Assembly (NCBI GenBank): GCA_026770705.1
Contig: JANJGN010000021.1
Coordinates: forward strand, 100,936,001 to 101,000,000
DNA length: 64,000 nucleotides
From: Isurus oxyrinchus
Lineage: Eukaryota
Reading direction: 5' to 3'
Shown: in pieces, positions 1 through 64,000 of the stretch
Layout of the letters: every line of letters begins with the position of its first letter
How positions within the stretch are numbered: position 1 is the first letter of the stretch
Notes under the pieces: model-generated
Databases searched by the model: none
The model's input: the letters and a program-made list of their open reading frames with translations, nothing else
Told to the model about the DNA's origin: nothing
Program-made: the position numbers and the translations under genes

Positions 1-400
1 AGCTTTTTGGAAGAGAACATTCCAGATTTTTACCAGCCTTTGAGAAAAGAAGTGCTCTCAGGCATCAGAACTGAACTCTGTAGCCCTAATTTCAAGGTTA
101 CAGCCTCTACATCCCGTTCTGAACTCTTCTATCAAAAGCATTAGTTTCTCCAAACTACCTTATCAAATGCTTAAATTATCTTAAATACTTCAATCAATGA
201 CCTGTTAATCTTCCTTGCACAAGGGAGTAAATGCCTGGAATATGCAACCTGTCCTCATAATTTAATCCAATTTCCCAGTGTCATCTTGGTGCACCTGCAT
301 TTTACCACCTCCAAGGTCAGCATATCCTTGTGGGATACGTTGCCCAGAATGGGATGAAATCCTCCAAATGGAGTCTAATCAGAGCTCTGCAAAGCCTACG
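1..400 (-). mobile_element. Degenerate CR1 LINE 3' fragment
   Basis: Similar to the other CR1 3' ends in the window (ggaagagaacattcca..., cctcataatttaa). Confidence 0.6.
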
Positions 401-1424
401 TTTTGTGCTCAAATCTCTGGGATGGGGATTGAAGTGATGACCTCCTGACTGAGAGGCAAAAAGTGCTAATAACTGAGCCACAGCAGACCCATTAACGGAG
501 AAAGTGGCCTTTATAACTATTTATGAGCAATCACTCTTAAAGTTTCATGAATTTGGAAACTGAGTCTCTGCCGTTCGACCAATCAAATCTAGCCCTAATA
601 AAATGTACTGATAAGATTTGATCTAATTTTTACATTGTTATTGAATTTTAAACAGGAGGACGGTGGCAAATATTCAGAAGAGGAACTGCTAAAGTAGAAC
701 AAATAAATTTAGAGAACAGCACCGATCAAACATTTTCTCCAGGCAAAAACGAAGGCAGCTCTTAGCAATTCTGAAAATCCATCCCGACACAAAGATTCAC
801 GTGTTCCTGTGCACTAATGGGAGCAGTCATTCATTGGAAAATCATTGGTACACTGTCAAACTGTTCTGTCCATTGCTACTGGCGATTTCCCGAGAAGCCA
901 GCCGGTTAGAGACCATGGTGCATCCACAACACTGCCTCCACCCAACCCACCAACATACACAATATCCAACACAGACACACGAGTAATGACCACCTGCCAA
1001 TGTTAGGATAGGAAGCCTTATAGATGAACTCTGTTTTTTGAAAGGTTCCATTATATTTGCAAATACGTGACATATATGCCGCTCTATACTATTTTTTGCG
1101 AAGCCTACCTGCAAGGCTTAAAGCCTCTGACTTCAACAACACTACAAACACTGCGTTCTTCTTCAAATGCAATTGATCATTTAGTGGCGGAAATGCAGCC
1201 TGTTCAGTGATGTCCTCGCCGAACCCTGAAAGTAGAGTTAGAAATACAACAGGCTTTTTAAACGTGCATGTTTTGTAATCATTGAAGTTTGGCTCAATCC
1301 GGTTGTATTAAAATGAAAAGCTCACAGCCGAAGTTGCAGTGTGTTAGCCAACAATGACAGTCAATGTTAGACATGCAATGCAAGCATCAAACATTTTAGT
1401 CAATTACCCTTTGTCTATATCATT

Positions 1425-2115
1425 GTCACAGCCCAGTCTTGGAGAGGAAAGGGATCATGTTGGACCCAATTCTGGACCCAGACGCTGAAGGGAAAAGATG
1501 GTGTTTGACCCATTGCACCATCCAGGCCCAGAGCAGAAAAGGGCAGTTTCTGACCCACTGCAACACTCAGTCCCAGATGGGAAAGGGAAACATGCTTGAG
1601 CACTGAACCATTCAATCCCAGAGCAGAAGAGGACAGTACCTGACAAATGGAATCACACTCTGAGAGAGGAGAGGGACAGTGTCTGACTACTGCCTCATCT
1701 GGTGGAAGATGAGGAAAGGAGACAATCTGACCCACGATGCGAATCTGTCCTAGTCGGAGAAAATCGAGTTTATGACCTATTTATTGCCCTACCCAGCCCG
1801 GGGAGTGGGGTGGGGGCGAATGCAGTGCCTACCCACTGCAGCATCCAGTCCCAGTGGGGATAAGATCCGTGTCTGGCACACTGTCCCACCCAGTCCCAGA
1901 GAGGGGAAAGGACAGTGTCTGACCCACTGCCCCACCCAGTCCCAGATGGGCAAAGGACAGTGTCTGACCCAGTGTCCCACCCAGTCCCAGATGGGGAAAG
2001 GACAGTGTCTGACCCACTGTTCCACCTGGTCCTAGAGGGGGAAAGGATAGTATCTGACCCACTGTCCCACACAATCCCAGAGGGGAAAAGGACAATGCCT
2101 GACTCACCTGCCCCA
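1425..2115. repeat. Minisatellite, about 45-bp unit (cagtcccagatggggaaaggacagtgtctgacccactgtcccacc)
   Basis: Units start at 1937 and 1982 (period 45) and degenerate towards 1430. This explains the 15-aa periodic ORFs at 1415-2150. Confidence 0.9.
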
Positions 2116-3157
2116 GTAGGGATTCTGTTGATGTTTAGGTGATGTAGCAAACATAGAAGTTAAGGTCACCTGACTGGATTTGCTTATTTTATGACGTGTT
2201 ACATAAGGATGATTAGTTATATGACTGATTGAGAAATAAATGCCGTTGGAATCCCATTACTGCCTCGTTGCTTCCCTTGGAGGCAGATGAACATGTACTA
2301 GTGGAAATAGTTCAATATGTGTAGAGCGAGTAAATAAGAATATAGCGGGAAAACTGCAGGTAATCACTTTCAAATTCTAGAGTCTCACTCAATAATTAAA
2401 TCTTGAGATAATTCCAACAAATCCGTTGAAGGTTGTGGAACAACGTGGCGTCCATTAATAATAAAATTTCTTCAAATACCGACTGAGGTGCAAGGTTATG
2501 TTACCTATATGCTATAAAAAGGGATTAATAATGTATACCCGAGCAGATAGTCGACATTCATTTAGCGTCTGTGTCACAGCCCTTATGTAGCAATAACTTA
2601 ATGCTTATTTAAGGAATTACATCTGCTAATGCAGATTTGAAAACTAATATGAATAGCTTAATTTGGAGTGGCTTTTCACTATTTTAACCTGGATTCAAAT
2701 GCACCTTGCATAATGGAAGAAGCGTTTAATCTATCACCTTCGAGTCGTATTTAACATTTAGATGCCAATAAGTATTGACTCATGACATAAGAATGCCAAC
2801 TTCAGCACACGTCAGTTTTCTAACAATGTACATAGGAGCTGACCCGAGTTGGAACAAGTTGGTTTAAACATGTATGGACTGCAAGTTGTGCTCCCATCTA
2901 GGTAATGGAACTAATTGAATTATGTAAAACGTGAAAATACCCAAATGGTTCCAATGGGTTCTTCAGGGTGCATGCTATTGTACCATTGTTTCTGTACACA
3001 GGTTTCATAGCTAATTCACAACATCATATTCGTATCAACCCAACCTAACGCATTTTATGTGATATACACAATGTTATTCTGAAGTTGATATGCGCTGAAA
3101 TAATGGCCATCGCTCATGTTGTGGTCACAATTGTCCATTAATAAATGCAAAATAATG

Positions 3158-3280
3158 CTCTGAAGAAGGGTCATACTGACTGGGAACGTTAATCAGTTTC
3201 TCTCTCCACAGATGTTGACAGACCTGCTGAGTTTTTCCAGCATTTTCTGTTTTTGTTTCAGATTTCCAGCATCCGCAGTT
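3158..3280 (+). mobile_element. Short Penelope-type/SINE-like element with degenerate hammerhead motif
   Basis: ctgaagaagggtcatactgactgggaacgtt...gacctgctgagtttttccagcattttctgtttttg; same family as about 12366-12470, 23720-23830, 50851-50952, 56100-56190, 58900-59005 and 60690-60860. Confidence 0.6.
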
Positions 3281-4642
3281 TAGCTAAATAATGCTGCCCA
3301 GCCCTTAAGCGATGTACGCATTCCTGCACGGTTCAGCAGCAGCCATCAGATAACTATCTGGAGTGTCAGATTTAGCATATTACTCTTTCCTAGTCCAGGG
3401 GCTCCAATAACAGTTATAGTGATACTTGCTCTCCCGACCCAGAACGGCCCTCCAAAGGTTGTATCATCCATATTTTATGTAGATTTTGTATTGTAAGAAA
3501 CGTGTGATGGCAAATTTGTTGATCAACCACTTTGAACGTGATAACCATTTTTTAAAAATCTTGATTCAAATGAAACTAATCACTCAAGATTCAACCAACA
3601 AAAGAAGGGTTCCTGGTAAACTAAGAATCTCTCTTCCCTTGAGAAGCACATTACACAAAAACATAAGAAAACGAGTAGGAGTAGACCATCCAGTCCCCGA
3701 GACTGCTCTGTCATTCAGCATGACATTGGCTGAACATCTGTCTCAAAATCACTTACCACCTGCTTCCCATATCCCGTGAGACGATATATAAGTGTCTATT
3801 TTTCAGCCTTAAATAAATTAACAATGGAACATCCACATCCCTCTGGGATAGAGAATTCAAAGATTATAGCCTTTGAAGTTCTGCATTTTGATTTGGACCC
3901 CAATTCATCAAACTGTCTGTGCAGAGCATCATTTCCTAGTTCTATCAATGTCATTCTCTCTTACACAGGCCATGACAACTGATTCTTCTCCAGTTCACTC
4001 TACATTCGTCTACATCCATAGAGATGACCTTAACCGTGGCACCAGGGAGGAAACACAACCTTTGGAACTCACGATCACAACTGCAGAAAACAACATCCAC
4101 GTCACTGAATATACTGTCCCCTAGCACTACCACGTTCCTTCCCCCTCCTCCACTAAAATGGTTCTCTGCACCATAATGTAATGGTCAGTTTACACATCCT
4201 TTTACTACACTCCTTGTTTTTACCCACACACGGAGTGAGTACCCCATACTTGTTGGTCAATGTCAAGGGCCGAGTCTTCTCCATCACCACATTCTCGTTC
4301 TGCTTACCCTGCCTGACCTGGAATCACACATTCATGTCCCTGACTATGGACTTACTCCAAAGTTCTGATTTAGCTGAAGAGATAATACTGCCTTAGGAAG
4401 AAAGTTCCCATGTATCTCTGCTGCTCCCGGAAATCCTACATTTTCTGCAGCGCCCACTCCAGCTTATCAGTTCTGAGGTGAGATTCCCAAGCTGCAAACA
4501 CTTAGCACTGATTGTCCTGGACTGCAATAGACCCCACATGCTCCTACATGTTGCATCATGGGGCACAATCTGCCCTACCATGTCTGTCTAACCCCATTTA
4601 TTTATTTGATTACTTTATCAAATTATTAAATACTTAACTAAT

Positions 4643-5588
4643 TGTTGCGATCAGGATGCGAGGAGTGCACGAATTATCAAGCTGCACTACTGCATAGGCT
4701 GTACCATTAATTTAAATGTTTAATTTTCTCACCGAAATGGCCAATTGTGCACCTGTAACTCTAGTATCCAGAGGAAAAGAGGCTCTGATCAGGCTCCTTT
4801 CAGAAACTCAGGATGATTAATTTAATTTAAAACAAAACTTCTTTAATCAAGTTGCAAGTAATGGTTAACACACAATTGTAATCGGGATATATAATTATCA
4901 ATCACTTCCTAAAGAATTTCCCCAACACACACACACACACATGCACGCACACAGACAAACAAAGGAAAACAGGTAGAGTATATCTGCAGAGATGGGCTTT
5001 GGAGGATGGGCGTTATGAAATAAAGCTTAAAGTCCGCAGGGTCTCGACGCTGTCGACCTGGAGCTCTGTCGTATGCAGACTGGTTCCAGTAGATGCCTAG
5101 AAGTTATTACCTAGTCCAGCTTTGCATGTCCAAATGCAGGCTGGTTACACTCAAGTGAGTGTTCTCTGGCTACAGGTTATTAGCCACACACACTCTTAGG
5201 CAAGGCAGAGAGACGGGGCCAATCAATGTAACCTTCCTTCCTCAGCTTGTCCGCCAAAAAGACTGCCTTCAAAACAAACAGTTTCACAACTTAAGTTGTT
5301 TCATTCCTCTCGCCTGTGTCTCCCAGCTTCTCCTTAATTAAAGTGCTTTGCAGTTCTAACAAACAATTCATTCTCAAGTACCATAAAGGTCAAGTGATTT
5401 CTTGGAAGAGGCCTGCTTCTTGTCAGTTCCAAGGTGAACTTTTGGCCTTTTAAAAAAAAAATCCCGGTTAGCATCCAGATCACGCCATGCCTTTCCATTT
5501 TGCAATAGAAGACTTCAATCTCGACAGATAAGAATCTGACATAAAGTTGCAGTCTCCTAACTTGGAGACAAAAGAAAAACAATCACCA
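4643..5588. mobile_element. Possible solo LTR (946 bp)
   Basis: TG...CA termini flanked by direct repeat ACTAAT (4637-4642 and 5589-5594). Confidence 0.4.
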
Positions 5589-6725
5589 ACTAATGGAGAG
5601 AAAACTAAAGAATAAAAAGCAGCGCCTCATTCCATCGCTACACTGAATTCCTACTTACACTAAATAACCGACTTAGCACTCGAATCGCAAAGCACTCTGT
5701 TCCCCGATCACTCTTTGCGGAAGCTTGGCTCAATTCTGGCACTTATATGATCTATAAACACCAGTGCAGGCTAGTAAGGCGGAATTTCCTCTTTCTGCAA
5801 TGTATATTCTAGCAAATTTTATATATGGTTCAATATATGTTGGCTTTTACTAAGGGAGCCTTCTTTTCCTTCCAAAGCTTTTCAACATATTGTCAAAAGC
5901 GAACACAGACTACTGTTCATGTGATGGCAAACTCATTATTTTCACTGAATTTTTATACAATTATTTAAAGGTATTCGCGCGTGATTGCAAATTGTCGGGC
6001 TGAAGCAGAGAATTGTTTCTTAAATGCAAGCATGAAATTATATGGTCAGCATTAACATTCTGCAGCACTCTGGTTTCCTACGCCGCTGATCTGCAAGGAT
6101 TGGAGTAGACTTTTAGAAGTGAATTGGAGCACAGAATGCTCACTTTTACCGGTACTAAATTCCATGGCAAATATTTTGGAGTCTCACAGCAAGTATTTCC
6201 CTTGTGACATTTAGCAGTCATTTGAATCTACTCCAAATAAACCCAAAGGAACTTAAATAGAAATTAAAAGCACTTGGTCTATAATATAGCGTCATGTATA
6301 AAGTACTTTGTTCACCCGTTTAAATTTTATAGATCTAAACATGATTAGTAACCAACAAGTGCTTCCACGTTTTATTCTATAAATAGCAAAATTATAAGAT
6401 GGATTTCAGACTTAATAGGCAGATCTTTGCTAATCAGTGCAGGCGGTACAGCTCAACATGCAGTTGGATTTAACCCTATCCATGGGGCACTTTCATTATC
6501 CAGTGGCAGGGATCTCTGGGAATTGATGTGACGCTGGGCACAGTAGACTGGATTTATTGTGGGACGGTTTCTAACAGCTCATTGGCGTGAAAATTGTCAT
6601 GGACATTTGGACACAACGCCTTCCTCCCTCCTCCCTCATTCCCCCACCCCGACCAATTTCCTACTTCATTGATTGTAACTTGGCAGCCTGCGTTTTCCGC
6701 TAAGCTCCAAGGCAAGCAACTATAG

Positions 6726-7495
6726 GAACATGTCAACTAGAAGCAGGGGTGGGCCATTCGGCCCTCGAGTCTGCTCCGCCGTTCAATAAGAACATGGCTG
6801 ATTTGATTGTGGCCTCAACTTTACATTCCCCCCTACCCCCCCCCGGTAACCTTTGACTCCCTTGTCAGCCAAGAATTTTTCTACCCATCTTTCTACTTTT
6901 GCATTTAAAAAAAAAATGAACTACCCAACCTCCATCACTCTCTGGGGAAGAGAGTTCCAAAGATACCCCGAGAGAAAAATAAATTCTCTCCATTTTCGCC
7001 TTAAATGGAACATTCCCTATTTTTAAACTGTGTCCCCTAGCTCTAGTCTCACACACAAGGGGAAACATCCTTTCAACATCCACCCTGTCAAGTTCCCTCA
7101 GGATCGAGTATGTTTCCATAAGATCACTTCTTATTCTTCTGAACTCCAATGGACACAGGCCTAGCCTGTCCATAAGATAAGCCAATATCAGTTGAGTAAA
7201 GCTTTTCTGCACTGCTTCTAATGCATTTATATAATTTTTCAAATAAGAATAAAACTGTACACAGCACTTCAGATGTGGCCTCACCAACGCCCTGAACATT
7301 TGTAGCAAAACACCCCTACATTTATATTCTATTCCTATTGCAATAAATGACAACATTCCATTTGTTTTCCTAGCCAATGCATAATAACTTATCCTGATTC
7401 ATGTACCAGGACACTCAGATCCCTCTGTACTGAAGAGTTCTTCAAACTCATTCCATTCAAATAATAAGCTGATTTTATATGTTTGCTGTCAAAGT
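6726..7495 (-). mobile_element. CR1 LINE 3' fragment (ORF2 C-terminus + tail)
   Basis: ORF 6865-7377 has ALVRPHL..CVQF, LEFRRIRSDL.ETY and TRARGHSLK, typical of the CR1 ORF2 C-terminus. Confidence 0.9.
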
Positions 7496-7639
7496 GACTC
7501 TTAAATGCCCTCTGAAATAGCCCAGCAAGTCACGCAGTTCTCAAGGGCAATTAGGGGACGAGCAATAGCCAACGACGCCATCATTCCATGAACGAATTTT
7601 TAAAAAGTTAGCAGCGATCACAGTTTGATTCAATTTCAC

Positions 7640-8535
7640 AGTCAGTTTGAGGGAGAGAAGAGTGAATCTGAGACCAGAGTTCTGAACTTGAATAAGCGTG
7701 ATTAAGAGGGCATGAAGACAGGGCGTGAACTGGGAAATTGGGTTAAGGGATAGGTTAGTAGAGATCCAGTGGCAGACATTTAAGGAGGTGTTTCAGAATA
7801 CTCGGAAAATATACATTCTAGTGAGAAAGAAAGATTCTAAGTGAAGGGCTAACTAAGGAAGTTAAAAATTGTATCAGATTGAAAGAATAGGACTGCAATT
7901 CAACAAAGATGAGTGGCAGGTCAGAAGATTGGACAGTATAAAAAGAACAGCAAAGATTGACTAAAAGATTAATAAGAATGGATAAATTAGAATACTAGAG
8001 AAAAACAGCTAGACATATAAAAAGAGATAGTAAGTGTTTCTACAGGTATGTAACAAGGAAAAAAGTAAGTAAAATGAGCATTAGTCCTCCAGAGAGTGAG
8101 ACTCGCGAATTAATAATGGGAAATAAGAAAATGGCGGATGCACTGAACAGATAATTTCATCTGTCTTCACTGTAGAGGATATAAATAACATCCCAGAAAT
8201 TAATGTGAATCAGGAGGTGAACAGGAGTAAGACCTTAAACCAATTACAATCATTACGAAAACGGTATTGAGAAAATTCTTGGAACTGAAATCTGAAAAGT
8301 TCCAGGCCCTGATGGATATCATTCTAGGGTCTTAAAAGAAGTGCCTGCTGAAATGGTAGATGTAATTGTTTTAATTTTCCAAAATTTCCTAGATTCTGGA
8401 AACTCTTATCAGATTGGAAAATAGGAAATATGATCTTCTATTCAAAAAAGGAGGGAAACAGGAATTAGGAAACTACAAGCCACTTAGCCTAACATCTGTC
8501 ATAGGAAAAATGCTGGAAGCTATTATTAAGGAGGC
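7640..8535 (+). mobile_element. CR1 LINE internal ORF2 fragment (degenerate)
   Basis: Nucleotide similarity to 38150-39830; ends at the NYRPVSLTS-like segment. Confidence 0.85.
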
Positions 8536-9976
8536 TTAATAATCCTGCCTCCTTGTACATTGGTGGCTGTAGAATATGGTGCCCTAAGAATCAGTCCCGA
8601 AAGCACGCTGTGAACTCATCATCAAGGCATCTGATTGGGTAAATTTTCGTGAGATTTTTTTTGTCACTGTTTATGATTTTCTGCTTCGAATTCAATTTCC
8701 TGCCATCGGGAGCTTGACGGCAAATATCTAAAACTAGCATATCCAGAAGCTGGTGGAAGTCCGTTCTCATTACGCCAGTTCATGGGAGAAAAATGGCGGC
8801 AAAAACTTATCGATTCCTCCGGACTGTTGCAGATCCAGACAGCAAGATACCAGGTATGGGCAAGTACAGCTCTGATTGAAATCCAGGTGCACAAAACCTG
8901 TCCCCTGCTAACCTTTTTAATGCGACTGCAACCAATATTCATTACCAGATACGCTCCATACCCTAAAACTCCTCAAAAATCCTTTTCTTCGTGGAGTACG
9001 AGTGTCATTGGTGCCAATGTGGACAGCGTCCTATTGGGATGGGAATATCCATGTTTACTGGACGGCCATTTGGAAAAGCCGTTCGGTTCCTGAGCTTGTT
9101 TCCACCATTTCATCAACGTTTGTGCAAATATCCAGGCGGAAATTCAGCCCTTAACTGCATACTGAATAACTTAGAGAAAAGAATCAATATATTAAAATAG
9201 ATTATCTAACTCGAGCCAATTAATACTTGAACATGAAATGTTTCCCTATGGCACGTTGGACAGTTAAGTGAGCAAAATAACGCTATAATGGCCCAGAAAT
9301 CTGACAGCTGTGTTTTTATTTTTGACCATGCAGGAAACTGGTCACCTCCGATACAATTATACTGAAGTTTACATAGTTTCCCAGACAACAAAATGAGATG
9401 CTGTTGCAAAATGTAGTGTTCGGCGAGGATAGTCTATTCCATGTTGTGCATCTTTGTGCAGTGAGGATCCGAACGACAGTAAAAATCACGTAAGTGCTGA
9501 AAAGGCGGTCTCTGCTTGCAATGTTTTCATTCCTATTTTACATGATTCCTTTTTACAGTGTAGCGAATTTACTGCACAGTCCCAATGACTTATTTGGAAA
9601 TGCGAGGGAAGTTTGTGACTCCATTGAAGGAAAACATATTCAGCTCAGAAACTGAAGCATAACTATTTAAAGAACAGATTCATGTATCTAAGAATAACGT
9701 AGGTAACCGAACTGCAGAACAGCTGGTGGTTCGCGTGTAAGCTAATTAAGACAGCAGCTTAGCAACAGAAAACTATCTACGGGCCTTCCTGCCGAGAGAC
9801 TATGATATAAGTGCGCCTTATTGTTTTGCAAATACTGGGCTGCAAGTTTTACCAATCTGCAGCTTGTGAGAATTATTTGACAGAATGTGACCTGGACGGA
9901 AAGCAATTTAATATGGCCGCCTTCGTATTCGGGTGACTCTGCACGGAGACCGTCTGTGTTTTCCACCCTTCCCGTT

Positions 9977-10004
9977 TCACTGTGTCATTATCATCATCTT
10001 TTTC
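9977..10004 (-). CDS. NCR3: NCR3-like A putative last coding exon (short cytoplasmic tail)
   Basis: Strong acceptor tttacttcctttgcag; the phase-2 join gives RKKMMIMTQ*; a minus-strand AATAAA lies near 9315-9320. Confidence 0.5.
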
Positions 10005-13000
10005 CTGCAAAGGAAGTAAATTCGCATTCAGAACAACTAATGTATAATTTATGAAATCAATGTTTGGTTACTCTGTGAGCAATAGTTCCAACTTGATTGA
10101 GAATGGAATTCAGCTTAGGATCAGAAACATGCTTGTTCGCGAATCACGCTGTTCCCTTTATGATAGAAAACTTGAAGACTTTAAAATCTGTTCCAAACTC
10201 TGAGAGACTGGAATTAACTGAGCAGAAGGAAAGGTCACATTGCAAACACAATCTTAATTTCTTCTGACCAATGACCTCTGTCTCTTCATAATTTTTACTT
10301 CTGTTTCATTCCATGCGTTTCCGCTTTACAGTACTCCGGAAACTTCTGGGTGAACGGTTACCGATGTTTCAATTTGCAATAGGCTGTACGCAGTTTTTGT
10401 TACCGCTAGTTACAGAGGAAAATACCTGATTCACATTATTTTTCTTGTCTAACTGGCTTGACTCACAACTGAAGTTAGGAATAGGCATCTATGTCCAATT
10501 AATCCTTAAAGAAAACATTCTAGGAAATAACATGTCTTAGCATTACTTTCTCTCTGTAGATCAGGGCGGAGAAGCAGACCGTTCATCGTGTAGGCCACTG
10601 TGAATTCGAGCCCTATGCAATATAAGGCTCGGTATATTATTCTGGCACTAAAGTAGGAACGTATCTGCTAAAAGCCAGATAATAGAATAAGTGTTAACTA
10701 AATATAGGTTCAGGTCAATCTGAGAAACTCCAGCACAAAATAACATCAAGGATTCAAGTTATGTTCCAAGTGACACACCATCCCGAATTGGGCATATGAC
10801 GTCCTTCCATCAATGCCCGCGCTCAAGAGCCTGGAACGCCTACCAAACGCCATTCTGGGCATACCTTCACCATATTGACCGCAGTGGCTCAAGAAGAAAC
10901 CCACCACCGTCCCAAGAGGTGAACAAGCGCTGCTTGCTTGCCAAGAATGAACATAATATATGGTTGCATGCGGGAGAGCTTTATAAGTATGTTGAGTCGA
11001 AAGATTGCCCTGCTGGAAGGGCACAAGGCAATTGAAATCCTTAATTAACATAGGGAGTAGGTGCTTCGAGGTAGTTGCTCGATGCGTTATTTGGGGAAGA
11101 GAAGGCGTGGCTTGAATGCTCAATACTTACAATGTCTTCTTGATGAGGAAATATATTCACCGCAATGGAATTGTTTTAAAAATAATTACAATACTTAAAG
11201 GGATAGTCTGTAATCACGTTTATATTAAATCACAATCCAGTGTGAAATGTGATGTGTTTCAAACCACATTATTGAGATTTCTACTTTGGGTTTTACTGGG
11301 GTTGAGCCTTTCAGCAATTGGACCAGATATACACCCTTAACACCACTGTGAGGGCCCCATCATTAATGTAAATTTCAGAAGTAATTATTTGTTTGATACA
11401 TTTTTTGAATTTGCGCCAGATATAAAAAAATGACAATAATATATGGGCCCCATCTGAAAACGTTGCATGTTTATGTGTGGATACTGAGCGTATTGATAAA
11501 AACAATAATGTCGACAAGATGCCTTGTTTGCTCTCTCTATTTTAGCTCGCCTGTCTTAGCTCACGTCAGAAAGCATCTTCGTACCCCCATTAAGATAACG
11601 GAGAATGGATTTCGAACATAGGTATTAGCGTTTAGACGTTCAATCGTACAGAACTTGAATATTGCTGAAAAAGAAACGTCAAAGCTTGTCGTATTGCACT
11701 CATCGCAAGAATACCAATATAAGGGGAAAACAACAATTTAGACTATGTGTGAAGAGAGTGCTGATTGTTTGGCAAGTGGACTCAGAGTCTCTTCACGTAT
11801 AGTATTGTTGTTGTTTTCCCCTTATCTTGGTATTTTTGCGAAATGTCCTGAGGAATGCAAGATGAAAAGCTTCGACGTGTCCCTTTTATTTTAGCAATTA
11901 TTAGCAGTTGTAAATTATTTTTCTACTAATGGATTTGGGCCCCCGTGATCATGGGGCAGAGTACACGTATTTTACGGGAGCAAAAATTGTATTTGCATAT
12001 TTTTCAAGGTGAGGGTGTGGTTGTGGGGCTAGTTGCGGCGGGAGGGGGTAGGTGGTGGTGGTGTGGTTGGGGGATGGGGGCGGAAGTGAGGTAACTAGCC
12101 AGTTTGGCTTTCAATGATATAATTCTAAAGAGCAATATTTAGAGCAGCTCACCACAAACTCAACGTTAAGCATGTATTAGAAAGCAAAGTAATGGAACAT
12201 AATGACACATCTAATTAGAAGGAATTTGGAAACAGTGGCAGGGAGGTGAAAGCGGGAAGGTGGAAAGGTTGATTGGGAAAACACCAGTACATCATAGATT
12301 ATCACATGGTTAAGTAGGGCACAGTGTCTTAAATGTACCGTAATAAATGCAATTGCGTATTGGTAACAAAAACAGAAAATGCTGGAAAAACTCAGCAGGT
12401 CTAACAGCATCTGTGGAGGGAAAAACAGAGTTAACGTATCGAGTCCGTATGACTCTTCTCCGAAACTATTGGTGCATTGGTAACGTCTCGCTCAGAAATA
12501 GGTTATAATAGAATAAATTAAGGGCCATGCAAAATATTTACACTATGTCACATGGCTAAGTTTAAACATTCGCTTGGGACATTTGATTTTGTATTTCTCT
12601 AAAACACTATTTAAGAGAAAACGTTATCCATATCTTAATATGTCCAAACAACATAACAACAATGTAAAAATCTGAGCATCATTTGATATCATTTTGCAGA
12701 TTACGTTGGGCACCGTTCGACTATTTATCTCGTTTAACTTAACGCCGTGTTTGAATGATGTAGTTGATTATTGCAGGGTTATCATATAATTTTCATTCCG
12801 AGAAACAGGGCCGCTTATCTGTCATTCACGCGGCTGTTTAAATAAACACAGCTGAGCTGTATGTTACACACACTGGGCACGAATTCAAGCGGGCTAATTT
12901 CTCGCCATAGCTTCGGCAGAAACTCGCCAAAATTCCAGAGACCCAGCACAAATGATTCTGCAGTTTCAATCGGTTTCCATATCAATATGTGTGATTGCAG

Positions 13001-16000
13001 AAAACCTGAATTGTTAGTCTTTATGAAGCTCTGAAAGTGCATCAGGCATGCGTTAAATATCAATCAATTTTAGTAAAACTTTACTTGATTTTGCAACACC
13101 TGGTAAAAATACAAAGCCGGGGAATTGCATTTACGACTTCCTCCCGAGTGGTCAGGTTGATTATGGAGCATCGCGCTGTGAAGTTCAATGCAGATTCAAT
13201 TTCTGGACACCAGATAATTCTTACAGGATATAGTCTCACAAACTTTCCCTTGAATTTGGAAGGGGGTTCTTGACACCACGCGGAAAGAACCGGAGAAACC
13301 ACAGGAAAACAAAGTGCCCGGAGATTGATCCAACTGATGCTGGTTTACAGGCAGCAGTTTTCAGTAAAAGAAATACTGGACGCTTTGGACGAAATATCAC
13401 CTTATGCCTTCCCATGGGAAACCTCTGCAGTGAAACCAATGTCTTGTGAACCGGCATTCTCCTTTCGCGTTTAAAATCATTTAACGTTGCGGGGTGGGGT
13501 GGGGGAGGGGATAGCGAGGGTATGGGCTGCTGGCTAACTCGTGTCTAGCAAGAGTTCGGGCGCTCAGACGTGCCACAGATCCAGGCATTGTCTGAGCTGT
13601 TCTACTTGGCTAGGGCCCAAGTGCAACAAAGGCCTCAGGGTGTGCCATCTCCCGCGTGACTGTTCACACCACAAAATCTAAATCTGCACCCGGCGGTGCA
13701 CTTAATGATCATGAAAAACACAAAGTGTAAAGGGGCTGTGCACTTTGAAAAGAACAGCCGCAAAAAATCCCTTTTCTTGGAAGAAGAGTGCGACTGCTTC
13801 GCCACCGCATTATAAATACCGATCTACGTGCGTCCCAAATAGTAAATACAACATATACATCCTCAACTTACCTCTTCTGGTGGAAGCAGACTGCGCCGAC
13901 AATTCCAGTAATGCCCAGGAAAGTTACCACCACTGCACGTACGTGCCACAATGTCTTGAGGCCACTGCTCGTTTCTTCGTTGTCCGTTATCTCATGCTGT
14001 TCTCGGGAACCTGTGGAGTTAGAAGATTTCTTAAACTCTCTTCATAGCTGGCCCAAGGTAAAGTGGAACGAGAGGCGGCTTATACACCTCCTAGATGGGC
14101 TAAATGTAACTCTTCGCCGCCGTGGTGGTAATCTGACGAAGCAGATGTCTCAACCTTTAACTAAGTCCTTTAACTAAGTAATTCAATTAATTAGATGCCG
14201 GATATTGCTGTAAAACGAGAAATGCTCTGGGAGTCTGGCACTAATCAAGGCAGAATCGCAAGAATAGCAAATTGTTGTTCCCTTTGAGATTTGGTATTCT
14301 TGTTTATCTGTTCTGATGAGTGCAAGACAGAAAGCTTCCACACGTCCCCCTTTTTACAGCAACATTCTATTAACTACCAAGGCGTCAGGCGGGCAAATCA
14401 ATCCGATTTTATCAGCACCACTGGACACTTGTTCTCAATGATGATCAAATCGGAAGACTTGTTCCTTGGCGCCTTGCTTATTGTCCCATTTGTTGAACCA
14501 TGCTATCCTCACCACGGTCTCTCTTAAACTCAACCCATGCCTCAGAAATAGCCAGAGGCACGCGCGCTAGTAATTATTCCAATTAACAACGGACAAATTA
14601 AAGGAGGAACCGAGAGGCTTCATGTCAATCACCTACCCTGGAAAATTTCTATCCTTAGGCTTGTAGGTGTTGATATCTACGCATTTATCTCGGTTATTGT
14701 GTACTCCTTCGAGCACTGAGTTTTCAGTTGTGTGTCGGACTTTGAGGGGGTGTTAGGAGGTTCAGCTTTACGGGGTCGGGGGGGGGGCGGTTTGCGGCTA
14801 CCTGGAGAGACTGGGGCATCTGGGATTTTTGCACTTACAGCAGAAAGGGTCGTGAGTAGAATTACCAGAGGTGTTCAAAATGACTGAAAGGTTGATAAGA
14901 CAGAAACTGGTGCTAATGGCAGGAGGCTCAGTGACCATAGGACACAGGTTTCAGGTAATTAAAAAAATAATAAAGCCAGGGAGGAGATAAATAAATTTTT
15001 ATGTGTGATTTTGAATGCCTTGCCTGAAAGGGCGGTGGAACCAGATTACATAGAAAGTTTCAAAAGGGAATTGGACCAACATTTCAAAAGGGAAGACTTT
15101 CAGAGCTATAGAGGAGTGGAACGAATTAGCATTACTTTCGGAGAGCCGCCGCAGGCCCGGTTATAGATTCATAGAATGGTTAGAGCTCAGAAGGAGGCCA
15201 TTCGGCTTGTTGCGCCTGTGCTGATTCTCTGCATGTATGATTTAGCCAGTCTCAGACCACGCCATTTCCCCATAGCCCTGAAATATAGTTCCTTCGGATA
15301 ATTATCCAATTCCCTTCTGTTAGGCACAATTAAACCTGCCCCCACCACATGCTCAGGCAGTGTATTTCAGATCCTAACCACTCGATGCGCATAAATGGCA
15401 TGCCCCGCCCCTCTCGCCCCCCATCGTTTTGTTCCTTTGCAAATCACCTTAAATCAGTGACCTCTTGTTCTCATGCTTCCGAAAATGGGAAGCTTCTCTC
15501 ACTCGACGTTGTCTAGACCCCTTGCAGTTTTTCAGGCCTCTACCAAAACTCTCAACCTTCCCTTCTCTAAGGAGAACAACGCAGGCATCTGCAATCTATC
15601 CGCAACTGAAAACTGTCGTCACTGTCACCATTCTTGTGATTTCTGCACCTGCCTAAATCCCTCATACCCTTCCTAAAGTGTGGTGCCCAGAACAACTGAA
15701 GGCTCTTCATAACTTCCTTGCTATTATGCTGGTTCCCTTCTGAAACAGGAATCCCTTATGCCTTTGGGAAGCATGCTCTCAGCTGCCTTGCCGCAGTCAA
15801 CGATTTTTGCACATATACCCGCAGGTTTCCCTGTCCCTCCCCCCTTTTAAACTGGTACTTTTGGTTTATATTGCCTCATTCTCTGCTGTATGACTCTCTT
15901 ATCTGTGATATTTAAGTCAAAACTCGTCTTGGGCTGTGTTGCCAAACGGGTCAAATGGATCACTCCACGGCCTATTTCTGCATTTCAATCCCCTAACTGC

Positions 16001-18148
16001 AAAATAAAGCGCAGGACCAGATGATACTTTAAGCGAGGAGAACGCTGTTCGCGACTAGTCGATCAAAACTTATTGATCGGTTGATCATCTGATGGATCGC
16101 TGACACTGTCAAGTGCGAGGAGGGTGGGGGCAGGGGCTTTAAAATGCTGGTCATTGTTCAGGGTGCCTGCAGCTTCCGAGGCTGGACATCCCACCCTCCG
16201 GCGCTATTTTGGGCGGGGTGACGGCCTGTGAGCCGCTAATTCGCGGCAATTAGCGTATAATCTGATGCGGTACGACGGCGTGCCCGGGAACTGGAATGCC
16301 GCAGACTTCCCGGTGCGGAACCCGCCGTCGGTGAGCGACCGGATTATTCAGTTCCAGGTTCGGGATTGTGCACTAAGGTCCCAGACTGGAATGACACCAA
16401 TAACACAGAGAAGGATGGCCGGTTAAAACCACCGATCGCATCTTTTAGGCTATAAATATTAAATAATAAACTTGCCACGGATCACGGTCACTGTGGTCCC
16501 TGCTCCATATGCTACACCGATTCCCATCATTTCCACTTTGCAAAAATAGAACCCGGTGTCCTCCGGTTGCAGATCGATTATTCGAATGGACGCGTTTCTC
16601 CTCTCACTGAAATCCTCTTTAGTTGCCCCGAACACCCTACCTCTGAACTCCGCTGTACTGTTGGAAACTTCATTCCCCTGCTTGGTGCCTCTGTGCCACC
16701 TGTAGCCACCGACTCCAGCGGGACCCTTATATGTACAGCTAAGGTCCGCCGCTTGTCCCCTGGCTTTGGTGAGGGATTGCGGGCTCTGGATTACCGTGAT
16801 ACTTCCAACAGTAACCGCTGGAGGTGGATGAAATAAACAAGTTACAAGGTAGGGTGAGATGCTCTTTCCATGAAAAATATTGTACACTGTATCAGGCAGG
16901 GACGCTCGCGTCTTTTAAAGAAGTTTTGACCCTTTAAATTAATTCTTTTTAAATGTTGTTCTGGTTGAGTGAATAATACCTTCCGCTAATCCGGCAAATG
17001 GCAATTTTCGGGATAAATTATTCGTATTAGCAAGTTAATATATTGTAAAAAAAAACATGGATTTCAACGTGGTAGCATTGACCGCATGTAGTCTGTGTTG
17101 TCAGTTGTTGCACAGTTTTCAGGCAAAAAATCTAATTTAATTAAGGGCGGTAAAGAACCTGTGGCGGGAAAATGCCTCTCAGCTCATCAAATACCAAACC
17201 TCTGTTATATGAACTACCATCATAACCTTTTAATTGTACATAGAGCACCCCCATATGAACCTCTATTGTTAGCTGTAAGAATCACTGTAAGTTTCTATTA
17301 TTTTGAACAAATACACGATTCTTGCTTTTAGTTTAATATTTTCTGTCTTTATAATTTTCTAGTGATCCGTCTTGTTGTACTTCATGGCTTCGGTGTAGTA
17401 GACAGGGAGAACTTTATAGCATTTCATATGAAGTTCCGTCTTACACAGCCCCACTCCCGCCTTCCTTCTTTCGGGACCAAACCGTTTAATTTTTGCTTGG
17501 AAAGGGCTTCGCTGATCCTCTTTGCACTTTCCCAGTCCAATAGTGAGAAGAGTGGAACCGAGGTTTCTAAATAGAATTGATTCGTGTAGTTAGAAGCTTA
17601 GTACAGTCATATGGCGCTGTCGTGCGTTTAAATCCTAACATTCTGTAAGCGTTTTTTAAAAATGCCCTCTTATATGTTTTATATGTCGGCTATTATCTTA
17701 TTAGCACGTCAGAGTTAAGAACTAAGAGAAGTGGGAAGAAATTGCCTTTAGAAATTATTAGTATATTATTTTTTTAAAAAAGCGTGGTTGTTTGTTTTTT
17801 GGACCATTGACTTAGGAACACCTCGCTGTTAGTTAAACAATATGGATAAGTAGTCATGACGCTTGCATGGATTTGAAATCCGCATGTTTCTTCATAATAT
17901 GAATCATTTCAAAATGTAGAAAGCTGCCCCTCTTAAAGCCTAACGCCCGTTTATGTATCCAGATATCCATCATCAACATCCAAGGGTACTTGGATTCGAC
18001 AAATGAAGCGATATAGCAATGCAGTAGAAAAATAGATTGCTACGTTTCTGGGTTCTATATCGCCCAGTTGGAATTTTAAAATAAATAGTTCCTTACCAGT
18101 GAGCATTGTCGTAATCCAGGTTGTCTCAATAACGTGGCTGAAGTTCAT
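9977..18148 (-). CDS. NCR3: NKp30/NCR3-like receptor A, activating type (leader, V, stalk-TM with Arg, short tail); about 185 aa
   Basis: Predicted exons 18097-18148 (MNFSHVIETTWITTMLT, donor G|gtaagg), 16479/16476-16817 (V domain), 13872-14010 (stalk+TM) and 9977-10004 (tail RKKMMIMTQ*). Phases join 1-1-2. The V domain has EVSNSTAEFRGRV and CKVEMMGIGVAYGAGT, matching the NKp30 motifs EVRNGTPEFRGRL and CRVEVLGLGVGTGNGT from memory. The last exon is the least certain. Confidence 0.8.
11645..11900. mobile_element. Inverted pair of Penelope-type terminal fragments containing a minimal hammerhead
   Basis: 11655-11758 is the reverse complement of about 11788-11897; related copies at about 14270-14362 and 41860-42140. 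Confidence 0.7.
11843..11878 (+). ncRNA. Minimal type I hammerhead ribozyme motif
   Basis: ATGTC-CTGAGGA-AT-gcaag-AT-GAAA-AGCT-TC-GACGT: helix I (5 bp), CUGANGA, helix II (2 bp), GAAA, palindromic helix III, UC cleavage site. Confidence 0.6.
13872..14010 (-). CDS. NCR3: NCR3-like A exon 3 (stalk + transmembrane with Arg)
   Basis: Acceptor ctaactccacag|GT, donor AG|gtaagt; open frame SREQHEITDNEETSSGLKTLWHVRAVVVTFLGITGIVGAVCFHQKR. Not in the ORF track. Confidence 0.85.
14770..15880. mobile_element. Two tail-to-tail degenerate CR1 3' fragments (about 14770-15150 +, 15165-15880 -)
   Basis: Similarity to CR1 3' ends (aggaggccattcggc, ctctaaggagaacaac). Confidence 0.7.
16476..16817 (-). CDS. NCR3: NCR3-like A exon 2 (VJ-type IgSF V domain)
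   Basis: Acceptor ttgtttatttcatccacctccag|CG; canonical C...W...DxGxYxC; YGAGT diglycine G strand; donor at 16479 (GT) or 16476 (GC). Confidence 0.93.
18097..18148 (-). CDS. NCR3: NCR3-like A exon 1 (leader)
   Basis: ATG at 18148, 17 codons + 1 nt, donor gtaagg; phase 1 matches the V-exon acceptor; intron about 1.3 kb, similar to gene B. Only moderately hydrophobic. Confidence 0.65.
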
Positions 18149-18149
18149 G

Positions 18150-18245
18150 ACGTCGGCACAGTTCTGGGCATGAAGTCAGTTGAGGAACGGAACTGCAGGA
18201 TTAGAGAAAAAGTAATAATCGAATGTCAACAACGGAAATGTGCGT
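18150..18245 (-). promoter_or_regulatory. Candidate proximal promoter of NCR3-like A with clustered ETS-type GGAA cores
   Basis: gaggaacggaact at about 18182-18194 and cggaaatg at about 18233, just upstream of the ATG. Similar cggaag/ccggaa cores lie upstream of gene B (about 35840 and 35918). These are short motifs only. Confidence 0.3.
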
Positions 18246-20055
18246 GATGCGTAACAAGTATAATTACGCAACATCCTGACAACTGAAAATGTCTATGTTA
18301 ACTTCTCCCGACATTTACAGGTGCTGAATACATAATCAATGGTTTCGGTTGAATTTCAGTTGCAATTCACTTTCCTGCAGCATACCAGGGTAGATGAAAT
18401 TGAATGCTTAGAGAACTTGCAAGAGTTGTTTCAAACCCTTCTGAAGAGAAATGCATTGAGAGTCACGTCTCATTTAAAGGTGCTAAACCAGATGTATGCC
18501 CGACCTGTTAATAAACACGCTGTGCATTCCGAGAGGACGCGCATCAGGCCAGGTGCATGGGCAGCGATGAAGTTTTAAAATAGACTGCACAGTTCTTAGG
18601 GAGTCACGAATTGTTGACTGTCATTGTTTTGCTACTGCTGCGGGTAGAAAAATCACACTTAATTTCACAACCCTGCTAAACTGCAAATTAATTCAGGGGA
18701 GACGTAGTAATAAACTGGGTACGTAGTAGTAAAGTCACGGCACTAGTAATCCACATGATTGGGGAAAAAAAACTCACAAAAATTCAGCAACTTTGCACGA
18801 TTGCAAACGACAGACAGGGCGATGGTGGTCTGTTTATCACAATATGAAGTGCTTCCCTCTGAGCAGAAAAAGATTACCACATCTGATTAATACAAATTCT
18901 CGCAGCTCTGTTAATTGCACAGTGAGCTTAGTGAGTTTGTGAACTATATTGTGCATAATGATTATCTTAATAGAACCTTGAGTCATCTTGGCAACGGACA
19001 TCTATTCCAATCAATTTGTTCGTTGAATGCACAGCCACGTGCTAACAGTTTTACATCCAACAAATTCTTTAACAATGTCAACTTTAACGAAATAACGCAA
19101 AATTAAACTGCTCAGTTGAATTTCCTTTGCACGCTTGCAACGGCCACGCAGAGAAATTCGACAGAGAAGAGTGAAACATGGCGATGGCATGTTTTTAAAA
19201 AATGAGCGGGATCAATAAGACCGGCTCCATTTCTGAGGCCAGGATTTGACTGTATTCAATGCTGACGGTACGGAGATGTTCCATTTTTAAATGGGTCAGT
19301 TAGGTTTGGGTACCATACTGTGCACTTTTCTGTAACGTGGTTATCGGAAGGAATGGGAGGAATTGTTACGTCATCGACTTACAATATTGTGATTAAATCA
19401 AACGAGTTGAATAGTTTCCAGGATAGAATAAACTTCGTTGACAACTGAAATTAGCTGTGATCTGAATACTTCTTCATCCACATACAAATCCCCGGGCGGG
19501 GGTGATGGGGAGGGGCTGGGGTAGGAGGGGGCTGGTGGTGGAGGGAGGCTTGCTGGGGGGGGTGTAGGACGGTAAAAATTCTCCGATGCCCCTCCCATCA
19601 GGCTCCCGCCTGCCCGGACCTCTCCGCATTTCTACGCTTGGATGGGCGATGCATAGGACGGCCCTCCCGCTCTTGCCTCAGCTGGATCCTTAAGTACTCA
19701 ATTATTAACCACTTAAGGGCCATTTCCCGCCCAGCCTCAATTTTCAGGCTGGCGGGAGGAGTTCAGGGCCAGGTGGAGGCCCGAAAATGGGACTGAATAA
19801 TGCGGGGTGGTAAGGGGACGTGGGGAAGGGGGATGTGGGCGGCATGGGGCGCCCAAACCATGTCGACGTGGAGCATACACGCTCCAGGCCCACCCACCCC
19901 ACAGCCATACAGCACCGTGGGGCTGCTAACGAGGGCCGAGCGGAACGTCCCAACCCTTTGGGGGCGGAGGTCCTGCCCCCTGCAGTCTCCAAGGTCTTGG
20001 ATCCCTGGAGCAGTTAAGTCCAGGGTCTTGAGCAGGAAGGGTTTGAATAGGTTTG

Positions 20056-20529
20056 TGAAGGTGGAAATGAAAGGCTTAAAAACCAAATACAATGGACCAG
20101 GAGGTAGCTCTTGATAAACCACAAGTCATAAACTGGACCAGATAAGAGCCAAGGCCCATGTGTACGTGCCTTGATTCTGATTGGGTAATACAACCATGAA
20201 CATTTGCCTGAATATGATTGGATAGTATAATCATGTATACATACTTTGGATTGACTGGATAAACATGGTCACATGTATCCGAACTCAGTAGCGGAGAGAG
20301 AGTAGAGCATCAGTGTGTCAGGCACTGATTTGAAATATTCAAACGTACTCAACTGTATTGTGATAAGAAAATAGTACAAAAGTAGTGGAATGTAATTGAT
20401 CGGGGAGATGGGTCGCCATTTTACGGAATGGTTGCGGCTCCCTTGCATATGCTTGAATAACACCGGTTGAAAGAAGCTTGAGTCTCTTGTGGTCGCTGCG
20501 CGATTGGAGGGTGTTTGAAATCCCTTTCA
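20056..20529. mobile_element. Solo LTR (474 bp) with 5-bp TSD
   Basis: Begins TGAAGG and ends CTTTCA; flanked by GTTTG at 20051-20055 and 20530-20534; AT-richer than the GC-rich host sequence it interrupts. Confidence 0.7.
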
Positions 20530-21249
20530 GTTTGGAAGAGAGGGGGTCGGGGTTTGTTGGGGGTGGGGGGGCTGGTGGTGGGAGTGCAGGAGGCGGGGAG
20601 AGGGTGGGTTTTTAAAAGAGGTAGCGGGTAGGAAGGATGGGGGGGTCAACATATGAGTGGGGGTGGGTGGTGGGGGTGGTGCACCCTCGGTCAGCAAAGG
20701 ACGATCCCCTCTCACTTCTCGGCCTTTAACAACCTGACGTGAAAATCTGGCTTCCCTCTCCCCCTCTGCTGCCCACGTCAAACGTTTTAATCCGGGCTCA
20801 GGGGTGGGCAGCAAGACGGCAGGATGGGCACCAGCCACTCCATCGTGGCAAACACGCACGTAATTTCAGCCCATGAACTGTGTTTAGGGTGTTCAGGCCT
20901 CGGCCGAGAAGCGGGGCGGGTGGGGGGTGTTGCCTGCGTCAGTAGCATCCTTTTAGCATCGGGTGCACGCCACCCCACACCCGAAGGTCCGCACCAGCAG
21001 GGCCTCCATCCCTACCCAGCGCCCTCTCTCTACCAACGCCCTCACCCTCCTCTCTGCCCACTTCGCTGCCACGCCACCACCGCCCCCCCCACTCCTCCCC
21101 CCCACCCCTACACCCCCCACTGCCCCCCCCCCCCCCACCCCCACCCTTCCCGTTTCAATGTTCGAAATCCAACTCTGACCCGAACGCTACAGATTTTCAA
21201 TCTGCCACAGATAATGCTGGACATGGTAAAACTTCAATTGCCTCAAACG

Positions 21250-21430
21250 TGGCCTGATGCCTCCGAGCCAGGGAAGGTTGAGGGTTCAAATTCCACTCTA
21301 GTAACATGAGCACATAATTCAGGCTTCCGTTTCAGCCCAGTACGCTGAGAGTGCTGCACTGTTGAATGGTCGATCTTTCAAACGGGACTATATCAGGCGG
21401 AGGTAAAATAATCCGTGCTTCTATTTGGGT
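21250..21430 (+). mobile_element. Deu-domain tRNA-derived SINE fragment (SacSINE1/AmnSINE1-like)
   Basis: ggttgagggttcaaattccac B-box-like segment followed by gagcacataattcaggct...cagtacgctgagagtgctgcactgt, recognised from memory. Confidence 0.6.
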
Positions 21431-21624
21431 AAGGACCGAGGATTGATGGCATTTGTGGGAATCCCAACGGAGACTATAAAAATTTGATTTTATAAAACAC
21501 ACTTTGAGAGCTTCAAACAGAGAAAGGCGGCTTCCTATGTAGATTAACGCATATGTTAATATCCTGGAAATCTTATGATCTTTATTGTGCCACTTTCTAC
21601 AGACGAAGCGACAAAGGTTTCCCA

Positions 21625-22500
21625 GTCAGGAAAGTGTGATCCTACCCCTACCAACCATTCAGTACATTCTGTCATTCAATGAACAAATGGCTGGTCTGTA
21701 TCTCAACTTAAGTTAACTGCCTTGGATTAATACCCGTTTATATCATTGATTAGGACAAATACATTGATCTTAACCTTAAAATTATTAATTGACGTGCATC
21801 CACTGCTTTTTGTGGAAGAGAGTTCCACACCTCTACCACACTTTGACGAGGTGCTTCCTAACTTATCTGAGGAATAGCCTGGCTCTGATTTTCTGATTAT
21901 ATCCCCTTGCCCTAGACTGTCCATCAGTGGTATAAGTTCCACTCCATATATCTCCGTATCGTGACTGCTTTGAAAAACCTAAGAACCTTAATCAAATCAC
22001 CCCTTAACATCATCTATTTCAGGGCACACAAGCTCAGTGTATGTAATCTCTCCACGTAGTTTAACACTTGGAGCCCTGGTAGCATTCTGGTGAACCTGCA
22101 ATACATTTATTTTTAAACAGGCCAATATATCCTTTCGATTGTGTAGAGCCCAGAACTGTGCAAAATACTCAGATGTGTCTAAACAGGGCCTTGCACAGAT
22201 ATAGCAAAATTATATCCCCTATATTTGAGTGCATACCCATTATCCTCATTCTCTATCTTAAGCTACCCACCAAAAATCATTTAACCAGGTCAATAGTTTG
22301 CTGTCAATTCCACAATGTTTAAATTCAACTAACTGACACATATTTGGTCCCTTATGGGGTACCTTCCTAAAACCTGTATAAACTACATCAGTATACATTT
22401 TCTCATCTACTTCTTCAGTTGCTTCCTCATAAAGCTCGATTATGTTTGTTCAGCATGACCTACACTTTACAAATCCATGTTGGCACTCAAACTTACATTT
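21625..22500 (-). mobile_element. Degenerate CR1 fragments
   Basis: ggaagagagttccacacctctaccac; catgacctacactttacaaatccatg (HGF.KG.SC in reverse). Confidence 0.7.
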
Positions 22501-23098
22501 CTCAGTCATTTCCTCAAATTTCTCAGATGTGACAGCAAACTGCTCAGTCATTCTACCCTTAAAGAGTCCAATAGCTCCCCCACAATAACGTTGCTTCATT
22601 TCCTACTGGAAGCATCCAAGAATCAATCCACTCTACCAGGCAGCCTTCACTGCTGTGAGAGGTTCGTGCTGCTTCTGACCAGTTGATGGTTCGAGGCCTT
22701 GCTTTTTTTCAGCGTCATGGCCTTCGTTAGAATGTCCAAGACATAAAATATGGCTCAAACCAATAATACCTTAGAATTAATAAGTTTCTTTCTGTGATAA
22801 TAAGAATTGGTGTGCAGTCTGTAATTAAGATGTTATTTTGAAAATTGTGCATCTTATATTTTATTAATTCTATCACTGAATCGTCATCGAAACTTTTAAC
22901 AACGTGGTATGTACACATTTTGTGCTTTAAAAATCGAGATGCACCTTGTCAGTGGCACCTTTGCAATCGTCCCGAAATAGATTTGATGGATGAGATAGCT
23001 GACTGGAGTCATGCGAAATAGCACAATTGTTGCACTTCACACTGGTGGCGCTGTTCACATTTCTGATTGCAATCCCTTTCGAATGCAGGTCCCACAAT

Positions 23099-23149
23099 TC
23101 ACGTCGTTTTCTTCTTCACTGTTGCATATGGCTCATTCGTCTTTTCCGT
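23099..23149 (-). CDS. NCR3: NCR3-like B last coding exon (TEKTNEPYATVKKKTT*)
   Basis: Acceptor ccttaacgtaaacag; phase 0; YATV motif; TGA at 23099-23101; AATAAA about 235 nt downstream. Confidence 0.68.
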   Translation of the reverse strand, partial: TEKTNEPYATVKKKTT

Positions 23150-26100
23150 CTGTTTACGTTAAGGTTATAAAACATATTATCACAGTCAACATAGAACGAA
23201 ATGAAGCAAAATATGTTAAAAATGCGAAGTTGGTGAAAATGAAGAAAGATCGTTGTAAAAATACTCTAACTAAATATTGATACGAATACACAGAAGCCTT
23301 AAAATTACATTGAAGGGCGGGTTAGCCTCTGCATTATGTTTGACGAAATTTAAATCCTATGTATAATGAATAATGCACGATTGTATTCCACATAAGTCTC
23401 CAGGCACTGCGTTGTCATTCAAAAACTTAGAGCGTTTCTATCTAGCTTTCGGCCTCAGGGAGGCACAGGATCTTTAGTTTAACTGGGCTGAAAAGACCCT
23501 TACTAACGGAAATTCAATCCAGTGTTTTTAAGTGTTGGATCTTCAATAACTCTAATAATTTCTTGGTTTGTAATTAGAAACATGGGTAATTTTTACACTT
23601 TGACTTGATTAAGTAAAAAGAAATCTAACAGCTATGTATTAATTCAGAAATCAGAGTCCATTCCAACCGCCGCTTGACCATTTTTGGTTACTCAATCATA
23701 ATGCAAATATAAAGGAGAAAAACTGAGGATGCAGGGAATCTAAAATAAAAAGAAAAGCATGATGGAAATACTCAGACGGGTCAGGCAGCACCTGTGGAGA
23801 GAAACATGGTCGAGGTGACATTTAAGGTCTGATTGTTTTATTACAGGGCAAATATTGTTGCGTTTGAGAAAGGCAACAGGCAGACAAGAAAAGTGGAGGA
23901 CGCGGGATCGATGGATTTGATGGATGAACGAAAAGCCGGCTGTTTTGTATGGATCCGTTTTTATACCCTCCGATTTATGTTCAAGTCCATTGATTTCAAT
24001 GGAAAGAATATCAGTCATATAGCACAACGGTCAACAAATGGGATGTTTTGTGTAGTGCAAATGTCCAATTCCATAACCAAACTGAATAAGGGCAGAAATG
24101 ATACAAGAAAAGGAGACTTATGACAAATGTAAGGTTTATAATACCGTGGAGTTCCAAGCTAAATATAGAAAGTACAGGGGAGATCTAAAGAGGGTAGAAA
24201 TAATATGAACAAAGAGAGATCATGAGAATGGATTAACGACTAATTTATGGATGACAAAAGTCTACTGTAAACATAAAAATTGTGCATGAATTGTGGCGAA
24301 TTAGTGCTCAAAAAGAGATATTCTTGTGGAGGCAGAAGGCATGGTTGAGGTACTAAATGAATACTTTGCATCTGTCTTCACCAGAAAAGAGGATGCTACT
24401 AATGTTAACAGTAAAATATGCGGAAGTGGTGCCCTTAGATAGATTAAAAATAAATAAAGAGGAGTTACTCAAAAGGTTGGCAGTCCTCAAACTATCTTCT
24501 TAGTCAGATGGGATGCATCGTAGCTTACTGGCGGGATTAAGGGTCGCAATTCCGGTGGCTTTGGCAACAATCCTCCATGGACAGAGGGGTGGTGACAGAG
24601 GTGTGCTTATTATATGCTCCTTCTTAAAAAAAAAGACTAAACCCACCAACTACCACCCAGTCCATTGTGGGGAACCAGCGGCAACTTAATTGGCATTTTA
24701 GAAACTTTTTTTCTTTTGCTCTTTCATGGGATATGGGCATCGCCTACCTTACTGATGCCTAACTGCCCTTTTTTAGCTGAGTGGCTTGGAAGGGCAGTTA
24801 AGAGTCAACCAAATTGCTGTGGGTGTGGAGTCACATGTAGGCCAGCCCAGGTAAGATTGGTAAATTTCTTCTGTAAAGGGGCATTAGTGAACCAGATGGA
24901 ATTTAACAGCAGTCGGTGATAGTTTCATGGTCACAATTACGAGACTAGCTTTACATTCCAGATTTATTAATTGAATTCAAATTCCACCAACTGCCATGGT
25001 GGGATTCGAGCCCGTGTCCCCAAAGCATTAGCCTGGGTCTCTGAACTACTAGTCCAGTGACATTATCATGATGCCGCCACCGTAGCTCCCAAATGTAGGG
25101 ACTAATGAATGATATTCAGCAGTGATTTGTTAAAGGGAAATGGTGCTTGGCTAATTGATTGAATTAGTTGATGAACTGACTGAATTGTTGAGGATTGTGT
25201 GGTTGATATTGTGTATATGGACTTTCAAATGGCGTTGGACAAAGCACCACACAATACATTTGTTAGCAAGATCAAAACCCGTGGCTTTAAAAGGACAGTG
25301 GCAGTGTGGATGCGAGATTGGCTTACGGTAAGATAGCAAAGAGTGGCGATGGAAGGTGGTTTCTTGGACAGGTGGGAAGGATAGAATCATAGAATTGTCA
25401 CACCACAGAAGGAGGCCATTCAGCCCGTTGCGTCCGTATGGATTTTTTTGGAGAAGTCACTCAACTAATCCCACTCTCACGTGCTTTCTCCACAGCCCTG
25501 CCAATCTCTCTTCAAGTGCGGATGCAATTCCCTTTTGAATGACATAGTTGTTCTGTCTACACCACATCCTCGGATTATTTATTCAAGAATCCAACTATTC
25601 GCTGCACAAAAACATGCTTCCTCATGTCGGCCTTGTTTCTTTTGTGAATCACCTTAAATCAGTATCCTCTGCTTCTCGATCCTTCCTCCAAAGGAAACAG
25701 TTCATATCTATTCTCTCCAGGCTCCTCATGATTTTGAATACATCTATCAAATCTCCACATAATCTTCTGTTCTCTAAAAAGAACAGCCCCAGATTCCCAA
25801 TCGATCTACGTAACTGAATTTTCACATACATGGATCCACTTTCATGAATCTTATCTGCAACCTTCACAATCCTTCCTAAATAGCGGCGCCCAGAACTGGA
25901 TGGAATACACCAGTTGAGGCCAAACCAGTGTCTATATAGATTTATCATCAATCCTTGCATATGTGCTTAATGTCCCTATTTATATCTGCCAGGATTCTGC
26001 ATGCTTTATGAAGCACTTTCAACCATAGTTTCATGGTCACCATTACTGAGCTAACTTTCAGTTCCAGGTTCATTTTTAAGGGAATTTTTAACATTTAATT

Positions 26101-29100
26101 TAAATTCCATCAGCTACTGTTGGGTTTTGAATCCAGGTCCCCAGGACACTAGGCTGGGCCCCAGAATTAATCCCGTAGTAACATTACCACTCCATTACCA
26201 CCATCGCTCCTGTGCCTTCAATTACATGTATACATATACACCCAGAGCATTCAAATGTGCCTCCAGAGAGATACAGGAATGAATTGTTGGATCAGATTGC
26301 AGCCAGCCTCCGGGGCCCTAAACTCTGGAATTTCCTGCTGAAGCCTCTCTACCTCTGCCTGACTCGTCACCATTAAGGCACTTCTTAAGGCCTATTTCTT
26401 TGACCCAATTATGGTCGCCTGTCCTAGGATCTAGATCCATGGCTCGGTGTCAAAGTTTCCTCCATAATTCACTGCTATGAAGTGTCTTGAGAAGTTTTAC
26501 CAACATTCACACCATACAAGTGCCAGGCAAAGGCTATCTCCAACAAGAGTGCACCTAGCTAGTTCAGCTTGACACTCAATGGTGTTCCAATCGCTGAATC
26601 CCACAGAATCAACATCCTGGGGATCACCATTGACCAGAAACTGAACCGTTTCAGGCATATAAACATTATGGCAGGAGGGTGGGATTCTATACCAGTAAAT
26701 TGCCTCTTATCTACCTGCCTGCCCGCCATCTAAAAGGCACAAGTTGGAGTGTGATGGGATGCTGTCCATTTGCCCAGAAGGATGCAGCTCCAGAGCTCAT
26801 GAAGCTCGACACCATTCAGGCCAAAGCAGCACACTTGATTAGCACTCCATCCACTAGCTTAAACACTCACTCTCTCCAGTACCAATGCACAGTGACAGCA
26901 GTGTGTACCATCTACATGATGTACTGCAGCAAGATTCCTACGCCAGCACCTTCCAAACTCACGACCTCTACCAACGAGAAGGACAAGAGCAGCAGACACA
27001 AGGAAACACTACCACCTGTAAATTCACCTCAAAACCGCATGTCATCCTACTTTGAAATATGTCACCACATTTTCACTGGCGCTGGATAAAAATCCTGGAA
27101 CTCCCTCCCTAACAGCACTGTGGTGGTACATACACCACAGGGCCTGTAGCGGCTCAAGAAGGCAGCTCACCGCCACCTTCTCAAGGGCAACTAGGGATGG
27201 GCAACAAATGCTGGCCTAGCCAGCGATGCCCACAACCCATGAAAGAATAAAATCAAATGCGCTATTTAAATGTAAGTTGCTGTTATTGTTAGGTGAAATT
27301 TATCTCCCAGTAGGTTAAGTTTGCTTAATGGACTTAAGCATTTGCGAAAATTATTTCTGGGTTTATTTTAGTACAAAACTGGCGGGTTTCACTCTGAAGC
27401 ACAGATCATTGACATGAGGAATTGTGTCTGAGTAATAATTCCTCAACAGAAAATATATTCTCTGCCTGGATTTCAGTAACTGTAAGTTTACATACCACAT
27501 GGTTGAAATCGGTTGCATGTACTGCACCAAGCAAATCTGTCACACATAGAAACAAAGAAAAATATCAAGATATGAAAAATTGATTGAGGGGGCTGCTATA
27601 AATTAAAATGATGGTTCTAGGAAACAACACTTGAGGAAACTGGAAAAAATCTCTGTTTATGAAGATGAAAAAAACACATAAATGACAAGGAAGTATCTAA
27701 CATACACTGTGTCTAATGTCTTATGCCACACGCTATAGTGTGGTTACACCGCTTATCTGATAGTTAAGTGAGGCAAAAATGATTTTTTTTATTACCAAAG
27801 GGAGACTGTTCAATAACGGACATATATTTAATATGAACGACTTTTCTCTTTCTTTCTCATTAACTATAGCCATAGGTTCAGAGTTAAAAAAATATTAACG
27901 GAGTTCCCTTTATTGCATTTTAACACATTGTCACAAAAGCCCATCTACTTCACTCAAGTCCCTCCGGGAAGTGTATCTGATACCCTTAGCTTGTCTGTGA
28001 CTCCAGACCCACAGCAATGTGGTTAATCCATAACTCCATAACTGCTCTCTGAAGCCACTCAATTGTCTCAAAGGCAATCGGGATGGGCACTAAATGCTGG
28101 CCCTCTTAGTGATGCTCACATGCCCTGAATATTTTTTTTTCAAACACCTACCAGACTAATGAAAGCCAAACAATTGTGTCATACGTTGAAAGGATAATAT
28201 GGACCATATTAACTTTCAATGTGAAAACGGAAACAATCCTTACCATGAGGGGGAATGTCAGAATAAACCTCTTCTTCACTGAACCGCAAAAGAAGGAGAA
28301 AACAAACAATTACATTGTTTACAAACACACAGGATTCGACAGGTGAAATTAAAGAAACAAAGTAAAACGTCTGTTTTTTTACGCACCATTGAAAAGATGG
28401 GGGGAAATCTGTGGAAATACAAAGAGCAAACAAATAAATCATAACCATGTAGCAACATTGTATTCAGCCATGTCTCTGTTTTAACATTTCTCCATAACTA
28501 TTAATACATTATTTTATAAGGCTCCTTAGACAGCATTCTTCAAACCCAAGTCCGCTCCTACTTAGAAAGACAAGGGCAGCAGATAGATGGGACAACACCG
28601 CCTAGAATTTCCCTTTCAAATCATTCACCATCCTGACTTGGAAATATATTGCCTCTCCTTCACTGTCGCTGTGTCGAAATCCTGGAACTCCCTTCCTAAC
28701 AGCACTGTGGGTGTACCTGCACCACATGGCGGTGAGGAAGGCCCTCCTCGTCAGATTCTTCCAACACACCAGGAGGCTCAACTCCTCTGCACGTTGCCCT
28801 CGAGGTGGCTGTGGTGGGGACGAGACCGTTGTTCACCTCCTTGTGGACTGTGCCTTTGCAAAGAAGGTCTGGAGAGAGATGCAGTGGTTTCGGTCGAGGT
28901 TCATCCCGAGCAGTTCAGTGACACAGGACTCTGTTGTTCCCAGGGACACACACCGAGACAAACATCTAGAGGATGCAGCTGGAGGATCATCAACTCGGTG
29001 AAAGACACTCTTTGGTCTGCCCGAAACTTGTTGGTCTTCCAGTGCAAAGAGTTGTCCCCGACCGAGTGTTGCAGACTGGCACATTCCAAGGTCCAGGACT

Positions 29101-32100
29101 ACGTGCTGAGGGACGCACTGAAGCTTGGGGCAGCCGCCGCAAAGGCGCAATGGGGAAAGGTTACTGTCTAAGATCTTTCTGCCATAGTGCACCAAGGGGC
29201 TGTGAATTGTATAACCTCTCGGGCTGTTCAGCTCACAATGCGTGTATGCATTGAATACTAATTGTATTATAATTGTAGTGAAGGACCTCAGAGTGCAACA
29301 TGATGCATGATTGAAAACTCCAATATCATTGCACTGTCTGACTGTCTGTAATGACCACATTGAAAAGACTGTAACATTCATTGATTGTATTGAAGCACCT
29401 CGTGATCCATGTGTAAAAGTTGAATCTGATTGCACTTTTTGTGATGGCGATTTTGAAATGTTTTTTGATGTTCTTCTAGGTATTTTATGAATAAAGTATA
29501 TTTTTCACAAAACAAACATGGACTGCAGTGGTTCAAGAAGGCAGGTCAGGCTTCTCAAGGGCAATAAGAGTGCACCATAAATATTGACTTAGCCAGCGAT
29601 GTCCACATCTCATGAATGAATAAAAATAATGTTTATTTGCGGGCACTGGGAGTAGGCAAGGGGTACTGTAGTAAGCTAGCACATTGTCCCTTCATTATAG
29701 CGTCAGGTCTTATTCCGACTCAAACAGCCCGCTGAGCCTAACCTGTGTTCACATGTGGAAAGGCAATATGCAAATTAAATTTTGACCCAGAGTCGAATGA
29801 GCAGGTTCGAACTGAATGCAACAAGGCAGGATTAAACCCACCACATGTACTTGATTCAACAAATGAAAACGATATTATATCAATCCAACATTAAGATACT
29901 CCAGGGATTCTGGTGAAACAGTAACGTTGGTAATGTGCAGATAACTCGATACTCCTTTGGGCCACCTCTCCAATTCTACAAGCATCTAACTGCCCTTGTT
30001 ACTGATACCATGGGTTATTTTAACTTAATGAGCAGCGTGGGAAACCCCTGGGACCGGGTGCAAAGCCAATTCTCCACTCCGCTCAATATTACCCTCCATT
30101 GAGTTCAATAGAGGGAGTGGGTGCTGGTGTGGGAGGTAGCGATGTTAAATTATCAAACAACAAGCTACAGAGGCTGTACCTGAGCAATCTATGTAAAATA
30201 TCGAAGCCTCATTGAACGTTGGCATTTAGAAAAATTACATGATTCTTTATTCGGGGATGCTTACCATCAAATGTAGTTTCATCATAGATCGGCTCATCCC
30301 TTCATGAGAACAAAGAAAGAGGAGATCAGTGTCACTGTCCATTTACTCAAGCTACAAAGCAATCAGAGTTATGGAGCTAGATAATGTCAAATGGGAGATT
30401 CACCAACCTTTCGAGTGGTAGAGGAAAATCTGCAAAAGTAAAGAATAACTTTTGTAACGTCAATGCAATCCATCTAAAGATATTTTGACTAGAGGACACT
30501 GTTCCCATGGCGGGTGGGTTAATAACCAGAAAACTTAGATTTCAATTAACTGATAACAGTAATGGAGGGAAACTTGAGGCCTTTTTAGTGCAGCGAGTAG
30601 TTATGGTATGGAATGTACGACCTGAAAGTGTGGTGGAAGCAGATTATCGCTGATAGACTTGGTTCAAATTCAGTTTAGAATAATGAGAGGTGATCTTCTT
30701 AAAACATATAAGACCCTGAGGGGGCTTGATAGGGTAGATATCAGGAGGATGATTCTATTTGTGGGGGAGACTAGAACTAGGGGACACAGTTTAAGAACAA
30801 GAGGTCGACCTTTTAAGATGGAGATGAGGAGAAATTTGTTCTCTCAGTTATTATTTGGAATATTATTCCCCAGAGAGAGTGGAGGCTGTCACTGAATTTA
30901 TTCAAGGCTGAGTTAGATAGACCTTTGATAGATAAGGGAGTCAAGGGTTATGGGGGGCATACAGGAAAGTGGAGTTGAGACCACAACCAGATCAGCCAAT
31001 TCAATTCTATAAATGGATGCTACTTACTAGGTGCGTTCATTTCATCATAGGTGGAAACATTACTATCTACCCAGGGTCTGGAAAAGATAAAACAAAATTG
31101 CATTATTATGTAACAAAGGTCCAGGTATCTAAAAAAAATGTCTTATTACTGTCATAACCATCAACTAACCTTGGTACTTGTGCGCCTAATTCTGTGGAGA
31201 TACGAAATCGAAAACTGAGGTTTATCCTTTGATGCAGGTTTGATACCGCGAAGAGAAATTAAAGTTATATGCGCTTCTTAGGCCCGTCCATCAACACAAA
31301 TGAAAAAAAAACTATTGAAGCACTTTGCTAAGAATAAATATCATTTTTAAATGCATAAAGAGCGATTCAAAAATAGACTAGTTAAATACATTTACTCACC
31401 GTTACATACTCACCATTAAAATGAACACTGCTGCAAGGAGCTACATTGCTTTAGAATCAAAGAAAAACATTGATGTTACTGAACTGAATGTCTAAATGCA
31501 CATCCATGAATTTTTAAAAAAAAAAACAGAAAGAAAATAGCGTAAGATCTTCAAAATTCACTGACCGTGGTAACCCTGCAGTGTCCGAGGCTGCTAAAAT
31601 CAATTGTGATAGAGAACGCGTTACAAATTTACTACATTTATCATAATATCTTCTTATTTGGAAACTGCAGCGCTCCAACCACAATCCTGCCGAAATCAGC
31701 CAATGATGTAAATTGGTCTTTGCCGGTGCAGTTTATCTAACCAACTGACTCAATTTCTATTCATCTGCAAGTGTCTAGTATTAAATGTATTAGCATTTAA
31801 CGTAGATTACTGTACGTAATCAGCAAGTAGCATACTGAAGCTCAGAAAATATAAATACAATAACCTTAAAATTCCTGCTAATAATAGTTACGGGGGAACA
31901 TTTGCCACACTATGGGACATAGAACTGTTGGGAGCCTAGTTTAACAACAGGCAAGTTAAGTCATCCATTAATAAAGCCGACAATTCAACGTCATACTAAA
32001 CCCCTAACGGTTCATTGGCTAATGTCACCTGGACTACTTTGTAGCCTATCACTCAAATGGATTTCTAGCAGTAAAACATTGCAATTTCAATTAGTCACTT

Positions 32101-35100
32101 ACTAGCTAGAGTCGCATCGTCATAAATCCGATCATTGCTTCTGAATCACAAACAGAAAGGCTGCATTATCGCAAAGTATAAAATGCAATATACAGTAATA
32201 TCGAGAAAAAGAAAAGTTTTTTGAGAGATTTACCGACCTCTGAAATTGTGATCCACCTATTGTGAAAAGTAAAATTAAAGAGATGAGTAAGAATTTGAAT
32301 AGGACCCTAACTGTTGCAACGCAAATATCACTGCATTAGTTTGCATTGTTATGAACGTATCCATATTTCGGGAGGACCCGGAAACGGAGTAATGTTCTTT
32401 GTTACCTTTTATCGAAAAGTAACATGCGGAGAACAGAACAAAAGCGCCCAACGCACCGGCACCGGCGTACATGAGTGAGTAGGACGTCAGTGACTCTCTG
32501 GGTTTCTCTGCCGTCGGTTCAACCGGGACATAACCTAGGCAGAAGAAAGCAAGAGTTTGATGCCCCAAAATATCGCTTTCTATTTCCTTCTCACCACAGA
32601 TGACGAATATACACTGATTCCCGCGACCAACATCTCCATTTTGTAGGATGATCTGTCATCTCAATGGATGAAGAGAACGACAGATGCAGTCGTGTTTTAA
32701 GAAGTTATGAGCAACTGATTGTTAATGTGTCCAAGTTCGACTGCTGCCTTGTCAAAGCATCTGACGAATATAAATCCGTAATAGAATTCTCTGTTCCCAC
32801 TATTCTTCGGGAGAGGGGTTGGCGTTTTATGTGTCAGAATGCATGCACATGTGAGAGTATCGGCTTGTTTTACGGAACGGGGCAAGATAAAATAGAGTGT
32901 AAATGACAAAGCGGTAGGACACAGTGAACATTTTCATGGGCTGTTCCGAGATCAAAATTCATTCAATTATAGATTAGTTACAGTAACGAAAGAGGCTATT
33001 CGGCCCTAGCTCTCCTAAGGAGCAATTTACCTAGTGCCACTCTCTGTTTTCTCCCCTTTGCCCTATGCATTTTTGCTTTTCAGGTAATAATATAATTCCT
33101 TCTTGAATGCCTCGATTGGGCCTGCCTCCACCACACGCTCAGGCAGAGCATTCCAGACCCTCGCCACTCGCTGCCTGACAAAGTTATTCCTTGTGTCTTC
33201 CTGCGGTTGTATAGAGCCTTGGTGAGGCCACACCTGAAGCATTGTGTGCAGTGTTGGTCCCCTTACCTAAGGAAGGATATTATGGCCACAGAGCAAGTGC
33301 AAAGACAGTTCATTAGGCTGATCGCGGGAATGGTGGGATTGTCCAACGAGGGAGATTGAGGAGATTGGGCCTATATTCCCTAGGCTCTAGAGTCTGGAGT
33401 TTAGAAGAATGAGAGGTGATTTCATTGAAGTGTACAAAATTCTTACAGGGTTCGGCAGGATAGATGCAGGAACCACGTTCTGGGGGATCTAGAACTAGGG
33501 GACAGGATCTCAGAATAAGAAGTAGGCCATTTAGGGCTGAGATGAGCAGGAATCTCTTCAGCCTGAGGATGGTGAATCTTTGGAATTCTCTATCCCAGAA
33601 GGCTGTGGAGGCTCAGTCATTCCGTATATTCAAGACAGTGATTGGTATATCCCTGACTATGAAAGACATCAAGGTATCCCGCATAGTGCGGGAAAACATA
33701 ACATTGAAGTAGATGAATGACGGAGCAGGCTCGAGGAGCAGAATTACCTCCTACTGCTCCTATGTCTGCCAATTACTTTAAACCTGTGCCGTCTTCTTTT
33801 CCTTTCTTGTACCAATGGGAGCAGTTCCCCACCCCCTCAGCCAGCCCCGCTCCACCCCCGATCGACTCTCGATTGCTCTTTTCTTATTCCCTGGGAAATA
33901 CGTTTGGTTTGTAAGATCTACCTTTAGCTTGCCATGTGTTTGATCCAATCTGTGTATCCGTGTGTGTAAATATTCACAATTTCTTCATGAAAATTTGCTG
34001 ATATGATGGGAATCATTATTAAACAGAAAGGGGGGGGGGGTGGGGAGAGAGATGTTTATAGTCGGCTGGCTTCTATAAATCTGCAACCTGTCATAGACAA
34101 AGAATGGTATCTTGAATTTCATTACATTAATATGTTTTCTTTACATGTAAGTCCGTCGGTGTTAATTCCACCATTATACACTAACCGAATGACAGACCCA
34201 ATGGTTATCGTGGAATATTTAACTTGTGACAAGCATTCAACTCACGCGCTACGTTAAGTGTTGTTCCTGCTCCATATGTTATGTTAAATCTCATAAGTTC
34301 CACTTCGCAGTAATATGTCCCTGAATCGTAATGCCTCAAGTCTGTTATATTAATGGAGGCGTCCCTCTTTTCTTTAAAATCCTCAGCGCTTGCCCGAGAC
34401 ACTCGCCCTCTGAATTCCGCAGCTTGCTCGGTGACTTCAAGCCCGTTTTTGGTATTTTTGTGCCACTTGAAGAAACCGACTCCCGAGGGCCCTTCGTACG
34501 TGCAGTTCAGCAGCACCGACTGCCCCTCGGTGGCATTAATGAAGAGCGGGGTCTGGGTAACTCTGATGTTTTCTGCAGCAATTCCTGTCAATACACGAAA
34601 TGGAGAATTTCTGAAGCACAACATCCCCACACCTTGTTTCATCTGATGAAAAATGAACCTTGGGGGAATAAAAGGCGCAAGTAAACACGTCGGGTCCTGG
34701 AAACCGTTAATGAAGGCCTCAAGGAGATTGCGCTAATCCCCAAAGCCAGGAAGAGAGTTTCCAAACACAGAAAAGTCGACCTCGTTTGGGTGCATTCTTC
34801 CCAGACCCGAGTCCCCGCTTAAGGCCGGAGAGACAGCGAGCGGAGAGCTTACAGGGAAATTTTCGGTGCAAAGGCAACTATTTTCTATCAACTCGATTTA
34901 TTCGGCTGAAAATCGCAGCGCACAGGCCCACAGGAGTCGCTGGGGGTCGGGGGGGGGGGGGGGGGGCGGGGTGGGGAGCCTTGGCGATTCCTCCTGTTGT
35001 GGCCGATATTCTAGTTTACCGCCTGGGCCGAACACGTCCTGTGGACGGACACAGAAAGGAAATTCTAGGGGCAGATTCCCCCGGGCATTGACGAACCGCC

Positions 35101-35791
35101 TTCCATTGGATAAAATCTTAGTTAACCTGAGGCCCTTCACTCCAGATTCATTTCTACCTTCTCCTCTGGCGATGTTTCACGCCCAGGCTCAAATTTGCAG
35201 CATTCTGGTTGACTAACTGAACCCAGCAAGCATGATTGAATATTTCGCGGCGCCGCATTTAGAGGATATAACAAAGTCAGCCAGTTTTACGGCTATCATA
35301 TATTTATTAATTCAGTTTTTTTCCACCCTCGCCTCTGTGTCAAGGTTATGGATTGGAGCCTCCCTCCAGCATCATTTCATATAATTTAGGCGCATATCTC
35401 AGTGCAGCGCTGAAGGAATGGTGAGCGGCGGAGATACGGTTCTGTCTACGAGAGCGTGTATGGACCTCTGTGTGCTCAGTGGCTTCAAGTCGGTGGCACA
35501 AATTCCACGTTTCTATTCTACGAACACCAAAAGTAACACATCTGACCTGGCCGTCAACCCTTCCCAATTAAGGGAAATATATGGTTCACTCTGTTCCTGT
35601 ACGATTATACCGCCATGCCCATGGCTACTGCTGTGCTCTTTATATACTAAGTCCTAGGATACCTTTCTGACCCCCCCCCCCCCCCCGCCCCCCACCACCC
35701 TTTTTGAGATTCTAGCTCCTCTGACCGAAGTGTGCAATCGGTACTTACCAGGGAAAAGAGTCAGTACCCACACTATATACCTGGAATCCAT
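23099..35791 (-). CDS. NCR3: NKp30/NCR3-like receptor B, no TM charge, tyrosine-motif cytoplasmic tail; about 218 aa
   Basis: Predicted exons 35749-35791, 34246-34584, 32406-32534, 32238-32256, 28244-28278, 27496-27536 and 23099-23149. They total 657 nt, all GT-AG, with consistent phases 1-1-1-2-1-0. Minus-strand AATAAA at 22860-22865. Confidence 0.78.
24110..25990. mobile_element. Nested CR1 fragments with a tRNA-derived SINE (about 24715-25082, minus strand) inserted
   Basis: ORF 25649-25960 (RRLCGDLIDVFKIM); the SINE resembles 45240-45510 in reverse. Confidence 0.7.
26500..27252 (+). mobile_element. 3' end of a second LINE family (tail ...caagggcaattagggatgggcaacaaatgctggcc...)
   Basis: ORF 26679-27089 (KLDTIQAKAAHLI); the same tail occurs at 7500-7600, 28070, 29520, 41450 and 63400. 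Confidence 0.7.
27496..27536 (-). CDS. NCR3: NCR3-like B cytoplasmic exon (DLLGAVHATDFNHV)
   Basis: Acceptor tttttctttgtttctatgtgtgacag; donor GTG|gtatgt; converts phase 1 to phase 0 as the model requires. Confidence 0.65.
28244..28278 (-). CDS. NCR3: NCR3-like B cytoplasmic exon with Tyr motif (EEEVYSDIPPH)
   Basis: Long polypyrimidine tract ttgttttctccttcttttgcggttcag; donor CATG|gtaagg. Confidence 0.7.
28730..29515 (+). mobile_element. 5'-truncated Tx1/L1-clade LINE with TSD, inserted in a LINE tail
   Basis: Zinc-binding motif CPRGGCGGDETVVHLLVDC; AATAAA at 29490; ACATGG duplicated at 28724-28729 and 29516-29521. Confidence 0.8.
30490..30995 (+). mobile_element. CR1 3' fragments
   Basis: ORF 30659-30895 (MRGDLLKTYKTLRGLDRVD...TRGHSL). 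Confidence 0.8.
32238..32256 (-). CDS. NCR3: NCR3-like B putative 19-nt cytoplasmic micro-exon
   Basis: Acceptor ttttacttttcacaatag; (G)GSQFQ; donor AG|gtcggt supplies the phase 2 needed by the next exon (an alternative donor at 32234 is phase 0). Confidence 0.5.
32406..32534 (-). CDS. NCR3: NCR3-like B exon 3 (stalk + uncharged transmembrane)
   Basis: Acceptor ttcttctgcctag|GT; YVPVEPTAEKPRESLTSYSLMYAGAGALGAFVLFSACYFSIK; donor AAAG|gtaaca. Confidence 0.85.
32960..33765. mobile_element. CR1 3' fragments (minus-strand tail, then plus-strand ORF2 end) in NCR3-B intron 2
   Basis: ORF 33464-33712 (TRGQDLRIRSRPF...LWNSL). Confidence 0.8.
34246..34584 (-). CDS. NCR3: NCR3-like B exon 2 (VJ-type IgSF V domain)
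   Basis: Acceptor gtattgacag|GA, donor C|gtgagt; 339 nt; AEFRGRV, DSGTYYCEVE, YGAGTTLNV; 56/108 residues identical to the gene A V domain in an ungapped manual alignment. Confidence 0.93.
35749..35791 (-). CDS. NCR3: NCR3-like B exon 1 (signal peptide)
   Basis: MDSRYIVWVLTLFP + G|gtaagt; phase 1. Confidence 0.85.
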
Positions 35792-36039
35792 CTCGTCCTT
35801 TACTGCACGAACAATGAAATCAGAAATATTGATAGTAAACGGAAGCTATAAGCGGTCGGGAGCTTAGCGGTGTGATTTGAGATGTGTAACTCTTTCCATC
35901 AGCGTAAATGTGACGTTCCGGAAAGGCAAGTGAGAGTAGAAACTTGGGTCCGTTTTTTGCTCTCTCCTTCATGAGCTTGCATATTTTACAAATGACGATA
36001 TTTTCTCTCCCAGGCTTGTATATCAAGCTTAACACTGAT

Positions 36040-36840
36040 GAATGGGAGGTGGTTGGCAGCTAAAGTTCAAGGCAAATAAATGCGAGGTGGTAGATTTCAA
36101 TCGGAAATCTCTAATCCCTTCCAATTGGCAGCTGCATGTCTAGGTGGAGTGGAGGGACAAAGGGAACTCGGATTGCAAATACACCATTGGCTGAAAACTG
36201 TGACACGAGTTACCAAGCTTATAAAGAAAACAGTAGCAGGCTTTATTTCTAGAGGGATGGAATTGAAAAGTAGGGTTGTTAGGCTAGATCTATATCGAAT
36301 CTTGGTTAGGCCACACTTAGGTCGCTAAATGCAGTTCTGGTCACTACATTGTAAGATAAGCTATGAGATGTCCTGCAGCGGATGCAGAGAAAAAAAAATT
36401 GAAGGATGCTCGCAGATTTACATATCAGGAACGGACTGAGATTTGGGTCTCATTTCTCTTGAAAAAAAGAAGGCTGAGGAGTTTTTGAAATTATGAAAGA
36501 TTTTGATAGAGTGGATACAGGGAGAATGTTTCCTTTTGTGGGGAAGAGCATAATTACAGGCTATCAATATAAGATAGTCACCAAGAAACCCAGTAAGGAA
36601 TTCAAGAGAAACATCTTTATCCAAAGAGTGGTGAGGATGTGGAACTCGCCACCACAGAGTGTTTGAAGCGAATAGTATAGATGCATTTAACGGGAAGCTA
36701 GACAAGCATACGAGGAAGAAGTGAACATAAGGTTACAATAGAGTTAGACAAAGAAAGATGGAGAAGTGTTCAGGGGAGCCTAAACACCGACAGAGACTGA
36801 TTGGGCCGAATGGCCTGTTTCTCTGCCATACATTCTATCT
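36040..36840 (+). mobile_element. CR1 3' fragment immediately upstream of NCR3-B
   Basis: LYRILVRPHL; tail gggccgaatggcctgtttct. Confidence 0.8.
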
Positions 36841-37769
36841 AATTCAATGTTATTATATTTTAACAATTCGGCATCTCCGAGGATTCTGAAATGTATGAAA
36901 ACAAGTGTTGCAATACATTTCAAATCCTCGGAACTGTTTCACATGATGTTTCAAAGTTAGGACAGTTCAATTTTTGTTTTTGCTAGAGAGACCGTTAAGA
37001 ATCGTTACACTGGAGGTGGTATTGTGGACGGTCTTCAAATAAAATGACCTCACTGACATTTCGTAGGCAATCTGATAGTTATTTGAATCTAATGCAACTG
37101 CACTCCAAGTGCATTTTGGGATAGTTCGCTTTGGAATGAACTTAGCCGGAATCCAAGAAATAAGGTGTTGCCGTGTTCTGGCTCACGCTACAATACCCTC
37201 TAACAAAAGCATTACAATCTCTCTCATTCTGTAGTGGTTCCAGCGGTCTCTCTGTCTAGACGGGAAATGTCTTATTTGCACTCCGTGTGGTTAACTGCAA
37301 AATCGCCCTGATGTATTATGTAGCACGTATTAAGCAATTGCAACATTCTAGTTTCCACAGCAAACGTGTATGTGTGTATGTGTGCCTGTGTGTGGACGGT
37401 TTTATTTTTAACCATTCGAAAGCTTGAATTCTTTGCACAATATACCTCGGATGCAGGTTTTCAAAAATAGTCGGTGACTGTGCTGAATTCCCCCCTTTTA
37501 GGAAATCCGAAGCAGCTAAGCTGAACGTCGGGAAATATTGTGCAAAATAGCTCACGCTTTCTGCCTTCTGGTAACTACGGTATTTGGCACAGAACGCACA
37601 ACTAAGGGAAACGTAACCAGGAAACAATTAGTCGGCCATGGCTGCAGAATTTTAATCGGAACCGAAAGCCTACCAAGACCAGTAGAAAGACAGACATTGG
37701 CAGTGGCATAATTTTACTTGGGACCGCGAAATGAGGCAAATCTTAAATTGGGGAAGGCGCTAATGTGTG

Positions 37770-40700
37770 CCAAGTCAGCCAAAGGATCTTGGATCGGAAG
37801 GTCTAGAATCCTTATGGGTGGAGGTAAGAAATAACAAAGGGAACAATGCGCTGGTGGGAGCAGTCTATAGCCTCCCTGACAGTAGCTATCACGTGATAAT
37901 GAGAGCATGTAAAAAAGGCTGTACATTATTCATGGCTAACTTTAATCTTCATGTAGATTGCGAAAATCAAATTGGCAGAGATAGACACGAGCAAGGATTA
38001 ATAGAGTGTATTCAAAACAGTTCCTTAGAACAATATGTTGTGAATCCAACCAAGATTCAGGCTATTTTGGATCTGGTAATGTGTAATGAGGCAGGGTTAA
38101 TAAATGGTCTCAGCGTGAAGAATCCCCTAGGAAACAGTGACGATAATATGGTAGAATTTAGCATTCAGTTTGAGGGTGACTTGGTCAGAAACAACTGTGC
38201 TAAACTTAAATAAGGGTAATTACAAAGGAATTAGGGCAAGGCTGGCGGAAGTGGACTGGGGCAGCAGTTTAGCAGAAAAGATGGTTGATGAACAATGCCA
38301 GATATTTAAGAAAGTAGTTCATGACTCTCAGCAAAGATATATCCCAGTGAGGAAGAAGAATTCAAAGAACCAACCATGGTTAACCAAGGACGTTAAGGAC
38401 AGTATCAAATTGAAAGAAAAAACAAACAATGTGGCAACGATTAGTGGTAAGCCAGAGGATTGAGAAAGTTTTAAAAACCAACAAAAGATCACCAAAAAAT
38501 AATAAAGAGGGAGAAAATAAACTTTGATGGTAAACTGGCAAGTAATATAAAACAGGCAGTAAAATTTCCTTTAAACATACATAGAAACATACATAGAAAA
38601 TATGAGCAGAAGGAGGCCATTGGGCCCTTCGAGCCTGCTCCACCATCTGAGGAAGGACGTTCTTGCTATACAGGGAGTGCAGCAAAGGTTATCAGACTGA
38701 TTCCTGGGATGGCAGGACTGACATATGAGCAGAGATTGAGTCGGTTAGCATTATATTCGCTGCAGTTCTGATCATCCAACTCGATAGTCTGCTCCTGCTT
38801 TCTTCCTGTATTCTTTGATCCCTTTCGCCCCAGAGGTATATCTAACTCCTTCTTGAAAACGTACAATCATTTTCTGTGGTAGCGAATTCCACAGGCTCAC
38901 CACACTGGGTGAAGAAATTTCTCCTCATCTCAGTCCTAAATGGTCTACCCTGTATCCTCAGACTGTGACCCCTGGTTCTGGACTCCCCCCATCTTCGGTA
39001 TCATCCTTCCTGCATCTACCCTGTCTAGTCCTTTTAGAATTATATCAGTTTCCATGAGGTCCCCCATCATTCTTCTGAACTCCAGCAAATATAATCCTAA
39101 CCGACTCAATCTCTGCTCATATGTCAGTCCCGCCATCCCAGGAATCGGTCTGATTCCTGCACTCCCTGTATAGCGAAAACATCCTTCCTCAGATAAGGAG
39201 ATCAAAACTGTCCACAATATTCCAGGTGTGGTCTCACCAAGGCCCTGTATAATTGCAGCAAGACATCTCTGCTCCTGTACTCGAATCCTCTGGCTATGTA
39301 GGCCAACAAACCATTTGCCTTCTTTACTGCCGGCTGCACCTGCATAGTTAACATCATGTACAAAAGGAAGAGAGGGGCCAAAGTAAACATAGTCCTCTTA
39401 GAGAATGAGGCTGGGGAAATAATAATGGGGAACCAAGAAATGGCAGAGGATTTGAATAAATACTTTGCTTCAGTCTTCACGGCAGAAGATGCTAATAGCA
39501 TTCAAAAATACTAAATGATCAAGGGGAAAAAGGGATGAGGAAATAAATATAATAACTATCACTAGAGAAAAAGTACTAGAAACTAAAGACTGATAGGTCC
39601 CCTGGACCTGATAGGTTGCACCCTAGGGTATTAAAGGAAGTAGCTGCAGGGATAATGGATGCACTTGTAGTAATCTCCCAAGAATCCTTCGATTCTGAAG
39701 AAGTCCCAGAGGATTGGAGAACAGCCAATGTAATACTCTTATTCAACAAGGGAGGGAGACAAAAACAGTTAACTATAGGCCAGTTAGCTTAACATCTGTC
39801 ATTAGGAAAATGTTGGAGTCCATTATAAAGGATGTAATAGCAGACCATTTAGACATACACAATCTAATCAAGCAGAGCCAGCATGGCTTTATGAAGGGGA
39901 AATCATGCCTAACAAATTTATCAAAATGCTTTGAGGAGGTAACAAGCAGGATAGATAAAGGGGAACAGGTGAATGTAAGATATTTGGATTTCCAAAAGGC
40001 ATTTGATATGGTGCCGCACATAAGATTACTTAATAAGGTAAGAGCCCATGGTGTTGGGGGTAGTACATCAGCATGGATAGAGAATTCGCTAACTATTAGA
40101 AGACAGAGAGTTGGGATAAGGGGGGCATTTTCGGGATAGCGACCTGTAACTAGTGGAGAGCCACAGGGATCAGTGCTGGGGCCACAATTATTTACAATAT
40201 ATATTAATGGCTTGGATGAGGGAAGTGAAAGTCCTCTCACCAAATTTGTGGATGACACAAAAAAGGTGGGAAGGTAAGCAGTGAGGATGACACAAAGGGT
40301 CTACATATGGTTATAGACAGGTTAGGAGTGAAGGAAAAGAATTGGCAGATGGAATATAACGTGGGAAAATGTGATGCTAAGCACTTTGGTAGGAAGAATA
40401 GAGAAGTTGAATATTATTTAAATGGAGAAAGACTGCAGAAGGCTGCAGCACAGAGGGATTTGGGAGTCCTTGTGCATGAATCCCAAAAAGCTAACATACA
40501 TGTTCAACGGTTAATAGGGAAGGCAAATGGAATGTTGGCCTTTATTTCAAAGGGATTAGACTATAAAAATAAGGAAGTCTTTCTAAAACTATAGTAGACA
40601 CTCTAGTTAGACCACACCTAGAATACTGTGAACAATTTTGGTCCCCTTATCTAAGAAAAGATATACTAGCATTTGAGGCAGCCCAGAGAAGATTCAATAG

Positions 40701-41180
40701 GTTGATCCCGGGTATGAAGGGATTTTCTTATGAGGGGAGGTTGAGTAGGTTGGGCCTGTACTCATTGGAGTTTGTAGGAATGAGAGGCGACCTTATTGAA
40801 ACATTTAAGATTCTTAGGGGGCCTGACAAGGCAGATGTTGAGAGGTTGTTTCCTCTTGTGGTGGAGTCTACGGCCAGAGAGCATAATCTCAGAGTAAGGG
40901 GGCGCCCACTTAAGCAGAGATGAAGAGGAATCTCTTCTCTCAGAGGGCAATGAACCTGTGGAATTCTTTACAGCAGACGGTTATAAAGGCTGGGTCGTTA
41001 AGTATATTCATTGTTGAGATAGGCAGGTTTCTAATCAGTAAGGCAATCAACGACTATGGGGAAAAGGTAGGTAAGTGTCGTTGAGGATTATCAGATCAAC
41101 CATGGTCTAATTGAATGGCAGAGCAGTCTCGATGAGCTGAATGGAATACTCCTGCTCCCACGCCTTATGGTCTTATGGTC
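37770..41180 (+). mobile_element. Long CR1 LINE ORF2 remnant (endonuclease + RT), frameshifted
   Basis: ORFs with ESLWVE, ILDLV, NYRPVSLTS, QHGFMKGKSCLTNL, YLDFQKAFD.VPH and PQGSVLGP; ttatggtcttatgg tail at about 41165-41180. Confidence 0.92.
38577..39353 (-). mobile_element. CR1 3' fragment nested in opposite orientation
   Basis: acatagaaac tail repeats at 38577-38600; LYRALVRPHLEYC on the minus strand; the host ORF2 sequence resumes at about 39355. Confidence 0.85.
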
Positions 41181-44100
41181 CCTCCGGCCCTGCACTATAT
41201 CGGATCTAATTTGCTCAGCACTTTCCAAATCCATGACATCTGTTAACTAAAAGGACAAGGCCACCAGTAGCAAGGGGGCAGCACACCTGCAAGTTCCCCC
41301 CACCCCCCGTCCCCTAAGCCACCCACCATGCTGACTTTTAACAATGTCGCCCTTCCTCCATTTTCGCTGGGCAAAATCCTGGAACTCCATCCTGAACAAC
41401 ACTGTACATGTACCTACCTCAGGTGGACTGGAACAATCCAAGAAGGTGGCTCACCAACACCTACCCAAGGGCACTTGGAGACGGGCAATGCATGTGACCT
41501 TGCCAGCGGCAATCACATCCCTATAAACCAATTTTAAAAATCCATCACACTTAGTTGCCCGAAAAAGACACAGAGCATAAAATGCTGGAGAATATTTATC
41601 CATCATTATACTATCATGACACACGTTTTCTTTCTGAACACACTGCAACATCGGTCCACACAGGGACCAGCATATTTTCTTTTATTCTTCCATGGGATGG
41701 AGGCGTCGCTGGCAGAGCCAGCATTTGTTGCCCATCCCTAATTGCTCTTGAACTCAGTGGCTTGCTAGACCATTTCAGAGGGCAGTTAAGAGTCAACCAC
41801 ATTGCTGTGGTATGAGGTCACAGGTAGGCCATACCAGGTAAGGATGGCAGGTTTCGCTGATTCATTCCTCACGGCAATGCCTTGTCCAATGAGGGTCAAA
41901 CTGCTGGGTTTAAATTTCTAACAATGCTTAGCAGTTAACTGCCAGTCACTAGGTGCATTCTCCATGGCAACGCTTTACCAATCAAACTGGCCAACCAACC
42001 AACACTTCCTTCTCATACAGTATAAATTGTTGTTTTCTCCTTATATTGGTATTCTTGGGAAGTGTCCTGAATGAGTGTGAGACAAAAATCTTCGACATGT
42101 CTCTGTTTTCAGCAAAACCCAAGTTCTGTACTACCAAACAACTATTAATGCCTCCTTACAGAAGAAAATCTGCAGCCCTTACCTGGCCTGGCCTACATCC
42201 ACAGCAATGTGGTTGACTTTTAGCTGCTTTCTGGAATGAACTCGCAAATTAATTAGTTCGAGGGCAATTAGGGATGGGCAACAAATGTTGGCTCTGCCTC
42301 CATCCCATGGAAGAATAAAATAATATACTCTGGTCTCTGTGCGGGCCGATGTTGCTGTGTGTTCAGAAGGAAAATGTGTGTCGTAATAGTATAACGATGG
42401 ATAAATATTCTTCAGCTCTTTATGCTCTCCCTCGGGAAACTAAGTGTGATGGACTTTTTGAATTGGTTAATGGGGATGTGAGCGTTGCCGGCAAGGCCAC
42501 ATGTATTGCCCGTCTCCAAGTGCCCTTGGGTAGGTGTTGGTGAGCCGCCTTCTTGGATTGTCCCAGTCCACCTGATGTAGGTGCACCCATAGTGCGGTTC
42601 AGAAGGGAGTTCCAGGATTTTCACCCAGCGAAAATAGAGGAAGGGCGACATTGTTAAAAGTCAGCATGGTGGGTGGCTTGGGGGGGTGGATTTTCAGGGG
42701 TGCTGCCCCCTTGCTTCTGGTGCCCTTGTCCTTCTAGACGACAGAGGTCGCGGGTTTGGAAAGTGCTGACCTAATTAGATCCGATATAGTGCAGGGCCGG
42801 CGGGACGTGTGGAATTGACACTAATTTGGGATTTTCCTCATTTCGCATTCCCATGTAAAATTATGCCAATCCAAATGTCTGTCTTTCCACTAGCCTTGGT
42901 AGCCTTTCAATTCCGATTAGAATCCTGCACGCACGGCCGACTAATCGTTTCTTCATTACGTTTCCCTTAGTTGTACTTCCTGTCGATAACGCCATAGTAA
43001 CCATAAGGCAGAAAATGCGTGCTATTTTGCACGATATTTTTCGATGTGCAGTTCAGCTGCTTTTGGTATATGCCTTCCTACTTGGCCACAGTGCCCCACG
43101 CACAAACTGGAGATATCCACGTCCAGTGTCCCAACGCTGACGGTTACTTACTTAATTCGTGTATCAGTTAGTCCCAACATGCTTGAGTACAAGGTAGGAC
43201 ACGTAAAGAGGGCCGGAAATAACGGCTTTTGGACCTGATGTTTTGCCTTTTTGATTTCACTTGATTAGGATTTTTGGGATTAGTGCGCTTCAATTATTTT
43301 TAAATAAAAATAAAGTTATCCGGATAACCGCGAGGAAATTTCCATTCGGGTCTCCTCATTTCAGCTGGCCCTAGCTAAGGCAGAAGATCGGTTTAAGGTC
43401 TGGATAATTGGCTTGGGCCCTTTATGATCTTTTCTGACATTCATGAGGGAGCGGAAAGAAGAAGAGTTGACAAAACTTTGGGACAAGCGGGAGAAAATCC
43501 GAGGAACCATCACCATGGTAATAGCGACTGAATAGAGATATGCAAGAGTCTGTATGGGAGGCGTTGGAAGATAAAGTGAGAGAGCAATTGCTTATTACAG
43601 GATTGTGCAATCATAACAAGAAAATTGGAAACAAAGGAGTCGGTGATGATACCGTTCTATTAAAATCTTCCCACTCTATTCGATAGAAGCTTACATGTGG
43701 TTCGAGTTGCACGGGAATAAGTAAGCAGGAGGTGTGAGGTTAATGCAATTTCAGGCGCTTCGAAAAAGCATGTGGATACATTATCTTTACTTTTAAGCCG
43801 AATTAGCGTGTGCTATTTCTGACGATGCAAAGTTGCCTCAACATCTCAATAAAGTACATTCCTATTAGAATGAAGGAGATGCGGTGAAACATAGTCATCT
43901 ACTGATGTAGTAACATATGGCACATCGTCGCAGTGTGAAGGGTGCGCTAAACTGTCTGAGGAGACGTCTTTTGGGTGTGATATTTAACAGTTGCCCTTCC
44001 TTTTCCCTTTCAAGTAAACCAAAACATCCCAAGAGACTATTTCGAAGAGGAACAGAGTTCGCATTGTTCTAGCCAATATGGAATCCTCAACCAACACAGG

Positions 44101-45239
44101 AAAACATAGATTATCTGGTCATTATCATATTGCTGTTTATGGGACTTTACTGCTCGCAAATGCACTCCTGCATTTTATATATTGCAACATTAACCATTCT
44201 TCTGCAATATTTTATGGTCTGTAAAGCGCGTTGGGACGCCCAGGTCATCGAACGAGGCTGCTATAAAAATGCGAGTGGTTTTAGAAATCACAGAATTGAT
44301 TGACTCGGAGCACGTCATCTGATGTAAGTAAATAAATCAGCTCCTTTACGAGATTTATTTTCGTATTTTATGCCGAGAATTCACCCGGATTGATCAATTG
44401 TTCGCAAACTCGAGGAATATCTTTGGAAAGAATAGGTGATCCATCCGAGTAGATTGGTTCTAGGCATTAAACCAATCTGGAGAGGCCCGGATATCTCTCG
44501 CTGTGACACCAACATTGGAATCTGGCTGTGCAGCTGCGACCTGTTGCCAAGCCCAAAGTCAGCTTGCGGCTCACTTGGAAGAAGAATTCGCTCACGGTAC
44601 TGTACAAGAGACTAAAAGACCAGGCAGCCTCCTTGGAAAGACAGCTGGTGAAGCCCAGTCTCTTCTCTAAAGACATGCGATGCATTACACCAACTGAAAT
44701 TAATACATTTGGAGTTAGGAATTTTGTGTCCGCCGGGGGGCAGAGCTCTACAGAGATTCAGGTGAAAAAAGACCTTCAGCAGTAACAGCTTCCCTGTCTA
44801 CAGCGCCTTCAGCGTCCTAAAAGGCGTCTCGGCCCTTCACTGAAATGTTATGAAAGCACAAATTTGCCACCCAGCCACCTAAAGAGATATTAGGTTAGGT
44901 GCCTGGAAGCTTGATCTAAGATGTAGGTTTTAAGCACTGCCTTGAGTGTGTGGAGAGAATTAGAGAGGTTTTAATGTTTAGCAAGGAAATTCCAGAATTG
45001 AGGTGGCAATATGGCTGCCAATTTCGGTGCACTGAAAGCCGGTGATGCGCAAGAGGCCAGAGTTAGAAGAATGCCGAGACCTTCGAGGGTTCCAGGGCTG
45101 AAGGAAGTTACAGCGATGGGGAGGGGCCAGACCCCGGAGGGAATTGTAAACAAACTTTGGGAGTCGTAGCCAAATTTGGGCATCTAATTCCATCATTGTC
45201 CCTCAGACTAAACTCAGCCTTGGAAATGATTTCGTTTTG

Positions 45240-46780
45240 GGGAGAAGGTGGTGCAGTGGTATTTTCATGGGACTAGTAATCCAGAGACCTAGGGTAATGC
45301 TTTGGAGACCTGGTTTCGAACCGACAGATGGTGGAATTTGAGTTCAATCAATATCTAACCATGAAATCATTATCTTTTAAAAACCCATCTGGTTCACTAA
45401 TGTCCTTTAGGGAATGTAATCTGCCGTCCTTGCCTAGCCTACATGCGACTCCACACCCACAACAATGTTGCAGACCTTCACTGCCTGCCGAAATGGCCTA
45501 GCAAGCCATTCGGGTGGGGGACATTCATGTCCATCACCAAGAGTGGCTCAGTAGCACCAAACGAAAGTCAATAAGGAATGAAGTTGGAGTGCCCACCCAG
45601 CATCGACCTAGGCACCAGAAACAACAATGACAAACTCAGCCCTGTCGACCCTGCAAAGTCTTCCTTACTAACACATGGTTGCTTGTGAAAGAATTGGGAG
45701 AACTGTCGCACAGACTAGTCAAGCAGCAGACTGACTAGCCACACTCATGGATTCATACCTGAGATAATGTCCAAGACACCACCATCACCATCCCTGGATA
45801 TGTCCTGTCCCAGCCAAAGGACTGACTCAGCAAAGGTGGCTGTGCAGTTGTATACAGTTGGAGGGAGCCCTGAACATCGAGTCTGGACCCCATGAAGTGT
45901 CATGGCATCAGGTCAAACATAGGCAAAGAAACGTTCTGCTCACTAACATGTACCCCACCCCTCAACTCCTTAGTTGATGAATCAGTGCTCCTCCATGTTG
46001 AACACTACTTGGAGGAAGGACTGAGGGTGGCAAGGGCTCAGAATGTATCCCGGGTGGGGACTTCAATGTCAATCACCAAGGGTGTTTCAGTAGCAGCACT
46101 ACAGACCGACTTGGCCGAGTAGCTGCTTAGACAGGGATTGGACCAAGTGGTGAAGGAACCAGCAAGGGGGAAAAACATGTCAGTGTCGGTAGCAGTAAGC
46201 ATTGTACAGTCCTTGCAGAGATGAAGCCCTGTCTTCTTATTGAAAATACATTCCATCGTGTTGTGTGGCATTATCACCGTGCTAAATGGGATAGATTTTA
46301 AGCAGATCTAGCAACTCAAGACTAGGCAACCATGCAGAACTGTGGGCCATGAGCAGCAGAATTGTACTCAACCACAATCTGTGACCTCATGACCTGGCAT
46401 ATCCCCCACTCCACCATTACCACCAAGCTAGTGGAACAAGCCTGGTTCAATGAACAGTGAAGGAGGACATTAACGAGGGATACCTAAAAATGAGGTGTCA
46501 ACTGGTGAAGCTACAACACAGGACTAATTGTATACCAAACAGCAAAAGCAGCTAAGCAATTTCACAACCAATGGATCAGATCTAAGCTCTGCGGCCCTGA
46601 CACATCCAGTCGTGAATGGTGGTGGACAATTAAACAATGCACTGGAGGAGGAGGATCCACAAATATCCCCATCCTCAATGGTGGGGGAGCCCAGCACATC
46701 AGTGCAGAAGATAAGGCTGAAGCATTTGCTACAATCTTCAGCCAGAACTGCCGAGTCAATGACTCATCTTGACTTCCTCA
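45240..46780 (+). mobile_element. tRNA-derived SINE (about 45240-45510) followed by a LINE endonuclease-region fragment
   Basis: ggtggtgcagtggta A-box-like start, aaaacccatctggttcactaatgtcc body; downstream degenerate PGYVLS / GDFN-like EN sequence. Confidence 0.65.
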
Positions 46781-48019
46781 CATAAGTCGATGTCTGTACC
46801 CAGCTTTTTGATAGAGAAGGGTGGGAATTCAGGGTGCAGTGTTGGCTCGGGAGAACTCAAAGCACCTCAAGGGTGCCGCTACCTACCTGGTGAGGCCAGC
46901 TATGAACTGGTGAGCTAGTGGATTCTAACTTGCAGGCTTGAAGAGATGCCAGCTGGTGGAGCATCAATGGGGCATGATGACTCTGAATTCTACCAACAAC
47001 AATATGGAGAACCATGAGTGTATGTGGTTATGTGGTGGCCAAGTATAGTATGCCTCATTCGATATTTGTCACTTGGCGTCAGCTAGATACGTCAAAATTT
47101 ATTAAAGTGGGAATGTATGAAGATGATGCATATTTAGAGTTGAAATCTAGCAACAGCTGCTCCTAATCCTCATATGCCTCCATACGTGGCACCTCTTAGC
47201 TTCAACCATCGCGTGAACATTTGGAACAAATGATTGGCCTGAGGCGTGCCTTGGATAAAAATATATGGGAACCAGTTGTCACTGCATGACTTTGTACTCC
47301 AACCACTAATAGCATCAATGATCCCTGGATTTGGTCTCTCGGTGTCAGTGGCTCCTGAAATTGGTCTTCCAGTGAATGTGGTCGCTGGATAATGGTCTTA
47401 TGATGTAATTGGTCTCGGGTTTGGTCTTGGTGTAAACCTGAGGCCGGCCAGAACTCCGCTATCTGTGCCTAAATTTGCACCAACTCCCACTCCACTATTA
47501 TCCATGTGCCCATTGACCAATACTGCCTTCATCCCTCCATGGTCTTGCCCCTTCCCATTTCTTTAATCTCCTCCAACCACACAATTCTCCAAAGAGTACC
47601 CTGCGTTTGGTATCCCAGTGAATGTGGTCTCTCGATTTGGTTGCCCCCTGTAAATGGCCTATGAATTTGGTCACGGCTACAATGAGTCGCACTTTCCTGA
47701 TTGTCACTTTGTAAGTGCATCTCCATTTTTCTGTTAAAATGTTATTAAATCCTCATCCATCAGCCTTTCAGGCAAAGCATTACAGGTCACAACAAAATCG
47801 CTGAATTCAAAAAAATAATACTTGCACATCTCCAGCTGACTTTTTGCAAGTTATATCCTCTAGTTGCAGAATGTCAGATTACAATTAATGGATATTAAAA
47901 TTAAATTGATTATCGAGGAGAAATCTAATTTATTCGAAGGAGTAATTGTTTAAGATTTATTAAAAGAACGAGGCTATACATGTTTATTTCTGTCACCAAC
48001 TTGTTTCCTGGATAGATGA

Positions 48020-48720
48020 ACATACAAACATGCGAATTAGGAGTAGGAGGAGGCCACTCGGCCCCTTGAGCCTGTTCTGCTATTCAATAAGTTCATGGGT
48101 GACCTGATTGTAACCTCAACTCCACATTCCCACCTACCCCCGATAACCCTTAAGCCCCTTGTTTAGCAAGAACCTATCGAGCTCTGCCCTAAAAATATTC
48201 AAAGACTCTGCTTCCACTGCCTTTTGAAGGCCCTCAGCAAAAATTTCTCCTCATCTCTGTCTTAAATGGGTGACCCTTTATTTTTAAACTGTGACCCCCC
48301 TAATTCTAGATTCTCCCACAAGGGGAAAGATTCTCTCCACATCCACCCTGTCAAGACCCCTCAGGATCTTATATGTTTCAATCAAGTCGCCTCTCACTCT
48401 TCCAAGCTCCAGCGGATACAAGCCTAGCCTGTCCATCCTTTCTTCATAAAACAGCCCGCCCATTCCAGGTATTAGTTTAGTAATCCTTCTCTCGACTGCT
48501 TCAAACACATTTATATCCTTCCTTAAATAAGGAGACCAGTACTGTATACAATGCTCCAGATGTGGCCTCACCAATGCCCTGTATAACTGAAGCATAACCT
48601 CCCTACTTTTGTATTAATTTCCACCCACTTTAAACGGTAGCATTTTATTAGTTTTCCTAATTACTTGCTGCACCTGCAAAGTGACCTTCTGCGGCTCATG
48701 CACTAGGAGCTCTGCACTCT
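48020..48720 (-). mobile_element. CR1 3' fragment
   Basis: ORF 48284-48595 (LYRALVRPHLEHCIQYWSP...RGDLIETYKIL). Confidence 0.9.
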
Positions 48721-49679
48721 CTGTGTATAGTGGATCTGACCTGAAGCAAAGTGGAGTGGAGGTGGGGGGGCGGGGGGGGGGGGGGGGGGGCGGGTGGGGG
48801 TTGGTGGTTGTGGTGGGGGCGGCATCAGGGCAGTTGGACATTCCAAAAGCGAATTGAAAAGAATGAGAGATAGTCTAATTGATACATGGGCCTGAACAGG
48901 GCAAACGCTAAAAAAATGTTTCCCAGGAAACACGGAGCCAATCTTTCAGAATAAGGAGTCAGTCATTTAGGGCTAAGAAGAGGAGAAATGTATTCATTGA
49001 AAAGGACTGACGATCTTTAGATCAGAAAAGGCTTTGGACGCCCAGCCGTTGAGTATATTCAGGAGAGTGTTGAATAGGTTTTTGAGAACTAGGGGATAGG
49101 AGGATAATGTGGGAAGGTGGAGTTGACGTCGGCCAGCCTTGATGTTGTTGAATAGCAGAACATTCTCGAAGGGCCAAGTGGCCCACTCCAGCCCCTTTCA
49201 TTCAAATTTCGTTCTTGTGTTCTTAGAGGGGATGATTTTTTTTTCTCTGGAATTTCAAATGTAGCAGTTGAAGTCAATACGAACTTGTCGTGTAAACTGC
49301 AGTTGTAATAATCCTAATTCCGGGTGAATGATCCTATCAGTAATTTGCATACCGAGGCATTGCTCTGGATCGCTGCTGACCAGCAGGAGGCACTAGATTG
49401 GCTAATCGGTCAACTCTTCTCACTGACAATGAAGACATATCCTGTTATGCATTCTAACTACTGTTTGATCATGATAAATGTTCTCCTTCTGGATTTAACT
49501 CACGGGTCAATAACAAGTGTTGTGCAACTGCTCTGTTTCGTTTTCCAGTAACTCGCGTTCATAGACGAGAAATCACTGACTAGGAGTGTACAGAAGGAAA
49601 AATAAACCTTTTAGCTTGGATAATTCGACAGTGGCAAACCTCTCCCACATGCATATAAAGTTGAGGCCTCCGTGAAATA

Positions 49680-50075
49680 GGGAAAGGCTGGTATTTATAC
49701 CGCGTCGTTCACAAGCTCGGGACGCCCCAGTTCCACAGTCAATGAAGTACTCTCGACTGTAGTCACTGGTGTACTGTAGGAAACGCGCACAGCAAGATCC
49801 CATGAATAGCGATATGATAATGAACAGATTTTTTATTGTTGATTGAATGTTTAAAATTGGCAAAATAAATCAGGGGTCACGCCCATGCGCTTAGTTCCAA
49901 CAGCGATATGGGGGCGTTTGTAAACCCACTTAACACGTTTAACTTTGTCGTCCGAAACAAGGCACTTCTGACAACTCAATACTCTGTCAGCTTTCCAGCC
50001 AGTCTAAATTTTTGGTCTCAAGAGACCTTCTGGATTCCCAGGTGTGAGTACTACCGACTGAGCTGAGGCTGACGC
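49680..50075 (-). mobile_element. Deu-domain SINE, degenerate
   Basis: ggcacttctgacaactcaatactc...; caatgaagtact...gaagtgtagtcact-like tail. Confidence 0.55.
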
Positions 50076-50451
50076 AAGCGGTTTTCTCTCTCTCTCTCTC
50101 TGCAATAGTGTTCAGCGAAATATTTCATAATTTCCATCATGATGAGCCTCAGTCCGCCATTTCATGTTCGTTTTGGCAGTTTTGTTTTGCTCATTGCGTC
50201 ATGCATTATTCAACGAGCGGACTCGAATTTACAGTGAGATTTTCCTGAAAAACCCGTAGCGGCATTTGGGCTTAGTTTAGCACTACTTCTGTAACAAATC
50301 TGCGCTTCTAAGTATGAAAAAACTTGCTTGTCATCGGGCTGGTACCTGGTTCTCCATTGACTTTATATAGAAGGATTCATGGGGTGGCCGCCTGCTGCTT
50401 ACCTGCCACACACCGGCAGCCATTCATGTTAGTTCTGCAAGTACCAAGTTA

Positions 50452-52560
50452 TACAGAAACATAGAAACATAGCAAATAGGAGCAGGAGTAGGCTCTTCGG
50501 CTCTTCGAACTTGCTCCGCCATTCATTGTGATCTTGGCTGATCATCCAACTCAATAACCTACTCCCTCTTTCTCCCCATATCTTTTGATCCCTTTCGCCC
50601 CAAGATCGATATCAAACTCCTTCTTGAAAACATGGCCTCAACTACTTTCTGTGATAGCGAATTCCACTGGCTCACCATTCTCTGGGTGAAGGAATTTCTC
50701 CTCATCTCAGTCCTATCCTCAGACTGAGACCCCGGTTCTGGACTCCCCCACCATTGGGAACACCCTTCCTGCATCTACCCTGTCTAGTCCTTTTTAGAAG
50801 TTTATAGGTTTCTATGAGATCCCCCCTCATTCTTCTGAACTCCAGTGAATCCAGTTCTGTCGAAGGGTCATGAGGACTCGAAACGTCAACTCTTTTCTTC
50901 TCCGCCGATGCTGCCAGACCTGCTGAGTTTTTCCAGGTAATTCTGTTTTTGTTCCAGTGAATATAATCCTAAATGACTCAATCTCTCCTCATGTGACAGT
51001 CCCACCATCCCAGGAATCAGTCTGGTATAACTTCGCTGCACTCTCTCGATAGCAAGAACATCCTTCTTCAGATAAGGAGACCAAAACTGCACACAGTATT
51101 CTAGGTGTGGTCTCACTAAGGCCCTGTATAAATGCAACAAGACATCCCTGCTCCTGTACTCGAATCCTCTGGCTATGGATGCTTTCTTTACTGCCGACTG
51201 CACCTGCATGCTTACCTTCAGCAACTGGTGTACGAGGACACCCAGGTCTCGTTGCACGTTTCCCTCTCTCAATTTATAGTCATTCAGATAAGAATCTGTC
51301 TTCCTGTTTTTGCTACCAAAGTGGATAACGTCACGTTTATCCACGTTATACTGCATCTGCCATGTATTTGCCTACTCAGTCAGCTTGTCCAAATCACATT
51401 GAAACATCTCTGCATCCTCCTCACAGCTCACCCACCCACGCAGCTTTGCGTCATCTGCAAATTTGGAGATATTACATTTAGTTCCCTCATCTAAATCATT
51501 AATATATACTGTGAATAGCTGGGGTCCCAGCACCGATCCCTGAGGTACCCCACTAGTTAGTGCCTGCCATTTGGAAAAAGACCTGTTTATTCCTATTCTT
51601 TGTTTCCTGCCTGCCAACTAGTTTTCTATCTATCTCAATACATTACCCCCAATCCCACACGCTTTAATTTTACACGCTAATCTCTTATGTGGGACTTTGT
51701 CGAAAGCCTTCTGAAAGTCCAAATAAACCACATCTACTAGCTCCCCCTCATCAACTCTACTAGTTACATCCTCAAAAAATTCCAGTAGATTTGACAAGCA
51801 TGATTTCCCTTTCATAAATCCATGCTGAATCTGTCCGATTCTGCAATTGTTTTCCAAGTGCTCAGCTATTAAACCTTTTATAATGGGCTCTAGAATTTTG
51901 CCCACTACCAACATCAGGCTGACTGGTCTATAATTCATGCTTTCTCTCTACCTCCTTTTTTAAATAATGGGGTTATATTAGCTACTCTCCAATCTGTAGG
52001 AACTGTTCCAGAGTCTATAGAATCTCGGAAGGTGACCACCAATGCATCCACTATTTCAAGGGTCACCTCTTTAAATACTCTGGGATGTAGATTATCAGGC
52101 CCTGGGGATTTATCGGCCTTCTATCCCATCAATTTCAACAGCATCATTTCTCTACTGATACTTATTTCCTTCAGTGCCTCTCTCTCTCTAAACCCTGTGT
52201 TCACCAACATTGCTGGTATGTTATTTGTGTCCTCCTATGTGCAGACAGAACCAAAATATGTATTTATATATGTAGTTGGTCAGCCATTTCTTTATTCCCC
52301 ATTATAAATTCCCCTGTTTCTGACTGTAAGGGACCTACATTTGTCTTCACCAATCTTTTTTTCCATCACGTACCTATAGAAACCTTTACAATCAGTTTTT
52401 ATGTTCCCCACAAGCTCTAGTACTCCGTTTTCCCCTTCTTAATCAATCCCTTGGTCCTTCTTTGCTTGAATTCTAAAGTGTTCCTAACCCTCAGGTCTGT
52501 TGCTTTTTTCTGGCCAATTTATATGCCGCTTCCTTGGACCTTATACTTGGATCTAAGTTA
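50452..52560 (-). mobile_element. CR1 LINE RT region + 3' tail
   Basis: [53 protein letters not shown]. Confidence 0.93.
50851..50952 (+). mobile_element. 102-bp hammerhead-like element inserted in CR1 with 10-bp TSD
   Basis: TCCAGTGAAT at 50841-50850 and 50953-50962; removing the insert and one TSD copy restores the CR1 sequence. Confidence 0.85.
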
Positions 52561-53693
52561 CTTATTAACACCACTCAACCTCGAACTCATGAACAGCCGG
52601 TTGCCTGCATCAAAAGGAGTGCAAGTAGCTTCTCCCTGTGATTAAATAATGTACTGCGTTCTGAGTGTTTTACTTTTCAAATTGAATCAAAACATGGACT
52701 TAGATAAACAAATCTAATAACTGCAACTGTTCATTCCAGTATGTGACCGAAACATCGCTCCAAAGTTAACCTATTAACATTTAAGCACAAGGGTTTCGTC
52801 AAAACAGCATTTTCTCCTCAAGTATCTTAGATGGGAGAGACTGGCGAGCCTTCACTGTGGAAATTAGACAGTTTAAGTAGTTGGGCTGGTTTAATTCCAT
52901 TCATATACCGGCTTCTGCAAATTCAGTGCATCTCCAAACCCATTAAGTATTTCTGAAATGTCGTCACGGTTCTGATAAGGGGAATCTTGTGCATAGTACG
53001 ACTCTAGATGCAGCAATCAGGTCAACCACCAGATGGTCTCATCTGGTAGTGTTTGCTGAGGAATTAATAATTAAACAGGAGGGTGCGGAGGAACATATTG
53101 AAACATGCTGGAATAATGTCAGCTTCGCCGAGGGGCTCTCTTGTCCACCTGTTGCACCTTGCCATTGGGTGACATTGAGTGTATAGCAGGGGAAAAGGCC
53201 ATTCGGCCCATCTGGCCCATGGTGATGTTTATGTTCCACACGGGCCTCCTCTCACCCATCTTTATCTAACGCTATCCGCACATCCATTTACTATCTCCCT
53301 TTTCTGCTTATCTAACGTCCCCTTAAAAACGGCCACGCTACTCGGTGTGGTGGCGAGTTCCACATTCTCACCACTCTCTGGGTAAAAACGTTTGTTCCGT
53401 CTTCGCTTTCGGGTGTAACACTGACAGTCTTGCATTTGTGACTCTAGCTTTGCTTTCTCCATAAGTGCAAACATGTCCTTCACATTAAGCCTATCAACGC
53501 TTCCATTAACTCAAAGGCCTCAATCGATCATCCCTTTGTCTTATCTTTTCTAAAGAAAAGAGCTTCAGCATGTTCTAATCGTTCATTATACCTATAACCT
53601 CTCAATTATGGTATCATCCTCGTGATTCTTATCGTATATTCTCCAGTGCTGCTATCTACCTATCTATCCATCCACCCATCATTCATCCATCAG

Positions 53694-53831
53694 NNNNNNN
53701 NNNNNNNNNNNNNNNNNNNNNNNNNNNNNNNNNNNNNNNNNNNNNNNNNNNNNNNNNNNNNNNNNNNNNNNNNNNNNNNNNNNNNNNNNNNNNNNNNNNN
53801 NNNNNNNNNNNNNNNNNNNNNNNNNNNNNNN
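53694..53831. other. Assembly gap (N run) within a TCTA/TCCA microsatellite, about 480 bp upstream of the C4 ATG
   Basis: Ns flanked by tatc/catc repeats. Confidence 1.
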
Positions 53832-54310
53832 NTCTATCTATCATTCAAGTGTTGTCTAACAAAGGTTAGATATAAGTTTAATGTGCCTTCCCTGCTTTTC
53901 AATTCTATCCCTCCAGAAATGAATTTGTGTTTTGTTTACTTTTCATGGCGTTGTTATCTTGTGTGGCTACTTTTAATGATCGGTATGCCTCTACCCATGG
54001 ATTGCTTTGCTCCTCTACCCCATTAAGACTGACATTATCTGAGGACTATGCGTCTTCATTATTTTTCTTACTGAAACTTCGGCGCAAGCTTGGCGGACAA
54101 CTCAGCATTAACTACAGAGGAAAATGTGCAATCGTTGTTGCGCACATTCTTCCACTGAAGTATCCAGCAATGTAAATTTGTAACTTTAAAATCAATACTA
54201 TTGCCTAGACATATCTACAAAGCGTGCCAAAGGATTGTTCCACAGTGCAGCTAGACTGTCTCTTGGCTTGTTTCTGCCCGTAGGTAGTGGACCATCTGAT
54301 CTTTCTAACA

Positions 54311-54375
54311 ATGGGGCCGGTGGTCTTCCTCCTGTGGTTCTCTGTGCTGGTACCTGCTGCTGAACAAACGCCATC
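54311..54375 (+). CDS. C4: C4 exon 1 (signal peptide MGPVVFLLWFSVLVPAAEQTP)
   Basis: ATG in acaATGG context; hydrophobic leader; donor TC|gtaagt. Confidence 0.9.
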
Positions 54376-57300
54376 GTAAGTACGCTGTGTGATGTGAATG
54401 GTCTACAGCTGTTCTCTGCGTTCGATGCAAAAAATAGCCTTAATGTGAATTGTTTTCACCCTTACAAACCATTAGGAATGGAGCTGAATGAATTGCACGG
54501 CAATCGGAATGCATGCTCCCAGAACATACATTGATTGTTTCGCTGTGTGAATTATTAGCATCTCAGGCGAGATATTAAACCTGTTTTCGCTCTCAAATGA
54601 ATGTAAAAGGCTCTGCGGCGCACACTTTGAAGACCGAAACCACTCCAGTGTCTCAGCCAGTATTCCTCTCTATTCCAAATCCTAAGGCAATGGGAAAGCA
54701 CTAAAAAGCAGGTCATTTCCCTTTGTGACATATTGTGTGAAAATTGGCTGCCACGTTTCTTGCACCACAACAGTACATGAATCAGTTACTTCATAAGTTA
54801 GCTATATGTGTCAAGACAGCCTGAGGTTGCGATGCTTGTACTACAATTCTTCCTTTATTTTGTTGATGCAGTTGGTGCTAGCTGCAAGAAAATGTGAGCA
54901 CTCCAGTCAGTCTCAAAGGCTCTTCCTTGAGAATCTTGATTTCCCAGATGAACCCATTTGCTCCTCTGCGTGAGTGGTGTGTGTGTATGTGTTAGTGAGT
55001 GAGTGGCGTGTATGAGAGAGAGAGAGTGAGTGGTGTGTGTGTGTGTGTGTGTGTGTGTAAGTGAGTGAGTGGTGTGTGTGTGAGAGAGGGAGAAAGTGAG
55101 TGGTGTGTGTGTGTAAGCGAGTGAGTGGTGTGTGTATGTGAGAGAGAGTAAGTGAGTGAGTGGTGCGTGTGTCTGTGTTAGTATGTCAGTGAATGAGTGG
55201 TGTGTTTATGTGAGAGAGTGAGTGAGTGCTGTGTAAGTGAGAGTATTCATGTGTGTTTGTAAGTGAGTGAGTGGTGTGTGTATGTGAGAGAGATGAGCGA
55301 GTGGTGTGTGTGTGAGAGAGAGAGAGAGAGTGAGTGTGTGTGTGAATGTTTGTGAGTGTGTGTGAGTTCATGAGAGAATGTGTGTGCCTTGTATGAAGGG
55401 GAGTGTCTGAGTTTGTGTGAATGTGTAAATGTGCCTCTGGGTGAGGTCTATGTGTGCCTGTGAGTCTCAGTGTATGTGTGTGTGTGTCTGTACATTTCAG
55501 GTGAGAGCAGGATAGCCTCCAAGTGACTGCCCCAACTGTAAACGCAACCAGCAGGACTGCATCTGTTTTGAGTGGTGGCCTTCAGAAAAGCATGCAAACT
55601 TCGGTGAAATTACACAATGCGGGTATGAAACAAAATCCCAGTCGGTGCTCTTGGTTCTTTAATGTCAAGTTTGCTTTTACCTAGTACGATTTGTAAACTA
55701 GGTATAAAAATTGATGAGATAGATTTTTTGTCAGCATGGTGCCATTGTTTACATTTAAACATAAGAAATAGTTTGAAAAGTTTACAACTGTCAAGTTATA
55801 CTTTACCCCTCAATTTTAGAACTTTTGGAATGTTTAATGCGACTAACGGAGAAGAGGCATTTGGAATTGTTAGTCTGAATATCTGCCGTTTGCTACATAT
55901 AAGAATTATGACCAAGTAGCCTCTCTCTGGTCGATATTTGGCAGAGTGCTTATGATGTGAAAATTCCATCTTGCCTGAACTGTTTTCGGGTCATGAATGG
56001 GCCTTCAAGCAGAACGAGGTGAGCAGAGGGTGTGGACTCATTTCAAACAGAAGTTCCCCGTTTTCAGTCACGCCCTAACGTCTAACACCATAAATGCTAC
56101 AAGAAGGTCTAATCATTGGCCCGAAACGTTAACTCTCCTCCTCTCTCTATGGATGTTGCTTGACCTGCTGTGTGTTTTCAGTATTTATTTAATGAGGGCT
56201 TTCCCTGCTTCTAAACATATTACCTTAGGCTAGCTTGGTGGTTTCCATGGAAACAGTGCACAGAGGCAATCTTAGTGATAGGTAGGAAATGATTAAGAGA
56301 AATAAATCAAATCTAGCGGATTCCAAATCAGAAAGCAATGGGAGAAGGGAATAGAATGAAATATTGAATTAATGTATTGACAATTTGGATTAATTGCAAA
56401 TCACTTTTCATTGAAACTCAGCTTCACACAGGAAAAACACATTTGGAGGCACGGAAACTCAGCCAATACTTGCTAAATATTTATATGTATTTTTCAGCAT
56501 ATTTACACTAAATCACTGATGTTTCTGCTGTTTGTGTCTGCAACGATTGCAACAGGGAAGCTTGTGAGAAAACAGGGTATCACTCATGGCGACTTCCACA
56601 TCTCCGTGTTTAAGTGCCCTTGCGCAGCCGCCATAAATTGCCATCGGTTTGACACAGCAATGGCGGAGGGGGCTGACATTGTCCCACACACTCCCGGCTA
56701 TCTGACCGCCATCGTTTTCCGTGTTCTTTTCAAAGACGACCTCCGTGTGACATTTTGATTAAAACATTCTTTGGCCGTTTCTTTTTTATTTTCCTAGCTA
56801 CTTAATCAGTGCTCCCAACATTATTCACGTTGGGGTGAAGGAGAGCGTCGCTATTCAATTGGACGGAGCAACAAATCCTGTCAACGTCAAAGTTTATTTA
56901 TTCGATGTGACCACGTACACAAAGTATTCACACGACATTAATTTTGAACTAACGGCGGGGAATGGTTACCATCAAATTAAAGAAATAATTGTAAGTACCA
57001 CCGCCGTGACTCATGCCTTATAGTGAAGTGGGAATAAACCTTTAATTATTTTAGTGCAACCTTGGTTGAGGTGCACAGTTTAGCTGCATTGCTAAGGCGG
57101 AGTTTGATATAATGCCAATGCTACTTTGATCTTATATATAAACCAGTACACTGGTGCGAATAAAACTGTGGAAATTAGTTAAGTGTGTTGGAATAGCTTC
57201 TTTCATATATGCATTGAAAACCTTAGCCCAAATGATTCTGGGCTTAGCAAAATGCTGATTTGATTTAAGCACTTGAGAGGTTTACAATGTTCAAGGCGTT

Positions 57301-60300
57301 ATATAGATAAAAGTTGCTTCTATTGGGCAGCACCCTAAACTATGGTCTAACTGATTCAACATAACTGTACTATCCTGAATGGAATAAGAAATAACGTACA
57401 GCCATGACACGTGCAAATTAATTGATGCCGCTTTTGGATCTGCCCCTAAAGATAAAATAACAAATTCTAAAGAATACAGACGCATATTCTGCAGGAGTTG
57501 ATTTCAAATTAATTTCACAATTCAGAGAAATGGTTTTAACATATTAAATCCTTCGTCATTGTTCTAATTTTTGACTGACCAAAACATTACGGTAGTTGCC
57601 CCCAGTTGGAAGCTAGTGTTGATGCTGAATGGCCCTGATTATGCAGAGAAACTGACAGCAATTTGTGGAGTCCACATACGTTAAACACACAAATCCAGAA
57701 GTTGCTGTCACTGATTCTGTGCTTTTCACGATGTTGCGCTCTTGGATTTCCCTATACTGTAATCGAGTAGAAATCAGTGAGCTCACAAAAAACTTGCCTT
57801 TTTATGCTATTGGTCTTATTATATAAAATATTTATAAAATCACACCTAACGTTGTATTAACTTCATAATTACTGCTAAACAGCTTCGCTGGTCCTGAGAA
57901 AAATAATTTTACTTTTGTGGAATGTCAACATTCCTCCATTATGAGTAAAATTTCGCATGTTTTAATGTCTTAATAATATTGTTTTATGACGCTTCAACTC
58001 TCACCTTAATCCCAGGTACATGTTGCAATTATTTATTTAGCTGTCTGGAAAACATAATTTCAATGTGGAAAAATTGAGTTCCTGGTTTACTGTGTATGAG
58101 AATACTTCAATCTGATTCGTTGCTTAGCATGTTTGATGACATCACTGTTGTAGGACGCCTTGAGATCCTCTTGACTTGATACCAGATTGAAGTTGACATT
58201 GGTAAAGAGGAAATCCATTTCAGAGAGATCACAAGATTTGTTGGGGCAGCTTTCTTCAAGGTCAGCAGTGAACACCGTCACTTCACTGCTCACTGCTAAA
58301 TCTGGGCCAATGTAAAGAAACGAAGCAGCGTGGGCTGGAAATTTCATATATAGTAGAAACTGGTCCGTCGATTAGAGTCAATATGCATTCGAGACTGCGA
58401 CATGAAACCTAGCAGATTTCGCCACAGAAAGGCAGAAAACACGTAAATGATTGCCTAACCAATACGTTATTAGTCTCCGAAAATACTTGCAGCCCAGTAT
58501 TTATGGCCTGGTCACACCGGAACTAGGCCATGATTAAAAAAAAACAAAAGAACATAAGAAATTGGAGCAGAGGAAGATCAAGCCTGCTCAGCCATTCAAT
58601 GTAATCATGGTTCATCTTCAGCTTCAACTCCACCTTCCCGCCTGCTCTTCACATCCCTTGATTTCCTGTCTATTTCAGCCTTAAATATATTCAATGATGG
58701 CGCACCCACAACTCTCTGGGATGGAGAATTCCAAAAATCTACAGCTCTTTGAGTAAAGAAATTTCTCCTCGTCTCAGTACTAAACTGTTTTCCCTATGTC
58801 CTGAGATTGTGCCTTTCCCCGACCCCCACACCACCACCTCCCCCCACCCCCTCCCCTCCCCCACCCGTGCTCTCGACTCCCTAGCCAGGGGATCTAACCA
58901 GTACAAAAACAGAATTACCTGGAAAAACTCAGCAGGTCCGGCAGCATCGGCGGAGAAGAAAAGAGTTGGCGTTTCGAGTCCTCATGACGCTTCAACAGAA
59001 CTAGGTGAATCCAAGGAGAGGGATGAAATATAAGCTGGTTTAAGGTGGAGGGGGGGCGGTGCGGGGATGGGGGGAGAGAAGTGGAGGGGTGGGTGTGGTT
59101 GTAGGGACAAGCAAGGGATATTGTAGGGATAGCAACAGATAATTAGTAATATAATCTATTCTATCAAGGCCCTTCATAATCCTCAATGTTTCAATGTGAT
59201 CACCGCTGACTCTTCTAAATTCTAGAGAATATAATTCAATTTGCACAGCCTCTCATCATAATTCTCTGACCCCAGGGACCAATCTAGTGAACCTTCGCTG
59301 CTCTGCCTCCAAAGCAAGTATATCCTTTCTTAAATATGGAGACCAAAGATGCACACAGTACTCCAGGTGTTGCCCCGTCAATGCTCCGTACAATTCTAGC
59401 AAGATTTCTTTATTCTTGAATCCAAAACCCCTTCAATAAAAAGCCATTTCCTTTCTTAAAGACTTCCTGTACCTGTGTGCTAACGTTTTGTGTTTCTTGT
59501 ACGAGTACACCCAAGTCTCTCTCTCTGGACATCAACATGTACAAGTTTCACGCCTTTTAAGATATATTCTGCTTTTTATATTCTTACCAACAAAGTGAAT
59601 AATGTCACACTTGCTGTGGCTCAATTAATGATATAAGCGAACTAACTAGAGCACCGCTGACCTCCACCTTATGAAACCCCACAGGCTCTTCCCAATCATA
59701 TCAAGCAAAGCCGCATTTGGTCACGTAAAGACAAGTACATCTCTCTAGCTGCTGAATGCCCACAACTGTTTCCAGAAAGGAAATTGGTCCCGATCCTGCT
59801 CTCGTCAAGAAAGGGCTATATATTTATTCAGACGGACAAGCCAATATACACCCCGAATGAAATTGGTGAGTACTGACGTGCAATATTGCACAGATTTCAG
59901 CACAAGAACAATGTGTGCATGCTGAATGGGTTAGCACACGCTATATTCTGTCTGCCCAAATGCGAAAGTTTTGCCACGATTGGACACGAGAAAGGACTTT
60001 GGTAAAAATGTGTCTTCGGTGGTAATGCTAGATGGCCACTATGGTAGCAGCCATCATTTGCGCACCCGCCCGAGACTGACATCACCCTTGCCTTCAATAG
60101 TTCGCGTGATAAAATGTCAATAATCATCAGATGGGTACGGTTTTGCCACGAATGCCTGCTTGGTTATTGGTTATTGATTGCAACTAAACATCCACATGTA
60201 TTTTAGTGAATTTGTTACAGCTAAGCCTTTCCTCGCAACAGATACATTCATATGACTGGACTTAAGATGAACTGAAACAGGGTCAGGGCCATCTTTTGGG

Positions 60301-62892
60301 AAAATTGGAGTGCAAGAATAATTGGGCGAATTGCAAAAATGAGGTTCCAACTCGTTTACACGAAATCACAGTCAAAATGCAACCCATTGACACCAAGGCT
60401 AAGTAAAATCTATTGAGGTACACACTACTCATGTCAATTCTCTTATGCGTTACTGAAGTAAAATATTCACATACAACCACGGCCACCTACCACACACAAC
60501 GAGACCGAGATTCAACCTGAGGCGCCGAGTAAAATTAACAATAAGGAAACTGCACCCCGTGATGTACATCACCCAATTTAAAGACAGTGGAAAGGAGAAT
60601 CCGGCTCAGCGTAAAATGGACTACACACTCATTATGGCTCTCCTGCCCCAGACGAATTTACAACCGATTTTAAAGCAACATATTCAATATCTGAAATAAA
60701 AACAGAAAATGCGGGAAATACTCAGCAGGCTCACCACTACCTTCAAGGGATGGGCAACAAATGCTGGCCTTGCTAGTGATGCTCGGACGAAAACAAAATG
60801 ATCTGGCAGCAACTGTGGAGAGAGAAAAACAAAGTTAAGGTTCCAGGCCTGCACACTTTCAAAGGAAACTGGTGCTGCCGGTCCTAAGATTTTTTCAACG
60901 TTATTTTTTTTTTTGCAACCCATTTGGTCTTCAATCGATAGGTCAATTGGACAAGGGCGGGGCCGCAAAATGGACGGTGTGGCCTTGGTGACCATTTGTA
61001 TGCCACGCCCAATATTCAGTTCTATTGGTTTCGATGGAATGGAACATGAAGTGTGTGGTGTAACGGGCACCAAACGCGAACCCGCTTGTTTACCGTTTCC
61101 TCCCGCGTCCAATTTTAAACTCATCGAGGTACAAAATTGTCTTGGGCGCTAAAGTCTCATCGTTTAGTCCTGCTTGCGGCTCAGCCCCATTCAAGTCAAT
61201 GAGATTGAATGTCCGATGAGGTTATAATTGGTGACAGATTGAATGCCGCCATTTCATTTTACTGTCCGAGACCTTTTTCTTCCCTATAGATTCCCTGCTG
61301 GCTTTGTGGAGTGTCAAGGTATCCTGCAGCCAGGCAAATAAAAAACTCACGGTGACTGAAAAAGCTACATGACATTTATTTAAGCCATGTTTCTTGCTCA
61401 TTTAACCAATACCATGGCTCATGATGTGTCCATTTAACCAATACCATGGCTCACGATGTGTCCATTTATTTTCTATTACTGTGTAGTGCGCTACAGGATC
61501 TTTACTCTGGATCATTACATGAGACCAGTGAGCGACAATGTTAAAATAACCATATACGTGAGTACCTTGGGAATTATATGTCACCTGCAATGCGTCACTA
61601 AATGCATCTCTCCACCAATTTCGTTTCCACAACATGGCGCAAGTACATGGCTTCAATTTCCAATGATGTACGAAAGAAGTCAAAATCCGCCATGATTAAA
61701 ATTTCGAATCAGGCCTCGGCAACTGATTATTCTCCAAAATTACAGCCAATTATTGAGAATTCTTCAGTAATTCTTCTATAACTACTTGTAATCAAATATA
61801 ATAGAGTTGCCAAATACGATCAATGCAGATGAGTGGAGCTCGGTTAATTCAAAAATTGAATGCATTCAATTCTCTTACCAGAATTCAGCAAACGTTCAGT
61901 CTCCTAGTTTGTTCATGCGGTCTGGAAAAGTGTTCACTCGGCAGTTAAGGATTCCGGATATCGCAAAGTAAGCCATGAAATTATTTTGGGAATGAGCCTT
62001 TTCCTCGGCGTATGCATTTTCAGAAAGCCTTTTCTTTTTTTTAAAGAAACCGATAAGTTACTTCAGTTCCGGTGTTTATTCTCCCGAGAGGTCATCGTTC
62101 AGCCAATGAGCTCAGAAAGAGTGTGTGATCTCAATGCAAGAGGAGGATCATGTCTCCAAACACAGCATTTACCAGCTGATCAAATTATTATCACCAGTTA
62201 GATGTTCCCATTATGATATTACTGAGACTACAAATCAAAATCTTTACAAGTGAAGCAATGTGCTCATTGGAATATAAGGGAAGATTTAGAGGGCTCTGGG
62301 GAAACTAATTGGACAGTGCCCTGGGCGAACTGGCACTTGCGCGATAGACTTGTTGGGAGTTGGACTCCATACTAAACCCCAGAGTAAGAAAACTCCTGTT
62401 CGGGGAATGACCTTATTAGCAATTAGGATAATCACTAATTTAAAATATAAACCAGCAAGTTTTATTGAACAACAAAGATTATGGGTGATTATTACCTGAG
62501 CTTCCTAGAACATTGAGCTGAATATTGAGAGAATAGTGTCTGACCTATAGCTTTCAAAACAGATAGTTCATGCAGATGGAGTGCCTGAATGCCAAGAGCA
62601 GAGAACTAACCACAGGAAATATAACTTGCACCAATTTTAGGAAGAATTAGATATCAGGAAGAGTGTTTAACTGGTGCCCGATGCAACACGTTGATTTATT
62701 GTGACCAGCTAAGCCGAATTTCTGCACTCGTCCATCATCCAGATATAACTGTTATAAGATAAAGTCGGGAAAAGCACTGAAGATTTTTCTGTTTACCTTT
62801 CCTAAACAGGCCCGGAATTTGGAGAATTGAGGCGCAGTTTAGCGATTCGCCAATGTCCATGGTATCCGTGCAATTTGAGGTCAAGGAATTCG
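54311..62892 (+). CDS. C4: Complement C4 (thioester protein, beta-chain MG1-MG2 region), exons 1-6; 3' part beyond the window
   Basis: Exons 54311-54375, 56798-56990, 59685-59865, 61487-61557, 61882-61967 and 62810-62892, all GT-AG and phase-consistent. Motifs YLISAPNIIHVGV, LLSSRKGYIFIQTDKPIYTP, VRYRIFTLD..MRP, IPDI, PGIWRIEAQFSD..QFEVKEF. These identify the C3/C4/C5 family; C4 is favoured by HVGV..SVAIQL and SSRKG and by linkage to NCR3. Confidence 0.88.
54968..55490. repeat. Compound (GT)n/(GA)n/GAGT low-complexity repeat in C4 intron 1
   Basis: Directly visible. Confidence 0.95.
56798..56990 (+). CDS. C4: C4 exon 2
   Basis: Acceptor tttattttcctag; YLISAPNIIHVGVKESVAIQL...HQIKEII; donor gtaagt. 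Confidence 0.92.
58550..59612 (-). mobile_element. CR1 3' fragment in C4 intron 2, interrupted by a hammerhead-like element (about 58900-59120, minus)
   Basis: LYSLEFRRVSGDHIET; the insert is close to the reverse complement of 50853-50952. Confidence 0.8.
59685..59865 (+). CDS. C4: C4 exon 3
   Basis: Acceptor ccccacag; ALPNHIKQ...LLSSRKGYIFIQTDKPIYTPNEI; donor G|gtgagt. Confidence 0.92.
61487..61557 (+). CDS. C4: C4 exon 4
   Basis: VRYRIFTLDHYMRPVSDNVKITIY; donor gtgagt. Confidence 0.92.
61882..61967 (+). CDS. C4: C4 exon 5
   Basis: NSANVQSPSLFMRSGKVFTRQLRIPDIA; acceptor tctcttaccag; donor gtaagc. Confidence 0.88.
62810..62892 (+). CDS. C4: C4 exon 6
   Basis: PGIWRIEAQFSDSPMSMVSVQFEVKEF; acceptor tttcctaaacag; donor G|gtaata. 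Confidence 0.92.
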
Positions 62893-64000
62893 GTAATATT
62901 CTTTTAACGCTCATATTTTGAGGGAGAAAAATATATTTTCTCAGTTTCTTGTCCGAGACTCGTTTCAATACAGAATTTTGTATCCATAAAGTTAAGGGAG
63001 AGAATAATTTCAATCAAACAGTTGTTCTATTTACATCCATGCCTGGAGCTAAGCTCAATTTTGTTTCCTTGAGGAATAAAGTTCATCAATTGAACTTGTA
63101 CTAACTGGCGCAAATTGCGTGGTATCAGAATAGATTATAATCCCCTCTCCCCTGTATTTTCACCTTCATTGAAGTAAATGGGAATGTAGATCAGGGTATG
63201 TAAATAGGCTTGTAATTCACTACCACTCATTTTTCCAACTAGCCACAGAAGCGAATATGAATCCAAGCCTGCTTACATGCGACCGGCTAATTTTTAACTT
63301 CTACTGGCAGCTTTGAAGCTTCAGATTGAGTCGCTCCACTCCCTAATAAGGCTGGTTCCATCTGGCCCAACTATCTATATATTTCTGTGGAGCCGGCAGT
63401 GTGTACCATACACAAGATGCACAGCAGCAACTCACCAAGGCTCCTTCGACAGCACCTTCCAAGCCACCCATAAACAAAAACAAGGACAGCAGGCGCATGG
63501 AAACACCACCACCTGCACCACCAGGGCACACGCCATCTGACTTGGAACTATATATCTGTTCCCTCAGTGTCGCTGTGTTAAAATCCTCGAACTCCCTCAC
63601 AAACCGCAGCTCACCACCACCTTAAAAAGTGCAACACTTGCTGACCCAGCCAACGATGCCCATATCCTGTGAAAGAATATCTGTCTGTCTCTATCCATCT
63701 GTCAGACTGCCACTATCCGTCTGCCACTACCCGTCTGCCACTACCCGTCTGTCTATTTATCTGTTGATCAGCCGCCTGCTTATCTACCTAACCTACCCAT
63801 TCAGCGTTTGGTTTCAGGGAAATATGTGTATAAGTGCGTTACATCATGAAAGACTTGATGAACGCATTAGAATTAGATTTTTCTGTTTCTTTCGTGATCG
63901 GGAAGCACAGACCACAGCCAGGGCTATTGTACTCTAGGTGACGCTGTTAAAGGGGGATGTCGAACTATGTGCCCATTGTAGACATGGCTACTTCCCCATT

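What the first reader, a model, noticed from the sequence alone, without database searches (positions are those of the whole stretch)
9977..35791. Paired activating/inhibitory-type NKp30 (NCR3) receptors in tandem
Seen: two V domains of equal exon length (339 nt) and about 52% identity, attached to opposite signalling modules. Gene A has TM LWHVRAVVVTFLGITGIVGAVCF with an Arg at the position of mammalian NKp30 (LLLRAG) and a roughly 12-aa tail without Tyr. Gene B has MYAGAGALGAFVLF (Tyr in place of Arg) and a roughly 48-aa tail with two Tyr motifs. Known: mammalian NCR3 is a single gene that signals through its TM Arg with CD3zeta/FcRgamma, while paired activating/inhibitory architecture is typical of KIR, LILR, SIRP and CD300. 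Inference: this is a paired NKp30 receptor system inside the MHC of a cartilaginous fish. I cannot tell whether it has already been described for this species.
Basis: partly seen in the sequence, partly recalled or inferred. Interest (0 to 1): 0.85.

Follow-up and report, generated by a model that had tools for sequence, protein, structure and literature searches.

The report
Two shark NKp30-family receptor genes
Two neighbouring shark immune-receptor genes of the NKp30 (NCR3) family are real: one has the build of an activating receptor, and the other carries a long tyrosine-rich tail that lacks the usual inhibitory motif, so they add members to a shark family described in 2021 rather than forming a proven on/off pair.

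Summary
The sequence features are real. Two intact VJ-type V exons lie on the minus strand, each 339 nt with GT donors. They are 50% identical in protein and 63% in DNA, and both match human NKp30 best among single-domain solved structures.

Gene A (18148-9977) joins its V exon to a transmembrane (TM) exon whose Arg aligns with the Arg of reptile NCR3. Its tail is short and its last exon is unverified. This is an activating-type build.

Gene B (35791-27406) has an uncharged TM. Its tail is not about 48 aa. A homology-guided model gives 14 exons and 314 aa, with a tail of about 147 aa built from 11 mini-exons. That tail has four acidic Tyr motifs, none a canonical ITIM or ITSM. Ten of the 14 exons are colinear with a Heterodontus "NCR3-like isoform X3".

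A and B belong to two old V lineages that split before the shark orders compared here. In other sharks the modules are the other way round: the A lineage carries ITIMs, and the catshark B lineage has a TM Arg. "Paired activating/inhibitory" is therefore only partly supported.

No RNA covered B's exons in the four small runs laid.

Shark MHC-linked NCR3 families were published by Kinlein et al. 2021. Scan notes list other NKp30-like pairs elsewhere in this genome. Verdict: new member of a known kind.

The parts
18097..18148 (-). Gene A exon 1: leader (MNFSHVIETTWITTMLT, ends in phase 1, GT donor)
   Evidence: The N-terminus resembles that of Chiloscyllium NCR3-like P0018 (MNFSH...). tblastn of nurse shark NCR3 P0012 hits 18136-18098.
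16479..16817 (-). Gene A exon 2: VJ-type V-set domain, 339 nt, phase 1-1 (342 nt if the GC donor at 16475 is used)
   Evidence: Sequence. Pfam V-set E 9.9e-16. Best solved-structure match is human NKp30, E 1.6e-14. It falls in a starred clade with shark NCR3 sequences. Splice scores.
13872..14010 (-). Gene A exon 3: stalk plus TM with Arg (LWHVRAVVVTFLGITGIVGAVCF) plus HQK; ends in phase 2 with a strong donor
   Evidence: It aligns to the TM of Dermochelys NCR3 with Arg on Arg, E 0.002 for the single comparison. It is the only exon of this type in the window.
9977..10004 (-).
   Evidence: The acceptor and frame check out and a polyA-type hexamer lies at 9912. It is one of 448 in-phase acceptors, and several score as well or better.
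35749..35791 (-). Gene B exon 1: leader (MDSRYIVWVLTLFP)
   Evidence: 11/13 identical to the Heterodontus P0166/P0001 leader.
34246..34584 (-). Gene B exon 2: VJ-type V-set domain, 339 nt, phase 1-1
   Evidence: Sequence. Pfam V-set E 3.1e-14. NKp30 is the best single-domain solved match, E 2.7e-11. 78% identical to Heterodontus P0001.
32406..32534 (-). Gene B exon 3: stalk plus uncharged TM (SLMYAGAGALGAFVLFSACYF) plus SIK; ends in phase 1
   Evidence: 21/35 identical to the TM of Heterodontus P0166. Homologous to the Scyliorhinus P0003 C-half TM, which has Arg where this gene has Gly.
32238..32256 (-). Gene B tail exon e4 (GSQFQ), phase 1 to 2
   Evidence: Found by listing all AG..GT exons of the right phase. 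It matches GLQCQ of P0166 by position.
32103..32140 (-). Gene B tail exon e5 (SNDRIYDDATLA), phase 2 to 1; Tyr motif 1
   Evidence: tblastn. 9/12 identical to P0166 residues 179-190.
31566..31590 (-). Gene B tail exon e6 (SDTAGLP), phase 1 to 2
   Evidence: Found by the same listing. Assigned by position and by the GL match to PEPVGLQ of P0166. Too short to test statistically.
31414..31448 (-). Gene B tail exon e7 (NVAPCSSVHFN), phase 2 to 1
   Evidence: 7/11 identical to P0166 residues 201-211.
31170..31191 (-). Gene B tail exon e8 (LGAQVP), phase 1 to 2
   Evidence: The only well-scoring exon of that phase in the interval.
31028..31077 (-). Gene B tail exon e9 (PWVDSNVSTYDEMNAP), phase 2 to 1; Tyr motif 2 (fits YxxM)
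   Evidence: STYDEMN against SNYDEIN of P0166 residues 229-235.
30408..30429 (-). Gene B tail exon e10 (FPLPLE), phase 1 to 2
   Evidence: PPPLE of P0166 residues 240-244.
30265..30299 (-). Gene B tail exon e11 (DEPIYDETTFD), phase 2 to 1; Tyr motif 3
   Evidence: The only exon of that phase in the interval. It corresponds by order to NETIYHDINQ of P0166.
28387..28408 (-). Gene B tail exon e12 (FPPSFQ), phase 1 to 2
   Evidence: 5/6 identical to P0166 residues 258-263.
28244..28278 (-). Gene B tail exon e13 (EEEVYSDIPPH), phase 2 to 1; Tyr motif 4
   Evidence: 8/11 identical to P0166 residues 265-275, where Heterodontus has His in place of the Tyr.
27406..27536 (-). Gene B last coding exon e14 (43 aa, then stop), with AATAAA at 27367
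   Evidence: Best-scoring in-phase acceptor in the interval. Weak colinear match to P0166 residues 280-308. PolyA hexamer.
56763..57020 (+). Context: MG1-domain exon of a C3/C4/C5/alpha-2-macroglobulin family gene, head-to-head with gene B
   Evidence: Solved-structure hits to C5 and C3. Atlas nearest clusters carry MG1, score 0.94.
59661..59873 (+). Context: second exon (MG1/MG2 region) of the same complement-family gene
   Evidence: Solved-structure hits to C3, cobra venom factor and C4.

Best explanation
The stretch holds two same-strand members of the multigene shark NCR3 (NKp30) family, next to a complement C3/C4/C5-family gene.

Gene A (about 185 aa, 4 exons) is the canonical NKp30 build: leader, one germline-joined VJ-type V domain, a short stalk, a TM helix with an Arg near its outer end, and a tail of a few residues. 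By analogy with mammalian NKp30 it should have no signalling of its own and should couple through the Arg to an ITAM adaptor (CD3zeta/FcRgamma-type). That coupling is inferred, not shown.

Gene B (about 314 aa, 14 exons) has the same leader-V-TM plan, but its TM is uncharged. Its cytoplasmic tail of about 147 aa comes from 11 mini-exons. The first ten alternate between phase 1-to-2 'linker' exons and phase 2-to-1 exons, four of which carry an acidic tyrosine motif (RIYDDA, TYDEM, IYDET, VYSDI). It most likely signals by tyrosine phosphorylation and SH2 recruitment. Whether that signal inhibits or activates is not settled by the sequence, because no motif is a canonical ITIM or ITSM.

A and B are old paralogues from two V lineages shared with Heterodontus and Scyliorhinus. 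They are not a recently duplicated pair with one shared ligand-binding face.
For: - V domains: Pfam V-set. Human NKp30 is the top solved match for A and the top single-domain match for B. All NKp30-like V domains separate from SIRP-like ones at 100/100.
- Lineages: A groups with Heterodontus P0011, the Scyliorhinus P0003 N-half and nurse shark NCR3 P0012 at 99/94. B groups with Heterodontus P0001/P0002 and the Scyliorhinus P0003 C-half at 97/73.
- A's TM: Arg, Trp, TF and the F-x-Q-K/R end align with turtle NCR3 (E 0.002), and by eye with lizard NCR3 (WLLLRAVLCTFGIT).
- A's tail: reading through the TM exon's donor stops after HQKR. Across all 448 in-phase acceptors the median tail is 14 aa, and none of the 25 best-scoring acceptors adds an ITIM-like motif.
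- B's model: one open frame over 14 exons, all with AG/GT and matching phases. Ten exons are colinear with Heterodontus 'NCR3-like isoform X3' P0166, which has the same uncharged TM and a long tail with IYDDI, NYDEI and IYHDI. A polyA signal lies 39 nt after the stop.
- There are no further TM exons of either type in the window.
Against: - No transcript evidence. In four small runs, whose RNA label is only a guess, every bin holding a B coding exon from the TM exon to e13 had zero depth.
- The linker exons e4, e6 and e8 are 19-25 nt and rest on phase, splice sites and position only.
- A's last exon is a guess.
- The splice scores use a rough matrix of consensus frequencies recalled from memory.
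- The similarity of A's TM to tetrapod NCR3 is short (27 aa).
- The tree does not resolve whether A or B is nearer to tetrapod NCR3.
Confidence: 0.7

Rival explanations
1. One reading: A and B are a functional paired activating/inhibitory NKp30 system. B recruits SHP-1/SHP-2 (or Csk) through its tail tyrosines to oppose A on the same or overlapping ligands.
For: - The genes are tandem and on the same strand, with opposite TM/tail builds.
- The Heterodontus orthologue of B has motifs that do fit the consensus: SNYDEI (ITIM) and TIYHDI (ITSM).
- STYDEM in the window is one residue away from an ITIM.
- CD28/CTLA-4 shows that old tandem paralogues can share ligands (own knowledge).
Against: - The V domains are only 50% identical and belong to separate lineages older than the shark orders compared. 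Classical paired receptors share near-identical ectodomains.
- None of B's four tyrosines fits ITIM or ITSM strictly.
- YDEM also fits the YxxM PI3K-binding class, and acidic YD[DE]x resembles motifs bound by activating SH2 proteins (own knowledge).
- A scan note, which I did not check, places an ITIM-bearing NKp30-like gene about 17 kb before the window. That gene may be A's real counterpart.
Confidence: 0.2
2. Gene B is not a working receptor in this species. It is silent, decaying, or makes mainly truncated or TM-less products.
For: - No B coding exon was covered in the four runs laid.
- Several acceptors and donors score low (e7 acceptor -1.1, e4 donor 1.1).
- A direct TM-to-e5 splice gives an early stop.
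- Heterodontus has annotated TM-less isoforms X5, X7 and X8.
- A possible relic of an ITIM-type exon, broken by a stop, lies at 31789-31821 (weak, E 14).
Against: - One open frame runs across all 14 exons with canonical splice sites and conserved order. That is unlikely to survive without selection.
- The V exon keeps both Cys, the Trp, YYC and the GAGT J-like motif.
- The runs were small and of unknown tissue, so zero depth proves nothing.
Confidence: 0.1

Closest known systems
Shark NCR3 (NKp30) gene family: nurse shark, eight subtypes, MHC-linked (Kinlein et al. 2021, Immunogenetics 73:333; GenBank MT914154-914161)
   Same: - Single VJ-type V domain receptors.
- A's V domain is 69% identical to nurse shark NCR3 QTT61898 (P0012) and sits in the same starred clade.
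- Another nurse shark NCR3 (QTT61904, P0062) has a charged (Lys) TM and no tail. Charged-TM and tail-bearing forms therefore already coexist in that family.
   Different: - The species is different.
- P0012, the A-lineage nurse shark member, has an uncharged TM and a Tyr-bearing tail, whereas A here has the Arg TM.
- The paper itself could not be read here, so what it says about signalling motifs is unknown to me.
Heterodontus francisci 'natural cytotoxicity triggering receptor 3-like isoform X3' (P0166, RefSeq prediction)
   Same: It is the orthologue of gene B. The V domain is about 77% identical, the leader is the same, the TM is uncharged and homologous, and the multi-exon tail is in the same order.
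   Different: - The Tyr motifs differ. Heterodontus has IYDDI, NYDEI and IYHDI, and His in place of Tyr in EEVHSDI. The window has IYDDA, TYDEM, IYDET and VYSDI.
- The two Heterodontus motifs that fit the ITIM/ITSM consensus do not fit it here.
Tetrapod NKp30/NCR3 (human structures 3NOI, 3PV6; lizard and turtle NCR3 P0116, P0149)
   Same: - One VJ-type V exon with phase 1-1.
- EFRGR and Y(F/Y)C-x-VE...G-x-GT motifs.
- For gene A, a TM Arg at the same place and a short tail.
   Different: - Mammals have one gene.
- The shark V domains are about 30-35% identical to the human one.
- Gene B lacks the Arg and has a long tail.
- Lizard annotation shows ITIM and Arg-TM forms with identical V domains (P0098, P0101, P0116). 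That is a truer 'pair' than A and B.
Classical paired receptor families (KIR, LILR, SIRP, CD300)
   Same: Tandem genes in which one has a charged TM and short tail and the other an uncharged TM and a tyrosine-bearing tail.
   Different: Ectodomains of classical pairs are near-identical and the inhibitory partner has canonical ITIMs. Neither holds for A and B.

Membership tests
NKp30 / NCR3 family | Single extracellular V-set domain encoded by one exon with a germline-joined J-like G-x-G-T strand (VJ type) | tested here: met
   Both V exons are 339 nt and phase 1-1. They end in YGAGTTVTV (A) and YGAGTTLNV (B). Pfam V-set.
NKp30 / NCR3 family | V domain closer to NKp30 than to other VJ-type IgSF domains (SIRP, TCR, Ig) | tested here: met
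   - A: NKp30 E 1.6e-14 against SIRP 2e-10.
- B: NKp30 E 2.7e-11 is the best single-domain hit; the better E-values belong to multi-domain antibody constructs.
- The tree separates NKp30-like from SIRP-like domains at 100/100.
- Relations inside the family to tetrapod NCR3 are unresolved.
NKp30 / NCR3 family | TM Arg for coupling to CD3zeta/FcRgamma, with a short tail | tested here: met
   Met for gene A only: its Arg aligns with the Arg of turtle NCR3. Not met for gene B, whose TM is uncharged.
NKp30 / NCR3 family | Location in or linked to the MHC (class III) | tested here: inconclusive
   A C3/C4/C5-family gene starts about 21 kb from gene B, but C4 itself could not be told from C3 or C5. 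Unchecked scan notes place MHC class I genes on the same piece of genome.
NKp30 / NCR3 family | Binds B7H6-type ligands | not testable with these tools
   Needs binding experiments.
Paired activating/inhibitory receptors (KIR/LILR/SIRP/CD300 type) | Partners share a highly similar ectodomain | tested here: not met
   50% protein and 63% DNA identity. The two genes fall in separate old lineages.
Paired activating/inhibitory receptors (KIR/LILR/SIRP/CD300 type) | Inhibitory partner carries canonical ITIM ([SIVL]xYxx[ILV]) or ITSM (TxYxx[VI]) | tested here: not met
   B's tail tyrosines sit in DRIYDDAT, VSTYDEMN, EPIYDETT and EEVYSDIP. None fits either consensus.
Paired activating/inhibitory receptors (KIR/LILR/SIRP/CD300 type) | Activating partner has a charged TM and a short tail; the genes are clustered | tested here: met
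   Gene A. The genes are tandem on the minus strand, with gene B's stop about 9 kb from gene A's start codon.

The most novel reading that the evidence does not exclude
Signalling modules have been swapped between two ancient NKp30 V lineages in different shark orders. In this species the A lineage has the Arg TM and the B lineage the tyrosine tail. In Scyliorhinus the A lineage has two ITIMs and the B lineage a TM Arg. In Heterodontus the A lineage has ITIMs and the B lineage the tyrosine tail.

Add to this B's tail of repeated two-exon cassettes (linker plus Tyr motif; 57, 60, 72, 57 and 57 nt, each a multiple of 3, so cassettes can be skipped in frame). This would point to exon shuffling and cassette splicing as the way this MHC-linked family keeps a mix of activating and tail-signalling receptors.
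Probability: 0.3. Interest if true: 0.55.

Novelty: new member of a known kind. Interest (0 to 1): 0.35.

Why it matters
NKp30 is the one natural-killer receptor with clear orthologues from sharks to humans, and its VJ-type domain is used to reason about the origin of antigen receptors in the proto-MHC.

This locus shows that a shark keeps the canonical Arg-TM NKp30 build beside a paralogue with a long, modular tyrosine tail. It also shows that the same V lineages carry different signalling ends in different shark orders. That is useful for annotating the species' MHC and for choosing genes for expression and ligand (B7H6) studies.

It does not change the picture already drawn for the nurse shark NCR3 family.

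Tried and rejected
1. I first took two similarity hits (RS*QCK at 32357-32340 and EPLGV* at 32019-31999) for dead versions of tail exons e4 and e6, and leaned towards a decayed tail. Listing every AG..GT exon of the right phase gave intact exons at 32256-32238 and 31590-31566. I dropped that idea.

2. RNA evidence: the one run search found no run on record as RNA that holds the stretch. The one read-laying run (27350-33349, four runs) gave depth only on repeats, plus faint depth at 27350-27749, 32150-32349 and 32550-32749. This is inconclusive.

4. The search for homologous proteins returned only 1-2 hits per query because of its word and length limits. The representative search was much richer.

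5. Kinlein 2021 (PMC8273117), Flajnik 2012 (PMC3709836) and Ohta & Flajnik 2015 (PMC4594805) are not held. Searches for 'XMIV' and 'NKp30-like' found nothing relevant.

I repeated the work with coordinates only.

7. The joined spliced models were never sent to a search tool. Exons were searched or aligned one by one, by reference or by coordinates.

8. I looked for ITIM-type exons of the A-lineage orthologues (VQYATLNL, VLYATVK) in the window and found none. The only trace is a weak, broken look-alike at 31789-31821.

9. A DNA alignment of the five two-exon cassettes gives only 56% mean column identity. The duplications are old and cannot be shown from the introns.


Full report
**What is there**

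Both quoted transmembrane (TM) peptides lie on the minus strand. Two open frames there hold V-type Ig domains.

Read with their splice sites, the V exons are 16817-16479 (gene A) and 34584-34246 (gene B). Each is 339 nt, begins after an AG, ends before a GT, and is in phase 1 at both ends, as Ig-superfamily exons usually are. Both are V-set domains (Pfam E 9.9e-16 and 3.1e-14). They are 55/111 (50%) identical in protein and 63% in DNA.

The GT donor of A's V exon scores poorly on a rough consensus matrix. A GC donor 3 nt further on scores well and would give 342 nt and the ending ..VIRG, as in bamboo and nurse shark sequences.

**Family**

Among solved structures the best match of A's V domain is human NKp30 (E 1.6e-14, ahead of SIRP at 2e-10). 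For B, NKp30 (E 2.7e-11) is the best single-domain match.

A profile of the two V domains, searched against 1.84 billion representative proteins, found 260 proteins at E of 1e-10 or better. Those whose names I looked up are NCR3 or NCR3-like proteins, or unnamed or differently named IgSF predictions, from sharks, a ray, lungfish, amphibians and reptiles.

In a tree of 66 V domains, all NKp30-like domains separate from SIRP-like ones (100/100).
- A falls in a starred clade (99/94) with Heterodontus P0011, the N-terminal half of Scyliorhinus P0003, nurse shark NCR3 P0012 and two Chiloscyllium proteins.
- B groups (97/73) with Heterodontus P0001/P0002 and the C-terminal half of P0003 (identities).

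So A and B are two lineages that were already separate before these shark orders diverged. The tree does not resolve how either relates to tetrapod NCR3.

**Gene A**

| Exon | Coordinates | Content |
|---|---|---|
| Leader | 18148-18097 | MNFSH..., as in Chiloscyllium P0018 |
| V | 16817-16479 | VJ-type V-set domain |
| Stalk/TM | 14010-13872 | Arg-bearing TM, then HQK |

The phases fit and the product is about 185 aa.

The TM (LWHVRAVVVTFLGITGIVGAVCF) aligns with the TM of turtle NCR3, Arg on Arg and Trp on Trp, with the same TF and F-x-Q-K/R end (E 0.002 for that single comparison). It also resembles lizard NCR3 (WLLLRAVLCTFGIT).

This is the canonical NKp30 membrane anchor. Coupling to an ITAM adaptor is inferred from mammalian NKp30, not shown.

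The last exon is not verified:
- 448 in-phase acceptors lie downstream, and several score as well or better.
- The median tail across them is 14 aa.
- None of the 25 best-scoring acceptors adds an ITIM-like motif.
- Retaining the intron would stop after HQKR.

'Short tail' is therefore robust. The exact 12 residues are not.

**Gene B**

The leader is 35791-35749 and the stalk/TM exon is 32534-32406. The TM has no charged residue.

The Heterodontus orthologue shows a different picture. Its 'NCR3-like isoform X3' (P0166, 319 aa) has the same uncharged TM followed by a long tail.

Guided by it, and by listing all AG..GT exons of the required phase, I found eleven small exons, e4 to e14, between 32256 and 27406. 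Exons e4 to e13 alternate phase 1-to-2 and 2-to-1, and e14 closes the frame. AATAAA lies 39 nt after the stop.

The whole model is one open frame of 314 aa over 14 exons. Ten of the exons match P0166 in the same order. The three shortest linker exons rest on phase, splice sites and position alone.

The tail is about 147 aa and has four tyrosines, in RIYDDAT, STYDEMN, PIYDETT and EVYSDIP. None fits ITIM or ITSM. TYDEM fits YxxM.

In Heterodontus the corresponding motifs are IYDDI, NYDEI and IYHDI. Two of these do fit ITIM/ITSM. The fourth position has His instead of Tyr.

The ten internal tail exons form five two-exon cassettes of 57, 60, 72, 57 and 57 nt with internal introns of 92-117 nt, so each cassette can be skipped in frame. 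Their DNA is only weakly alike.

I did not send the joined models to any search tool. Exons were handled one by one.

**Is it a pair?**

Two defining features of classical paired receptors fail:
- The ectodomains are only 50% identical.
- The tail has no canonical inhibitory motif.

The comparison with other sharks is telling.
- The A-lineage V domain carries an uncharged TM and two ITIMs in Heterodontus (NVQYATLNL, AVLYATVK), Scyliorhinus and Chiloscyllium.
- The Scyliorhinus B-lineage TM has an Arg exactly where this window has Gly.

Either modules were exchanged between lineages, or each species has further paralogues or alternative exons that the 50%-identity representatives hide.

Scan notes, which I did not check, report an ITIM-bearing NKp30-like gene about 17 kb before the window. 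They also report several other NKp30-like activating/inhibitory pairs elsewhere in this genome. So the scan has seen this kind of thing before on other DNA, and A's true counterpart may lie outside the window.

**Expression**

The run search found six runs of unrecorded kind that hold about 40% of the sampled words, and thirteen small runs guessed to be RNA that hold next to none of them.

Four of the guessed-RNA runs were laid on 27350-33349. They covered only repeats. Depth was zero in every bin that holds a B coding exon from the TM exon to e13. There was faint depth at 27350-27749, a span that includes e14 but also runs on into the intron upstream of it.

This neither supports nor refutes expression.

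**Context**

Head-to-head with B, about 21 kb away, lie the MG1 and following exons of a C3/C4/C5-family gene. This fits C4 in MHC class III, but I could not tell C4 from C3 or C5.

Most of the rest of the window is retroelement sequence.

**Known or new**

[quoted passage not shown] 2021) is cited in PMC10450919. PMC12227049 lists nurse shark NCR3 genes MT914154-914161 and calls NCR3 the other non-rearranging MHC-linked VJ gene.

From memory, its abstract reports eight divergent, differentially expressed subtypes linked to the MHC. I could not read it here.

Two of the nurse shark proteins came up in my searches. One has an uncharged TM and a Tyr-bearing tail (P0012). The other has a Lys in the TM and no tail (P0062).

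RefSeq predictions show both lineages in Heterodontus and Scyliorhinus. Automatic annotation shows ITIM-bearing NCR3-like proteins in lungfish, newt, caecilian and lizard. In the lizard these have the same V domain as an Arg-TM form.

The finding is therefore a new species' members of a known family. Two side observations are worth a specialist's look: the apparent module swap between lineages, and the cassette-built tail.

Noticed in passing
window 56763-57020 (+) and 59661-59873 (+): First exons (MG1 and the MG1/MG2 region) of a complement C3/C4/C5/alpha-2-macroglobulin family gene, head-to-head with gene B about 21 kb away. It could be C4 of MHC class III, but C4 was not distinguished from C3 or C5.
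   Followed up: partly
window 5466-5498 (-), inside open frame 5337-5582: A leader-like peptide (MERHGVIWMLTGIFFLKG) weakly resembles gene B's leader. It may be the first exon of the next NKp30-like gene, whose V exon would lie beyond the window start.
   Followed up: no
window 16475-16479 (-): The GT donor of gene A's V exon is weak (score -7.9). A GC donor 3 nt downstream has an otherwise near-perfect consensus (5.6). This may be a GC-AG intron and would give a 342-nt V exon.
   Followed up: partly
window 31789-31860 (-), intron between tail exons e5 and e6 of gene B: Two overlapping frames read ELQYATC-stop and DYVQ-stop-STLNAN. They resemble the canonical ITIM exon (DYVQYSALNFN) of other shark NKp30-like genes such as Heterodontus P0032. 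This could be a broken relic of an ITIM exon. The match is weak (E 14).
   Followed up: partly
proteins P0098, P0101, P0116 (Podarcis muralis): Lizard NCR3 forms with an ITIM tail and with an Arg TM have identical or nearly identical V domains in the tree. This is a true paired or alternatively spliced NKp30 in a reptile.
   Followed up: no
protein P0152 (Heterodontus A-lineage isoform X3): An alternative tail of the Heterodontus A-lineage gene contains INLYDVIPPSPPP, which resembles B's exon e13 (EEEVYSDIPPH). Tail cassettes seem to be shared between family members.
   Followed up: no
window 19400-21300 (both strands): A G+C-rich, proline-codon-rich low-complexity block lies between genes A and B, with long open frames in several frames. 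Its nature is unknown.
   Followed up: no
window 6868-7398 (-), 39580-40920 (+), 48287-48613 (-), 50562-51947 (-): Open frames with motifs like those of LINE reverse transcriptases (my reading by eye; no family search was run). The repeats at 28550-29550 drew very high depth from the four runs laid.
   Followed up: no
window 53694-53832: A run of 139 N (an assembly gap or a masked stretch). It was left untouched.
   Followed up: no
window 27350-27749: Faint contig depth (1.6-4.0) appears in two of the four runs (X12, X10). It spans gene B's last exon and runs on into the intron upstream of it. This could be unspliced RNA, DNA carry-over or another transcript.
   Followed up: no

What the first reader, a model, noticed from the sequence alone, without database searches (positions are those of the whole stretch)
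23099..32256. Hidden four-exon cytoplasmic tail with two atypical tyrosine motifs
Four tiny exons (19, 35, 41 and 51 coding nt) lie among about 9 kb of repeats and are not recoverable from the ORF track. They join in exact phase to give KGGSQFQSEEEVYSDIPPHDLLGAVHATDFNHVTEKTNEPYATVKKKTT*. The tyrosines are 28 residues apart, in the range of tandem-SH2 docking pairs. Both have Glu at Y-2 (EVYSDI, EPYATV), so neither is a canonical ITIM ([ILVS]xYxx[LVI]) or ITSM (TxYxx[VI]). The acidic context resembles Src-family substrate sites, and EPYATV recalls EPIYA-type Csk/SHP-2 motifs. The inhibitory function is an inference.
Basis: partly seen in the sequence, partly recalled or inferred. Interest (0 to 1): 0.72.

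Follow-up and report, generated by a model that had tools for sequence, protein, structure and literature searches.

The report
Shark NKp30 pair, twelve-exon tyrosine tail
A shark NKp30-family immune receptor gene has a cytoplasmic tail predicted to be spliced from twelve tiny exons (not four) with five tyrosines, and its ligand-binding exon is nearly identical to that of a nearby gene that carries an activating-type arginine and lacks those tyrosines, so the two likely act as a brake-and-accelerator receptor pair.

Summary
The four exons are real (minus strand, GT-AG, in phase), but they are only exons 1, 10, 11 and 12 of a twelve-exon tail. Eight missed exons (252 nt, 84 codons) make the short join stay in frame. 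The full model is a 302-aa NCR3/NKp30-family receptor with an uncharged TM and a 132-aa tail with five tyrosines. It aligns end to end with a horn shark RefSeq protein (71/130 identical). The tail is built from repeated two-exon modules. A paralog 635 kb away shares the V exon (338/339 nt) but has an arginine in its TM and has lost the tyrosines. This fits gene conversion in a paired receptor; a second, reciprocal pair lies beside it. Likely mechanism: Src-family phosphorylation of acidic repeats, with a terminal Y[AS]TV recruiting Csk or SHP (inferred, untested). No RNA support was obtained. This scan noted similar shark NKp30 pairs in two other genomes. Verdict: new variant of a known kind.

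The parts
35749..35791 (-). Gene A leader exon (43 nt, ATG at 35791)
   Evidence: 11/14 aa identical to the horn shark leader; GTAAGT donor
34246..34584 (-). Gene A single VJ-type Ig V exon (339 nt, phase 1-1), NCR3/NKp30 family
   Evidence: Pfam V-set 3e-14; human NKp30 chains are the best natural single-domain PDB hits, E 7e-12 to 2e-11; 86/113 aa identical to horn shark NCR3-like
34239..35507 (-). Homogenised tract shared with paralog B (G000:C21 about 100334086-100335344)
   Evidence: 95.3% over 1269 nt; intron part 865/910, V exon 338/339; flanking 100-nt bins 63-76%
32406..32534 (-). Gene A stalk + transmembrane exon, no charged residue in the TM
   Evidence: 23/43 aa identical to the horn shark, 22/43 to paralog B
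32238..32256 (-).
   Evidence: donor position shared with paralog B; splice rank 25/1496
32103..32140 (-).
   Evidence: rank 9/1496; horn shark has IYDDI and the same +/-1-residue isoforms
31566..31593 (-). Tail exon T3, 28 or 25 nt (NAGNAG acceptor); missed; least certain exon
   Evidence: length and NAGNAG match the horn shark isoform pair; homologous in B; splice rank only 60-87/1496
31414..31448 (-). Tail exon T4, 35 nt, Cys at the module's Tyr position; missed
   Evidence: rank 3/1496; matches the horn shark
31170..31191 (-). Tail exon T5, 22-nt linker; missed
   Evidence: rank 10/1496; homolog in B
31028..31077 (-). Tail exon T6, 50 nt, Tyr58 TYDEM; missed
   Evidence: rank 1/1496; horn shark NYDEI
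30408..30429 (-). Tail exon T7, 22-nt Pro-rich linker; missed
   Evidence: rank 6/1496; matches the horn shark
30265..30299 (-). Tail exon T8, 35 nt, Tyr77 IYDET; missed
   Evidence: rank 8/1496; horn shark IYHDI
28387..28408 (-). Tail exon T9, 22-nt Pro-rich linker; missed
   Evidence: rank 5/1496; matches the horn shark
28244..28278 (-).
   Evidence: rank 2/1496
27496..27536 (-).
   Evidence: rank 23/1496; aligns to the horn shark
23099..23149 (-).
   Evidence: horn shark isoform X4 has LYSTV and the same last residues
22860..22865 (-). Candidate polyadenylation signal AATAAA of gene A
   Evidence: only such hexamer within 800 nt of the stop
18097..18148 (-). Gene C candidate leader exon (52 nt, phase 1)
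   Evidence: best leader-like hit, GTAAGG donor
16476..16817 (-). Gene C Ig V exon, 95.8% identical over 361 nt to gene D (G000:C21:100317643-100318003), flanks unrelated
13873..14010 (-). Gene C stalk + TM exon with Arg at the outer end of the TM; stop follows at once on read-through

Best explanation
Gene A is a shark NCR3/NKp30-family receptor with an uncharged transmembrane segment and a tail predicted to be spliced from twelve micro-exons, and it likely serves as the dampening partner of paralog B, which has the same V exon, a transmembrane arginine and no tail tyrosines. Shown in the DNA: the exons, their phases, five tyrosines (four conserved in the horn shark), five two-exon modules, V-exon identity of A and B against divergent leader, TM and tail, and loss of the tyrosine codon in all three B exons where it can be compared. 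Inferred: gene conversion keeps both ectodomains binding the same ligand (B7-H6-like, by family; recalled). B signals through an ITAM adaptor via its arginine. On ligation, a Src-family kinase phosphorylates A's acidic YD[DE]-type repeats and docks on them, and the terminal Y[AS]TV recruits Csk or an SHP phosphatase, giving PAG1/Cbp-like negative feedback. The gene structure deserves about 0.9, a functional pair about 0.7, and the whole mechanism the confidence given.
For: Structure; 9 of 9 horn shark isoforms carry the T2-T9 block. Modules: the five tyrosine-position exons share a mean 15.5/35 nt versus 9.0 +/- 0.8 shuffled, with 0 of 5000 shuffles as high; phases alternate 1-2 and 2-1. Pair: V exon 338/339 nt, leader 32/43, TM 90/129. 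In the V tree A and B group at 96/91 support to the exclusion of the horn shark A ortholog and the catshark B ortholog. The TMs sort by type across species: Arg in B and in catshark, none in A or the horn shark. B's tail has Tyr to Ser in T2 and T6, Tyr to His in T12, and dead splice sites at T4. A second pair C/D shows the reciprocal layout, with a canonical ITIM in D. Human NKp30 uses a TM arginine to pair with CD3zeta/FcRgamma (PMC6514059, passages). PAG1 carries YEEI/V Src sites plus one YSSV Csk site (PMC3492796, passages). In the horn shark two module tyrosines formally match ITIM (SNYDEI) and ITSM (TIYHDI).
Against: No tyrosine of A matches ITIM or ITSM in this species. The conserved YDD/YDE motifs also resemble ADAP's pYDDV, which binds SLP-76, Nck, PLCgamma and p85 (PMC2908683, passages), and that points to positive signalling. 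Only 1 of 9 horn shark isoforms uses the terminal exon. Only one ortholog of the tail was found. No B-type protein was found in the horn shark. B's true last exon is undetermined, so B may be decaying. Expression and co-expression are unshown, and the V-exon identity was not checked against independent reads.
Confidence: 0.5

Rival explanations
1. A's tail is a positive or mixed signalling scaffold (ADAP/CD6-like): phosphorylated YDD/YDE repeats recruit Nck, SLP-76-family adaptors or PI3K, so A co-stimulates and B is a plain ITAM-coupled twin.
For: Three conserved acidic tyrosines with Pro-rich linkers; pYDDV binds SLP-76, Nck and p85 (PMC2908683); one YxxM in this species; 8 of 9 horn shark isoforms lack the terminal motif; NKp30 is counted in the CD28 family (PMC6514059).
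Against: The YxxM is YDEI in the horn shark. The terminal Y[AS]TV is conserved and looks like the family's C-terminal ITIM, VLYATV, seen in P0001 and P0029. In known pairs the tyrosine-tailed member inhibits (PMC5701461, abstract).
Confidence: 0.25
2. There is no functional pair: B is a decaying duplicate, and the shared V exon is neutral conversion or an assembly or polishing error.
For: B's tail exons are broken and its last exon is unclear. No horn shark B was found. The V exon is far more alike than the adjoining intron tract (1/339 versus 45/910 differences, Fisher p 1e-5), which read collapse could also produce.
Against: B's leader, V, TM, T1 and T2 are intact and in frame. An Arg-TM ortholog sits in the same position, after a D ortholog, in catshark. 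The tract has 45 substitutions and 4 gaps, so it is not a copied block. C/D show the same pattern at 95.8%. A's tail region is single-copy apart from a repeat.
Confidence: 0.18
3. One reading: the main product has a four-exon, 49-residue tail whose two tyrosines dock a tandem-SH2 phosphatase.
For: The T1-to-T10 join is in frame, so such an isoform is possible.
Against: The skipped exons have the strongest splice sites of the region, are conserved, and are present in 9 of 9 horn shark isoforms. Tyr96 is His in the horn shark.
Confidence: 0.05

Closest known systems
Horn shark (Heterodontus francisci) NCR3-like, XP_067865364.1 and eight isoforms
   Same: Ortholog by sequence: V 86/113, tail 71/130, four shared tyrosines, two shared NAGNAG variants, same C-terminus.
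   Different: Has His at Tyr96; most annotated isoforms lack the last exon and three lack the TM. It is an automatic annotation; I found no paper on it in my searches.
Human NKp30/NCR3 and the shark NCR3 family (Kinlein et al. 2021; only the title seen, in a reference list)
   Same: Single VJ-type V exon, gene cluster beside a complement C3/C4/C5-family gene, Arg-TM members (B, C).
   Different: Human NKp30 has a TM arginine and a short tail with no signalling motif (PMC6514059). A has no TM charge and a 132-aa five-tyrosine tail. The two nurse shark NCR3 proteins I could identify (QTT61898, QTT61904) are not A-type.
Paired receptors kept alike by gene conversion (Siglec-11/16; Siglec-5/14)
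   Same: Near-identical ligand-binding exon, divergent TM and tail, one charged-TM member, conversion covering the binding exon (PMC5701461, abstract; PMC4042635, search listing).
   Different: Here the partners are 635 kb apart and inverted, two pairs are arranged reciprocally, and A lacks a canonical ITIM. Function is untested.
PAG1/Cbp and ADAP multi-tyrosine scaffolds
   Same: Several acidic tyrosine motifs plus one Csk-type site (PAG1); YDD-hydrophobic motifs (ADAP).
   Different: Motif-level likeness only; no homology was shown. A has an Ig ectodomain, and its motifs come from duplicated exon pairs.

Membership tests
NCR3/NKp30 family | V-set Ig domain with the VJ encoded in one exon | tested here: met
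   339-nt exon, Pfam V-set, ends in a G-x-G-T J-like strand
NCR3/NKp30 family | Closest relatives are NCR3 proteins | tested here: met
   horn shark NCR3-like at 78%; human NKp30 is the best natural single-domain PDB hit; the tree held only NCR3-like rows, so it does not test this
NCR3/NKp30 family | MHC class III linkage | tested here: inconclusive
   a complement MG1 exon lies 21 kb upstream (C4 versus C3/C5 not resolved); class I/II genes were not searched
NCR3/NKp30 family | Binds B7-H6 | not testable with these tools
   ligand recalled from the human receptor
Activating NKp30 type | Arg in the TM and a short tail | tested here: not met
   not met by gene A; met by paralogs B and C
ITIM/ITSM receptors | [ILVS]xYxx[ILV] or TxYxx[VI] in the tail | tested here: not met
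   0 of 5 tyrosines in A; 2 of 4 in the horn shark ortholog
Paired receptors | Near-identical ectodomain with divergent TM and tail | tested here: met
   V 112/113 aa, stalk+TM 22/43
Paired receptors | One charged-TM member without tail tyrosines, one uncharged member with them | tested here: met
   one of B's possible read-through ends contains a terminal Tyr outside any motif
Paired receptors | Co-expression and opposite signalling | not testable with these tools
   no informative RNA; needs cell assays
Paired receptors | Conversion repeated in each lineage | tested here: inconclusive
   no species with both A and B proteins was retrieved

The most novel reading that the evidence does not exclude
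Sharks built an NKp30 checkpoint receptor by fusing the ancient VJ ectodomain to a PAG1-like kinase scaffold made of duplicated two-exon, one-tyrosine cassettes with a splice-optional Csk site, and keep two reciprocal on/off NKp30 pairs ligand-matched by gene conversion across 635 kb. That would be a working paired-receptor system, inhibiting without an ITIM, in the oldest lineage with adaptive immunity.
Probability: 0.25. Interest if true: 0.65.

Novelty: new variant of a known kind. Interest (0 to 1): 0.42.

Why it matters
Human NKp30 signals only through a TM arginine. This locus suggests the ancestral family had matched activating and dampening members, kept alike by conversion as in mammalian Siglecs. 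It gives a concrete, testable case of non-ITIM inhibition or scaffold signalling by an NKp30 relative, and shows how a tyrosine array grows by duplicating a frame-neutral exon pair. The family, micro-exon tails and paired receptors are each known, so the surprise is moderate.

Tried and rejected
RNA: no RNA holder listed. Contigs of 4 of the 8 possible RNA runs of the same species label were laid and covered essentially only repeats, not the V or TM exons; this is uninformative. The shared V exon remains unchecked against independent DNA reads.

A first T3 candidate (32018-31997) was rejected: it ranked 606 of 1496, scored lower against the horn shark (286 versus 302) and created a spurious sixth tyrosine. 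The 22-nt module test used that wrong T3 and is not relied on. The alternative T1 donor (23 nt) was rejected because it breaks the frame and B shares the 19-nt donor position.

B is not a haplotig of A: only 1.27 kb is near-identical. More orthologs of the tail: only horn shark proteins among 148 candidates and among 159 proteins scored (next best score 54 versus 227 or more). The 50%-cluster library hides close relatives. The ESM Atlas gave nothing usable (best 0.75). A search for a dead old V exon beside gene C found none. No fold or complex was predicted, since phosphotyrosine cannot be modelled here.

Literature: NCR3 + cartilaginous fish + ITIM gave 0 papers. Searches listed nothing on this tail or pair (listings only). 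Kinlein 2021, Flajnik 2012 and Ohta 2015 are not held, so they may already describe activating and inhibitory shark subtypes; I recall that they do. PMC10016382, PMC11599192 and PMC12227049 (passages) added nothing on the tail. No supplements were read.
Full report
Setting. The window is G000:C21:100936001-101000000 of a 4.98-Gb genome; the nearest proteins are from sharks. Upstream of the finding, on the minus strand, lie a leader exon (35791-35749), a V-set Ig exon (34584-34246) and a stalk-plus-TM exon (32534-32406). Human NKp30 chains are the best natural single-domain PDB matches (E 7e-12 to 2e-11, after three engineered multi-domain antibodies). The best protein hits were a horn shark NCR3-like gene (78% in V) and a catshark gene. 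Of 39 genome matches to the V exon, 22 are on this contig in two clusters. A complement C3/C4/C5-family exon lies at 56763-57023. Elasmobranch c4 genes map to the MHC class III region (PMC10751288, passages).

Checking the observation. The four exons exist with the stated lengths and join in frame. The horn shark ortholog has a 141-residue tail, however. Scanning it along the window, and then reading the splice sites, revealed eight more exons between 32140 and 28387. The twelve tail exons are 19, 38, 28, 35, 22, 50, 22, 35, 22, 35, 41 and 51 nt. The eight missed ones sum to 252 nt, so skipping them keeps the frame. The full model is one open frame of 302 aa with a 132-aa tail, 71 of 130 aligned residues identical to XP_067865364. 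Its alignment score is 302, against 13 for the four-exon tail and at most 10 for 1000 shuffles.

An independent check used generic splice weights (approximate, recalled). It ranked T6, T10, T4, T9, T7, T8, T2 and T5 at 1, 2, 3, 5, 6, 8, 9 and 10 of 1496 candidate exons; ranks 4 and 7 are variants of T4 and T7. None of 1323 opposite-strand candidates reached that score. T11 and T1 rank 23 and 25. T3 ranks only 60-87 and rests on homology: its length and tandem NAGNAG acceptor match a horn shark isoform pair, as does the NAGNAG of T2. All 9 horn shark isoforms retain the T2-T9 block.

Tail anatomy. T1-T10 alternate a 19-28-nt linker exon (phase 1 to 2) with a 35-50-nt exon (phase 2 to 1), separated within each pair by an intron of 92-117 nt. 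Each pair is frame-neutral. The five long exons share a mean of 15.5 of 35 nt, versus 9.0 +/- 0.8 in shuffles (0 of 5000 as high; the null ignores codon and exon-end bias), and carry Tyr at the same codon, Cys in T4. I infer growth by tandem duplication of a 57-nt two-exon cassette. The tyrosines are at 13 (IYDDA), 58 (TYDEM), 77 (IYDET), 96 (VYSDI) and 124 (PYATV). The horn shark keeps 13, 58, 77 and 124 (IYDDI, NYDEI, IYHDI, LYSTV) and has His at 96. No tyrosine in A fits ITIM or ITSM; two in the horn shark do.

The partner. A second locus, gene B (C21:100333423 onward, plus strand, 635 kb away), has a V exon 338/339 identical to A's, but its leader is 32/43 and its TM exon 90/129 identical. 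High identity is confined to a 1269-nt tract from mid-intron 1 to 7 nt past the V exon (95.3%). The intron part has 45 substitutions in 910 nt and 4 gaps; the exon has one. At protein level A and B differ in stalk and TM (22/43) as much as A differs from the horn shark (23/43), yet their V domains are 112/113 alike, against 86/113 to the horn shark. The V tree groups A with B at 96/91 (18 rows, none dropped). B has Arg at the outer end of its TM, as does the second half of catshark XP_038671257, an annotation that fuses two genes. B keeps recognisable T1-T6 and T12, but Tyr is Ser in T2 and T6 and His in T12, T4 has lost both splice sites, and T3, T6 and T12 carry indels; T7-T10 were not found and a weak T11 match lies out of order. 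B thus looks like an activating receptor derived from an A-like ancestor.

A second pair. Gene C in the window (leader 18148, V 16817-16476, TM 14010-13873 with Arg) and gene D beside B (uncharged TM, MQYAQL and a canonical VVYSTV) share 95.8% over 361 nt, with unrelated flanks. Each cluster thus holds one tyrosine-tailed and one Arg-TM gene, and the matched ectodomains run across the clusters.

How it likely works. Shown: anatomy, conservation and the pattern of identity. Inferred: conversion keeps ligand specificity matched, as for Siglec-11/16 (PMC5701461, abstract). B couples to an ITAM adaptor through its Arg, as human NKp30 does (PMC6514059, passages). A dampens: its layout, several acidic tyrosines plus one terminal Y[AS]TV, parallels PAG1, which binds Src-family kinases at YEEI/V sites and Csk at YSSV (PMC3492796, passages). 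I give this 0.5. The main rival (0.25) is a positive scaffold, since pYDDV in ADAP binds SLP-76, Nck and p85 (PMC2908683, passages) and 8 of 9 horn shark isoforms omit the terminal exon; read-through at A's own T11 donor would add 29 residues without Tyr. A non-functional or artefactual pair gets 0.18, the four-exon tail 0.05.

Limits. There is no informative RNA, no independent read check of the shared exon, one ortholog only, and no binding data. The main paper on shark NCR3 subtypes could not be read; my statement that it reports activating and inhibitory forms is recalled. The two nurse shark NCR3 proteins I identified are not A-type, and three homolog searches returned no nurse shark A, but these searches are word-limited.

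Novelty. This is a member of the NCR3 family by domain, exon structure and nearest relatives. It is not an activating-type NKp30 and not a formal ITIM receptor. It meets the sequence criteria of a paired receptor; the functional criteria are untested. This scan has noted NKp30 pairs or near-pairs in two other genomes (e1-8595957, e1-9823843; AI notes, not evidence) and nothing similar to this tail. Verdict: new variant of a known kind, interest 0.42.

Noticed in passing
window 56763-57023 and 59661-59876 (+); a similar stretch near G000:C21:100354365: Exons of a complement C3/C4/C5-family gene (Pfam MG1 7e-13, C4_MG1 weak). A matching motif also appears downstream of gene B, so both NCR3 clusters may be flanked by such a gene.
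   Followed up: partly
window 13873-18148 (-) and G000:C21:100315537-100322577 (+): Second putative pair: gene C (Arg TM) and gene D (uncharged TM, ITIM) share only the V exon, 95.8% over 361 nt.
   Followed up: partly
catshark XP_038671257 (P0001): The RefSeq model fuses two genes, the orthologs of D and B, into one 469-aa protein.
   Followed up: partly
G000:C21:100850951-100857640 (L008-L009): Three near-identical tandem NCR3-type V exons followed by a V exon with two stops: a multi-domain gene with a dead domain.
   Followed up: no
G000:C21:104873087-105272570: A second cluster of 11 NCR3-like V exons about 4 Mb away.
   Followed up: no
G000:C21:100932719-100933063 (+), 3 kb before the window: Another NCR3-type V exon whose TM and tail should lie in window 1-13000 on the plus strand.
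   Followed up: no
horn shark isoforms P0002, P0005, P0006: 3 of 9 annotated isoforms skip the TM exon but keep the tyrosine tail; the same skip would be in frame in gene A (phase 1-1).
   Followed up: no
window 32256 and 23149: The acceptors of T1 and T12 appear shifted by whole codons relative to B or the horn shark, keeping the frame, which suggests selection on the spliced product.
   Followed up: partly
window 38000-52500 and many introns: Fragments that read like LINE-type reverse transcriptase (recalled likeness) and short high-copy repeats; these drew nearly all contig coverage.
   Followed up: no
window 53694-53832: Run of 139 N.
   Followed up: no
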